Source: an uncultured Chthonomonadales bacterium
GTDB taxonomy: Bacteria > Armatimonadota > Chthonomonadetes > Chthonomonadales > CAJBBX01
Assembly: GCA_964526545.1 (NCBI GenBank)
Contig: CAZGLN010000002.1
Location: 1-37,188, forward strand
Reading direction: 5' to 3'
Length of the DNA stretch: 37,188 nt
Positions 1 through 37,188 of the stretch are shown piece after piece. The number at the start of each line of letters is the position of its first letter. Position 1 is the first letter of the stretch. The translations under genes were made by a program, and so were the position numbers. The notes beneath the pieces are model-generated. The model was not told where the DNA came from and did not search any database. It saw nothing but the letters and a program-made list of their open reading frames with translations.

Positions 1-2
1 GG

Positions 3-374
3 GAGGCCTATCGTGATCCGGAGCAGGACCTGAACGGCCTGTGGTGGCGCACGGTGTACCAGACCCAGGGTATCCAGCCTCCGGATGGCCGCGACGCGCC
101 GGATTGGGCCGCGAAGCTCCACATCGCCCTGGCACCTGCTTACTACCAGAACTACCTGCTGGGCGAGATGGCCGCCTCCCAACTGGTATCCGCGCTGCGA
201 AGCGGGCCGCTCTCGGAAGAAGCGCCGGAAGCCCTGGTCTGCAGCGCCAAGGTGGGACGATGGCTCCGCGAGAATCTCTTTGAGCTCGGCCAGACCCTGC
301 CCTGGGAGCAAGCCCTCCGCCATGCCACCGGCAGTCTGTTAGATCCCCGCCATTTTGCGGAACAACTTGTGTAG
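3..374 (+). CDS. C-terminal fragment of a gluzincin metallopeptidase (ACE/M2-like or M3-like); the 5' end lies outside the window
   Basis: The frame is open from the window edge (codons from nt 3). The translation ...WWRTVYQTQGIQPPDGRDAPDWAAKLHIALAPAYYQNYLLGEMAASQL... follows the WW..YQG..PP..R...D.D..AK.HI....PY..Y pattern of the C-terminal lobe of ACE-like/M3 peptidases. Stop TAG at 372-374. Family assignment is from memory of the motif, not from a search. Confidence 0.6.
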   Translation, partial: EAYRDPEQDLNGLWWRTVYQTQGIQPPDGRDAPDWAAKLHIALAPAYYQNYLLGEMAASQLVSALRSGPLSEEAPEALVCSAKVGRWLRENLFELGQTLPWEQALRHATGSLLDPRHFAEQLV

Positions 375-444
375 CGAAGCGCGCCATGGGCCGCACGAGT
401 GAGCGGCCAGTAGAAGCGCGCATCGTCAGACAAGGTGCCGCGCA

Positions 445-1173
445 ATGAAGCTCATACACTATTCCGCGCACAGCCGCAGGGTGGCCACGACTCTGGCGAT
501 TGGAGTACCGCTGATGGCGGCCTCGGCCGCCGGCGCGGCAATTCTGCCTGGCAGCTTCTGGAAGGCTGTAACCTGCAGTGCGTTCGTGCTCATCGGCGCC
601 AAGACCCTGGCGGCCTCGGGGCTGCTGAACCGGCGACGCAGCCCCGCGGACGATCGCGCCATAGCGCGCGCGCTCTCCGGCCTGCCAGATAGGTTCACGG
701 CCATTACGAGCTTCGTCGGCGACGAGGGCGAGGACTCCCAGGGAGTCGTGGTGATTGGACCCAGCGGCATTTTTCCGCTGAGCTTCAGCTGCCACCGCGG
801 CACTCTTCGCTATCGCAACGGGAGGTGGCGCCGCGTACGCGATGCGGGCGGGGATGCACGCGTGCCGGAAGACCTCTTCGGCGAGACGCGGCGCTACGCC
901 AGGGAAGTGGCCAAATTCCTGCATCGCGGCCTCTGCGCGGATCCCTCCCTCTGCGGACTTGAGGTACCCGTGCTGCCGGCACTGGTCTTCGTGCATGCCG
1001 AGAAGGTGGAGATGGAGAAGGCGGAGCTGCCTGCCATGCGTCTGCGAGAGCTCAGCACGTGGGTGATGTCTCACGCGGAATGCCTGACTCCCGCGCAAAC
1101 AGCCGAGGTGCTCTGTATCTTCGGCGCCGGCCGGCAGCCCTCCCCCGCCGCCCAGCCGCGGCGCGCGGCTTAG
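445..1173 (+). CDS. NERD-domain-like membrane protein
   Basis: ATG at 445 with AAGGTG 7 nt upstream. Two N-terminal hydrophobic segments are followed by ...QGVVVIGPSGIFPLSFSCHRGTLRYRNGRW..., which resembles the NERD core (hvvIGp.GvfvIe.K..G). GC3-rich codon usage. Confidence 0.6.
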   Translation: MKLIHYSAHSRRVATTLAIGVPLMAASAAGAAILPGSFWKAVTCSAFVLIGAKTLAASGLLNRRRSPADDRAIARALSGLPDRFTAITSFVGDEGEDSQGVVVIGPSGIFPLSFSCHRGTLRYRNGRWRRVRDAGGDARVPEDLFGETRRYAREVAKFLHRGLCADPSLCGLEVPVLPALVFVHAEKVEMEKAELPAMRLRELSTWVMSHAECLTPAQTAEVLCIFGAGRQPSPAAQPRRAA

Positions 1174-1225
1174 AGCCGAGGCCGGATGTGCGAAGGGGCC
1201 GCCGGATGGGCGGCCCCTTCTCCGC

Positions 1226-1447
1226 TCAGGCCTGCAAGGCGTGCTCGCCGCCGGCACGGTCGAGCGCGCGATCGAGCATCCCCGACAGGTGATAGACCAC
1301 GGAGCCATCTGGACCGATGCGTCGCTCCGTGTGCAGATCCAGGTAGCGCAGCATGGGCCACGAGGCCAGTATTTCGATCGGCGCCGGCATGCCGGCGAAG
1401 AGCAGTTTCACCGGGATGTGCGGCTCTATTCTATACACTGCGTTCAC
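1226..1447 (-). CDS. Small hypothetical protein (73 aa)
   Basis: GTG start preceded by GGAGAGG. The codon pattern looks like genuine coding (GC-rich third positions, balanced composition). No family recognised. Confidence 0.45.
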   Translation of the reverse strand: MNAVYRIEPHIPVKLLFAGMPAPIEILASWPMLRYLDLHTERRIGPDGSVVYHLSGMLDRALDRAGGEHALQA

Positions 1448-1675
1448 CTGCCTCTCCGTTCTCCGTATACATCACAGTAGGACGTATCCACAGCCCATTG
1501 GTTACGCGGATTTGGTGTGATACGTGTCACTACGCGTCGAGCTCCGGGCAGCCCGTTAGCGCCCTTGGACGGGGCGAACACGCGGGCCGAACGCCCTCTC
1601 GGTAGGATTCCGTCGGCAGTCGGGCGAAAGTGCCGTGCAAGTGGGCACGGCCGTGCCACGGAAAGGTGGGTTCCG

Positions 1676-3277
1676 ATGCGCTCCTGTCCACATTGCCACC
1701 TCTTGCTGGAAACCACGCAGTGGGACGGTCCCGCTGCCTATGGCTGCCGGAGCTGCGGCGGAGTGTGGACCGTGCAGTCCGATGCCGCCCTGCTCATGCG
1801 CGACCACCGGCTGCTGCTTCAGCTCCTGGAACTCTACCCAGGAGTGGCGGACCTGGCGGCCTTTGACGGTCTCCCGGCTAACTGCCCGGATTGCCGCACG
1901 GTGCGGCTGGAGGAGGCCGAGCCCGCTCAGCCGGCGGTCTGTCCCAGGTGCGGCGGCGTATGGTTGGAGGCGCGGGACCGGCGCGCGCTTGCTGGTGCGG
2001 GGCCCGCCAGGCAGGAACCGGCTGCCGAGAAGAAGCCGTTCGATTCCGCGCAGGCGCCCACGCCCCAACGCCAGGAGGTACCGCAGGCGTCTGTGGCGGC
2101 GGAACCTACGGACCCGCTTGAGCGGCTTCTCGCGGGGAACCTGCGGTTTGCGGAGGGCCGGCCCAGACGGCCAAACCAGTCGCTCGAGAGGCGGGCGGAG
2201 GTCGCCCAGACACAGGCGCCCTTCGCGGTCGTGATCACGTGCTCCGATTCGCGCGTGGTTCCAGAACTTATCTTCGATGTAGGCCTGGGCGATCTCTTCG
2301 TCATCCGAAGCGCCGGAAACACCCTCTCGGGACAGGCCGAAGCCTGCGTGGGCTACGCCGTGGAACGCTTCGGCCCCTCGTTGGTGCTGGTGCTTGGCCA
2401 CTCCCGATGCAGCGCAGTGAGGGCCGCGGTGGAGGGCGCCGTGGACCACTCCTACCTGCGCACCCTCGTGGCGGCCATACGGCCGGCAGTGGATATGGCC
2501 ATGCGGCACCCCGGCAACCTGCTGGACAATGCCGTGCGGTGCAACACGTTCCGCACCGCCAGGCGTCTGCGCGCCTACTGTGACACGCTGGACCTCCAGC
2601 GCCTTACCGAGGAGTTGCGCGTGGTCCCGGCGTTCTATGACCTGGATAGCGGGCGGGTGACCATCGTGGAGGAGATGGACGAGGGGGAAACCGCCGTTCC
2701 GCTTACGGTTGATGCCGACATTCGCTCGCGAGAGCCTCTGGACGATGTGGATACCGACGAGGATCTCGAGACGGACGAGAACGCGGAACCCTCCGGCCGC
2801 GCGCCCATCGAGCATACGGTCGAGATGCCGTCACACAGTGTTCCCATCGTCACGACCTCCTCCCAGTCGGTAACCGTTACCATAGGATCGCCGACCTCCG
2901 GCCGGCGAACGGAAACGACCGGAGCGCAGGCGCGCCAGGTCTGGTGTCCACGGTGCCGGGCCGGCTACTCGGTGGACTCACGACGCTGCACGCGGTGCGG
3001 CGTGACTCTGGTGGATGGCAGCCAGCTTGTGCCATGCCTTGCCTGCCGCGCCGAGAACAAGATAGAGTGGTCGGCGTGCTGGAGCTGCCAGGCCGAGCTG
3101 CATCCCGCATGGCTGCAATCCGGTACCCTGGCGGCGCTTATGAGCGGCGCCCTGCGTCAGGGGAAGGTCCGCGTGCGCCGGGCCGGCACCACCGATTCCA
3201 CGGGCTGCAGCTCGGTCATCGTTTTCGCGGCGGTTGCCGTACTGCTCCTCGCGCTCGGCAGCCTGCTCTCAATCTGA
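1676..3277 (+). CDS. Beta-class carbonic anhydrase fused to two N-terminal CxxC..CxxCGGVW zinc ribbons, a C-terminal double zinc ribbon and a C-terminal TM anchor
   Basis: Preferred start is the ATG at 1676, with GAAAGGTGG 6-8 nt upstream; the ORF-track start at 1517 adds an Arg-rich leader with no SD. CA core: LLAGNLRFAEG...FAVVITCSDSRVVPE...FVIRSAGN...LGHSRCSAV (CSDSR and HxxC zinc ligands). N-terminal ribbons: CPHCH...CRSCGGVW and CPDCR...CPRCGGVW. C-terminal ribbon: CPRCRAGY..CTRCG...CLACRAEN..CWSCQ. Tail: VIVFAAVAVLLLALGSLLSI. Confidence 0.8.
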   Translation: MRSCPHCHLLLETTQWDGPAAYGCRSCGGVWTVQSDAALLMRDHRLLLQLLELYPGVADLAAFDGLPANCPDCRTVRLEEAEPAQPAVCPRCGGVWLEARDRRALAGAGPARQEPAAEKKPFDSAQAPTPQRQEVPQASVAAEPTDPLERLLAGNLRFAEGRPRRPNQSLERRAEVAQTQAPFAVVITCSDSRVVPELIFDVGLGDLFVIRSAGNTLSGQAEACVGYAVERFGPSLVLVLGHSRCSAVRAAVEGAVDHSYLRTLVAAIRPAVDMAMRHPGNLLDNAVRCNTFRTARRLRAYCDTLDLQRLTEELRVVPAFYDLDSGRVTIVEEMDEGETAVPLTVDADIRSREPLDDVDTDEDLETDENAEPSGRAPIEHTVEMPSHSVPIVTTSSQSVTVTIGSPTSGRRTETTGAQARQVWCPRCRAGYSVDSRRCTRCGVTLVDGSQLVPCLACRAENKIEWSACWSCQAELHPAWLQSGTLAALMSGALRQGKVRVRRAGTTDSTGCSSVIVFAAVAVLLLALGSLLSI

Positions 3278-3295
3278 CTACGCGGGAGAGAACCC

Positions 3296-3940
3296 ATGGT
3301 ATTCGAGGGCTTTGACGCACTGGATTTCGCGGTCTTCGAACTGCCTACATTCGAGGCCCGCATGCCCGCCCTGCGCGAGCGCTTGACCCCCAAAATGCGC
3401 GGCCTGGGAGAGGACCTGCTACCCGCGCTCCGCAAGATGCTCGGCGAGGAGCTGCATGCGCATACGGCCCAGCACCTGCGCCGCCGCACTAATCCTCCGG
3501 AGGCCACGTGGGTAGCCTTCTCTCCGTCGCGCAAGGCTTATAAGCCCTTCACGCACTATCGCGTGAGCATCAGCGCGTCTGGGCTTCGCTGCGTAGTCTT
3601 CGAGGAGGACTACGCCGACGAGAAACTGCAGCTTGCAGCCGGCTTGCGAGAGAATGCCGAGGAGCTAGCCGGCCTCTTCCGGCAGCACACCACGTTGACT
3701 GCCTTCGACCTCGGCTGCGGAAAGCAGGCCCGTGGTCCCGACGTAACGGCTCAGGAACTGCTCGATCTGGCGGCCAGGCTGGAGAGTGTCGCGGGCCAGC
3801 ATGCCGCCTTCGGCTTCGAGCATCCACCCGCGCGCGTGATTGGCCGCGAGCCAGAGCAGGTGGTCAAGCGCCTGCTCGAGGATGCCCGGCGACTGATTCC
3901 CTTCTATCGCGTTGGGCGGGAACCCGGCCTGCGGCTGTGA
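3296..3940 (+). CDS. DUF1054 / UPF0637 (YktB-like) family protein
   Basis: GGGAGAG SD before the ATG. MVFEGFDALDFAVFELPTFEARMPALRERLTPKMRGLGEDL...HTAQHLRRRTNPPEATWVAFSPSRKAYK matches the YktB pattern F.GF...DF..F.i.gl..RM..i.e.i.PK...lG..L....H.A.H.RR..NPP.dTW.A. Confidence 0.75.
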   Translation: MVFEGFDALDFAVFELPTFEARMPALRERLTPKMRGLGEDLLPALRKMLGEELHAHTAQHLRRRTNPPEATWVAFSPSRKAYKPFTHYRVSISASGLRCVVFEEDYADEKLQLAAGLRENAEELAGLFRQHTTLTAFDLGCGKQARGPDVTAQELLDLAARLESVAGQHAAFGFEHPPARVIGREPEQVVKRLLEDARRLIPFYRVGREPGLRL

Positions 3941-4029
3941 CGGTGGGTGGCCTGAGGAGCGCTTCAGGGCGCACCGGTTGAGAGAAGCTGACTGCGGGCA
4001 TGCGGAGAACGCACGCCGCCGCGCAATCC

Positions 4030-4533
4030 TCAGGCCGAGAAGAGGTCCTCCTCCTTGCCGTCCATCCACGTCAGGCGGGCGTCAAGGAACGTATCCGTAA
4101 GCACAACGCGGAGCGCCTTGGCACCGGTAACCTCCGTGCCGGTACCGTCCGGCCTAAGGCCCAGGGTGATCCAGAGGCCGTCCAGAGAGTCCGGGTTCGG
4201 ACAGCTGATACAGATTCTGCGCCCCGCGGCCAGGAACTCGATGGTGCAGGGGAAGAGGCTCTGCGCCTGCTGGGCGCTCTCGCCCGTCACGTTGCGCACG
4301 TAGCGGGTCAGTGTTGCCGATATTAAGGGGCCCATTCCGTTGTGGTCCACGTCAATCTGAATGGCCAGGCTCTCTATCTCCTCCTGCGGCACGAACCTAT
4401 CGTTAAGGAAGAGGTAGTAGATGAACGGGCTCACTTCGGTAACGATTACGGAAACCAAACCTCCCCCCGCAATCCGAGCCACCTGGCTTGCCGGCGGGCG
4501 CTGATTGGTTTGGCCGCCTCTCCTATCAAACAC
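4030..4533 (-). CDS. Hypothetical protein (167 aa), last gene of the minus-strand locus
   Basis: GTG start with GGGAGGAC 5-6 nt upstream. Coding-like codon usage. No signal peptide and no recognised family. Confidence 0.6.
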   Translation of the reverse strand: MFDRRGGQTNQRPPASQVARIAGGGLVSVIVTEVSPFIYYLFLNDRFVPQEEIESLAIQIDVDHNGMGPLISATLTRYVRNVTGESAQQAQSLFPCTIEFLAAGRRICISCPNPDSLDGLWITLGLRPDGTGTEVTGAKALRVVLTDTFLDARLTWMDGKEEDLFSA

Positions 4534-4593
4534 TAAGGTCCTCCCATCGCCCGTTGGAAAGCCGCAACGCGGCCCCAGGCCTCCTGCCGGCTG

Positions 4594-5466
4594 CTAGTTG
4601 TATGTGGTGTAACGCAGGCCCTTGCGACGTGTAAGAAATGCCATGACGGCCCAGAAGAGCAAGGCAAAGACCGCGATTGCGATAAAAAGCCGCATCCAAC
4701 TGAAACTGCCAGGGTACATCGCCCCGCCATAGTAGACTGGCGGCGACCAGTAGAACGCGGGATGAAACGGCGTCCAGAAGTACCAGGCCGGCGCTCCCCA
4801 GCTGTAGCTGTAACGGCTCCATCCGCCGTAATCATTCGCTGGCACGCTGCGGCCCTCGTAACGATAGGTGCTGGTGGATGTCGGACGCCTGCCGTACCAC
4901 TCCGGCCGTGTGGAACTGGTGGTGCCGATACCGCTGGTCCCGAACGCTCCGGATCGTCCGAACGTGCTCGGCTCTCGGTAGCCCGTGCTGCCGCCGAACG
5001 AGCTGCGCGTGGAGGGCCGAGAGCTGGAGTAGCCGCTGCCTGAGCCGCCGAATGAACTGCCGCCGCCGATGGAGGAGCGCGGCGTGCTCCGGGAGCCGCC
5101 GAACAGGCTGTCGCCGCTCGAGCGTGAGCCGCTTCCGAACGAGCTCCCACCGCCGAAAGAGCGCGAGCCGCCGCCGAACGTACTTCCACCGCCGAAAGAG
5201 CGCGAGCCGCCGCCGAACGAGCTCCCACCGCCGAAAGAGCGCGAGCCACTGCCAAACGAACTTCCGCCGCCAAACGAGCGCGAACCGCCCCCAAAGGAGC
5301 CGCCCCCGCCGCCTCCGAACGATCCTCCGCCGCTACGCTGGCCCAGAGCTACCCCGCAGTGAGCGAGCATGAGCACCACCACCACGAAGGCACATGCCTT
5401 GCGCGCCACTCGGGCAAGGGTTCGGATATCGTGAAGCCTGAAAGTCTCCTGCCTCCCGCCGCTCAT
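4594..5466 (-). CDS. Gly/Ser-rich tandem-repeat protein with an N-terminal signal-like segment and a C-terminal TM helix
   Basis: GGAG SD 7 nt before the ATG. N-terminus: KACAFVVVVLMLAHCGVALGQ. About five copies of the 13-aa unit SRSFGGGS(S/T)FG(G/S)G. An aromatic-rich WY segment precedes LFIAIAVFALLFWAVMAFLTRRKG. Confidence 0.65.
   Translation of the reverse strand: MSGGRQETFRLHDIRTLARVARKACAFVVVVLMLAHCGVALGQRSGGGSFGGGGGGSFGGGSRSFGGGSSFGSGSRSFGGGSSFGGGSRSFGGGSTFGGGSRSFGGGSSFGSGSRSSGDSLFGGSRSTPRSSIGGGSSFGGSGSGYSSSRPSTRSSFGGSTGYREPSTFGRSGAFGTSGIGTTSSTRPEWYGRRPTSTSTYRYEGRSVPANDYGGWSRYSYSWGAPAWYFWTPFHPAFYWSPPVYYGGAMYPGSFSWMRLFIAIAVFALLFWAVMAFLTRRKGLRYTTYN
5115..5305 (-). repeat. In-frame tandem 39-nt repeats (about five copies) encoding the SRSFGGGSSFGGG units
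   Basis: The plus strand shows near-identical units ccaccgccgaaagagcgcgagccgccgccgaacg(ta/ag)ct(t/c)c repeated head to tail. The outer copies are more diverged. Confidence 0.8.
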
Positions 5467-5490
5467 CCGCGTTCTCCGTCGTCTTCCTGC

Positions 5491-5943
5491 CTAGCCGCCA
5501 AGGATATTATACGTGGCCACTTCGTCAGGGCCGAACCAGTGCGGCCGATAGATGGTTATGTAGGCTCGCACCACGTTATCCACCGCGTTGATATCCACAT
5601 AGAGCTCCACGACAGAGTTAGTCACTTCCTTGCCGTTGTGCCACACGCGGGTGGCCTCGAAGGCAAACGAGGGGTGCCTGTTCTCCACCGCCACCTGATG
5701 GCGCGGGAAGATCATCTCCAGGCGGCCGGGAAGTATCCCAGCCTCTTTTTCGGGGTTGCTCTGAAGCCGGACGATGGCGGTGAGCTCACCTCCCCTTGCA
5801 ATGCCGCCGCGGACCGGTGTGCCGCCCTCATCACGCCCGGCATACAGCTGCACGAAGAGCTGGGCGGCGTGCACCTCCGACCCGTTGTTGTGGAGAAAGG
5901 TGGAGTCCCACTCGCCTCCCGTCTTGAACACCATCTCGTTCAT
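5491..5943 (-). CDS. Hypothetical cytoplasmic-looking protein (150 aa)
   Basis: AGGAG about 10 nt upstream of the ATG. Good coding-like codon usage. No signal peptide or TM segment, and no family recognised. Confidence 0.65.
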   Translation of the reverse strand: MNEMVFKTGGEWDSTFLHNNGSEVHAAQLFVQLYAGRDEGGTPVRGGIARGGELTAIVRLQSNPEKEAGILPGRLEMIFPRHQVAVENRHPSFAFEATRVWHNGKEVTNSVVELYVDINAVDNVVRAYITIYRPHWFGPDEVATYNILGG

Positions 5944-6094
5944 GGTGCGGCCGCTCCTGTCATGCTTGTGATGCTCTCGAAGGCCGTGAAGCCAGGGCGG
6001 CCCGCCGCCCGGGCCCGGCGAAGCGCACGCCCGCGAGACTACTCACCTTGGGCTGCCCGGGTTTCACTGCTGCCCTTGCTGCCATGCCAACCGG

Positions 6095-8107
6095 CTAGAA
6101 GCGGCTGGCCTGGATATCGAAGTAGAAGCGGTGGCTGAACGTGGAGTAGTAGAGCGAGAGATCCCTGCCGCCCACCGTGCGCCCGAGGGTGAACTCGAAA
6201 TCACGGTAGGTGGCGGTGCCGAATTGCTGCAGATTCGCCCCCAGCGAGAAGCGCCACCGCGGCAGGAAGGTGTAGCTGAACTCTCCGAAGAGCCCGAGGT
6301 TGTTGGTGTCCAGCATCGCGTTGCCGTTGAGGAAGAGGGTCCACTTGTTTGGCGCGCCCGCCGTAAGCCCCACGCTGAGCCGATGCCTCCCGCCGAAGGC
6401 AAGGAACGTGGGCCGCTGCGTGAAGCTGTAGATGGCCTGCAGGCTGGAGCCCGGGCCGAGTGAGCGGCTGGCCATCAGCGAGGTATCGAGGAATACGCCG
6501 CTGCGCCCCTGAGTGGTCCAGGTGTGGCCGAACGAGATGTTGTTGGAGAGCGTGGTATCCCGATCCAGCCGAAACGGCTGGCTGAACATCCGCGCATGCA
6601 CTCCCTGACTGGAACCATTGAAGGCATAGTCGCCTATCTTCGAACGCGACATGCCCGCGGTAGCGCCGAAGGCCAGGCTGTAGCCCGTGCGTCCCAAGTT
6701 GCGAGGCGTGGTCTCCACGTAGGCATCCGCCTGCGTACCGCTGGACTGGAAGCCGGAAATCGAGCGATTGGCGGAGAGGTTCAGGCCGAGGTTGAGCGTG
6801 CCCATGCGCTTGGTGAGCGTGGTGGACCCAAAGACGCTGCGGTGCTGCGGCATGTCGAGGTAGATACTGCTGCGCAGATCGCCCGCGAACTCCTGGCTGT
6901 GCATCCAGTTGAGACCCCAATCGGACCGGTTGATGCCGGTCAGGCTGAGCTGCCCCGTGTAGCGCCGATTCATGCCGGAGGAGTTGTAGGTCTGCACGAG
7001 GTCCAGCATCAGGCCCGGCCGCGTGGAATAGACCGAATGGCCCATACGCTCGCCGTAACGCGTGCGCAGCACGCCGGTTGAGACGGCGGACATATCGTAG
7101 TAGAACGGGATATCTACGCCCAGCCCGGTAGTGCCCACGGTCACCAACTGGTCGGTGAAGAGCTGGTTGGAGTAGAGGCTCAGCGAGTAGAAGGGCATGT
7201 TGAATATCTGCACGCCCTCCTGGTAGAAGCGCGGACGCTTGAACTGCAGCTTGTCGCCGGGAAAGTAGAGAACTTGCCTCGCCGTTACAATCAGTTTCGC
7301 GGCGGAGAGGTCCTGCATCTCCAGGTACATGGGCGCCAGCCCTCCCTCCAGGGGCGATGTGCCAAGATCCGGCGCCACGGCAACGGGACGCAGACGGCCC
7401 TCCACTTCGGTGATGGCATACCCCTGCCCGGTAAAGAGGTCCAGATAGAGCCTGCCGCAGACCAGGCGCCTGCCGCCCCGCCGCAGGACCACCTCGCCAG
7501 ACGCCTTTACCGCGTTGCGCGAGCAGCTCACCTCCAGCAAGTCCGCGCTGATCTCGATGTTCCGAAAGCTGAGATAGGCCCCGGGCAGGTCGGGCGATCC
7601 CTCCTCGCGGGTGCGGCCCGTCGCACGGATGATGCGCTCTTCCGGCGCATAGACCAGCGAGGCGTTCCCTTGCACCACCACGTAGGTATTGCCCTGGTAG
7701 GTCTCGGCGGGATCATCGGTCAGCATGAGCACGCACGTCTGGAAGCCGCCGCCCGCCACCGTGGCCGTGATGGTGGTGGAACCCTTCTCCTGGCCGCTCA
7801 GCCTCACGCGCGCAGTGCCCGCACGGGTAGCGGCCGAGGCGCTCTTGCCGGACTGGGCGAAGGTGCCGAGCGTCGTGGTGAAGTTCACCATGGTGCCGTC
7901 GCGCGCGTAGGCTCCGGAGCTTTCGCGCACCTCGGCGATGATCTCGGCCGTGTCGCGCCCGTCATTCAGAATAGCCAGGCGGCTGGTGCGCAGGGTGATG
8001 GTAGGCACGCCTGCGGCCGCCGCGAGAGGAGCAACAAGGAGAGCCGAGACGGCCGCCGCCACGGGAAACGCCCTGAAGAGGTGCCGCATGCATCTACGCA
8101 TGTTCAT
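6095..8107 (-). CDS. LptD/OstA-like outer-membrane beta-barrel protein with an N-terminal bacterial Ig-like (Big_1-type) domain
   Basis: Signal peptide MRHLFRAFPVAAAVSALLVAPLAAAAG. Ig-like segment: ITLRTSRLAILNDGRDTAEIIAEVRESSG...TITATVAGG. OstA-like segment: YVVVQGNASLVYAPEERIIRATG...VKASGEVVLRRGGRRLVCGRLYLDL. A long run of alternating-pattern beta strands ends ...FYFDIQASRF (terminal aromatic). The start is ambiguous (ATG at 8107, 8101 or 8089). The ORF-track start at 8245 adds 46 implausible residues. Confidence 0.65.
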   Translation of the reverse strand: MNMRRCMRHLFRAFPVAAAVSALLVAPLAAAAGVPTITLRTSRLAILNDGRDTAEIIAEVRESSGAYARDGTMVNFTTTLGTFAQSGKSASAATRAGTARVRLSGQEKGSTTITATVAGGGFQTCVLMLTDDPAETYQGNTYVVVQGNASLVYAPEERIIRATGRTREEGSPDLPGAYLSFRNIEISADLLEVSCSRNAVKASGEVVLRRGGRRLVCGRLYLDLFTGQGYAITEVEGRLRPVAVAPDLGTSPLEGGLAPMYLEMQDLSAAKLIVTARQVLYFPGDKLQFKRPRFYQEGVQIFNMPFYSLSLYSNQLFTDQLVTVGTTGLGVDIPFYYDMSAVSTGVLRTRYGERMGHSVYSTRPGLMLDLVQTYNSSGMNRRYTGQLSLTGINRSDWGLNWMHSQEFAGDLRSSIYLDMPQHRSVFGSTTLTKRMGTLNLGLNLSANRSISGFQSSGTQADAYVETTPRNLGRTGYSLAFGATAGMSRSKIGDYAFNGSSQGVHARMFSQPFRLDRDTTLSNNISFGHTWTTQGRSGVFLDTSLMASRSLGPGSSLQAIYSFTQRPTFLAFGGRHRLSVGLTAGAPNKWTLFLNGNAMLDTNNLGLFGEFSYTFLPRWRFSLGANLQQFGTATYRDFEFTLGRTVGGRDLSLYYSTFSHRFYFDIQASRF

Positions 8108-8114
8108 GACCAGC

Positions 8115-8137
8115 GGGGACGGCCGAAGGCCGCCCCC
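8115..8137 (-). terminator. GC-rich hairpin (9 bp including one G-U on the minus-strand RNA, CUUCG loop) directly upstream of the OM-barrel start
   Basis: Minus-strand RNA: GGGGGCGGC-CUUCG-GCCGUCCCC, ending 7 nt before the ATG at 8107. No U-tract. The role (terminator, attenuator or processing site) is unresolved. Confidence 0.3.
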
Positions 8138-8253
8138 GTTGCAACATCCGACCGCATGGGTACCACGAATGTCCGCCGGGACTGTGTGATGGAAGCCCCT
8201 CATCGAGACCAGCCTTGCGGCACAGACGGCGGACCGCCGTGCCATCCCGCTGC

Positions 8254-9018
8254 CTAGTACGGCGGACTTGGCGGATTAAGCGCTCCGCCGCGGCCGCCGC
8301 CGCCACCGGCGGCAAGACCAATGCCCACGCCCAGGCCAACCACCAGCAGTCCAATCAGCCAGCCGGCGCTCCGCTTCTTCTTTCCACCCTCCGCCTTTGG
8401 CGTCGGCGTGGGAGCAGCCTGCTGCACAGGACCTGTCAGCGGGAAGAGGTCGGCCATCACGCTCTCGGCCGCCGCGCGCCCGGCCTCCAACGCCTTCTCG
8501 TCCTCCTTCGCGGTGCCGCCCTTTGCGCTTGCGCCGTTCTTCACCACGGTCTTGATGACCCGCCCGGTCTCAACCTCGATCAGACGCCCGCTCACCGTTA
8601 CGGTCACCTGATTGTCGGTGAACTGGTAATCATCTAGCGATCCGACCAGCGCCACGTCGTACCCGATCAGCTTCGCAATCTTCACGGGCTTGCGGTTATC
8701 TTCCGAGAAGGGCTCCTGGAGGTCCGCATCGGTCAGCTGCTGGTCGTTGTGCAGCCGGGTGATGGAGGGCTGGCCCCGGTAGAACTGAGTCACGGAATAG
8801 GTCTTCGTGGCGACTGCACGGGAGACAGCCACATCCGTCATCAGCTGAGACATCTCGTCCTTAGCGGGCACCGAGGCGGAGGTCACATCCACCGGAAAGA
8901 TGAGCAGCAGCTTCTTAACGGCCTGCGCCAGGTTGCCCTGGGCGGAACTGCCGGTACTGCTGCCCGCCAGGAGCACGCATATGGCGCCGATTGTCCCGAT
9001 TAGCGAACCAAGTCTCAT
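8254..9018 (-). CDS. Secreted/membrane protein with a CsgG/LpoB/TolB-N-like alpha/beta domain, a C-terminal TM helix and a Pro-rich tail
   Basis: Signal peptide MRLGSLIGTIGAICVLLAGSSTGSSAQG. Domain pattern: LLIFPVDV...LMTDVAVSRAVATKTYSV...IAKLIGYDVALVGSLDDY...VTVSGRLIEVETGRVI. TM helix WLIGLLVVGLGVGIGLAAGG, then NPPSPPY-COOH. The domain family is a pattern-level guess. Confidence 0.7.
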   Translation of the reverse strand: MRLGSLIGTIGAICVLLAGSSTGSSAQGNLAQAVKKLLLIFPVDVTSASVPAKDEMSQLMTDVAVSRAVATKTYSVTQFYRGQPSITRLHNDQQLTDADLQEPFSEDNRKPVKIAKLIGYDVALVGSLDDYQFTDNQVTVTVSGRLIEVETGRVIKTVVKNGASAKGGTAKEDEKALEAGRAAAESVMADLFPLTGPVQQAAPTPTPKAEGGKKKRSAGWLIGLLVVGLGVGIGLAAGGGGGRGGALNPPSPPY

Positions 9019-9140
9019 GGATGCTTTCCCTTTGTTGCGGGCGGCTCGCCCTTCGCGAAGCCTCTTCCCGTTCGGGATGCCCGGGTTCTGTTAATGCCGG
9101 CTCTCCCTTGGTCCCGCGCGGTCTCCCGCGAGAGGCGCTT

Positions 9141-9172
9141 TGCCTGCCTGGCACGACGTCACCAGGCAGGCA
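9141..9172 (-). terminator. Perfect 11-bp GC-rich hairpin 12 nt downstream of the 2,616-aa gene stop
   Basis: TGCCTGCCTGG-N10-CCAGGCAGGCA. No U-tract. Candidate intrinsic terminator, attenuator or mRNA-stabilising structure. Confidence 0.4.
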
Positions 9173-9183
9173 TCCACGCCTTG

Positions 9184-12100
9184 TTACCTCACCAGCAGAA
9201 TCTGCTGGGTCGCGGTGGCTACGTTGCCCTGATCATCGGTTGCCTTCAGTCTCAGGATGTAGCTGCCCGCTGGCATGGCAATTCCGGCCGCGTTCCGGCC
9301 ATCCCATAGCACGGTATTCGATCCGGCGGAAGCCGAACGGCCCTGGCTCACGGTCCGGATAGTCTGACCATTGTTGCCCACGATGTCCGCCGTTACCACG
9401 GCCTCATGCGAGAGTCCGTAGGTTACCGAGACACCGCCAGCAGACCGCGTCGCCGTCCTCACGTTGGTGATCACCAGCCGGCTGTTGAGAGCGGCCCGGC
9501 CGATGGTCAGCGCGAAGCGCCTCGGCGCGGTGTTCTCGCCCGTGTTGTAGGTGAGACCAGCGCCATTGGCCAGCGACCTGCGGCTGTTATTGCTCAGGTC
9601 CACGATGCTGACGCTGTACCGCCGGCCCAGCGTGCTGATGTTCGGGAACTGCAGCGATACATCCGCATTCTGCTGGTCGGTGGTTACCTCGAACACCACC
9701 AGTGACCCGGCAGGCACCGCCCTCGTCTCCGCCGGAAGCTGCACGGCATCCGGGTCAACGAACCGTACGGAGACGAAGTTCGCAAGGTACGGCGGCTTGA
9801 TCAGCTCCGCCATGCGGGTCTTGGCCGAGCCATCCAGCGGTACGAAGTTGTCCGTATCCATGCGGTCACCCATGCGGGCTACCACCTGGAGGGCATTGGA
9901 CCGGAAGTCGGCCGCCCTGCCCACCTCCACGCCACGGGTACCCGGCGTGGGCAGGATCAGCTCACACGCGGTGGTGGCGAAGAACCAGTAGGCCCTGCCA
10001 GGGATCAGTGTGTCACTGGCCTGCACCAGCTGGTAGCTCCGTGTCGCCCGGTTGTAGGTCCAGGCGAACGGCCTCACCGGACTGGCCGCGTTGGTGATGT
10101 TGACCGCCGCGCCTCCGGCCCTGGCCTGCAGCGCGCTGAAGTTGATAGGCTGCTGGAAGACGGAGCCCACCATGTTCCAGCCCGCGCCCAGGTTCACAGC
10201 GAACGGCTGCGTGGCATCCCACACGCGGCCTCTCGGATTAATCCGCAGAGCCGTGCGCGGGAATACCCAGTAACCCCTGCCCGCGAGGACCTGGAACGAA
10301 GGATCGCCAGCCCTCGGCGAGTTGAGGAAGTAGTAGTCGCCGGAGCCCCGCAGAGTCGGTGAGTAGGCCACCAGATCCAGCTCGGTCACGCTCACCGGCA
10401 CCCCGGCGGTCGTGGTCGGGCTGAAGGTGATGCCCGGATCCGGCGTGGTCGGGATGAGCGGCGAGGAGATCATGTCGGGCTCTTGCACAGGCAGATCCAC
10501 CGAGAAGCCGCGCACCTTGAACGGGAAGCGCGCCGAGACCGAGTCGTACACGCCAGCCACGCCGGCCCACTCCAGCACAAGCTGCCAATCGCCAGTCTGG
10601 TCCAGCCGGGCCGCGGAGGTGTAGGCGAACGTGCCATCCGCGTTGAAGGCGAAGGACTCCGTGAAGCCGCTGCCGTCGGGCTTCACGAACTGCGCCCTCA
10701 CCGTGCGGTTGCCCGCCGCGATCGGCGTATTCGTATCCACCTTTCCGGCGAAGGCATAGGGTGCGTCCGCCGTGCCATCGGCCAGAGGCGCTGGCGTGGT
10801 GGTGATGATGGTCGTGTTGAGAGTCGGCCCCACAAGCTGGCCGCCGCCCACCGGGAACTGGCCTACATAGTTCGGAGAGAGCGTATCAATCGCTTCGAAC
10901 CGGTAGGTGTGGTCCCTCCTCGTCTCGTCGCGGGCGAACCGGTAGGTTACCGAATAGCGCACGCCGTTTACGAAGTCGGTGCCAGGCTCGTCCTTGGTGA
11001 GCTGCAGGGTAACACGCTTCGCCGGATCCGCCTCATCTATGATCACGCGTACCACCGACGGCGGCGTGCCATCCGCGTTCTTGTAGATGATGGAGTAGCG
11101 GAAGTCCGTGGACTGCGGGCCGGATACCGGAGTGAGCGTGCCGATGGGCGCCGGAGGAGCAATGAGCTCCAGGATAGACCGCACCGTCAGGCCCGTGATC
11201 TCTCCGGTGGTGATGAACCGCGCCTGATCCGCAACGCCGCCGAGATTGTCCTCGGCCTCGAAGTGGAATGTGCGGATGCCCGGAGTGAGCACCACTGCGG
11301 CACTCTCGAATACCGCGCCGCCAGGTGTGTTTGGAGCGCCGCTCCGCAGTGTCATCGGGATCGTCGGGTTCGCAGGGTCATTGGTGACCACGCGCACCGC
11401 GGAGACCGGCGTAGTGTTGGAGTCCGTGTCTTTGTAGATCACGCGGAACACGAACCGATCGCCCTGGAGTCCCACGAGGGCGGGCTGCAGAGCTCCGTTG
11501 ACCACGTTCGGCGCGGAGCCCGGTCCGTTCGCCTCGAGGTAGGCCGTGCCGCTCTCCAGGCTTGGCGGATGGTTCACGTAAGGCCCGGTGTACTTGGTGC
11601 CGTCCGCACGCAGGGTTTTCAGCGTGGCGTTATCGGCCGCCTCTATCAGGTAGGTGTGCTGACCTGATCCGAGCTGGGCGCCGGAGGCCTGGAACGTATA
11701 CAGAACACCGTTCTCGATGTCGGCCGGGGTTGGGTTCGCCGGCGTGGTGGCCACCATGTCGAACGTGTTCTGGAGGACGGCGCCGGCCGCGTCATACACC
11801 TTCACCTGGATGCGCACCGGGAAGGTGCCATCCGCGTGGCGGTACCTTGCGGCGAAGGTGTAGTTGGCGTTGAACGGCCCCTGGAGCGGTGTCAGCGTGC
11901 CCTGGTTCGGCTGGTTCACGTCCGGCGGATCCAGCTCCGGAATGCTGAACACTGCGAGACCGGTGATCTCACCCGTGGCCGGGAACCGAGCGGTATCGAG
12001 CACCGTGTCAGCGGGCACGTCGTTCGGAGCCGGCCGCGACTTGTCGTTCGCGTCGAAGTGGAAGGTCTTCGGTCCCTTGGTGAGCTGCAGCGGTGCGCTC

Positions 12101-15100
12101 TCGTAGATTGCCCCGGCCGGGTCGGCGGGATTGCCGCTCACCAGAGTCATCGCGATGGGACCCGGGTTATTGGGATCGTTCGTCGAGACCGTCACGGTAC
12201 CGGTGGGCGTCCGCGCCGCATCGGTGTCCTTATAGGTCACTCGGAAGATGTACCGATCCACCACGGTTCCATCCAGCGGCGGGTTCAGCGCGCCGTTCAC
12301 CACCGTCGGGGCGGAGCCGGCGCCACGCGCCTGGATATACACCGTGCCATTCTCAAGCGTCGGCGGGTTATTGACGTACGGCCCGTTGAAGCGGCCGGCC
12401 GCGGGCAGGTTCACGGGACCGGATACCTGATCCTCCGCCGTGAAGCTGTAGGTGTAGGCCCCCGGCGTGAACTCGTTGGGTGTGGTGGTGTAGGTGAAGG
12501 TAACACCCGCCACATAGTCGGCACCCGTCTGTACCAGTTGCGGCGGCGATACGGTCTTCACAAGGCTGCCGCCGGCATCGAATATCCGCAGCTGCATCAC
12601 CGTGGGCGGCACGCCCTGCGGATGCTTGTAGATCACCGTGTAGGTGAAAGTATCCGTCCTCCGGCCGATGGTGGCGGAGAGCGTGCCATCGTTCACGCCG
12701 GTGCCGGGCGTGGGCGCCTCGAGGACCGGCGGCTGGCCCGCCTCGATGGTGAGAGCGCCCGGGAATTCCAGCTTCACGCCCCTCCGCTCAAGCGGCAGGT
12801 CGTTCACATCCCAGGGCTCACCCAGCACCGCACCGCTGTTGAAGTCGTCACGCGCGGTGAAGAGTACATCCCGCACGCCAGGAACATGCCCATCCGGCAG
12901 GTTGCGCACCGCCACCGTCCACTGGAAGACCTGACCCAGCTTGATGGCGTCGGCGGTCGGCGCCGGGAACCGCGGGAACTGGTTCGTATCGGCCGGGTTG
13001 GGCACCAGGGTGGCGGGCGCCGGCGTCGTTACTTCCACATAGTTTCCGGCAATGTTCTTCACCCAGAGCTTAATGCGCGGGGCGCCGGTTACCGGATCCA
13101 CCGGCGGATCGCCGTTCAGGTCCGTGTATTTCACGCGGAACGTTACCAGGCCGCCCCGGCTGGCGGGGTTCGGGTCAACCACCGCGAGCGGCGCATCCGG
13201 TGCGGAGAGCGCCGGCGGCTTGTTCACGGTGAGGTTGATGCCCGTCACCTGGTCCGGATTGTCCTGGAAGCCGTAGCCTATCGCGTTAAGGCCGTACTCC
13301 AGCCGGGCCGGGTCGCCCACGTTATCCACACCCGCATAGCCCTCGGCCTTCAGCACCAGGCGGTACCGCACGCCGGTGGCGTAGTTCGGCGGGTTATCAA
13401 TCAGGTTCATCACGGCCTTGTGCTGCGTGCCGCTCGGACCCGTGTAGCGAATCTCGATCGGCTTGCTCGGCGGCTGATTCGCGTCGTTCTGATAGGTGAT
13501 GGTGAACTCGTAAAGCTGGTTGCTCAGGCCCTTCGGGAAGGGCACGATGTTGGAGCCGCTCAGCGCTCCGAGCTCAATCACGTTCGGGCCGGGCAGCTCA
13601 TACGGACCCGGCTCGGGGGCAGGCAGGGGATAGCGACCCACATCCGCACCGCCATCCGTCGCCTCGAAGTGGTAGCTATGGTTGCCCAGACCGAGCTGCG
13701 CACCCGTCCGCGTCAGGATGTACTTCACGGGCGACCGGTAGTCCACCGGCACGGGCGTGTTCGGGTCGCGCGTCATCTTCAGCCGCGTGGCGTTATTGTC
13801 GAGCGAGAGCATGACGCCCTCGGTTCCATCATCCGCCACGGGCGCCTGATTGTCGGCATCCTGATAGAAGATGGCGAACTCGAAGTTCTGGGTCAGTCCT
13901 CCCTGCAGCGGGACGCAGGTGAGGAAGTTGTTCTGCTGAATGCCGCCCGGCGGAGGCGTGAGGACCGGCACGTTGTTGGCCCGCACCACGGGTCCCACGG
14001 TCTCCTGGTACCGATACGAAATGCGCACCAGCGCGTTCGGCCCGGGGTCCGTGGTGAGCTGCAGCCTGCCGTTCGGTCCATCCACCTGGTAGTCGCCCGC
14101 GGGCGGATCCGCCGGATTGTAGGAGAGCAGCGTCGTGGTGCCGTTGGCAACCACCCACACAAACATCGTGGTGTTGCCGGGCGTGTTCAGCTCCCAGTTG
14201 CGCGTACCGTTCGGGTCGTCGTACAGGCCGGCTCCAATGCGCCGCAGGGTGCGCCACGTGTTCAGCGCGTCCGAGCTGGACCCATCACCCACGGTCACCA
14301 GCCCGACATCCGGGATCTTGCCGTCGTTGGTGACGAACCGCACGCGGTACTCCTGCCCGACCGGGGGCAGGCTGAACCGCAGCGGTGCCGGCAGGTGGTA
14401 CTGCTCGCCAACCACGTAGTTCGGTGTTCCGCCGCTCACGCGCACCAGCGTGTGGCCATTGTCATTGGAGACCCTGGCGTTCGTTGCCACATCGTACAGC
14501 TCGACGAAGGCCTTCAGGGTTCCTGGCGGCTCACTGTCGGCATCCTTATAGGTTACGAAGATGTCGAACCGCGTCGCCGTGTTGAACGCTTGATCGCTGG
14601 ACTGGATACCGACATTCGTGAGCACCGGCGACCGGTTCTCGATGATTGTCGGCCCCTCAATCACCCCGCTCGGGTTGCCGTTGTCATCGCCCTGCGGCAG
14701 GGTCACCCACTCCCCGTATTCCCGGCGGATGGGCGCTCCCGGAGCCCAGTTATCGCGGAACTGGAAGTAGAAGCTGTGCTTCTTCGTGAGGTTCGCCGGC
14801 AGCTGGGTGAGCACGAACCGATAGCGCACCCCCTGACTGGTGGGCCGCCCGATGTCAGCCGGATCCAGCTCCATGCGGTAGCGGTGATTCACCGGGTCGT
14901 TATCAATGATGACCCAGGCATCCAGCGGCAGGTCGTTATCCGCGTCGCGGTAGGTTACCGTGTACGTGTAGGCCTGGCCCTCTACTCCGGAGACCGGAGA
15001 CACCGAGCCATTGCTCAGCACCGGACGCGAGTTGACATGGGGCTCCGCCACGTAGTTCTTGCCGACCGTGCCCGTGCCGAAGAGCACCAGCTCGCTCCGG

Positions 15101-17034
15101 TTCGGCAGACTCGCGCCCTGCGAATCCTCGAAGCGCCCGAACGGGTCGTGCGTGGAGAGCGGCCGACGCGGCCAGATGGCGCGGTTTCTGCCATCGTCCG
15201 CCTCGAAGTAGTAGACCTTTCGGCCCTCCTGCCCGGCGGGGAACTGCGCATCGTAGTAGTAGACCACGCCGTTGGCGTAGTTCAGGGCACCCTGGTTCGG
15301 CTCCACCTGCATGGTGTAAGGCTGCATGGTGCCATTGGCGGGGCCCATCCAGAGGCGAACGGTGATGGGGCCTGGATTGCCGCCAGGGAGCTGGTGGGTA
15401 ACGCGCACCTGGAAGCGCACGCGGGTCTTGGTGGTCACGCGCGATCGGCGGGCGTTGGAGGCCACGCTGTTGGCGCCGGAATAGGGCGGCGCGACCTCGC
15501 CGGTGTATGTCGGCGAGAACTGCAGCGGCCGGTTCTCGGGCAGGTCATCCGTCCAGTGGCCGTCCGTCAGGATGGGCGTTACGAAAGGATGCCTGTACTG
15601 GAACTGCGGATCCGTGCGGCCCGGATAGCCCATCGGGTCGTCGGAATCGGCCAGCTGGCGGTACAGATCTGGCGAGCGCGCCTCGCGGTCTTCGTAGGAG
15701 CCCACGGGCAGCGTGTTCACGTTCGCCGATGTCAGCACCGTGTTGTTGGTCGCCACGGCGCGGTGGTTGCCCTGGGCAGGCGCATTATCCCCATCCAGGT
15801 CCGGTCGAAAGTCAATGGAAGCGATGTAGTAGTAGGAGTACTGGCCCGCCCGCCCGGCCACCTGGGTGTAGAACGGCATGGGCGGAGGCGGCATGAAGGG
15901 CGCGAACAGCCAGATGGAATCCAGCCGCGCGAAGGCCGCGTACACATTCGAGTGCGGCCTGCCGGTAACTATCCCTCCGATGGTGTTGCCGGTTACATTC
16001 GAGGGCAGGCCGTCCGGCACGGTGAACTGCGGCGGCATGCTCTGGAGGTCTCCGCCGAAGGGCGCCGGCGTGTACTGCGTGGGCATGACCTGGTAGCGGT
16101 AGAACACGCCGGAGGTGTAAGCCGAATTCGCCACAGGCTGCACCACCAGCGGATTGGACTGGACCGTTAGGTAGGTATTCGCGTTGTTCACCGCCTGCCC
16201 GGGCTCAATCTCCATCGGGCAGCGGAGCACTTCGCCGCCGGGCGCGGTAAGAACCAGAAGGACGCCGGACTTTATCTCCGGCAGTCTGGCCGGATCCTTC
16301 AGGTTGTTCCAGTCTGTGTAGCGCGTATCCCAGATGGTGGGCGGCATACCGCTCCGCGTGGTTACCTTTACGCGCCAGGTGAAAATATGCGCGCCGCCGC
16401 CATCGTTCGGCGAAGTGGAGTCTTCAGGGTTCACCCGAAGCCCATTGCCGTTCTGCCCGACCCCAGGGGCCTTATCGTCCGCTCCGGTTGGAGTCACCGG
16501 CATTATCATGATTGCCGGCTCGAGAGTATCGGTGTAGACGCGCGAGGGGTGCACCGAGACCGAGCCAGCCGGGGACGGAGAGCCAGTGCTCGAGACATTG
16601 CCGGAGCCATCATTTTCCCTAGCAAAGATGGTCCACGTGGAGTTGCGAGGCACACCCGCACCGTTCGCGCCGATGGTTCCACCCGCAATCTGGATGCCGC
16701 GGATATAGGCGACCCAGGAGTTGGCGGGCCGGCCCGGGCTGAAGTCGCGCTGCATGTTGACGGCGAAGCGACTGCTCGTCGGCGGGCTGGCGGTATCCGG
16801 ATCTATCCAGACCTGCGGCTGACCCACGAGAAAGCTTGTGTCCGCGGATGGAGCAACCTGCGCACGGAAGATAAACCAGGTGCGCTCCGTGCCCATTGCG
16901 CCCGCATCACCGGTCCGAACGGCAAGGATCTCCGGGTTGCTGATGGTAGGCGCGGCCAGACCCGACTGGATCGAAAGCGCGAAAACGAAAGCCAAACCAA
17001 GGGCATATCGCAGCGCGCTGATCGAGCGTTTCAT
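9184..17034 (-). CDS. Giant secreted protein (2,616 aa): signal peptide, about 11-13 tandem beta-sandwich repeats, and the shared C-terminal cassette ending in a FlgD-Ig-like domain
   Basis: GAGGGGAGAG SD. Signal peptide MKRSISALRYALGLAFVFALSIQSGLAAP. Recurrent ~105-130-aa units carry the signature F.F.V.Y.D.D...PP ... M ... G(V).Y ... H.Y.F.A.D. The C-terminus reads ...GWNMVGSVF...GRAYWFF...NTVLWDGRNAAGIAMPAGSYILRLKATDDQGNVATATQQILLVR. Confidence 0.9.
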   Translation of the reverse strand: MKRSISALRYALGLAFVFALSIQSGLAAPTISNPEILAVRTGDAGAMGTERTWFIFRAQVAPSADTSFLVGQPQVWIDPDTASPPTSSRFAVNMQRDFSPGRPANSWVAYIRGIQIAGGTIGANGAGVPRNSTWTIFARENDGSGNVSSTGSPSPAGSVSVHPSRVYTDTLEPAIMIMPVTPTGADDKAPGVGQNGNGLRVNPEDSTSPNDGGGAHIFTWRVKVTTRSGMPPTIWDTRYTDWNNLKDPARLPEIKSGVLLVLTAPGGEVLRCPMEIEPGQAVNNANTYLTVQSNPLVVQPVANSAYTSGVFYRYQVMPTQYTPAPFGGDLQSMPPQFTVPDGLPSNVTGNTIGGIVTGRPHSNVYAAFARLDSIWLFAPFMPPPPMPFYTQVAGRAGQYSYYYIASIDFRPDLDGDNAPAQGNHRAVATNNTVLTSANVNTLPVGSYEDREARSPDLYRQLADSDDPMGYPGRTDPQFQYRHPFVTPILTDGHWTDDLPENRPLQFSPTYTGEVAPPYSGANSVASNARRSRVTTKTRVRFQVRVTHQLPGGNPGPITVRLWMGPANGTMQPYTMQVEPNQGALNYANGVVYYYDAQFPAGQEGRKVYYFEADDGRNRAIWPRRPLSTHDPFGRFEDSQGASLPNRSELVLFGTGTVGKNYVAEPHVNSRPVLSNGSVSPVSGVEGQAYTYTVTYRDADNDLPLDAWVIIDNDPVNHRYRMELDPADIGRPTSQGVRYRFVLTQLPANLTKKHSFYFQFRDNWAPGAPIRREYGEWVTLPQGDDNGNPSGVIEGPTIIENRSPVLTNVGIQSSDQAFNTATRFDIFVTYKDADSEPPGTLKAFVELYDVATNARVSNDNGHTLVRVSGGTPNYVVGEQYHLPAPLRFSLPPVGQEYRVRFVTNDGKIPDVGLVTVGDGSSSDALNTWRTLRRIGAGLYDDPNGTRNWELNTPGNTTMFVWVVANGTTTLLSYNPADPPAGDYQVDGPNGRLQLTTDPGPNALVRISYRYQETVGPVVRANNVPVLTPPPGGIQQNNFLTCVPLQGGLTQNFEFAIFYQDADNQAPVADDGTEGVMLSLDNNATRLKMTRDPNTPVPVDYRSPVKYILTRTGAQLGLGNHSYHFEATDGGADVGRYPLPAPEPGPYELPGPNVIELGALSGSNIVPFPKGLSNQLYEFTITYQNDANQPPSKPIEIRYTGPSGTQHKAVMNLIDNPPNYATGVRYRLVLKAEGYAGVDNVGDPARLEYGLNAIGYGFQDNPDQVTGINLTVNKPPALSAPDAPLAVVDPNPASRGGLVTFRVKYTDLNGDPPVDPVTGAPRIKLWVKNIAGNYVEVTTPAPATLVPNPADTNQFPRFPAPTADAIKLGQVFQWTVAVRNLPDGHVPGVRDVLFTARDDFNSGAVLGEPWDVNDLPLERRGVKLEFPGALTIEAGQPPVLEAPTPGTGVNDGTLSATIGRRTDTFTYTVIYKHPQGVPPTVMQLRIFDAGGSLVKTVSPPQLVQTGADYVAGVTFTYTTTPNEFTPGAYTYSFTAEDQVSGPVNLPAAGRFNGPYVNNPPTLENGTVYIQARGAGSAPTVVNGALNPPLDGTVVDRYIFRVTYKDTDAARTPTGTVTVSTNDPNNPGPIAMTLVSGNPADPAGAIYESAPLQLTKGPKTFHFDANDKSRPAPNDVPADTVLDTARFPATGEITGLAVFSIPELDPPDVNQPNQGTLTPLQGPFNANYTFAARYRHADGTFPVRIQVKVYDAAGAVLQNTFDMVATTPANPTPADIENGVLYTFQASGAQLGSGQHTYLIEAADNATLKTLRADGTKYTGPYVNHPPSLESGTAYLEANGPGSAPNVVNGALQPALVGLQGDRFVFRVIYKDTDSNTTPVSAVRVVTNDPANPTIPMTLRSGAPNTPGGAVFESAAVVLTPGIRTFHFEAEDNLGGVADQARFITTGEITGLTVRSILELIAPPAPIGTLTPVSGPQSTDFRYSIIYKNADGTPPSVVRVIIDEADPAKRVTLQLTKDEPGTDFVNGVRYSVTYRFARDETRRDHTYRFEAIDTLSPNYVGQFPVGGGQLVGPTLNTTIITTTPAPLADGTADAPYAFAGKVDTNTPIAAGNRTVRAQFVKPDGSGFTESFAFNADGTFAYTSAARLDQTGDWQLVLEWAGVAGVYDSVSARFPFKVRGFSVDLPVQEPDMISSPLIPTTPDPGITFSPTTTAGVPVSVTELDLVAYSPTLRGSGDYYFLNSPRAGDPSFQVLAGRGYWVFPRTALRINPRGRVWDATQPFAVNLGAGWNMVGSVFQQPINFSALQARAGGAAVNITNAASPVRPFAWTYNRATRSYQLVQASDTLIPGRAYWFFATTACELILPTPGTRGVEVGRAADFRSNALQVVARMGDRMDTDNFVPLDGSAKTRMAELIKPPYLANFVSVRFVDPDAVQLPAETRAVPAGSLVVFEVTTDQQNADVSLQFPNISTLGRRYSVSIVDLSNNSRRSLANGAGLTYNTGENTAPRRFALTIGRAALNSRLVITNVRTATRSAGGVSVTYGLSHEAVVTADIVGNNGQTIRTVSQGRSASAGSNTVLWDGRNAAGIAMPAGSYILRLKATDDQGNVATATQQILLVR
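10816..12366 (-). repeat. Internal tandem duplication of a two-domain (~250-266 aa) unit inside the giant gene
   Basis: Unit 1 is aa 1557-1822 (nt 11569-12366), starting PPTLENGTVYIQARGAGSAPTVVNGAL. Unit 2 is aa 1823 to about 2073 (nt 10816-11568), starting PPSLESGTAYLEANGPGSAPNVVNGAL. By eye, roughly half the positions are identical over the first ~110 aa. Confidence 0.7.
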
Positions 17035-17212
17035 GCAGTCTCTCCCCTCAATCCCCTCTAGATCGCGCGAAACTCCTCCGCCGATCCCGCCTCAGGCCGC
17101 AGTTCAGTATCCACTTCGGCCCCTGCTTGTGTAGGCACCCGCGGCCTTCGCCGCCGGCCCTTGTGTCCCGGGGGATGGGACGTCGGATAATCTTGCTAAG
17201 TCCTCTATCCAC

Positions 17213-17245
17213 GCGGGGGCGGGATTCAAACGCCTCCCGCCCCGC
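17213..17245 (-). terminator. GC-rich hairpin (11 bp plus one bulge) 14 nt downstream of the ~883-aa gene stop
   Basis: GCGGGG(G)CGGGA-N10-TCCCGCCCCGC. No U-tract. Confidence 0.35.
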
Positions 17246-17258
17246 TATGAGCTCAATG

Positions 17259-19910
17259 CTACCGTGTTACGACATGCGCCACCGGCACACTGGCGGATTG
17301 CCCATCCGCGGTGCGCCCCGTGATAAGTATTGTGTACAGACCGGCGGGCACTGCCGCTCCACGCGAGTCGCGGTAGTCCCATGTCATCTGCACGGTGCCG
17401 CCCGCCGCCGCATCTCGTGAAGAGAGCGTGCGCAGGGTCCGGCCATCCGCGCTAAGCACCTGCACCTGTACCGAGGCATCCTGCGTCGCGGTGAACTGCA
17501 CCGTCGCGCTCTGGCCCGCCTGACGCGTGCGGACTGCCGCGTTGACGATGCGGAAGGCTCCGCCACTTCTCGGCACGGCTGTTACAACTACCTGGCGCGT
17601 GCCTGTCTGCCCGGTGTTGACCCGCAACGAGGAGAGCTGCCGCATTGCGCGCCGCTGGCCCGTAGCGGGGTCTGTAATGTATAACTCGTAGCCTCTGGGC
17701 AGGTTACGCAGGTCCGGCCACGAGAGGGTAACCTCGGCATCTGGCCCGGGGCTGCTCACCACGAAGGTCCACTGCTTCTGCGTGGGAGTGGCAGCCTGGA
17801 TATCCTGCATGTAGAGTCCCGCGCGCCCACCCCAACTGCTCCGCTCGATCGCGAGGCCGTATCCAGCCAGCATCGCGGGCGGCTGCTCTACATCCAGAAG
17901 GTCGAAACCATCCGCGGCGGTCTGCCCCACACCAATGTGACTCCTGGCGACCTGTTTGCCTTCGGCGGTGGCCACCACCTGTACCCGCCACAGCGGGCTC
18001 GGGCGCGAAGACCTCGTAGTGATCCGCGCGGAACGATTTGCGGGCGCGGGAATCAACAACGAGATGGTGGGCTTGAGCGCGCGCACCCAGTATCCCGTGA
18101 AGGGAACGAGCTCCGTGCTGAAGTCCTGATCCCACTCGTACCGTCGGGCTGCCGTGTCATACCGGTAGATGGTCGGCAGTATCCACTGGTGCTGCGCGTC
18201 GGAGGCGACCTCTACCGGCAGCGGCTTGAGATAATCCGGATCCGTGACATCGGTGTTGATCACCATGATGTCGCCCCAGCGCACGCGGAGTCCAAACGGG
18301 TTGCCAATCTGGTTCCAGCTGTTGCGCAACGGTATTTCAAAGTCCCCAGACAGCGGCACCGGGTTCGCACCCGTCAGATTGAGGCCCGTCTTGGATGTGG
18401 CAATCCAGTAGCCCTCGCCCGGCCGCAGGAACTGCACAGCCTCATACAGCCGCGACTGGGAGTTCCACCGAAGCAGATCGAACTCGAACGGGCTCAGACC
18501 GAACGCAGTGCTTGGCGTCGGATTATCGAAGCTGAACGGGAATGAAACCATCTCGAACGGACCGCCCGTGAGGCCCACCGAGGGCAGCGACGGGATGTCA
18601 ATGCTGCGCACCACGCTCACGCCCTGGCCGCCCGGATCCGCCGCGAAGGAGACCGCGTAGCTCAGCCTTCCCGAGGCGGCGCCTGTCGCAACCACACTCC
18701 AACTGAATGTCGCCTGGGCGTCTGGTGCCAGAGTGGGTGCCGTCTTGCGGGCCGTCTCTCCCTCGGCCAACTGGAAGCCCTGCGGCAGCGAGAGCAACGC
18801 CTGCACGTTGGAGAGGTTGATGGTGTTGTGGTTCACCAGGAACGCGGTGATTGTGAGCGGGTTTGGCGAGAGCCGCTCATCGGCGGCAGTGTTCGGATCG
18901 TTCGTCTTGGTGGAATCGAACTGCAGCGAGAACGGCCCATCCACTCCCGCCGAGAGCCGTGCGCCGAAATCAATGGTGCTGTGCGCGGGCCCTATCACCA
19001 CGGTGTAGGTGGGCGGGAAGAGATCGTTCGCGGGCAGTACGCGATCGGTGAAGAAGATGGCCGCCGCGCCGTCACCCGTGCCGGAGTTCACGAAATCGAA
19101 GGTTGGATCCACCACCACATCAAACAGCGGCACGGTAACGGCCGTCTGCCGAGCGAAGACCACGCGATCCGGTGTCGTCGGCGCCGTGGAGCCTGCCACC
19201 GGAACGAGCGGGCCGCCCACCATCTTGGTGTTGGTGGAATCGAACGCATGCCAGGTGGCGGGGATGGAGCCGCTCGCAAAGGAGCGCTCCTGCGTTATCT
19301 GCCCGGCGCCTCCAAGCACCACCGGACCATCCGGCGAATTCGGCACGTTGTAGTCCGAGGCAAAGCGCAAGGCCACGCGATGTGTCTGCGTGTCGCGATT
19401 GATGACGGTGAACTCGTAGACAGCCACATCGTTGACCAGCCGAAGCACGAGGCCGACTTCGATAGGCGGCACGGTTGGTGTGCTGCTGCCCGGAAGAGTG
19501 GTCCAGCGCGCAACAATTCGGTTGCCCTGAACCGTCGGCTGCTGCAGCCACTGTCCCTGGCTGTTCGCGTCGTCGCCGAATATCAGGTCCCAACCGCCGG
19601 CCTCCGTATTGTTCGGGTCTGGGCCGCCATCAATGCGCACGGTCAGGTAGCTGCCGGGCTTGGTTGCGCCGGCGGGGATGCCCATGAGCACGCCGCCCTG
19701 CTGCCCACTCTCGGCCATGACGAATCGGCCCGCGGCATTGACGCTGTTATCCTGGCCGGATACGCCCACACCCGCGATGATCCGCGCATTCGACAACGTC
19801 CTGTATACGCCCTGGGCCTGGACCGTTGCAGTCAGACCAAGCAACGCGCCTATCAACGGCAAGGAGAACGCGAGGTTTCGCCACGCGCTTCCAACCGAAT
19901 ACCACCGCAT
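17259..19910 (-). CDS. Secreted protein (~883 aa) with an unrecognised N-terminal ~530 aa and the shared C-terminal cassette
   Basis: Preferred start is the ATG at 19910 (GGGAGGGG SD; signal peptide MRWYSVGSAWRNLAFSLPLIGALLGLTATVQAQG). The ORF-track start at 20006 adds an Arg-rich leader. The C-terminus reads ...SWNQIGNPF...TGYWVRA...ADGFDLLDVEQPP...TVQMTWDYRDSRGAAVPAGLYTILITGRTADGQSASVPVAHVVTR. Confidence 0.85.
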   Translation of the reverse strand: MRWYSVGSAWRNLAFSLPLIGALLGLTATVQAQGVYRTLSNARIIAGVGVSGQDNSVNAAGRFVMAESGQQGGVLMGIPAGATKPGSYLTVRIDGGPDPNNTEAGGWDLIFGDDANSQGQWLQQPTVQGNRIVARWTTLPGSSTPTVPPIEVGLVLRLVNDVAVYEFTVINRDTQTHRVALRFASDYNVPNSPDGPVVLGGAGQITQERSFASGSIPATWHAFDSTNTKMVGGPLVPVAGSTAPTTPDRVVFARQTAVTVPLFDVVVDPTFDFVNSGTGDGAAAIFFTDRVLPANDLFPPTYTVVIGPAHSTIDFGARLSAGVDGPFSLQFDSTKTNDPNTAADERLSPNPLTITAFLVNHNTINLSNVQALLSLPQGFQLAEGETARKTAPTLAPDAQATFSWSVVATGAASGRLSYAVSFAADPGGQGVSVVRSIDIPSLPSVGLTGGPFEMVSFPFSFDNPTPSTAFGLSPFEFDLLRWNSQSRLYEAVQFLRPGEGYWIATSKTGLNLTGANPVPLSGDFEIPLRNSWNQIGNPFGLRVRWGDIMVINTDVTDPDYLKPLPVEVASDAQHQWILPTIYRYDTAARRYEWDQDFSTELVPFTGYWVRALKPTISLLIPAPANRSARITTRSSRPSPLWRVQVVATAEGKQVARSHIGVGQTAADGFDLLDVEQPPAMLAGYGLAIERSSWGGRAGLYMQDIQAATPTQKQWTFVVSSPGPDAEVTLSWPDLRNLPRGYELYITDPATGQRRAMRQLSSLRVNTGQTGTRQVVVTAVPRSGGAFRIVNAAVRTRQAGQSATVQFTATQDASVQVQVLSADGRTLRTLSSRDAAAGGTVQMTWDYRDSRGAAVPAGLYTILITGRTADGQSASVPVAHVVTR

Positions 19911-20095
19911 CGATAGAACCCCTCCCTGGCGGTCCGCAGGCGGCCTGCTTCGCCGATATCGCGGCTTTGCCCGCACCCCCACTGCGCGCCCATGTAGCAA
20001 CGCCAAACATGCGCTGCGACTGGGGATGCCTGCTACTTACCCGTCCGCCCCTTTCTCAGGGCGCAAAACACCCGGCGGACCGGACGCTCTTTTCA

Positions 20096-20126
20096 CCGGG
20101 GGCGCTCTACATTCCTGCGCCCCCGG
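20096..20126 (-). terminator. Perfect 10-bp GC hairpin about 58 nt downstream of the S8 protease stop
   Basis: CCGGGGGCGC-N11-GCGCCCCCGG. No U-tract on the minus strand. Confidence 0.35.
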
Positions 20127-20183
20127 CACCTTCGTTGGTCACCCGGCCATCCAACACCGAGCACTAAGCGTTGGCTGTCCGGC

Positions 20184-23100
20184 CTATCTCGTGAACGTAA
20201 ACGGCCGCACAACGCGGGCAACATCACCCTCGGAACCCACTGCCCTGATCTGTATCAAGTAGGTTCCTGCGGGCACCTTGCGGCCGCCTCCATCCGCGCC
20301 CGTCCAGACCAGCCTCACATCGCCCGCCGAGGCGGATCGCGACGCCAATGTGGCTATCGGCGCGCCAGCCGCGTTCAGCACCTGCACTTCGTAGGTTACG
20401 GCGTCGCCGCTCAGCGTGAAGCCGACGAGCGCTGTTCCCTCGGACCTGCCGGTGCCACCAGAGCGAATGCTCACGTTGGTGATTCGCAGAACGTCACCTA
20501 CCGCGGACTTCGCCGTGATGGTGAAGCGGCGTGTGGTGGCCTCATCAGAGCTCTTGAACGTAATGGATCCGCGCGACCGCATGTCGAGCGTCTGGCCCGT
20601 GGTCTCATCCTTGATGGTGAGCCGCACGCTCTTGGGCACCCCCGCGATGCCGTTCCATCTAACCGTCACGTCGGTGTTCGGCAGGTCGGTAGACGCAACA
20701 ACCGTCCAGCTCTTGGTACCCGTGCCGCCCCGAATGTCCTGGGCATAGAGGCCGCTGAGCGCTCCCCAACTGTCGTTGACCACGCCGACAGAGACGTACG
20801 GCGACATCGTGGGCGGCTTCGCCACGTCGCGCAGGTCGAAAGAGTCCGATGCGCGACTGCTCATGCCGATGAAGTTCTGCGTGTCGCTGATGCCCCTGGC
20901 CGTAGCCTCCAGGCGCAAGAACCAGCCGCCCTTCTCCACCGAAGGCGTTACGGCGCGGCTCTCGGCAGCCCGCGTGCGGGATGGCGGCACCACCAGGGCG
21001 ATATCCGGCTTGCCTGGTCCAACCGCCAGCCAGTGCCCGGTCCAGGCACGCAGAGCGCCATCCGGCAGGGTCCGGAACGTGTAGCCGTTCTGGCTGTCGA
21101 AGCTGTAGATGTTCGGCAGCAGATAGCCCTTGTCCACAGCAATCTTCACGGAGAGCCGGCCCTCGGGCGTATCCACGAGGCAGGAATTGAACGGAACATC
21201 GAACGGGAAAGGACAACCCACCATGTTCCACCCGATGGATTGGCCGCCCGGCGCCGCCTGAAGCGGGATGATGAAGGGCCTCGAGGTCAGAGGCTGACCG
21301 CGGGTAACCACCGGCTTCACGCTCTCGGTATCCGCGAAGAAGGCAAGGCCTACGGGTCCGCGCAGGAAGCCGCTTGTCGCCGGATCACCATCCTGCCGCA
21401 CGGCCACCCCTGTCTTGTCGAAGGAGGCTCCATCCTCCTTGGCGCCGGTGGAAGCGTAGAAGGCATAGCGCCCGGTAGCCGTCGACCGGCCATTCGCAAT
21501 GCCCACCGTGTCATACACCCAGCGCGCCAGTCGGAAGTCCGTGCCGAAGTAGCCCTCCGGCGTCGCGCCGTTCTCAAAGTAGGGTATGGCGATCATGGAG
21601 CGTCCGGCGGGGATCTGGCGCGGCGTGATAGTGAAGAACCGGATATCAGTTACCGTCTTACCGGCCTTTGTTCCGCTGACTTCGATGGTGTGCGGTCCGG
21701 GCGAAAGCAGCCGCGTGCGCACCACCGCGTCATAGTTCAGCGGCACATCATTGCCCTGCTGGTCGCGGATGCTCGCCGTGATGTTCTCGATCACGTAGTC
21801 CGTAATGACCGTTCCATCCAGCTTGAAGACGAAGTCCGCGGGCGGAACCTGGCGCACGGCTACGCGCAGGGTCGGCATCAGGGTCTCAACGGGATCAGGA
21901 AGCCTGCCGCCACCACCGCCGGCCTTTCCGCCAGTGCCGTCCGGTTCCATCACGGTCACCGAGACAGCCACCTTCTCGAGCGCGGCCGCGGCGTCCACGA
22001 TGCCGTATCCGTACTCCGGGCTCGGCACGCGGAAGCCGCTCACCGGCCTGGCTGTGCTGGTGAGCACATCCTTCACGTCACCCGGGGAGACTCCGGGAAT
22101 CGAGAGCAGAAGCGCCACGACACCCGCCACCTGCGGGCTGGCCATCGAGGTGCCTTCCTGGAACCCGTACGACCCCGCCGCGACGGGAAAAGTGCTCAGG
22201 ATGGTCGTACCTACCGTGCTGTCGCCTCCAGGCGCGGCCACGGTGGAGTAGGGACGGAACTGCGAATAGACGGCCCTCAGCCCTGTTTGACCCGTCGCGG
22301 TGACGCAGAGAATATTCCGATGCGCGGAGGCCATGTTGGCGGGGTTGAAGGGTGGGTTGCCTCCGGCGCCGTCATTGCCGGCACCGCAGACGATGACGAT
22401 GCCCGCGTTTGCAAGCGCGAGGAGCTTGGCGTTTTCCGGATCTGCAAGGTTCGGCGTGTCGGAGGCATCGGCCGCACCCAGGCTCAAGTTCATCACTACC
22501 TGGCGGGTCGGGTTGTTCGTCTTGTGCGCCAGGACGAAATCATAGGCGGCGATAAGTGCCGCGGAGGAGAATCCGCCCACGCCGTTATCGGCATTGATGG
22601 CAAGCAGGCGTGTATTATCCCAGGCCACGCCAGCAACGCCTATCCCGTTATTGGCCTGCGCCATGGCGATGCCGGCGACATGCGTTCCGTGCGTTTCGGT
22701 GTTCGGCACGGGCCGCGGATCGTTCGTCCCGCTCACCGAGTTAAAGCCAGGCAGCGTTCGTCCCTGAAACTCCGGATGGTCCACGTCGGTGCCGTTATCC
22801 ACCACGGCGATAGTAACGTGCGACTGCCCCTTCTCAATCGCCCATGCCTGCGGCATGCGCATCTGGATGTGGCCCCACTGCTCGCCGAACCGCGGGTCAT
22901 TCGGCACCGCGGTACCGGACTGCAGCTTGTACTTCAGGCTGTTGTGGTGGGCGAAGAGCACCCGACCGTCGGCCCGCAGCTGCGCCAGCAACGCGGTCGT
23001 CTGCTCCGCGGTCGGGTTCGCCGCGTTCATGCGCAGATGGTAGACGTCCCGCGCTCCCTGCCCGTCAATGTTGGGAAACGCCTGCCGGACTTGCAGGTTG

Positions 23101-23282
23101 TAGGCTGCGGCAATCTGATCAACAGCCGCCCGGGCGGTCCCGCCCGGCACGGTGATCAGCACCTCGCCGTTAACGAAGGCCGGCCGAACCACCTGCTGCG
23201 CCGATGCGCCCGGATAGCCCAGAACGCTCAGCACCGCGGCGAGCCCCAGCGCGCGAACAGCTATTTGAAGCCACTTGTGCAT
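20184..23282 (-). CDS. Secreted S8 (subtilisin-family) serine protease with an I9-like propeptide and the shared C-terminal cassette
   Basis: GAGAGGAG SD, with GTG at 23285 and ATG at 23282 in tandem. Signal peptide MHKWLQIAVRALGLAAVLSVLGYPGASAQ. Catalytic motifs: AVVDNGTDVDHPEF (Asp), HGTHVAGI (His), GTSMASPQVAG (Ser). The C-terminus reads ...GWNMVGCPFPF...TGHWLAV...ASDSFDLRDVAKPP...DVRLVWTGADGGGRKVPAGTYLIQIRAVGSEGDVARVVRPFTFTR. Confidence 0.9.
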   Translation of the reverse strand: MHKWLQIAVRALGLAAVLSVLGYPGASAQQVVRPAFVNGEVLITVPGGTARAAVDQIAAAYNLQVRQAFPNIDGQGARDVYHLRMNAANPTAEQTTALLAQLRADGRVLFAHHNSLKYKLQSGTAVPNDPRFGEQWGHIQMRMPQAWAIEKGQSHVTIAVVDNGTDVDHPEFQGRTLPGFNSVSGTNDPRPVPNTETHGTHVAGIAMAQANNGIGVAGVAWDNTRLLAINADNGVGGFSSAALIAAYDFVLAHKTNNPTRQVVMNLSLGAADASDTPNLADPENAKLLALANAGIVIVCGAGNDGAGGNPPFNPANMASAHRNILCVTATGQTGLRAVYSQFRPYSTVAAPGGDSTVGTTILSTFPVAAGSYGFQEGTSMASPQVAGVVALLLSIPGVSPGDVKDVLTSTARPVSGFRVPSPEYGYGIVDAAAALEKVAVSVTVMEPDGTGGKAGGGGGRLPDPVETLMPTLRVAVRQVPPADFVFKLDGTVITDYVIENITASIRDQQGNDVPLNYDAVVRTRLLSPGPHTIEVSGTKAGKTVTDIRFFTITPRQIPAGRSMIAIPYFENGATPEGYFGTDFRLARWVYDTVGIANGRSTATGRYAFYASTGAKEDGASFDKTGVAVRQDGDPATSGFLRGPVGLAFFADTESVKPVVTRGQPLTSRPFIIPLQAAPGGQSIGWNMVGCPFPFDVPFNSCLVDTPEGRLSVKIAVDKGYLLPNIYSFDSQNGYTFRTLPDGALRAWTGHWLAVGPGKPDIALVVPPSRTRAAESRAVTPSVEKGGWFLRLEATARGISDTQNFIGMSSRASDSFDLRDVAKPPTMSPYVSVGVVNDSWGALSGLYAQDIRGGTGTKSWTVVASTDLPNTDVTVRWNGIAGVPKSVRLTIKDETTGQTLDMRSRGSITFKSSDEATTRRFTITAKSAVGDVLRITNVSIRSGGTGRSEGTALVGFTLSGDAVTYEVQVLNAAGAPIATLASRSASAGDVRLVWTGADGGGRKVPAGTYLIQIRAVGSEGDVARVVRPFTFTR

Positions 23283-23308
23283 CACGTGAACTCCTCTCTC
23301 ACCGACCT

Positions 23309-23335
23309 CCCGCGGGCCATCTTCCGGCCCGCGGG
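23309..23335 (-). terminator. Perfect 10-bp GC hairpin in the 71-nt gap between the 638-aa gene and the S8 protease gene
   Basis: CCCGCGGGCC-N7-GGCCCGCGGG, lying between the stop at 23357 and the SD/start at about 23285. Too close to the next start to leave room for a promoter, so it more likely acts as an attenuator or processing/stability element. Confidence 0.35.
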
Positions 23336-23356
23336 GCTACGCCGAATATCCGCAAG

Positions 23357-25273
23357 CTAGGGCGGTGGCGGCGGCGCGTCGGCCGGCTGGAAGCTCCTGG
23401 GCTGGGAATAGACGAACCGGAAGGCCATGTCGCCGGACTTAGCGTTGCGAGTCATCGCATCCACGGGCCCTGGCCTATCCTGGCGATTGCGTGCGCCAAC
23501 CCTCCAGAAGATGGTCGGCCGGATTGCGCCTGCCGCGCCGTCCTCCCAGTTTCTGAAGGCCGCATCCCGTCGAAGTACGGGATTGTTGCTCAGGTTCACG
23601 ACCGTATCGAGCCGCTGCTGCACGCCGTTCGGCGGCGGCGAGGCGAACTGCTTGAGCGGCAGCTGCAGGATGAGCTGCTTGTTGCGGAACGTGCCGTCGG
23701 TGGAGACCTCCACCTGGTACTCATCCGCGCCCGTGGTCGAAAGCCACCGTGGATCAAACCGCGTGATGTCAATAGAGCCCACGCCGTCCGCCGGGCTGGC
23801 CAACTGCACGGGATTGACGGGCGTTACCGGGCCGGAGGGCACGGGATCGGTGCCGACATCCTCAAAGGTAACACCCTGGTTGCCGCCCTGGTTGTTGTTG
23901 TTGTTGTTGATGAACTGCCTCTGGATGACGGCGGAGAGCAGATAGCGGTAGGTAAGCCCCGTAACGAATCCCCGAGGGGTATCGGCATCCGCGGGATCGG
24001 GCGTTACCACCGTTGAGAGGCCGCCCTGGTTGTTGTTGTTATCACCCGTATTCCGCGGCGGCTGATGGAAACTTCGCCCGCCGCCCCAGAAGGTGGATGG
24101 CGCAGGATGGTCGGTGTAGGTCCGCTGACCGCCGTTCAGCGCGGCCACCGGCGTGCCGGTGAGGTTATACGGCGCGTCGCGGTCTCGCCATACCTGGTAC
24201 TCGAACGTGCCGGCCCCCCAGATGTTGTCTCTCCAGGTAAGCCGAACCGCCGCGGCGCCCAGATCCTGATCTGCCTCCGCAGTCACGTTTGTAACGGAGG
24301 AGCTGCTGCCCCCGCCGACGGCAGTGGCAATCGCGGCGCCGATCACAAGAACCGTCAAGATCTTGCCCAGGCTGTTCATTCCCGATTTCGCGCTCGTCCG
24401 CGTCGGCTGCGTGCCCACGCCAGCGCCCGCCGGGAACGGCGGCATTGGGAAGACCGCCCGCAGCTTGTCCTCGATGCGCACGCCCAGCGGATCGCTGATG
24501 ATGCGCGCCTCGGACATCGCCGGAAACACCTGCGTGAGCTCGATCTCGGCGACTCGCTGGCGATCGCGCGTAGCGATCAGCCGCATGCCCGGCTGCATGC
24601 CATCGCGCGATCCTCTATTGACCACCACCTGCACGTTCGGCTTGGTGCCGATGGTGCCGATGACCGCGGCGCTGGGCAGCGTGTAGCTGAGAATCTGCTT
24701 TACAGACTGCACGGCGGCATTCTGCGCAGCTTCCTGGATGAGCTGATCCTCGTCCGCAAGGCCTGGCCTGGCGCGCGCCACTCCGACCTGCGACGCGCCG
24801 TTCAGCAGGTCACCCGTGGCGCCTTCAATCACGCGCACGCGAAGGCCCACCTGGACCTCCTTGGCGGCGCCCTTCGGCGCGGTTACCCTCACGAAGGCAA
24901 TCTCGCCCGTGATCACCGTATTGATGTTGAGCGCCGCACTCAACCGGCTGATCGCTACACTGTCAAACGGCGGCCGAAGGAGATTCTTGCGGATCTCCGC
25001 CTCCACCGTCTGCTCTGGCAGCGGCGTGAACTTGCCCGATGCGGAGAGCTCATTCGATACCTGGTCGGTTGCCAGCTTCGCGAGCGCTGCACCGAGGTTG
25101 CCGGCCTTGTTCTCAAACCGGAGCACGGCGACGTCCTGCGCGACGCCCGTGCCCGTGCCCTGCGCCGTGGCGAGCGTGGGCCGGAACGCACCGGCGGCAA
25201 TCGTCGTGATCATGGCGAAAGTAAGCAGCCAGCTTACGAGCCGGGCCGCCCTGCTCTTTCTGATCCGCTTCAC
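23357..25273 (-). CDS. Membrane protein (638 aa): CsgG/LpoB/TolB-N-like domain, small beta-barrel-like domain, central hydrophobic helix, two FN3-like domains with poly-Asn linkers, and a poly-Pro C-terminus
   Basis: GTG start with GGGAGGA SD. N-terminal signal/anchor LVSWLLTFAMITTIAAGAF..ATAQG. Domain pattern: VAVLRFENKAGN...LATDQVSNELSASGKFTPL...LNINTVITGEIAFVRV...VGLRVRVIEGATGDLL. Central hydrophobic segment ILTVLVIGAAIATAVGG. FN3-like segments: AVRLTWRD...FEYQVWRD and ADEYQVEVSTDGTF. Ends ADAPPPPP. Confidence 0.8.
   Translation of the reverse strand: MKRIRKSRAARLVSWLLTFAMITTIAAGAFRPTLATAQGTGTGVAQDVAVLRFENKAGNLGAALAKLATDQVSNELSASGKFTPLPEQTVEAEIRKNLLRPPFDSVAISRLSAALNINTVITGEIAFVRVTAPKGAAKEVQVGLRVRVIEGATGDLLNGASQVGVARARPGLADEDQLIQEAAQNAAVQSVKQILSYTLPSAAVIGTIGTKPNVQVVVNRGSRDGMQPGMRLIATRDRQRVAEIELTQVFPAMSEARIISDPLGVRIEDKLRAVFPMPPFPAGAGVGTQPTRTSAKSGMNSLGKILTVLVIGAAIATAVGGGSSSSVTNVTAEADQDLGAAAVRLTWRDNIWGAGTFEYQVWRDRDAPYNLTGTPVAALNGGQRTYTDHPAPSTFWGGGRSFHQPPRNTGDNNNNQGGLSTVVTPDPADADTPRGFVTGLTYRYLLSAVIQRQFINNNNNNQGGNQGVTFEDVGTDPVPSGPVTPVNPVQLASPADGVGSIDITRFDPRWLSTTGADEYQVEVSTDGTFRNKQLILQLPLKQFASPPPNGVQQRLDTVVNLSNNPVLRRDAAFRNWEDGAAGAIRPTIFWRVGARNRQDRPGPVDAMTRNAKSGDMAFRFVYSQPRSFQPADAPPPPP
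23891..23908 (-). repeat. (GTT)6 microsatellite on the plus strand, encoding Asn6; a second (GTT)4 lies at 24029-24040
   Basis: The motifs read directly as gttgttgttgttgttgtt and gttgttgttgtt. Both are preceded by gccgccctg, giving NNNN(NN)QGG in the protein. Confidence 0.9.
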
Positions 25274-25434
25274 TCTGATAGTTCCTCCCTCGATGACGTT
25301 CGCCTTACACCGGAACCGGAACGTACCGGGCGGGTTATCGAACGCTGAACAGATCTGCGGTTCCGTCTCGACTACGTGCTAGGAGGCAGAGCGCACGTCC
25401 TCCTCCTCGCCGGACCGTCTACCGCATGGAGGCA

Positions 25435-25463
25435 GGGCGAGCCCGTCACCGATTAGCTCGCCC
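25435..25463 (-). terminator. 8-bp GC hairpin 19 nt downstream of the first large gene of the locus
   Basis: GGGCGAGC-N13-GCTCGCCC. No U-tract. Confidence 0.3.
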
Positions 25464-25481
25464 CGCACACCAACGAACGCA

Positions 25482-28400
25482 CTACCTCACTATCAACACC
25501 TGACCGGCTGCACGCGCGGTCTGCGAACCATCCGCGGATCTGGCCTCGATGATCACCGCGTAGGATCCCGCGGGCACCACGATGCCCTGATCGTTCTTCT
25601 GGTCCCACGTCTGCTCATGGATTCCCGCCGCGCGGGTGCTTCCGGAAGAGAGATTCCGAACGGTCGTGCCATTCGCGCTTATCACCGTCAGCTTCACCGA
25701 GGCACTGCCGGAGAGCGCATACGATATCGTCGTGGATTGCGCGCTGCGGCCCGTCCGCGTGGAGACCTGACTCACGATCAGCCTGTCGTTCGTCTGCGCA
25801 CCCACCTCTATTCGGAAGCGCCTCGTGGTCTCCCCCTCGCCAGTTACCCACGTGTATCCACCCGAGCTGCGCATATCTCTCCGCTCGCCCGTAGCGAGAT
25901 CCACAAACGTCAGGCGCACGTTTCGCCGCACCGCCGCGGTATTCGGCCAGGAGATGGAGGCCGACGCCTTCTCCACGTTGGTGCGCACGCTGAACTCGTA
26001 CACCTTCTGCCCTGGTGCGGCCGATCGCACATCCACCGCGTAGGCGCCGGCACGGTCGCCCCAGTTCGGATTATCGAAAGCGCCGTAGACATACTTCTCA
26101 CCGAACAGCGGCGGCTTCTCGGCCTTGAAGGCATCGAATCCATCGCTTGCTCGCGAGCTCTGGCCGAAGTGGTTATCATCATCCCGCACTCCGCCCACGG
26201 CCACGCGCAAGTTCACCGTCCAGCCGTCGCCTCCCTGCAGAATTGCACGGCTGTTCGCCGCAGGGAGAGTTGCCGATCTTCTGCTGGTTATCGGATCCAC
26301 GAGAAGCGTTACCGCCTCGTAGGCCCGCACCCAGTAACCTCGCCAGGGCTGCAGCCGGAAGTCGAGCACGTAGCTGCCGCTCACATACCCGAAGATGGCC
26401 GCGCCGACCTTCCCCTGTGTAACCGCTTGCTGGTAGGTGAGCAGCGTGCCGTTGGCCAGCCGCACCCCCACGCGGGTCCAGTCTATCTCGAACGGGAACG
26501 GATTGCCGATCATGTTCCAGCCCGGATTCAGCCCGATGTCAAACGGCCGGGTCTGATCCGCCAGGATTCCCTCCGTGGCCAGCGGGAGGTTGTTGCGATA
26601 GGCAAGCCAGTAGCCCTGTCCCAAGCGGAAGGTTGTCGTGGGTGCCTGCGGATAGAAGCTGTACTGCCGCAGCAGCCACGTGGCGAACAGGAACGCGCCG
26701 TTGGTTCGGTCCGCCGCCGGGATGCCAAGCAGATCGCCCACGTTCTGGTTCGGATAGTCGTACGGCGCCGAGACAAGCGACAGATTGCCCGAGAACGTGT
26801 GCAGCGGCTGCATGGAGAAGTTGACGTTCTTGGTCTCCTGCTGGCTGACCACGGCTGCCGTTCTGTTCAGCGGCGTGGGCGTGTAGCCCGCCAGTGCGGC
26901 AGTTACGGTGTATGTCACCCCGGCCGGCACGTCCGTCAGCCGCCAGTTGTAGGTGTAGCCCGTGCCATCCGTGATTGCCGGCGTGAAGGTATTCATGCTT
27001 GCAATCAGGTTATTGGCAGCATCCCGTATCTGCACCAGGACTCCCGCGAGCGGCTGGTTGTTTGCGGAGTTCGTTACCAGGCCGGAGACCACGCCAGGCG
27101 GTATCGCCCGCAGGCGTATCGGGTTCGGATCCGGCTCGGAGTTCTGCCCCGTGACGATGGTCAACGTGGATGGAGGGCTGTTCGGCGAGCGGCCGGGCGC
27201 CGTGGCCACTACCGACCAGGTCCCCGGATCCAGCCCGTTCGGCGGCGTGTTATTGCTGTTGAAGGAGAAGTTGCCCGTGGCATCCGTGATGGCAGTAACC
27301 GTCTGGCCGCCCAGAGTCGCGGTGACCACTGCACCGGCAATGCCCTCGGCGGGGCTCTCGTCCTTCACCACGCGGCCCGTGGCGCTTCCGGGTTCCGGCT
27401 TCATCCGGAAATCGAAACCGGTATACGTCTTCGCCGCTACCACGAGCTGATCACGCTGGCCCGCGTTCGGATCGTTCGGATTCGGCACGGGGTAGTTGAG
27501 CGGTGTGCTCTCACCGAACGACGGCGCGGTGCAGGTGAGCGTGTAACGCGTTCCCGCCGGCACGCGGTCCAGCGAATAGTTGCCCTGCACGTCGGAGGTA
27601 GCCGTGATGACGACAGGGGTTACCCCAGGACCAACCACCTCGGTCAAGGTGAGCGTGGCACCCACCACCGGCGTGGTGCCATCCATCCGTGTCACTTTGC
27701 CGCGCACCACTGCGGGCTCGGCAGCCGTCATGCGGATATCCACACGATCCCGGGCATGCCCATGCACGACGACGGCGGTTGGACGCCCAACAAGGAAGCC
27801 CGCTCTGGTCGCCGACACCTCGTAGGTGCCAGCCTCCACGCCATTGATGAAGAAGTTGCCGGAGGCATCGGTAAGCGCGGTGTACCGCACGGCGTTCGGC
27901 GTGGGATAGTTATCAATGAGCCGCACCAGCACATCCTTGAGCGGCGTGCCGGCTCCCTCCAGGTCGCGCACGTTGCCGATGACCTGCCCGGTGCGCATCC
28001 AGCAGAGGGCGTTGTGCACCAGGGAAGTGCGCCGGCTCTTCATGATGACCGTGCTATCCACCGTGAAGCCCTGCGGCACGTAGCCCTCGAGACCCATCGG
28101 CGCGTAGACCACGCGGGCGTTGGTGGTGGTGTCCTCGTAGTGGAGCACTCCGGTAAGGCCGTTGGCAAAGTTGAAATCCGCCACGGCGCCGCTCAGCGGC
28201 ACCACCATGTCCGGCCACATGTTGCCGGGGCAGCCATAGGTCCGGTCTTCGTTCGGCGCCGGCAGACCGCCCGAGAGGCGGTTCTCCGGATTGTAGATGA
28301 AGTCCTCGATGCTCGGCGGCACCGGCGGGCCGGGATAGTTGTGGTGCGAGACGATGCGCGTCTTGCGCCACGGGTCGTTTACGATGGGATTGTAGGAGCC

Positions 28401-28886
28401 CGCCCCGGGTGCGGTGAGCTCATAGGCGCCCGCCGCGATGTAGGTGAGCGGCAACCCGAAGCCGTTGCTCAGGAAGCGGCTCACGCCGATGGCGGAATCC
28501 TGCCGAAAGTCTGCCCGCAGGTCGTTGCGCAGGAAGCTGTTCTGCAGCGCTCCGTTCAGCGTGAGCGCCCAGGCGATATCCTGCCCGTTCACCAGCAGGC
28601 GCCCGCCGGCCCGGATGAAGTTGCTCAGCATGTTCTGCGTCGCAAGCTCCGTCAGGGTACCGGGCGCGGAGAAGACGTTGCCGGTGTACGGCGCATGCCA
28701 TATCACGGCGCGCGGCGCAACCAGAACGGTGCGGGGAGAGGCCTCGCCGCTCACCGTATCCGGCGGCTGCAGCTCGTTGCGCGGCGCGTAGAACTGCAAG
28801 ACCGAATCCGGCACGGGACCGCGGCACTGAATGCGCCAGATGTCGTACTGCTGCGTCGCAGCCGTTCTCGACCGTGGTGCCGTCAA
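25482..28886 (-). CDS. C-terminal part (1,134-aa ORF) of a frameshift-split ~1,899-aa protein: GATase1/ThuA-like region, four CarboxypepD_reg-like domains and the shared C-terminal cassette
   Basis: There is no SD or signal peptide at the nominal TTG start, and the frame is open further upstream. CarboxypepD_reg-like units: GQVIGNVRDLEG..TDASGNFFINGVEAGTYEVSATRAGF; VVRGKVTRMDG...DVQGNYSLDRVPAGTRYTL; ATGRVVKDES...TDATGNFSF; VVSGLVTNSAN.... The C-terminus reads ...GWNMIGNPFPF...RGYWVRA...ASDGFDAFKAEKPP...EQTWDQKNDQGIVVPAGSYAVIIEARSADGSQTARAAGQVLIVR. Confidence 0.8.
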   Translation of the reverse strand: MTAPRSRTAATQQYDIWRIQCRGPVPDSVLQFYAPRNELQPPDTVSGEASPRTVLVAPRAVIWHAPYTGNVFSAPGTLTELATQNMLSNFIRAGGRLLVNGQDIAWALTLNGALQNSFLRNDLRADFRQDSAIGVSRFLSNGFGLPLTYIAAGAYELTAPGAGSYNPIVNDPWRKTRIVSHHNYPGPPVPPSIEDFIYNPENRLSGGLPAPNEDRTYGCPGNMWPDMVVPLSGAVADFNFANGLTGVLHYEDTTTNARVVYAPMGLEGYVPQGFTVDSTVIMKSRRTSLVHNALCWMRTGQVIGNVRDLEGAGTPLKDVLVRLIDNYPTPNAVRYTALTDASGNFFINGVEAGTYEVSATRAGFLVGRPTAVVVHGHARDRVDIRMTAAEPAVVRGKVTRMDGTTPVVGATLTLTEVVGPGVTPVVITATSDVQGNYSLDRVPAGTRYTLTCTAPSFGESTPLNYPVPNPNDPNAGQRDQLVVAAKTYTGFDFRMKPEPGSATGRVVKDESPAEGIAGAVVTATLGGQTVTAITDATGNFSFNSNNTPPNGLDPGTWSVVATAPGRSPNSPPSTLTIVTGQNSEPDPNPIRLRAIPPGVVSGLVTNSANNQPLAGVLVQIRDAANNLIASMNTFTPAITDGTGYTYNWRLTDVPAGVTYTVTAALAGYTPTPLNRTAAVVSQQETKNVNFSMQPLHTFSGNLSLVSAPYDYPNQNVGDLLGIPAADRTNGAFLFATWLLRQYSFYPQAPTTTFRLGQGYWLAYRNNLPLATEGILADQTRPFDIGLNPGWNMIGNPFPFEIDWTRVGVRLANGTLLTYQQAVTQGKVGAAIFGYVSGSYVLDFRLQPWRGYWVRAYEAVTLLVDPITSRRSATLPAANSRAILQGGDGWTVNLRVAVGGVRDDDNHFGQSSRASDGFDAFKAEKPPLFGEKYVYGAFDNPNWGDRAGAYAVDVRSAAPGQKVYEFSVRTNVEKASASISWPNTAAVRRNVRLTFVDLATGERRDMRSSGGYTWVTGEGETTRRFRIEVGAQTNDRLIVSQVSTRTGRSAQSTTISYALSGSASVKLTVISANGTTVRNLSSGSTRAAGIHEQTWDQKNDQGIVVPAGSYAVIIEARSADGSQTARAAGQVLIVR

Positions 28887-31179
28887 TCGTGCGCGAATCC
28901 CTGCCGTAGAAGAACGTCCCGGGATCGCGCGGGTCCGAACCGCCGTAGGAGCGCGCGCCGAGCGTGTGCCGCACGTTGAGCAGCGGCTGAACGTTGCCTC
29001 CGCTCAGGGCCGTGCGCGGAAGCAGATTCACGTCGAAATCGGTCATCCAGGATTCGGTGCCCCAGAAGGCATGGAGCACGTTCACCGGCCGCGCCAGGCC
29101 GAAGCGCGAGCTGAAGAACTTCTGCCCCTGCGCATGGTCGCTCACGAAGAGCACGCCATTCTGCGGGTTGAAGCCCTGCGTGCTGAAGCCCCAGACGTTG
29201 TCGTAGATCTTCCAGTTGCTGCGGTTGAGCGTGAAGGGATCTACCGCGTTGTCATACGCGATCACGTCCACCAGGTAGTCCGAGGGGAATGGCGGCGTGC
29301 GCCACGTGGCAGAGTACGTGCTCACGCCCGTGGCCGGGTCGCGACTGACAAGGTTGAGCCGCAGCCAGCCCGTGTCCCGCTGCGGATTCAGCGGATCTAC
29401 GGGAGGATGCGTGCCGCCTGAGAAGGCGAAATAGTCGTCAATGGACGGAATGTAGGTCGGCCGGGCATAGGTGTTCACCCGCGGATCGGCGGGGTCGGAG
29501 CCGATGAAGATGCGCTGGCTCTCCCACTCAATCGGCGTGTTGATGGCACTGACCGGACCGGACATGAAGGAGAGGGTCTGGAAGATGTAGACCTTGTGCT
29601 CCTGCCCATCCGAGGACTGGTACTTGCTGTTCGGGTTCTTAATCTGCACCCAGACATCGCGAATGCCGGATTCGAAATCCGCCATCTTCACCGAGATTCT
29701 CACGTCGCTGCCGGGCTGCGCCAGCCGCGGCTCCACGCTCACAATCTCCTGGGTGACCTCGTTAAAGCGGATGAGCGTGGGCGCGTAGATATCAATGAGC
29801 GTCGAGGCGAAGATGTCTCGCGGCGTGCTGGCCACCGCCGGATTGGGCGTGGAGAGATCCGTTACCTCGTCGTAGGCGGTGCGGTTGGTATCGTAGGCTA
29901 CGCGATACGTCTCGATGAACTGCGGCCACGCGGGCTTCCGGTCATCGTACTGATGACTGCTATCGCTGGTAGGCAGCTTGCGTGCCGCATTGAGGGCGGA
30001 CTCGGGCGTGAGCACCGTGTAGGAGCCCGGATTACCCGCGTCCGGCCCCACCGTGGCCTCCAGCCAGTAGATGTCGCTGGTGCCGTTCGGGTTGATGCTG
30101 TCCGCATTGCCATCGTTCGCGGAGTCGCGCCGGGTGGAAGCGAAAGCGATCAGCTGCCGACCATTGACAAACGATTGCGGCCCGTTGACCTCGTCAATCT
30201 TGTTGGTGCTCCAGGCCGGCTCGATATTGTTCGAGCTGGTGCCTCCCACGGAGAAGTTGGTTACGCGGGTGGCCGCCGTGGCCGGGAAGGCGTTGACTGG
30301 AACCACCCAGATATCGCGGGTCGCCTTGGTGGCCGTGCCCGCCGGGTTGGAGCGGTTCGAGTCGAAGGCGAGCACCAGCCGGAAGGGATTGCCGGCATCC
30401 GTGGGGCTCAGAGTAGGGTTGCGGTCGTCCGCGATGCCGGTGGTGATCTGAGTCACCCGGCCGCTCTGCGTATCCACCGCGAAAAGGTTGAAATTCTGGC
30501 GGCCCTGCAGCCGGCCCGCGAAGTAGACCGCGATATTGCCGCCGGAGGCGACGCCGTACTGCGGGTTGTTGAGGCCCGTGAAGACAAAGCCCTGCGGGTT
30601 GTTGCGCACCAGCGACTTGGTGACGCCGGTGGAGAGGTTCAGCTCCACGATGTCCACCGAGCCATCCGTCTCCAGGTTCTGCACATTGCCTGGCGTGGTC
30701 TCGATATAGACAATGGAGGACCCGCTACTGCTCACCGCGACCTGGCTCTGGGAAGCATTCGCGCCCACGGGCGGCGACGCCAAAGGTCCCGTAACGGCGA
30801 ACACGCCGCGGCCATCCGAGGTCATCCGGTAGATGTGGAAAAGATTGCCGGCCTGCGTGCCGGCGAGATCGTTCCGGTTCGATTCGAAGTAGATGGACCG
30901 CTCATCTCGCGTCCAGAACGGACGGCGATCCATGACCTGGGGAGTACCCGGCGTGAGGTTGATGGTCCGCTGAGGAATCCCGAGCCCGCGGCCCTCCTGG
31001 CCCCGCCAGGCCCTCTCCGTCACCTCGCGAGGCAAGGGACCACCTAGGAAGGGTTTCTTGAGCTTGCCCGTGGAGGGATTCCAGAGACTCTCCTGGCCAA
31101 AGGCTCCCGAGGAGGTGCCTAGCAGCAGAAAGGCTGCCAAGAGTGACAGGCAGACGTGAAGGGGTCGCACTGTTTTCAA
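28420..31179 (-). CDS. N-terminal part (919-aa ORF) of the same split gene: signal peptide plus a TolB-like (PD40) beta-propeller and additional beta-rich domains. Residues after about nt 28870 are out-of-frame read-through.
   Basis: TTG start with AGGAGG 11 nt upstream. Signal peptide MKTVRPLHVCLSLLAAFLLLGTSSGAFGQ. PD40-like blades: RSIYFESNRNDLAG...LFHIYRMTSDG; RLVLAFDSNRSNP...RDIWVVPV; QLIAFASTRRDSA...SDIYWLE. The last ~150 codons turn Arg/Ala-rich and overlap the better-looking frame of 25482..28886. Confidence 0.8.
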   Translation of the reverse strand: MKTVRPLHVCLSLLAAFLLLGTSSGAFGQESLWNPSTGKLKKPFLGGPLPREVTERAWRGQEGRGLGIPQRTINLTPGTPQVMDRRPFWTRDERSIYFESNRNDLAGTQAGNLFHIYRMTSDGRGVFAVTGPLASPPVGANASQSQVAVSSSGSSIVYIETTPGNVQNLETDGSVDIVELNLSTGVTKSLVRNNPQGFVFTGLNNPQYGVASGGNIAVYFAGRLQGRQNFNLFAVDTQSGRVTQITTGIADDRNPTLSPTDAGNPFRLVLAFDSNRSNPAGTATKATRDIWVVPVNAFPATAATRVTNFSVGGTSSNNIEPAWSTNKIDEVNGPQSFVNGRQLIAFASTRRDSANDGNADSINPNGTSDIYWLEATVGPDAGNPGSYTVLTPESALNAARKLPTSDSSHQYDDRKPAWPQFIETYRVAYDTNRTAYDEVTDLSTPNPAVASTPRDIFASTLIDIYAPTLIRFNEVTQEIVSVEPRLAQPGSDVRISVKMADFESGIRDVWVQIKNPNSKYQSSDGQEHKVYIFQTLSFMSGPVSAINTPIEWESQRIFIGSDPADPRVNTYARPTYIPSIDDYFAFSGGTHPPVDPLNPQRDTGWLRLNLVSRDPATGVSTYSATWRTPPFPSDYLVDVIAYDNAVDPFTLNRSNWKIYDNVWGFSTQGFNPQNGVLFVSDHAQGQKFFSSRFGLARPVNVLHAFWGTESWMTDFDVNLLPRTALSGGNVQPLLNVRHTLGARSYGGSDPRDPGTFFYGRDSRTIDGTTVENGCDAAVRHLAHSVPRSRAGFGLAVLRAAQRAAAAGYGERRGLSPHRSGCAARRDMACAVHRQRLLRARYPDGACDAEHAEQLHPGRRAPAGERAGYRLGAHAERSAAEQLPAQRPAGRLSAGFRHRREPLPEQRLRVAAHLHRGGRL

Positions 31180-31280
31180 GACGGATCTTACCTCCTAGAG
31201 AGCGCGCTACTTATGGGGGAAGTAAGTCTCACCGGGGACGGCCAGACAGATGCCGGCCTGGATCCGCCCTGCCGGCGGGG

Positions 31281-31309
31281 ATTATAGCATATGCCCTCTG
31301 AGTGTGCAA
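31281..31309 (-). promoter_or_regulatory. Sigma70-type promoter upstream of the large minus-strand locus
   Basis: On the minus strand: TTGCAC (31309-31304) - 17 nt - TATAAT (31286-31281), with a TGC extended -10. It lies about 100 nt upstream of the TTG start at 31179, in the 318-nt gap after coaE. Confidence 0.5.
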
Positions 31310-31497
31310 GCACCGGTTCGTGCCCGTGGCTGATCGTGGTGCAGATGCGTCCACACCAATCCGGCGGGGGGTATCCGGAACTCGCCGCGACATCCGCGCC
31401 CTGCCCTGCAACGCGGCGTGCAATCGAGGAGCGGGAGAAGCCCAGGATGCGCCGCACCCTTAGGACCCTTCCGCCAAGCATAAGGTTACATTCCCGT

Positions 31498-32112
31498 TCA
31501 AAGCGCTCTCGCAACGCAGCCCAGGGACTCGAAGAGGGTTCGCACCTGCTCCCGAAGATCGTCCAGGCTGCCATCGTTCCAGATTATGTGCTGCGCCTTC
31601 TCTACTTTCGCCGCGAGGGGCCATTGCGCCTGCATGCGCGCCCGCGCGAATTCAACGCCCATGCCGTCTCTCTGTTTCAACCTTCGCAGCTGGGTCTCCT
31701 CCCTCGCGGCAACGACAACGATGCAATCGAACCAATCTTGCATGCCGGCCTCGAAGAGCAGGGGGGCTTCTATCACCACGCAGACATCCGGTCCGTAGCG
31801 CGCAACTGCATCATCGGCCTGTTGGCGCAGGCGCTGCAGGATGAGAGGATGGGTGATGCGCTCCAGCTCCAGCCGACGCGCGGGGTCCGCGAAGACTATC
31901 CTGCCGAGAGCGGCCCGATCCACCGAGCCATCGGGCGCGAGGATGCCCGAACCGAAGGCCTCCAGCACCCGCAGATACCCCGGCGAACCGACCGTGAGAA
32001 CCTCGCGGGATGCTTCGTCCGCGCTGAACGTAACGGCCCCGTGCTCCCGCAGCAGGGCCGTTACCGTGCTCTTGCCCGTGGCCACGCCGCCGGTTACTCC
32101 AATGAGGGGCAT
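31498..32112 (-). CDS. coaE: Dephospho-CoA kinase
   Basis: MPLIGVTGGVATGKSTV (P-loop) ...FSADEASREV...ALGRIVFADP..R..LE.ITHP.I... is typical CoaE. An alternative GTG start lies at 32121. Only 15 nt separate it from the rpsA stop. Confidence 0.9.
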   Translation of the reverse strand: MPLIGVTGGVATGKSTVTALLREHGAVTFSADEASREVLTVGSPGYLRVLEAFGSGILAPDGSVDRAALGRIVFADPARRLELERITHPLILQRLRQQADDAVARYGPDVCVVIEAPLLFEAGMQDWFDCIVVVAAREETQLRRLKQRDGMGVEFARARMQAQWPLAAKVEKAQHIIWNDGSLDDLREQVRTLFESLGCVARAL

Positions 32113-32136
32113 GGCATGCACCGCGCGTGGGAGGGA

Positions 32137-33570
32137 CTATTCGTCCTCGCCGTGATCTTCCTTGGCCCGAAGCGCATCACCGATGGTAAATCGGGGCTCC
32201 TCGCGCTCCGGCCGCGTCTGGTACTCCTCCACCACCTGCCTCTCGCGCCGCGTCTCCTCCTCGCGCTGCAGATGCCGGATGGAGAGGGTCATCTTTCTCT
32301 CGTCGGGCCGAAGTTCGGTGATCTTGGCCTCCACTTTCGATCCCGGCCGCAAAGCCTCACCCTTGCCCTTTCGGGTACCCATTTCGGCATTGGGCACGAT
32401 GCCCTCGATGCCCTCGGGCAACTGAACGAACGCCCCGAACGGAACAATCCGCGAGACCACGCAATCCACTACGTCGCCAACGTGGTAGTGCTCGCCGATG
32501 CCCGCCCACGGGTCCGGAAGTATCTGCCGCATGCCCAGGCTGATGCGCCCGGCATTCAGATCCATCTTCAGGATGACGACCTCGATCTCCTGGCCCTCCC
32601 GCAGGACCTCCTGCGGATGGTTGATGCGCGTCCAGGACATCTCGGAGATGTGGAGCAGCCCATCAATGCCGCCAAGATCCACGAAGGCGCCGTAGTTGGT
32701 GAGGCGGCGCACCACGCCGCGCCTCTGCTGGCCCACCTCCAGGCTCGCGATGGTCTCGGCCTTGCGAGTCTGCCTGTCCTCATCGGCTGCGAGCTTATTG
32801 GAGAGCACCACCTTGCGGCGGTCCTTATCCACCTCAATCACCTTGAGCGGGATGGACTGCCCGACATACTTGTCAAGGTTCGTCTTCAGTGAGCCCGTGC
32901 CCACGTGCGATGCCGGCACAAACCCGCGAATACCCAGGTCCACCACCAGGCCGCCCTTCACGCGCTCCGTCACCATGGCGGTGATGGTCTTGCCCTGCTC
33001 CTTGGCCTCCAGCACGCGCTCCCAGGCCTTCTCGAAATCGGCGCGCTTCTTGCTGAGCAGCAGGCGGCCGTCCTGGCTATCGGCCTCCATGACGTATACA
33101 TCTATCTCATCGCCAACGGAGACCACGCTCTCGGCCTGCGCCGTTGCATCGCGCGAGAGCTCGCTGGAGCGCACCAGGCCTTCGGACTTGGCACCCACGT
33201 CCACCAGCACGCCCTCGCGGTCAATGTGCACCACCACGCCGCGCACCACGTCGCCCTCCGAAAGCCTCGGGAAGCTGGAAGCGTAGTCCGCGGCGGTCTC
33301 CATGCTCGGTTCCGGCTCCGCGCTTGGCGCGACCGGCTCCTCGGCAACCGGCTCGGTTGAACCGCCCTCGGCCTCCGCGGGCTCCTGGCTCTCGGCCGCG
33401 CTGGACTCTTCCGACGAGGAGACGGCGACGACTTCCTGCGGCCCCGTAACGCCAGTGTCCGGCACGGAAGCGGCCTGACCGGCCTCCTGAGCGGCGGCAG
33501 ACGCTTCGGCCTGTTCCGGCGCCCGCTCCTCCGCGGCGTCTTCGGTTGTTATCAGATTGTCGTCAGTCAT
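32137..33570 (-). CDS. rpsA: 30S ribosomal protein S1 (four S1 domains) with a ~95-aa acidic low-complexity N-terminal extension
   Basis: GAGAGGAG SD. Four S1 OB-fold units: GDVVRGVVVHIDREGVLVDVG..; ITAMVTERVKGGLVVDLG..; GQQRRGVVRRLTNYGAFVDLG..; GDVVDCVVSRIVPFGAFVQLP... Confidence 0.9.
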   Translation of the reverse strand: MTDDNLITTEDAAEERAPEQAEASAAAQEAGQAASVPDTGVTGPQEVVAVSSSEESSAAESQEPAEAEGGSTEPVAEEPVAPSAEPEPSMETAADYASSFPRLSEGDVVRGVVVHIDREGVLVDVGAKSEGLVRSSELSRDATAQAESVVSVGDEIDVYVMEADSQDGRLLLSKKRADFEKAWERVLEAKEQGKTITAMVTERVKGGLVVDLGIRGFVPASHVGTGSLKTNLDKYVGQSIPLKVIEVDKDRRKVVLSNKLAADEDRQTRKAETIASLEVGQQRRGVVRRLTNYGAFVDLGGIDGLLHISEMSWTRINHPQEVLREGQEIEVVILKMDLNAGRISLGMRQILPDPWAGIGEHYHVGDVVDCVVSRIVPFGAFVQLPEGIEGIVPNAEMGTRKGKGEALRPGSKVEAKITELRPDERKMTLSIRHLQREEETRRERQVVEEYQTRPEREEPRFTIGDALRAKEDHGEDE

Positions 33571-33788
33571 TGCTGCCGCTCCTCTCGCGGTTCAGGCCCT
33601 CTGTGCCTGCCAGAACCAGTATCGCCAACACGGCGTGGCCGCACTTACCGCGGCAGGCCGTTCCTCAACATTTGAGCGCAATATTGTACGCGAGAAAACT
33701 TGCATCGCGCCAGAAGGCGCCGCCCAAAATGCGTACAAAACTACGCGCCCATTACGCGCTTATCCTGCACCCGCGCCGCATCGCGCGT

Positions 33789-33818
33789 TTGACTTCCCCT
33801 GCTCGGCGGACGTATAAT
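33789..33818 (+). promoter_or_regulatory. Near-consensus sigma70-type promoter for tRNA-Leu
   Basis: TTGACT (33789-33794) - 18 nt - TATAAT (33813-33818). The mature tRNA 5' end lies 12 nt downstream of the -10 element. Confidence 0.6.
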
Positions 33819-33830
33819 CGTTGTCCAGAC

Positions 33831-33913
33831 GCCGGAGTGGTGGAATGGCAGACACGGGTGACTCAAAATCACTTGCGGGCAACCGCGTGGGGGTTCGAAT
33901 CCCTTCTCCGGCA
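33831..33913 (+). tRNA. tRNA-Leu (anticodon CAA), class II with a long variable arm; the 3' CCA is not encoded
   Basis: Acceptor stem GCCGGAG/CTCCGGC. D arm GTG-GAATGGCAGA-CAC. Anticodon arm GGTGA-CTCAAAA-TCACT. Variable arm GCGG-GCAA-CCGC. T arm GGGGG-TTCGAAT-CCCTT. Discriminator A is followed by CCC rather than CCA. Confidence 0.9.
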
Positions 33914-33930
33914 CCCTCCTAGGATAGCGA

Positions 33931-33956
33931 GCGGGCGGACCCAACGGCCCGCCCGC
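33931..33956. terminator. 8-bp GC hairpin between the convergent tRNA-Leu and rpsU genes (candidate bidirectional terminator)
   Basis: GCGGGCGG-N10-CCGCCCGC. No clear U-tract on either strand. Confidence 0.35.
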
Positions 33957-33992
33957 AATCCGTACACGGAAGCCGGATACGGCCCTGGCCTG

Positions 33993-34202
33993 CTAATCGC
34001 GCTCCTTCTCCTGAGCCTTCTTACGCGCGCGCTCGGCCTTACGAATGCTCGCCTTCAGCTCGCGTCGGCGCCTGTCGCTGGGCTTCTCGTAGCGCTCATG
34101 CATGCGGGCTTCCTTCGTAATCCCGCTGTTCATGACGGCCTTCTTAAAGCGCTTGAGCGCCACATCAATGGGCTCGCCTGGCTTTACTATCACCTGAACC
34201 AA
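33993..34202 (-). CDS. rpsU: 30S ribosomal protein S21
   Basis: TTG start. (M)VQVIVKPGEPIDVALKRFKKAVMNSGITKEARMHERYEKPSDRRRRE... is the canonical S21 sequence pattern. Confidence 0.9.
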   Translation of the reverse strand: MVQVIVKPGEPIDVALKRFKKAVMNSGITKEARMHERYEKPSDRRRRELKASIRKAERARKKAQEKERD

Positions 34203-34282
34203 AAGTCTCTCACCCCGCTTCCGGTGACGGGCTCGCTCCAGCCGACAACAAGGACTGTCGCATTCTGGATGCGGCAGGTGAT

Positions 34283-34311
34283 ATTATACACCGCCCGCCC
34301 GTCGCTGTCGA
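34283..34311 (-). promoter_or_regulatory. Sigma70-type promoter for rpsU
   Basis: On the minus strand: TCGACA (34311-34306) - 17 nt - TATAAT (34288-34283), preceded by TG (extended -10, TGTATAAT). It lies about 80 nt upstream of the rpsU start. Confidence 0.5.
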
Positions 34312-34387
34312 GACCCTCGAAAACTCCGCGCGGCGGCTTGATGATGAGGATGCGTGCGGCCGCGCAGCCGCGGAACAGGAGATTTCG

Positions 34388-35501
34388 ATGTCGAGCAGCA
34401 GTCTGCCGGCTCCCCGTGTGCTCCTAGGGCCGGGGCCCTCAAGCGTCTCACCCCGCGTGCTCGAAGCCATGGGCCGCGCCCCCATGGGTTATCTGGATCC
34501 AGAACTCTTCACGCTCCTCGAGGATCTGCAGCGAGACCTTCGCGCGGTGTTCGGCACCCGCCGCGACCCTCGCCCTCACGGGCACCGGCATGGCGGGCAT
34601 GGAGTCCTGCTTCGCCAACCTCGTGGAACCGGGCGATGCCGTCCTTATCGGAGTCCATGGTTTCTTTGGGCAGCGCATGGCGGAGATCGCCGCCCGCTAC
34701 GGCGCGGAGGTTACCGTGGTGGAGGCGGAGTGGGGCCAACCGCTGAATACGGACGAACTGGCCGCCGCCGCGAGCCGTATGCCGCGCCTCAAGGTACTGG
34801 CATGCGTCCATGCGGAGACATCCACGGGCGTGCTCCAGCCGCTGGAGGCGCTGGCCGAAATCGCGCGCCGGCAGGATGCCATCCTGGTGGTGGACGCGGT
34901 AACTTCGCTGGGCGGCCTGCCCGTAGAGATAGACGGCGTGGGTGTTGATGTGTGCTACTCCGCCACGCAGAAGTGCATGGGCTGCCCGCCCGGCCTCTCG
35001 CCCATCAGCATCGGTCCCCGCGCGATGGAGGCCGTGGCGGGTCGCAAGTCCCCCGTGCGGAGCTGGTATCTGGATTGGCGGCTGCTCCTGGACTACTGGG
35101 GCGGCGACCATACCTACCACCACACCGTGCCCGTCTCGCTGCTGATGGGCTTTCACGAGTCGCTCCGGCAGATTATGGAGGAGGGCCTCACCGCCCGGTG
35201 CGCCAGGCACAAGGCCGTGAGCGAAAGACTGATGGACGGGCTGATGGAATTGGGCCTCGCACCCTTCGCCTGCGAGGGCTACCGTCTCCCGACTCTGAAC
35301 GCGGTGACGGTGCCAGTGGGAGTGGATGAAGGGCGTATTCGCAGCCGTCTTCTGCGGGAGTATGGCGTGGAGATCGGCGGCGGCCTCGGCCGCCTGAAGG
35401 GCCGGATCTGGCGCATCGGAACCATGGGCGAGTCCGCCACGTTTCGAAACGTGGAGCTGCTCTTGGGCGCCTTGCGGCGTCTGCTCCAGGAGGAAATGTA
35501 A
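34388..35501 (+). CDS. Class-V (AGXT/serine-pyruvate type) PLP aminotransferase, interrupted by an apparent 1-nt frameshift near 34557-34560
   Basis: AGGAG SD before the ATG at 34388. Frame A gives MSSSSLPAPRVLLGPGPSSVSPRVLEAMGRAPMGYLDPELFTLLEDLQRDLRAVFGT and then Arg/Gly-rich junk. Frame B (303-aa ORF 34590..35501, open from 34425) continues ..ATLALTGTGMAGMESCFANLVEPGD...YSATQKCMGCPPGLSP (PLP lysine).... Confidence 0.8.
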
Positions 35502-35506
35502 CGAGA

Positions 35507-36262
35507 ATGTCAGATCCCTCTTCCGCGGCCAACAGAGGCTCCTCGGGACGAACCGCCTACGGCAGCGTTCTGCGCGAGCGCGGCACGCGGCGCATCGTCG
35601 TGGGCTTCCTGGTGCTGGCAGCCGCCTGGTGGGCCTACTCCACGTGGGACAACGCCCGCCTGATGAGCGTGAAGTGGCCCGAACTGCAGCCCGATCCCGC
35701 CGGTCTCACCGTGGTTGGCCTGCAGAACAAGGATCGGCCGGGCTTTCGTCACCGCTACATCGTTCAGGAAGCTGGGCGGGCCTGGCGCTTCCGCCTGCGT
35801 GATGATGATGACGCCGATCCGAACCCCTACGCGGATATCGGCTCGCCGACTTCCAAGACGCGCGATCGCGACGAGCCGGAACGCCCCGTGGCCGAGGCCG
35901 TGCGCTCGCGGGCCGGCACGCGCGGCGGCAGAATCGTTACGGTGGAGGAGATCGTCGCAAACTGCCCCACGGTGCTCACCACGCGCCACTTCTCGGGCGC
36001 TTCGCTCAGCGTGGGCTATGAGCCGCTCATTCAGAAGGAGTACTACAAGGTGGATATCGGCCTCACGCGCGAGGGCCGGTCGCGATACTACCAGTTCGCC
36101 ACGCAGCACATGGGGGAGCGGCTGGTCTTCGTGATCGGTAATCAGGCCATCACCTGCCCCGTCATCACGCAAGCCACCAACGTGGGCTCCTTCACCATCT
36201 CGCCGGTATGGACCAAGGCGGATGCCGAGAAGCTCGTCGAGGTGGTAACCCGAAAGAGGTAG
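35507..36262 (+). CDS. Membrane-anchored protein with a C-terminal SecD/SecF P1-head-like domain
   Basis: The ATG lies 5 nt after the aminotransferase stop. TM helix IVVGFLVLAAAWWAY. The C-terminus ...YYQFATQHMGERLVFVIGNQAITCPVITQATNVGSFTISPVWTKADAEKLVEVV follows the SecD head pattern F...T..n.G..lAivLD..v.saP.I...i.gG...I.g.f....A..La..L. Confidence 0.65.
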   Translation: MSDPSSAANRGSSGRTAYGSVLRERGTRRIVVGFLVLAAAWWAYSTWDNARLMSVKWPELQPDPAGLTVVGLQNKDRPGFRHRYIVQEAGRAWRFRLRDDDDADPNPYADIGSPTSKTRDRDEPERPVAEAVRSRAGTRGGRIVTVEEIVANCPTVLTTRHFSGASLSVGYEPLIQKEYYKVDIGLTREGRSRYYQFATQHMGERLVFVIGNQAITCPVITQATNVGSFTISPVWTKADAEKLVEVVTRKR

Positions 36263-36331
36263 TCCAAGGAAGAGCGCGGAGCGGCCAGCCCCTCGCCATT
36301 GAATGGCCGGCCGCCCCGGTCCCGGGGACAT

Positions 36332-37042
36332 CTAGCGGCTGTAGGTGATTCCCAGCGCGAACTGGTTGTTGATGCCTGGGCCGAAGTTGGCCACGCCCAC
36401 ATCCACGTTCACGCCCTTGCCGGCAAGATAGCGCACCGCAAGGTCCGTCCACGTGCGCCCCCCAATCTGCTCCTTGAACTCCGTGGCGAAGAGCAGGCGC
36501 GGGTTGGCAAAGACGGCCACAGAGCCCTCCCACTTGAGGCGGCGCCTATCGCCCACGCCAAACAGCGCCATGCCGCGCGACTTGGTGGAGCGGAGCCCGC
36601 CGCTTACGACCACGGGCGTGCCCCCCGGCTTGAGCACGGTCGTGGCGGTCAATCCGTAGTCGGTGGCGTCCGCGCCGCCGAGCAGGTCACGGTAGACCAG
36701 CCAGGCCGCAAGCGCTGGCCGATTTCCCTCGGCGGCTAGAAACTGCCACTTCGCATGCAGCAGATTCTGGTCGGCTACGCCCGTCACGTTGGTATTCACC
36801 CGGTTGAAGCCGACCTCGATCCCACCGCGCAGCCCGCCATTCACGCTGTAGGTCTTGATGGTTCCTAGCGACTCCAGATCAATGAAGTGGAAGGCAGCCT
36901 GGATGCTGCCAGCCGCGGTGGGAAATGCCAGTGCGTTCAAGAAGGCTCCGCCCTGGCCGTCCCAGTTGAGCTGGGCGGCGGAGGGCCGCGCGACGGAGGC
37001 CAGCACGAGTACGGCCAGGCTCAACATGCAGCGTCTTATCAT
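36332..37042 (-). CDS. Small secreted protein, putative outer-membrane beta-barrel (possibly DUF3034-like)
   Basis: Preferred start is the ATG at 37042 (GAGGAG SD 7 nt upstream; signal peptide MIRRCMLSLAVLVLASVARPSAAQ). Alternating hydrophobic beta-strand pattern throughout. The family name is a low-confidence recollection. Confidence 0.65.
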   Translation of the reverse strand: MIRRCMLSLAVLVLASVARPSAAQLNWDGQGGAFLNALAFPTAAGSIQAAFHFIDLESLGTIKTYSVNGGLRGGIEVGFNRVNTNVTGVADQNLLHAKWQFLAAEGNRPALAAWLVYRDLLGGADATDYGLTATTVLKPGGTPVVVSGGLRSTKSRGMALFGVGDRRRLKWEGSVAVFANPRLLFATEFKEQIGGRTWTDLAVRYLAGKGVNVDVGVANFGPGINNQFALGITYSR

Positions 37043-37188
37043 GCGTTTATCTCCTCGGTGGAATCGAGCCCGGCATGCCAGGTGGAAGGGCTGTCCGGGC
37101 GATGACAAATCGAAGGCAGAGGGGCGCCGCTTGCTAGCGGCCGCTACAGAGGCAGCAACAGCAGGGCGCCAGGTTGGCGCGCAGGCAG

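Follow-up and report, generated by a model that had tools for sequence, protein, structure and literature searches.

Lipopolysaccharide (LPS) translocons, type IX secretion and invasin-like adhesins are the closest described systems for comparison here. In the LptD-LptE translocon of Proteobacteria, a periplasmic jellyroll is followed by a large outer-membrane barrel of 26 strands, which adjoins a lipoprotein plug partner, LptE. In E. coli LptD the inter-domain disulfides link C31/C173 with C724/C725. The barrel of intimin and invasin is 12-stranded and shares its polypeptide with Ig domains of the Big_1/Invasin_D3 kind. Clients of the type IX secretion system (T9SS) carry a C-terminal domain (CTD) of ~80 aa, and T9SS CTDs end in a basic residue. 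LptD-family barrels have also been found to bring proteins to the surface, namely the LptD homologue of Borrelia (BB0838) and, for surface lipoproteins of E. coli, LptDE (bioRxiv 10.1101/2022.12.21.521298; PMC12065857).

We analysed a window of 37,188 nucleotides from an uncultured Chthonomonadales bacterium (contig CAZGLN010000002.1). ORF calls made from the sequence alone gave ten genes at 4030-31179, all on the minus strand and separated by gaps of 24-273 nt, exactly as the original prediction had it. All features described below lie on this strand. The upstream neighbours, coaE (31498-32121) and rpsA (32137-33570), are conserved across the phylum. Rfam and tRNA scans found no match inside the locus. 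We compared the parts with Pfam, NCBIfam, structure databases and the literature and, as had been proposed, they matched no known system; nothing like this cluster has been described before among the literature searched.

The barrel gene (6095-8107, alternative start 8245) encodes an LptD-superfamily outer-membrane protein, assigned from a structure model and profiles. Its parts are, in order, a signal peptide, an Ig domain, an LptD_N-like jellyroll, a barrel of ~22 strands and a C-terminus ending in SRF. The AlphaFold model (pLDDT 78.7) was used for a Foldseek search of the PDB, where the 14 top matches were all LptD (E 4e-14 to 1e-11 over 635-891 alignment columns), with TM-scores of only about 0.3. 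DSSP counted ~21-22 long strands, which is an approximate count made without inspecting the coordinates. The jellyroll corresponds to a beta-rich domain at residues 143-310 of the model. LptD_N (PF03968) was matched weakly by 9 of 30 family members, with a best E of 0.0046 that falls below the curated cut-off, and LptA matched the barrel at E 0.042. The jellyroll is thus present at the level of fold and suggestive at the level of sequence, and the original description of the barrel as LptD/OstA-like, with an added Ig domain, holds at the fold and profile level.

LptD is therefore the best fold match of this protein, which differs from it in several respects. Pfam and NCBIfam gave the barrel no match beyond the Ig domain, which scored as Big_1/Invasin_D3, and their LptD models (OstA_C) matched neither the window barrel nor 10 distant family members. 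The barrel has ~22 strands against 26, an extra N-terminal Big_1 Ig and no C-terminal cysteines: the only conserved cysteines of the family, C195 and C217, both fall in the jellyroll region. The family C-terminus is a near-invariant R-F, and a C-terminal R-F is typical of the beta-signal of BAM-dependent outer-membrane proteins. We found more than 100 full-length clusters at 50% identity, and the family is present in two classes of Armatimonadota; literature searches combining Armatimonadota with LptD returned nothing relevant. The combination of a Big_1/Invasin_D3 Ig and a barrel on one polypeptide recalls intimin and invasin. Here, however, there is only one Ig, it is N-terminal and, by analogy with LptD, would be periplasmic, and the barrel is large and LptD-like. 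An inverse autotransporter was rejected on these grounds of reversed domain order, single Ig and barrel type.

Two further genes encode LpoB-like proteins. The 638-aa protein (23357-25273), a core partner present in every class of linked locus, starts with an invariant MKRIRKSRAAR N-terminus and a hydrophobic segment, followed by an LpoB/TolB-N-like alpha/beta domain and a small beta domain. The remainder comprises a hydrophobic helix, a Gly/Ser run, low-complexity sequence and a conserved C-terminal region ending in PPPPP. The 254-aa protein (8254-9018) has a signal peptide, an alpha/beta domain that shares ancestry with the 638-aa protein's N-domain, and a C-terminal hydrophobic helix that is missing in some relatives. 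BLASTP detected no similarity between the two, whereas hhalign of the 254-aa family against the 638-aa family gave 96.1% probability (E 3.3e-9). They had been called CsgG/LpoB/TolB-N-like paralogues; from these comparisons they are remote homologues, related at the profile level only, and their LpoB/TolB-N-like character holds at that level too.

LpoB was the sole PDB sequence match of the 638-aa family (9e-4, to the N-domain). Pfam matches among barrel-adjacent proteins were weak (LptE 0.0049, TolB_N 0.0059), Pfam and NCBIfam found nothing for the 254-aa protein, and stored annotations of relatives held faint LpoB and CsgG matches, CsgG in one relative. Adjoining the barrel and having an LpoB/TolB-N/LptE-type alpha/beta fold, the partners may correspond to LptE. 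Unlike LptE, LpoB and CsgG they lack a lipobox and are not lipoproteins, and they have hydrophobic helices and long extra regions; compared with LpoB, the 638-aa type adds 350 aa that include the helix and the PPPPP-ending region. No PBP, Tol-Pal or curli genes lie nearby. A CsgG of the curli type was rejected for the missing lipobox, the missing curli genes and the single faint CsgG match.

Four proteins of the locus share a C-terminal cassette of ~430 aa. They are the product of the first gene (25482-31179; cassette roughly 25482-26783), a 1033-aa S8 protease (20184-23285; cassette roughly 20184-21566), an 883-aa protein (17259-19910, or 915 aa from an alternative start at 20006; cassette roughly 17259-18560) and a 2616-aa protein seen in closer relatives only (9184-17034; cassette roughly 9184-10485). 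The four C-termini are 23-34% identical over 360-500 aa by BLASTP and each is closed by Pfam FlgD_ig (1e-9 to 1e-10; 3.6e-10 for the last domain). The prediction of four cassette proteins was borne out to that extent, with the reservation that the first gene is split by a frameshift. That of an S8 protease carrying the cassette was correct: Peptidase_S8 (PF00082) matched residues 155-428 at 1.9e-39, in addition to FlgD_ig. The 883-aa protein is the orthologue of the lone cassette protein in minimal loci.

The cassette consists of three beta-sandwiches, the last of them FlgD-Ig-like. Its model (pLDDT 84.8) gave generic multi-domain Ig/FN3 matches in Foldseek at TM about 0.2, with nothing specific matching modules A and B, and the profile of the 883-aa family matched PDB entries at the FlgD-Ig end only. 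The cassette is always C-terminal; in 117 of 142 relatives its profile ends right at the stop codon. It ends in a near-invariant P-h-h-h-x-R, with Arg as the last residue in 130 of the 142. Its passengers are unrelated to each other (S8, propeller, CarboxypepD_reg, ASH-Ig, Sortilin/PhoD_N), and it was found both on clustered and on unlinked genes. The proteins have ordinary signal peptides and no lipobox, so they are not lipoproteins. Because of the C-terminal placement, the varied passengers, the linked and unlinked use and the terminal Arg, we infer that the cassette resembles a tail used for sorting or anchoring. Sortase anchoring was discarded, since no hydrophobic or charged tail accompanies the P-h-h-h-x-R end and the locus encodes no sortase. 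Literature searches on Armatimonadota with FlgD and secretion gave nothing relevant.

Conservation of the neighbourhood was a check set beforehand, and it came out strongly positive, judged on up to 10 kb to either side of each match. In 8 of 9 distinct barrel-seeded loci, a 638-aa-type gene and at least one cassette gene lay directly upstream of the barrel. These loci include Chthonomonadales and Fimbriimonadaceae, from two classes of Armatimonadota, with barrel identity as low as 27-28% and differing downstream flanks. Word-indexed homologue searches with the whole cassette or its first two modules returned few full-length relatives; metagenome cassette loci were gathered by a DNA-pattern scan instead. 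Of 78 metagenome loci seeded with the cassette, 51 were linked; removing redundancy at 90% identity left 62, of which 38 were linked. The set is biased towards close relatives since it was drawn from the best 80 of at least 267 matches. A scan of genome contigs with two narrow peptide patterns yielded 5 loci, all from Chthonomonadales.

Arrangements varied around the same three kinds of part: 638-aa type, cassette gene and barrel; cassette gene, 254-aa-like gene and barrel; or two genes of the 254-aa type. The invariant core has three members, placed after rpsA-coaE: the 638-aa type, a cassette protein of ~900 aa and the barrel. Additions at the level of the order are the S8 protease, which is conserved in Chthonomonadales-type loci, a ~1900-aa protein, the 2616-aa protein and the 254-aa paralogue. 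As these additions and three small orphan ORFs all lie outside the invariant core, the ten-gene system of the original prediction overstates the unit. Judged from these comparisons, the locus is best explained as a putative envelope operon that is conserved in Armatimonadota and has been expanded in Chthonomonadales. Exceptions were also found: one genome has a barrel without linked partners, with surE and pdxA nearby, and at least 12 cassette genes stand without a linked partner over 3 kb or more of downstream sequence.

Starting from the observed gene content, folds, homologies, conserved linkage and modular use of the cassette, we tentatively favour, at a little less than even confidence, an LptD-superfamily translocon module on which the cassette proteins depend for their placement at the surface. 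The barrel and the LpoB-like protein or proteins would form an LptDE-like outer-membrane complex. The other two members of the core are read as a membrane-associated protein of the 638-aa type, with the LpoB/TolB-N/LptE-fold domain in the periplasm, and a Sec-exported ~900-aa protein with the three-beta-sandwich cassette at its end. The cassette, with its P-h-h-h-x-R terminus, would serve as a docking module by which secreted proteins dock to, cross or are retained by the complex, thereby reaching the cell surface. Chthonomonadales would have added further cassette clients, namely the ~1900-aa propeller/CarboxypepD_reg protein, the S8 protease (whose own part in the process, if any, is conjectural) and the 2616-aa protein, and would have gained a second LpoB-like paralogue. 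The same barrel may also serve the phylum as its LPS translocon. We consider it less likely than not that the locus goes as far as an unrecognised outer-membrane protein export and anchoring pathway of Armatimonadota, in which an LptD-derived barrel and LpoB/LptE-fold partners read the ~430-aa cassette and place large enzymes and adhesin-like proteins on the surface; this would amount to a new type of secretion system on an LPS-export scaffold.

Several observations count against this module. The Borrelia and E. coli systems resemble the locus in using an LptD-family barrel, with a putative surface role here, but those precedents concern lipoproteins and the handling of a lipid anchor, whereas the cassette proteins have ordinary signal peptides and a three-domain C-terminal cassette. 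The jellyroll suggests transport of lipid rather than protein. The fixed site after rpsA-coaE and the phylum-wide, apparently single-copy occurrence of the barrel suit a housekeeping gene, and the lone barrel, the unlinked cassette genes, the generic beta-sandwiches and the TM-scores of about 0.3 to LptD also weigh against the module. Being phylum-wide, beside rpsA-coaE and alone in one genome, the barrel stays a candidate for a divergent housekeeping LptD that inserts LPS. The LpoB/LptE-fold neighbours would then be LptE-like partners, and the cassette proteins would be co-located, perhaps co-regulated and possibly LPS-binding, and not exported through the barrel. Genes for LPS synthesis and for BamA are present in Armatimonadetes (PMC5007114; PMC4072686; PMC5629042), so an LPS translocon is needed there; the literature that gives these LPS genes holds no Lpt inventory for the phylum, and no Pfam or NCBIfam profile names any protein of the window LptD. 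The LptD-like fold, the LptD_N trace and the large two-class family agree with this. Set against it are the partners that are not lipoproteins and the lower strand number, extra Ig and lack of C-terminal cysteines for inter-domain disulfides. The linkage to large cassette-bearing secreted proteins is likewise foreign to the Lpt system, and its persistence at 27-28% barrel identity and with changed outer flanks is unusual for unrelated neighbours. We regard the housekeeping LptD as possible, with the balance of probability against it.

The cassette and the barrel each invite one further comparison, and neither leads to a probable alternative. An Ig-fold tail at the C-terminus of unrelated passengers, machinery-linked or not, with a protease encoded alongside, is what T9SS CTDs show, and the locus could be a divergent relative: its terminal Ig would be a CTD of the T9SS type, with the roles of PorV, Sov and PorU taken over by the barrel and its LpoB-like neighbours. 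The FlgD-Ig-like end was indeed faintly similar to the CTDs of PorU (E 0.03) and PorZ (0.14), two relatives had sub-threshold Por_Secre_tail matches (1.9e-4 and 0.0027), and the basic terminal residue recalls T9SS CTD ends. Yet no window protein matched Por_Secre_tail (PF18962) or an NCBIfam T9SS sorting-domain model at E <= 0.01, the tail being FlgD_ig instead, and its conserved unit is three domains of ~430 aa rather than ~80 aa. The S8 protease is itself tailed, PorV, PorU, Sov (SprA) and PorK-N are absent from this and the related loci, and the barrel fold is that of LptD and not of FadL or SprA. T9SS is, to our knowledge, known only from the FCB group, and we consider this origin highly unlikely. 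Slimmer still are the chances of a chaperone-usher-like, fibre or S-layer platform in which the barrel polymerises cassette proteins as an usher. As a fold class, FimD and PapC ushers ranked second for the barrel (E 2.5e-7 and weaker), and the cassette's top single Foldseek match was the S8 protease Vpr in its fibril form, with an S-layer protein also listed; but LptD matched six to seven orders of magnitude better, ushers have no counterpart of the jellyroll, Pfam and NCBIfam found no periplasmic chaperone or pilin-like subunit in the locus, and all cassette matches were generic at their low TM. An equally small chance attaches to gene order simply inherited in a slowly rearranging region, without any functional unit. 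Beside the cluster rpsA-coaE and, in some genomes, DUF1054 and a carbonic anhydrase are retained as well; however, the three kinds of part recur in varied order, copy number and outer flank and share envelope localisation signals, and the expansion of cassette and LpoB-like paralogues within the cluster points to selection on the set.

The Armatimonadota, diderm bacteria that branch on the Terrabacteria side of the tree, are widespread but have been little studied, and knowledge of outer-membrane assembly and surface decoration in lineages of this sort is scant. Should the barrel prove to be the LPS translocon, it is an unannotated, strongly divergent LptD with a smaller barrel, an extra Ig and non-lipoprotein partners, which bears on the evolution of LPS export and on the 'missing' LptD/E of some diderm lineages. 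If it exports or anchors cassette proteins, the locus would represent a novel Lpt-derived path for secretion or anchoring, extending the recent findings on LptD-family barrels and surface lipoproteins. Either way, the analysis gives clear profiles for four protein families or modules that lacked annotation, and the cassette with its terminal Arg gives a simple signature for listing candidate surface proteins in the phylum.

The three small orphans named in the prediction are a 167-aa ORF (4030-4533), a 290-aa Gly/Ser-repeat ORF with a C-terminal hydrophobic helix (4594-5466) and a 150-aa ORF (5491-5943). Their GC3 of 0.76-0.79 is gene-like, but they are not conserved as parts of the system: Pfam and NCBIfam matched none of them, and all other loci lacked them except for the 150-aa ORF, which recurred on one near-identical contig of the same species. 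Each gene had also been given its own Shine-Dalgarno sequence, and a GGAGG-like motif does precede 9 of the 10 starts, that of the barrel being ambiguous. The proposed near-consensus promoter (31281-31309) corresponds to a sigma-70-like TGCACA-16-TATAAT with an upstream TG, at 31308-31281 in the 318-nt spacer between coaE and the first gene. It agrees at 10 of 12 positions and is the top-scoring site in 20000-33700. Since the number of promoter-like sites in the region (3, against 2.6 +/- 1.5 expected after shuffling) was not above chance, we treat it as a consensus match only. Terminator-like sites were at or below chance, with none between genes of the cluster.

The first gene was found as two overlapping frames, 28420-31179 and 25482-28886. 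The N-terminal part (28855-31179) encodes a signal peptide and a ~770-aa region with a weak TolB-propeller match, and the C-terminal part (25482-28859) four CarboxypepD_reg domains and the cassette. Its counterpart in relatives is a single in-frame ORF of 1871-1951 aa, which places a frameshift near 28855, and the out-of-frame tail has a GC3 of 0.49 compared with about 0.8 in real genes. Programmed frameshifting was rejected: there is no slippery run at the site and the frame is intact in every relative, which makes a mutation or an assembly error the more likely cause.

We found that the cluster's outer-membrane barrel (6095-8107, minus strand) most closely resembles LptD in fold. Pfam and NCBIfam detected nothing in it except a Big_1/Invasin_D3 Ig domain. 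A model built from a 30-sequence alignment (pLDDT 78.7) comprised a signal helix, an Ig domain (residues 36-130), a beta-rich domain (143-310) and ~21-22 long strands extending to the C-terminus, as counted from DSSP strings only. LptD structures took all of the top 14 places among the PDB matches of this model in Foldseek (E from 4e-14 to 1e-11 over 635-891 aligned columns), with TM-scores of ~0.3 that are probably low due to domain orientation; ushers followed at E 2.5e-7 and weaker. At the sequence level, LptD_N was matched weakly by 9 of the 30 family members (best 0.0046), and a search with the barrel returned LptA at E 0.04 and LptD at E 0.12. In contrast to canonical LptD, the barrel is smaller, carries an additional Ig domain, has no LptD/OstA_C sequence match and has both of its conserved cysteines within the jellyroll. 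Family members have ...RF as a near-invariant C-terminus. Among 1.84 billion representative proteins, 419 matched the barrel profile below 1e-30, and the best 150 of these were mostly full-length (~640-720 aa) with the same architecture. All members with taxon names, a minority of the sequences, were Armatimonadota (Chthonomonadales, 'Armatimonadetes' and Fimbriimonadaceae).

The 638-aa (23357-25273, minus) and 254-aa (8254-9018, minus) proteins had been described in the original prediction as paralogous and CsgG/LpoB-like. BLASTP of one against the other found nothing, but their family profiles could be aligned over 184 columns (96.1% probability, E 3.3e-9). The N-domain of the 638-aa family matched LpoB structures at 9e-4, with weak matches to LptE and TolB_N. 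Members of this family begin with an invariant N-terminus (MKRIRKSRAAR..W.LLT), which leads into an alpha/beta domain and then a small beta domain; next come a hydrophobic helix with a G/S run after it, stretches of low-complexity G/T/N sequence and a conserved C-terminal region ending in PPPPP. No lipobox was found in either the 638-aa or the 254-aa protein. A simple signal-peptide plus stop-transfer topology appears to fit the 638-aa family poorly, because the internal hydrophobic helix has the basic residues on its N-terminal side (alignments A2 and A4).

Four proteins of the cluster (2616 aa, 883 aa, the ~1900-aa product of the first gene and the S8 subtilisin-family protease, 20184-23285, minus) share 23-34% identity over their C-terminal 430-460 residues. 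Alignment with orthologues divided this cassette into three modules: A (~180 aa; motifs vSxPY, GxGYW, GWNxIGNPF and PWxGYWV), B (~150 aa; GWxLxL, DGxDxxDxxKPP, lsWP and DxxTGxxxxMR) and C, a FlgD_ig domain (Pfam 1e-9 to 1e-10; FlgD structures at 3.6e-10). The AlphaFold model was all-beta (pLDDT 84.8, pTM 0.72), consistent with three sandwich domains; Foldseek with this model gave nothing specific, only generic Ig/FN3 multi-domain proteins. A faint likeness to T9SS C-terminal domains was observed (PorU 0.03, PorZ 0.14), and Por_Secre_tail was detected below threshold in two relatives. In 142 related ORFs reaching the profile end, this end was the stop codon in 117 and the final residue was Arg in 130, preceded by a P-h-h-h-[T/V/A] pattern. 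Cassette genes found alone varied in their N-terminal parts (CarboxypepD_reg; Sortilin/BNR propeller with PhoD_N; S8 with fn3; ASH-type Ig). The cassette appears to act as a modular tail for sorting or anchoring, carried at the C-terminus.

The neighbourhood was conserved in relatives, with eight of nine distinct barrel-seeded loci linked. Chthonomonadales-type loci (L001, L002, L013, L014) encode, in order, a ~1900-aa cassette protein, a 650-700-aa LpoB-like protein, the S8-cassette protease, a ~900-1000-aa cassette protein, a 220-370-aa paralogue and the barrel; their downstream flanks differ. More distant loci (L012, L093-L095), one of them from a named Fimbriimonadaceae genome, have ppx / rpsA-coaE, a 590-760-aa LpoB-like gene, a single 870-1040-aa cassette gene, the barrel and a 495-617-aa gene. 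The last, unannotated and on the same strand (L012:12438-13925; L093:11964-13817; L094:11940-13685; L095:11994-13715), may be a further component that is missing from the window. In one further genome (L011; GCA_964429225.1, contig CAYSAW010000001.1) the barrel homologue (27% identity) stands by itself, between clpS and a class-V aminotransferase. A few kb away lie surE and pdxA; in E. coli, pdxA and lptD are neighbours in an operon.

A cassette-seeded metagenome scan gave at least 267 relatives. In the best 78 loci, which are skewed to relatives of the query, partly redundant and in many cases cut by contig ends, 51 had a cassette ORF linked to a 638-type, 254-type, barrel or second cassette gene (38 of 62 clusters after de-replication at 90% identity). 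Twelve cassette genes were alone, with partners absent in at least 3 kb downstream; four of these were partner-free for at least 3 kb on both sides. The full order rpsA-cassette-638-cassette(S8)-cassette-254-barrel occurred in seven of the 78, and variants included 638-cassette-barrel, cassette-254like-barrel, cassette-cassette-barrel and a doubled 254-type gene. The 2616-aa gene was confined to closer relatives. None of the three small minus-strand ORFs (167 aa, 4030-4533; Gly/Ser-repeat, 290 aa, 4594-5466; 150 aa, 5491-5943) was found in other loci, save the 150-aa ORF on a 99%-identical contig. In locus L069, a 3288-aa protein with many Big_1-type Ig repeats (11377-21240) follows the last cassette gene, in the usual place of the 254-type gene and barrel; the locus stops short of where any barrel would come into view.

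Within the window (G+C 64-67%), the listed genes were all present on the minus strand at 4030-31179, with spacers of 24-273 nt. GGAGG-like motifs preceded nine of the ten starts, each of which had been assigned its own SD, and none was clear at the barrel start (~8107/8089). The proposed promoter, TGCACA-16-TATAAT with an upstream TG (31308-31281, minus), lies between coaE and the first gene and is the sole strong sigma-70-like match on the minus strand of the region; it is plausible rather than demonstrated, because the regional match count equals that of shuffled sequence. A sequence scan found no terminator-like sites between cluster genes. The next genes upstream, likewise on the minus strand, are coaE (31498-32121; 46% identity to coaE of a related locus) and rpsA (32137-33570). 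This pair holds the same position in Chthonomonadales-type and Fimbriimonadaceae-type loci (the window; L010, L012, L093-L095), the latter also having a divergent ppx/gppA farther upstream; a ribosomal-protein gene beside an envelope cluster is an unusually stable synteny. Convergent with the cluster end are a carbonic anhydrase of the beta class with fused zinc-ribbon domains (1517-3277, plus) and a DUF1054 gene (3296-3940, plus), a pair that also flanks the barrel in L002. The sole RNA gene found was tRNA-Leu(CAA) (33831-33915, plus).

Selection appears to act on a set of three, namely the LpoB-fold protein, the ~900-aa cassette protein and the LptD-like barrel, and the window cluster would be an order-level expansion of this set. 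All cluster products carry Sec-type signal peptides and, with the OMP-type C-terminus of the barrel, this suggests that they meet in the envelope. All functions discussed for the cluster are ones we infer. The barrel belongs to the LptD superfamily, the only one known to have a lateral opening into the outer leaflet. This superfamily has also been implicated in bringing lipoproteins to the surface in Borrelia and E. coli (bioRxiv 10.1101/2022.12.21.521298; PMC12065857). Because of these properties, the envelope products and the tail-like cassette, we tentatively favour a translocon-plus-client module, at slightly below an even chance, in which the barrel would be the translocon and the cassette proteins clients set on the cell surface.

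The main rival, which we regard as possible if not probable, is that the barrel is simply the phylum's own LptD, its partners and neighbours being specific to the lineage. Armatimonadota produce LPS and possess BamA (PMC5007114; PMC4072686; PMC5629042), the locus adjoins housekeeping genes and the barrel can stand alone (L011). This reading and the favoured translocon-plus-client module are compatible and not mutually exclusive. T9SS-like or usher-like systems, or mere synteny of the genes, are less likely. In the literature searched we found no paper linking Armatimonadota with LptD or an FlgD-tail secretion route, and Pfam and NCBIfam gave no curated family for the barrel, the 638-aa family or cassette modules A and B. 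It is safest to call this an outer-membrane module of the LptD superfamily whose partners have no precedent; that it is a protein export or anchoring system of a truly new kind is possible, though less likely than not.

The first gene of the cluster is interrupted, its two ORFs (28420-31179 and 25482-28886, minus) overlapping in different frames. The frames join near 28855 (within 28840-28870, minus; ...DGTTVENG / (A)TQQYDIWRIQ...). Since its relatives are all single in-frame ORFs of 1871-1951 aa and no homopolymer or slippery run is present at this site, the frameshift would be either a genuine mutation that inactivates the gene or an error in the assembly. The out-of-frame tail has a GC3 of 0.49, against ~0.8 for real genes. 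An alternative 253-aa ORF overlapping the Gly/Ser-repeat gene (4533-5294, minus) was rejected as a non-coding frame, also with a GC3 of 0.49.

Follow-up and report, generated by a model that had tools for sequence, protein, structure and literature searches.

The locus described here raises the question of why four otherwise different proteins, encoded close together in the genome of an uncultured Chthonomonadales bacterium (phylum Armatimonadota), should end in the same tail. The window, that is the whole stretch of DNA analysed, is 37,188 nucleotides long. The proteins, termed A, B, C and E/F, carry signal peptides (read from the sequence at the N-termini of A, B, C and F), and their tails are homologous, with pairwise BLASTP alignments of 364-503 residues and E-values from 1e-17 (A vs C) to 4e-46 (B vs E); the tail of protein A matches the other three at 1e-17 to 1e-38. 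An initial annotation had placed the shared region in the last 332-353 residues and had listed a series of landmarks along it. The similarity holds in both BLASTP and MAFFT rather than dissolving under proper alignment, and each landmark was found in the MAFFT alignments: G.GYW, GWNM(I/V)G.PF, a second GYW, ASDGFD..KPP, WG..G.Y..D(V/I)R, V.LSWP...L.D..TG, TRRF.I, LRITNV and the FlgD-Ig end. The extent, however, had been underestimated, as the homologous region begins at an extra conserved block, h-h-S-x-P-Y/F, ~430-477 residues before the C-termini, which sets the cassette limits given in Table 1. The order within the tail is a domain termed D1, a disordered linker, an Ig-like domain termed D2 and a FlgD-Ig domain of ~88 residues (the CTD), and the description of the tail as a multi-domain, non-catalytic module common to otherwise different Sec-exported proteins is supported.

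Table 1. Operon genes and tail cassettes in the window (nucleotide positions; cassette coordinates from HMMs built here for D1 and D2 and from phmmer)
Feature	Position	Strand	Details
Gene G	6095-8245	-	putative outer-membrane protein; last operon gene
Gene H	8254-9018	-	254 aa
Protein A gene	9184-17034	-	giant, 2,616 aa
Protein A cassette	9187-10476	-	D1 9949-10476; D2 9451-9894; CTD 9187-9447 (FlgD-Ig, end ...LLVR)
Protein B gene	17259-20006	-	883 aa if counted from Met 33 of the ORF (~883 aa in the initial annotation)
Protein B cassette	17262-18563	-	D1 18048-18563; D2 17529-17990; CTD 17262-17519 (end ...VVTR)
Protein C gene	20184-23285	-	S8 subtilase, 1,033 aa
Protein C cassette	20187-21617	-	D1 20982-21617; D2 20463-20927; CTD 20187-20453 (end ...TFTR)
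Gene D	23357-25273	-	638 aa, without cassette
Gene E/F	25482-31179	-	single ~1,900-aa gene, one frameshift at ~28852-28859
Protein E/F cassette	25485-26804	-	D1 26292-26804; D2 25755-26225; CTD 25485-25748 (end ...LIVR)
Protein E/F linker	~26226-26291	-	disordered, R/S/A-rich

The CTDs of the T9SS are Ig-like C-terminal signals of ~80-100 residues, and it is to these that the end of the tail is related. Pfam calls FlgD_ig (PF13860) on the final ~75 residues of all four tails with bit scores of 44-49 (gathering threshold 27; it is the only Pfam call in protein A, at 2e-11), and the PDB sequence matches are to FlgD structures (7eh9 and 7bhq, E ~1e-6); unlike FlgD, the tails have neither the FlgD N-terminal domain nor a flagellar context, and the domain is joined to the very end of secreted enzymes. 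A profile of the CTD aligns globally with PF18962-annotated CTDs, with coincident C-termini and the final basic residues aligned (hhalign probability 98.2%, E 2e-13), and the tails weakly match the C-terminal ends of PorU and PorZ in NCBIfam. This homology bears out an earlier caveat that the terminal domain may be a type-A T9SS CTD (PF18962 Por_Secre_tail/TIGR04183, including PorU and PorZ), and so the ‘sorting’ part of the tail is of a known kind. The two are also alike in their extreme C-terminal site, a length of ~85-90 residues, an Ig-like sandwich and their carriers, which are large Sec-exported enzymes and adhesin-like proteins. They differ in that the CTDs of the window pass FlgD_ig but match neither PF18962 nor TIGR04183 in Pfam and NCBIfam searches, and in a near-invariant last residue: the segment following D2 is mostly 84-97 residues long in 189 relatives, and ends in Arg in 172 of them (91%), preceded by the motif (R/Q)-P-h-x-h-x.

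The remainder of the tail had not been recognised as a named family, and the searches agree: D1 and D2 match no Pfam family at a threshold as loose as E<=10 and none of NCBIfam at E<=1, where the FlgD/PorU-type matches of the tail belong to its last domain. D1 is a beta domain of ~175 residues that divides into two halves of ~85 residues, homologous to each other (hhalign probability 93.5%, E 2e-7), each of which carries h-h-S/G-x-P-F/Y ... G-x-G-Y-W; in protein C there is an insertion within the first half. An AF2 model of the E/F tail had a pLDDT of 87.6 (under 50 at residues 181-196, in the linker) and a pTM of 0.73, whilst D1 of E/F modelled separately reached a pLDDT of 95.6. A PDB comparison gave no structural relative of D1 (best E 0.29), and the sole one found elsewhere is a protein on a marine ‘phage’ contig that is annotated ‘hemin binding protein’, a name frequently carried over from HBP35, a T9SS cargo protein. 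D1 is an undescribed duplicated beta domain, without an annotated or solved relative, in which the aromatic and Asn positions W101, N102, Y150 and W163 are invariant; D2 is an Ig/FN3-like sandwich of ~150 residues. D1-D2 constitutes a large unannotated family of 23,194 representative clusters. In other phyla the arrangements D1-D2-CTD, D1-D2-D1 (27 proteins), D1-CTD and D1 alone at the C-terminus occur, the D1-only proteins including fusions with multihaem cytochrome, caspase-like or CHB_HEX_C domains, and in FCB-type sequences (Latescibacterota, Marinimicrobia and unnamed metagenome proteins) D1-D2 or D1 directly precedes Por_Secre_tail or FlgD_ig as called by Pfam. D1 and D2 therefore resemble general building blocks of tails more than one indivisible signal and, since both occur without a CTD, must at least have a function apart from CTD-type sorting.

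The four tail proteins are not a random set but paralogues that belong to a single conserved operon. Of the 78 loci fetched, 71 were of Armatimonadota type, and the order E/F-D-C-B-(A)-H-G, in which A is optional, recurs in most of these that are long enough to show it, with representatives in Chthonomonadales, Fimbriimonadales, Armatimonadia, Capsulimonadales, Abditibacteriales and Zipacnadia. The outer-membrane-barrel and CsgG/LpoB-like neighbours to which the initial annotation had drawn attention co-occur with the cassette genes in synteny conserved across the phylum. The cassettes are orthologous between genomes, with best cross-genome matches running from E to E in 51/51 cases, C to C in 53/54 and B to B in 48/48, and the paralogous cassettes within one locus are ~32% identical. 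In all sampled Armatimonadota loci the cassette is limited to 3-4 orthologous genes of the one operon. Among the 1.3 Mb of loci a CTD lacking D2 turned up only twice, on each occasion in an FCB-type MAG, although the flanks inspected were ~5 kb per genome and CTD-only cargo may lie farther away.

This restriction bears on the possibility that the four proteins are ordinary T9SS cargo, their ~88-aa ends being type-A-like CTDs for a conventional T9SS whose genes lie in another part of the genome and D1-D2 being a spacer or stalk duplicated within the operon. Whilst T9SS CTDs tag tens of unrelated cargo proteins, the CTD in the sampled Armatimonadota loci always lies behind D1-D2 and never outside the operon, and conservation spans the whole 430-aa tail and not the last 80 residues alone. 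The global alignment with PF18962-type CTDs and the coincident basic C-terminal residues do point to cargo, as do the FCB-type proteins just described and the annotation of D1's sole structural relative, but the CTDs of the window fail the PF18962 and TIGR04183 models themselves, and Armatimonadota are not known to have a T9SS. Indeed, the system has been described as confined to Bacteroidota (PMC11611037), a literature search returned no paper linking Armatimonadota to it, and the Fimbriimonas genome paper reports only T2SS, T4SS-related, Tat and Sec genes (PMC4072686). The cargo explanation is considered unlikely.

No more probable is a structural, binding or oligomerisation module without any sorting role, in which the pseudo-two-fold D1 would bind a surface glycan (LPS or exopolysaccharide) or co-assemble E/F, C and B as a hetero-oligomer, with D2 and the FlgD-Ig domain as Ig spacers. 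Each operon has three paralogous tails that diverged anciently and have not been exchanged, as would suit a fixed hetero-oligomer, and many CTD-less proteins have D1 at their extreme C-terminus (the D1-D2-D1 class and the D1-only fusions), but the near-invariant terminal Arg and the fixed length of the end domain argue for recognition of a free C-terminus. The invariant D1 residues resemble those of sugar-binding sites; they may, however, simply be core residues, and the Pfam/NCBIfam and PDB searches found no similarity to a CBM or lectin family.

The remaining operon genes place the tails in an envelope context. Besides the cassette, protein E/F has a signal peptide, a propeller region resembling TolB and four CarboxypepD_reg domains. 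It had been described as a split protein of ~1,899 residues; it is, however, one gene with a single frameshift, as an orthologue (L004, 1,883 aa) aligns by tblastn over residues 1-756 in frame -1 and 758-1882 in frame -2, and an intact product of 1,900 residues is encoded in a Logan assembly whose neighbouring protein D is identical. In the product of gene D, which is invariably found between E/F and C, a signal peptide and a CsgG/LpoB/TolB_N/LptE-fold domain are combined with a TsaP/MreC-like beta domain and a hydrophobic helix; there is also an FN3-like region that includes an Asn/Gln-rich stretch, and the C-terminus, ...ELPPxP, is conserved. Pfam calls on 14 orthologues were CsgG (8/14, best 2.8e-7), LpoB (5/14) and MreC (5/14), and a PDB profile search gave TsaP (3jc8, 4.5e-4). 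The product of gene H, which is invariably directly upstream of G, has its LpoB/CsgG/LptE/PelC-fold domain between a signal peptide and a hydrophobic anchor at the C-terminus, with Pfam matches of its orthologues to LpoB (3/9, 4e-4), CsgG, LptE and FlgT_M and a PDB profile match to PelC (5t11, 8e-4). The CsgG/LpoB/LptE/PelC fold elsewhere forms periplasmic rings or barrel plugs.

Protein G, the true start of which is probably at ~nt 8089 to judge from a 664-aa orthologue (P0190), has a signal peptide, a Big_1/invasin Ig domain, a weakly LptA/LptD_N-like jellyroll and a long beta-rich C-terminal part ending in ...SRF. Its PDB profile matches are to invasin (2.5e-13), LptA (2r19, 0.0016) and LptD (7omm, 0.0062), Pfam calls Big_1 in 7/7 orthologues and LptD_N in 1/7 (at 0.086), and every complete orthologue terminates in an aromatic residue; G is a putative outer-membrane barrel. 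G and H are reminiscent of the LptD-LptE translocon in this jellyroll, beta-rich part and aromatic end, in the LptE/LpoB/CsgG/PelC fold class of H and D, and in the constant adjacency of H to G. They differ from it in that the matches of G reach E-values of only 0.0016-0.0062 with no LptD barrel family match, in the added invasin-type Big_1 domain, and in the hydrophobic helices that H and D have instead of lipoboxes.

The same genes could also be read as a periplasmic or outer-membrane-biogenesis complex (LptDE-linked, or a Tol-Pal-like one for envelope maintenance), in which the tails would dock periplasmic subunits on the LptD-like protein and none would be surface-exposed. The core-like, phylum-wide conservation of the operon, the TolB-like propeller with CarboxypepD_reg domains in E/F, the LptE/TolB_N/LpoB-like D and H and the LptA/LptD_N-like segment of G are consistent with this. 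PorE of Bacteroidota is likewise a periplasmic protein with TolB, carboxypeptidase-regulatory and Pal domains (PMC12204202), and FlgD-Ig domains are also found in FlgD, a flagellar rod/hook assembly protein. This reading is nevertheless very improbable: every LptD/LptE signal is weak, the end domain is nearest to secretion CTDs, and both the 2,616-aa protein A (a repeat protein according to the initial annotation) and the subtilase, with the pro-domain-like N-terminus seen in its L002 orthologue, are typical of surface or extracellular proteins.

A conserved context of a putative outer-membrane barrel and CsgG/LpoB/LptE-fold proteins fits the targeting, anchoring or assembly role that had been proposed for the tail. 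That proposal stands as regards a multi-domain, non-catalytic module with no family match for D1/D2 in a conserved envelope setting. In Armatimonadota, however, the cassette is no general tag on diverse cargo, being limited to one operon in all sampled loci, and D1 and D2 also occur outside it. The presence of the same tail on three or four proteins of a phylum-wide operon, beside a putative outer-membrane barrel, probably marks a common outer-membrane sorting or attachment module; more specifically, and tentatively, we infer that it both sorts and attaches the subunits of one envelope complex. PorU and PorZ retain their CTDs and dock via them on outer-membrane barrels (PorV and PorQ). In a similar manner, once Sec had exported the proteins, the terminal Ig domain, its C-terminal Arg being free, would be recognised at the outer membrane, most economically by the co-encoded G, H and D components, and would remain bound, so that the protease, the propeller protein, B and A would be co-displayed as one surface complex, with D1-D2 as a stalk or docking platform. 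Against this sorting and attachment role count the operon's lack of an energy source or known secretion motor, the LptD-like signal of G, which is borderline and confined to the jellyroll part, the occurrence of D1 and D2 without a CTD, the lack of a PF18962 or TIGR04183 match for the CTDs of the window, and the ~5 kb flanks, beyond which CTD-only cargo may lie. An analogy is offered by type-B CTD proteins, among which SprB is paired with SprF (PorP/SprF family), a cargo-adjacent outer-membrane partner: here too a gene for an outer-membrane protein lies beside very large CTD proteins that it may serve, although G has no PorP/SprF similarity in NCBIfam or Pfam and the CTD is type-A/FlgD-like, not type B.

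The linker may have a part of its own in such an arrangement. It is ~20 residues long, disordered and enriched in Arg-Ser/Ala, with ‘RS’ in 113 of 182 distinct linkers (expected number 43; maximum 59 in 500 shuffles), and is a candidate processing site, possibly cut by the co-encoded subtilase. The latter, protein C, is called by Pfam as Peptidase_S8 (1.9e-39) plus FlgD_ig, and its best NCBIfam matches, both below cut-off, are the T7SS mycosin TIGR03921 (E 4.5e-33, 114.8 bits; cut-off 278.75) and the dentilisin PrtP NF033595 (E 1.7e-22, 79.8 bits; cut-off 300).

Four proteins encoded in the window (65% G+C), A, B, C and the product of the split gene E/F, end in a common tail. In pairwise BLASTP comparisons the C-terminal parts of A, B, C and E matched at E-values between 1e-17 and 4e-46, over 364–503 aligned residues and with 23–34% identity. 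The initial annotation had proposed that these tails are homologous, and this holds under a proper alignment, since MAFFT reproduced all of the motifs it listed; the intervals it assigned to them were nevertheless too short, as the match reaches further upstream, to a h-h-S-x-P-(Y/F) block situated 430–477 aa from the C-terminus. Chance similarity is ruled out by the E-values together with the family of some 23 000 members to which the tails belong. Typical Sec signal peptides were read directly from the translations at the N-termini of A, B, C and F. E and F are parts of one gene: the orthologue in a related locus (L004; 1,883 aa) aligns to 31179–28852 in one frame and to 28859–25485 in another. 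A single frameshift at 28852–28859 (minus strand) thus cuts a gene for a protein of ~1,900 aa into two overlapping ORFs. The break is probably an assembly or sequencing error, or else marks a strain-specific pseudogene, because the orthologues are single ORFs and Logan assembly SRR16693997, in which the adjacent protein D is identical, has an intact product of 1,900 aa.

Features of the tail-bearing operon and its surroundings (positions in the window)
Feature	Position	Strand	Description
Carbonic anhydrase	1517-3277	plus	beta class (Pro_CA, E 4e-29); zinc-ribbon domains at both ends (Zn_ribbon_TFIIB, DZR)
Repeat protein	4594-5466	minus	290 aa
G	6095-8245	minus	signal peptide; invasin/intimin-type Big_1; weak LptA/LptD_N-like segment; beta-rich C-terminus ending in Phe
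H	8254-9018	minus	LpoB/CsgG/LptE/PelC-type fold; C-terminal hydrophobic anchor
A	9184-17034	minus	2,616 aa; tail
B	17259-20006	minus	tail
C	20184-23285	minus	1,033 aa; tail
D	23357-25273	minus	638 aa
E/F	25482-31179	minus	~1,900 aa; tail
ORF E	25482-28886	minus	3' portion of E/F
ORF F	28420-31179	minus	5' portion of E/F
ORF	31291-32892	plus	overlaps rpsA
rpsA	32137-33570	minus	
tRNA-Leu (CAA)	33831-33915		

The tail was modelled with AlphaFold2 from the last 445 aa of E and a 16-sequence alignment (mean pLDDT 87.6, pTM 0.73), which gave three domains, here termed D1, D2 and CTD, and one disordered segment at residues 181–196 that forms a linker between the first two. D1 (~175 aa) holds both GYW motifs and the GWNMIGNPF motif, and when modelled alone it reached a pLDDT of 95.6 and a pTM of 0.89. 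Its two halves are homologous to one another (hhalign probability 93.5%, E 2e-7), which indicates, at the level of sequence profiles, that D1 is an internal duplication of a unit of ~85 aa with the pattern h-h-S/G-x-P-F/Y ... W..Y ... G-x-G-Y-W. A Foldseek search with the D1 model found no relative in the PDB (best E 0.29, TM<0.3), and the modelled structure may represent a new fold. In BFVD only one true match was obtained (E 2.4e-5, TMq 0.64), A0A8D9C8P8, a 587-aa ‘putative hemin binding protein’ from a contig labelled ‘uncultured marine phage’; this name is one often transferred from the T9SS (type IX secretion system) cargo HBP35, so that a bacterial and not a viral origin of the contig is possible. 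The linker has a median length of 23 aa, is rich in Ala, Gly, Ser, Thr, Arg and Pro, and contains an Arg-Ser dipeptide in 113 of 182 distinct cases, whereas 500 composition-preserving shuffles averaged 43 and never exceeded 59; the sequences being related, this count is not to be read as a probability. The dipeptide persists over class-level divergence.

D2 (~150 aa) carries the motifs DN.fG, A.DGFD, EKPP, WG..G.Y..DVR, VTLSWP, L.D..TG and TRRF.I and is predicted by the model to be an Ig/FN3-like sandwich. With the whole tail as query, Foldseek retrieved generic FN3/Ig tandems only from the PDB, and the best of these, the Vpr fibril 8jmw (E 3e-7, TM<0.25), was not informative. No kinship was detected by hhalign between D2 and the CTD, between the first half of D1 and the CTD, or between the second half of D1 and D2; the idea that D2 is a duplicated CTD was therefore rejected. 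For D1 and D2, Pfam gave nothing at E<=10 save one chance-level match, NCBIfam (C-terminal sorting-domain models included) gave nothing upstream of the CTD at E<=1, and a phmmer search of the tails against the PDB found FlgD only, for the CTD, and none for D1-D2. The motif blocks now assigned to D1 and D2, which the initial annotation had not recognized as a named family, thus match no described family in these searches.

Signals of the CTD type are seen as characteristic of type IX secretion in the Bacteroidota/FCB group, and the initial annotation had raised the possibility that the terminal domain is a type-A CTD of this kind. The last ~88 aa of the four tails pass Pfam FlgD_ig (PF13860) with 44.1, 47.5, 48.7 and 45.0 bits against a gathering score of 27, they also match FlgD structures in the PDB, and in the model of the E tail they form a beta sandwich. 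A flagellar FlgD function was rejected, given that there is neither an FlgD N-terminal domain nor a flagellar context. The curated type-A models were missed: the four isolated 90-aa ends did not reach PF18962 (Por_Secre_tail) in Pfam at E<=10, where the sole related match was CHU_C (E 0.25, one end), and NCBIfam at E<=1 gave no TIGR04183, only PorU and PorZ C-termini (E 8e-4 to 0.06). When a profile of 162 Armatimonadota end domains was compared by hhalign with one of six PF18962-annotated domains from WOR-3, Marinimicrobia and unnamed metagenome proteins, however, the two aligned globally (probability 98.2%, E 2e-13, 82 columns) with their last residues superposed, Arg in the former and Lys/Arg in the latter. 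Homology, the extreme C-terminal position, the Ig-like fold and the basic end thus speak for the type-A suggestion, and the missed curated thresholds against it. Of the 189 cassette proteins whose C-terminus is complete, and in which the segment after D2 is mostly 84–97 aa long, 172 (91%) end in Arg, with the terminal consensus R-(A/V)-V-(R)-P-(L/V/F)-(V/I/L)-(L/V/I)-(T/V)-R-COOH; the invariance of the very last residue suggests that it is the free C-terminus that is recognized. Judged by these comparisons, the end domain is of a known kind, a T9SS-type CTD with a stricter terminus. A rival reading takes the four proteins as ordinary T9SS cargo. This presupposes a T9SS in the host genome, and we consider it unlikely: the literature searched on the phylum, FlgD and T9SS holds no report of the system in Armatimonadota (PMC11611037), and no T9SS-like genes were seen in the operon itself.

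The tail has a genomic setting that recurs throughout the phylum. With one genome per GTDB species scanned by profile, 403 stretches were confirmed, of which the best 78 loci were kept, and 71 of these 78 come from Armatimonadota or unclassified MAGs with the same operon. The taxa comprise Chthonomonadales (the closest, at 57% identity, among the best 78 of 403), Fimbriimonadales, Armatimonadia, Capsulimonadales, Abditibacteriales and Zipacnadia; the remaining loci of the best 78 belong to WOR-3 (two), Stahlbacteria, Latescibacterota, Marinimicrobia and Aerophobetes (one each) and an unclassified MAG (L072). Six-frame ORFs of all 78 loci were searched with D1, D2 and CTD HMMs and with the other proteins of the window, and a recurring order emerged, namely E/F (1,800–2,000 aa, a single ORF), D (~600 aa), the subtilase C (~1,000 aa), B (~900 aa), an optional giant A, H (~230 aa) and G (~650 aa). 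The best cross-genome match of an E tail was another E tail in 51 of 51 cases, of a C tail another C tail in 53 of 54, and of a B tail another B tail in 48 of 48, while paralogous tails within one locus share a median identity of 32%. This pattern indicates that the triplication of the tail is older than the radiation of the phylum, and nothing points to exchange in recent times; the idea that cassettes were lately shuffled among the four genes, or homogenized by gene conversion, was rejected on the same grounds. The CTD HMM hit 187 ORFs in the 1.3 Mb of loci, and D2 was also present in 185 of them, the other two being Por_Secre_tail proteins from one WOR-3 MAG and one Marinimicrobia MAG. As far as seen in these 1.3 Mb, the Armatimonadota cassette is a fixed unit confined to the operon and not a tag spread over diverse cargo, and conservation of only the last ~80 aa genome-wide, which had been named beforehand, together with a full T9SS, as the mark of ordinary T9SS cargo, was not seen in the regions inspected, which reached at most 10 kb to either side of the hits. 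One Chthonomonadales MAG, JBBRKX01, has two diverged copies of the operon (L008 and L024), with E tails 53% and 36% identical to the window profile, and the Chthonomonas-type loci (L031–L033, L057 and L063) represent a more distant operon type; on this basis some genomes may hold two paralogous systems.

The neighbours without a tail, G, H and D, show distant resemblances to envelope proteins. In G, the Big_1 domain is well matched (PDB profile, E 2.5e-13), and the segment after it gave repeated but weak matches to LptA (2r19, E 0.0016) and to the N-terminal part of LptD (7omm, E 0.0062), with Pfam LptD_N found in one of seven orthologues (E 0.086) and no match to the LptD barrel family. The C-terminal part of G spans ~400 aa, and its last residue is Phe or Tyr in all complete orthologues, like an outer-membrane beta-signal. 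A homologue search for G returned unnamed Chthonomonadales proteins only, single-sequence PDB searches of G and D returned nothing, so that the weak matches come from orthologue profiles only, and in NCBIfam none of the proteins G, H, D and F matched a model named for T9SS, Bam, Lpt or any other system. H matches LpoB, CsgG, LptE and FlgT_M in Pfam and PelC in the PDB. G and H are always adjacent, at the operon end, and may constitute a divergent LptD/LptE-like barrel–plug pair. D matches CsgG in 8 of 14 orthologues (best 2.8e-7), and also LpoB, TolB_N and LptE. Its topology is odd: a signal peptide is followed by a CsgG/LpoB-like domain, a TsaP/MreC-like beta domain and, centrally, a single hydrophobic helix; then come an FN3-like region that contains low-complexity runs rich in Asn and Gln (NNNNQGG) and a C-terminus, F-x-x-x-E-L-P-P-x-P, common to most orthologues. 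Elsewhere the LptE fold serves as a barrel plug, and CsgG, PelC, FlgT and TsaP form periplasmic or outer-membrane rings. By analogy, these folds are suggestive of an outer-membrane assembly, but they are not proof. That the proteins instead form a periplasmic envelope complex of the LptDE or Tol type appears very improbable.

The homology and domain structure of the tails, the kinship of the CTD with T9SS signals, the Arg at the end, the conservation of the operon and the great age of the paralogy are well supported, and alongside them we tentatively favour, at somewhat less than even confidence, a mechanism in which the tail is an outer-membrane sorting and attachment module for the subunits of the operon. 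Once exported by Sec, the proteins would be directed by the CTD-like domain and its terminal Arg to an outer-membrane partner, most economically the G encoded alongside them, together with H and D. PorU and PorZ retain their CTDs on PorV and PorQ in the attachment complex of P. gingivalis, and the CTD studied here might likewise remain bound at its partner. The subtilase, the propeller/CarboxypepD_reg protein, B and sometimes A would then be displayed together, with D1-D2 as a stalk or docking platform and the Arg-Ser linker as a candidate processing site. A more far-reaching proposal, which we regard as decidedly unlikely, is that E/F-D-C-B-(A)-H-G forms a self-contained and hitherto unrecognized outer-membrane system of the Armatimonadota for CTD-dependent export and attachment. 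The LptD-like barrel G would replace SprA/PorV and act with H and D as ring or plug proteins of the LptE/CsgG/PelC fold, the D1-D2-CTD tail would be a dedicated signal and anchor in which the terminal Arg is obligatory, and the role of a PorU-like processing subunit, acting at the Arg-Ser linker, would fall to the S8 protease. If true, surface display that depends on a CTD would have an alternative, or ancestral, route beyond the FCB superphylum.

D1 and D2 are also found far beyond the operon. A D1-D2 profile without the CTD, searched against 1.84 billion representative proteins, identified 23,194 proteins at E<=1e-3 (50%-identity clusters), 10,436 at E<=1e-10 and 2,928 at E<=1e-30, and the top matches fall into the size classes of the operon orthogroups. 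A second architecture, D1-D2-D1, was found in 27 of the proteins examined (530–3,872 aa), which have neither a CTD nor a terminal Arg. Examples occur among P0037–P0159 of the search, such as P0075 (3,250 aa) and P0113 (3,872 aa), and at 5641–7770 in L072; these proteins end 0–6 residues past the second D1, usually with a Cys in the last strand. D1-CTD proteins without D2 also occur, and in D1-only proteins D1 is fused to multihaem cytochrome, caspase-like and chitobiase-associated domains, among others. D1 stands alone in P0009 (439 aa), P0012 (308 aa), P0172 and P0174, where it comes after multihaem cytochrome domains with CarboxypepD_reg, chitobiase-associated domains or a caspase-like peptidase_C14; in the first two it is the extreme C-terminal domain, and in the last two ~130 more residues follow it. 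Such occurrences hint that D1 on its own serves as a module for anchoring or binding at the terminus. Among the WOR-3, Latescibacterota and Marinimicrobia proteins, the domains that precede the D1-D2 pair are PQQ propellers and CarboxypepD_reg, beta-helix/FN3/BACON, or LamG. From the variety of these architectures across phyla, D1 and D2 can be read as general building blocks at the C-terminal ends of large secreted proteins, placed frequently, but not always, just before a T9SS-type CTD. The architectures that lack a CTD favour an alternative to the sorting and attachment module proposed here, in which the tail serves binding or oligomerization and has no sorting role; we judge this improbable for the operon proteins.

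Three elements appear to be new: a very large D1-D2 family for which neither Pfam nor NCBIfam has a model, a variant of the T9SS-type CTD that lies outside the FCB group and whose terminal Arg is obligatory, and a phylum-wide Armatimonadota operon that couples three or four tailed proteins to a putative LptD-like outer-membrane protein and to CsgG/LptE-fold proteins. A CTD-homologous end domain with a stricter signature is thus found in a different phylum, fused to two undescribed domains and locked in an operon. Were the operon partners to recognize the tail, this would be a new way to display large enzymes on the diderm surface and would bear on the evolution of T9SS cargo recognition. D1 and D2 merit definition as families, which would improve the annotation of thousands of giant metagenomic surface proteins.

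The surroundings of the operon contain a few further features. Upstream, the ~950 nt between rpsA and the start of E/F (31180–32136) hold no convincing gene on the operon strand and no Rfam family; the plus-strand ORF that begins in this interval looks spurious, because it overlaps rpsA on the opposite strand and is without a Pfam match. Across the window, the Rfam and tRNA scans identified only the tRNA-Leu. Just downstream of the operon, the 290-aa protein, for which Pfam gave no match, consists largely of Gly/Ser-rich repeats (GGGSRSFGGGSSFG...); its C-terminal part is rich in Tyr, Trp and Pro, and it ends in a hydrophobic helix.
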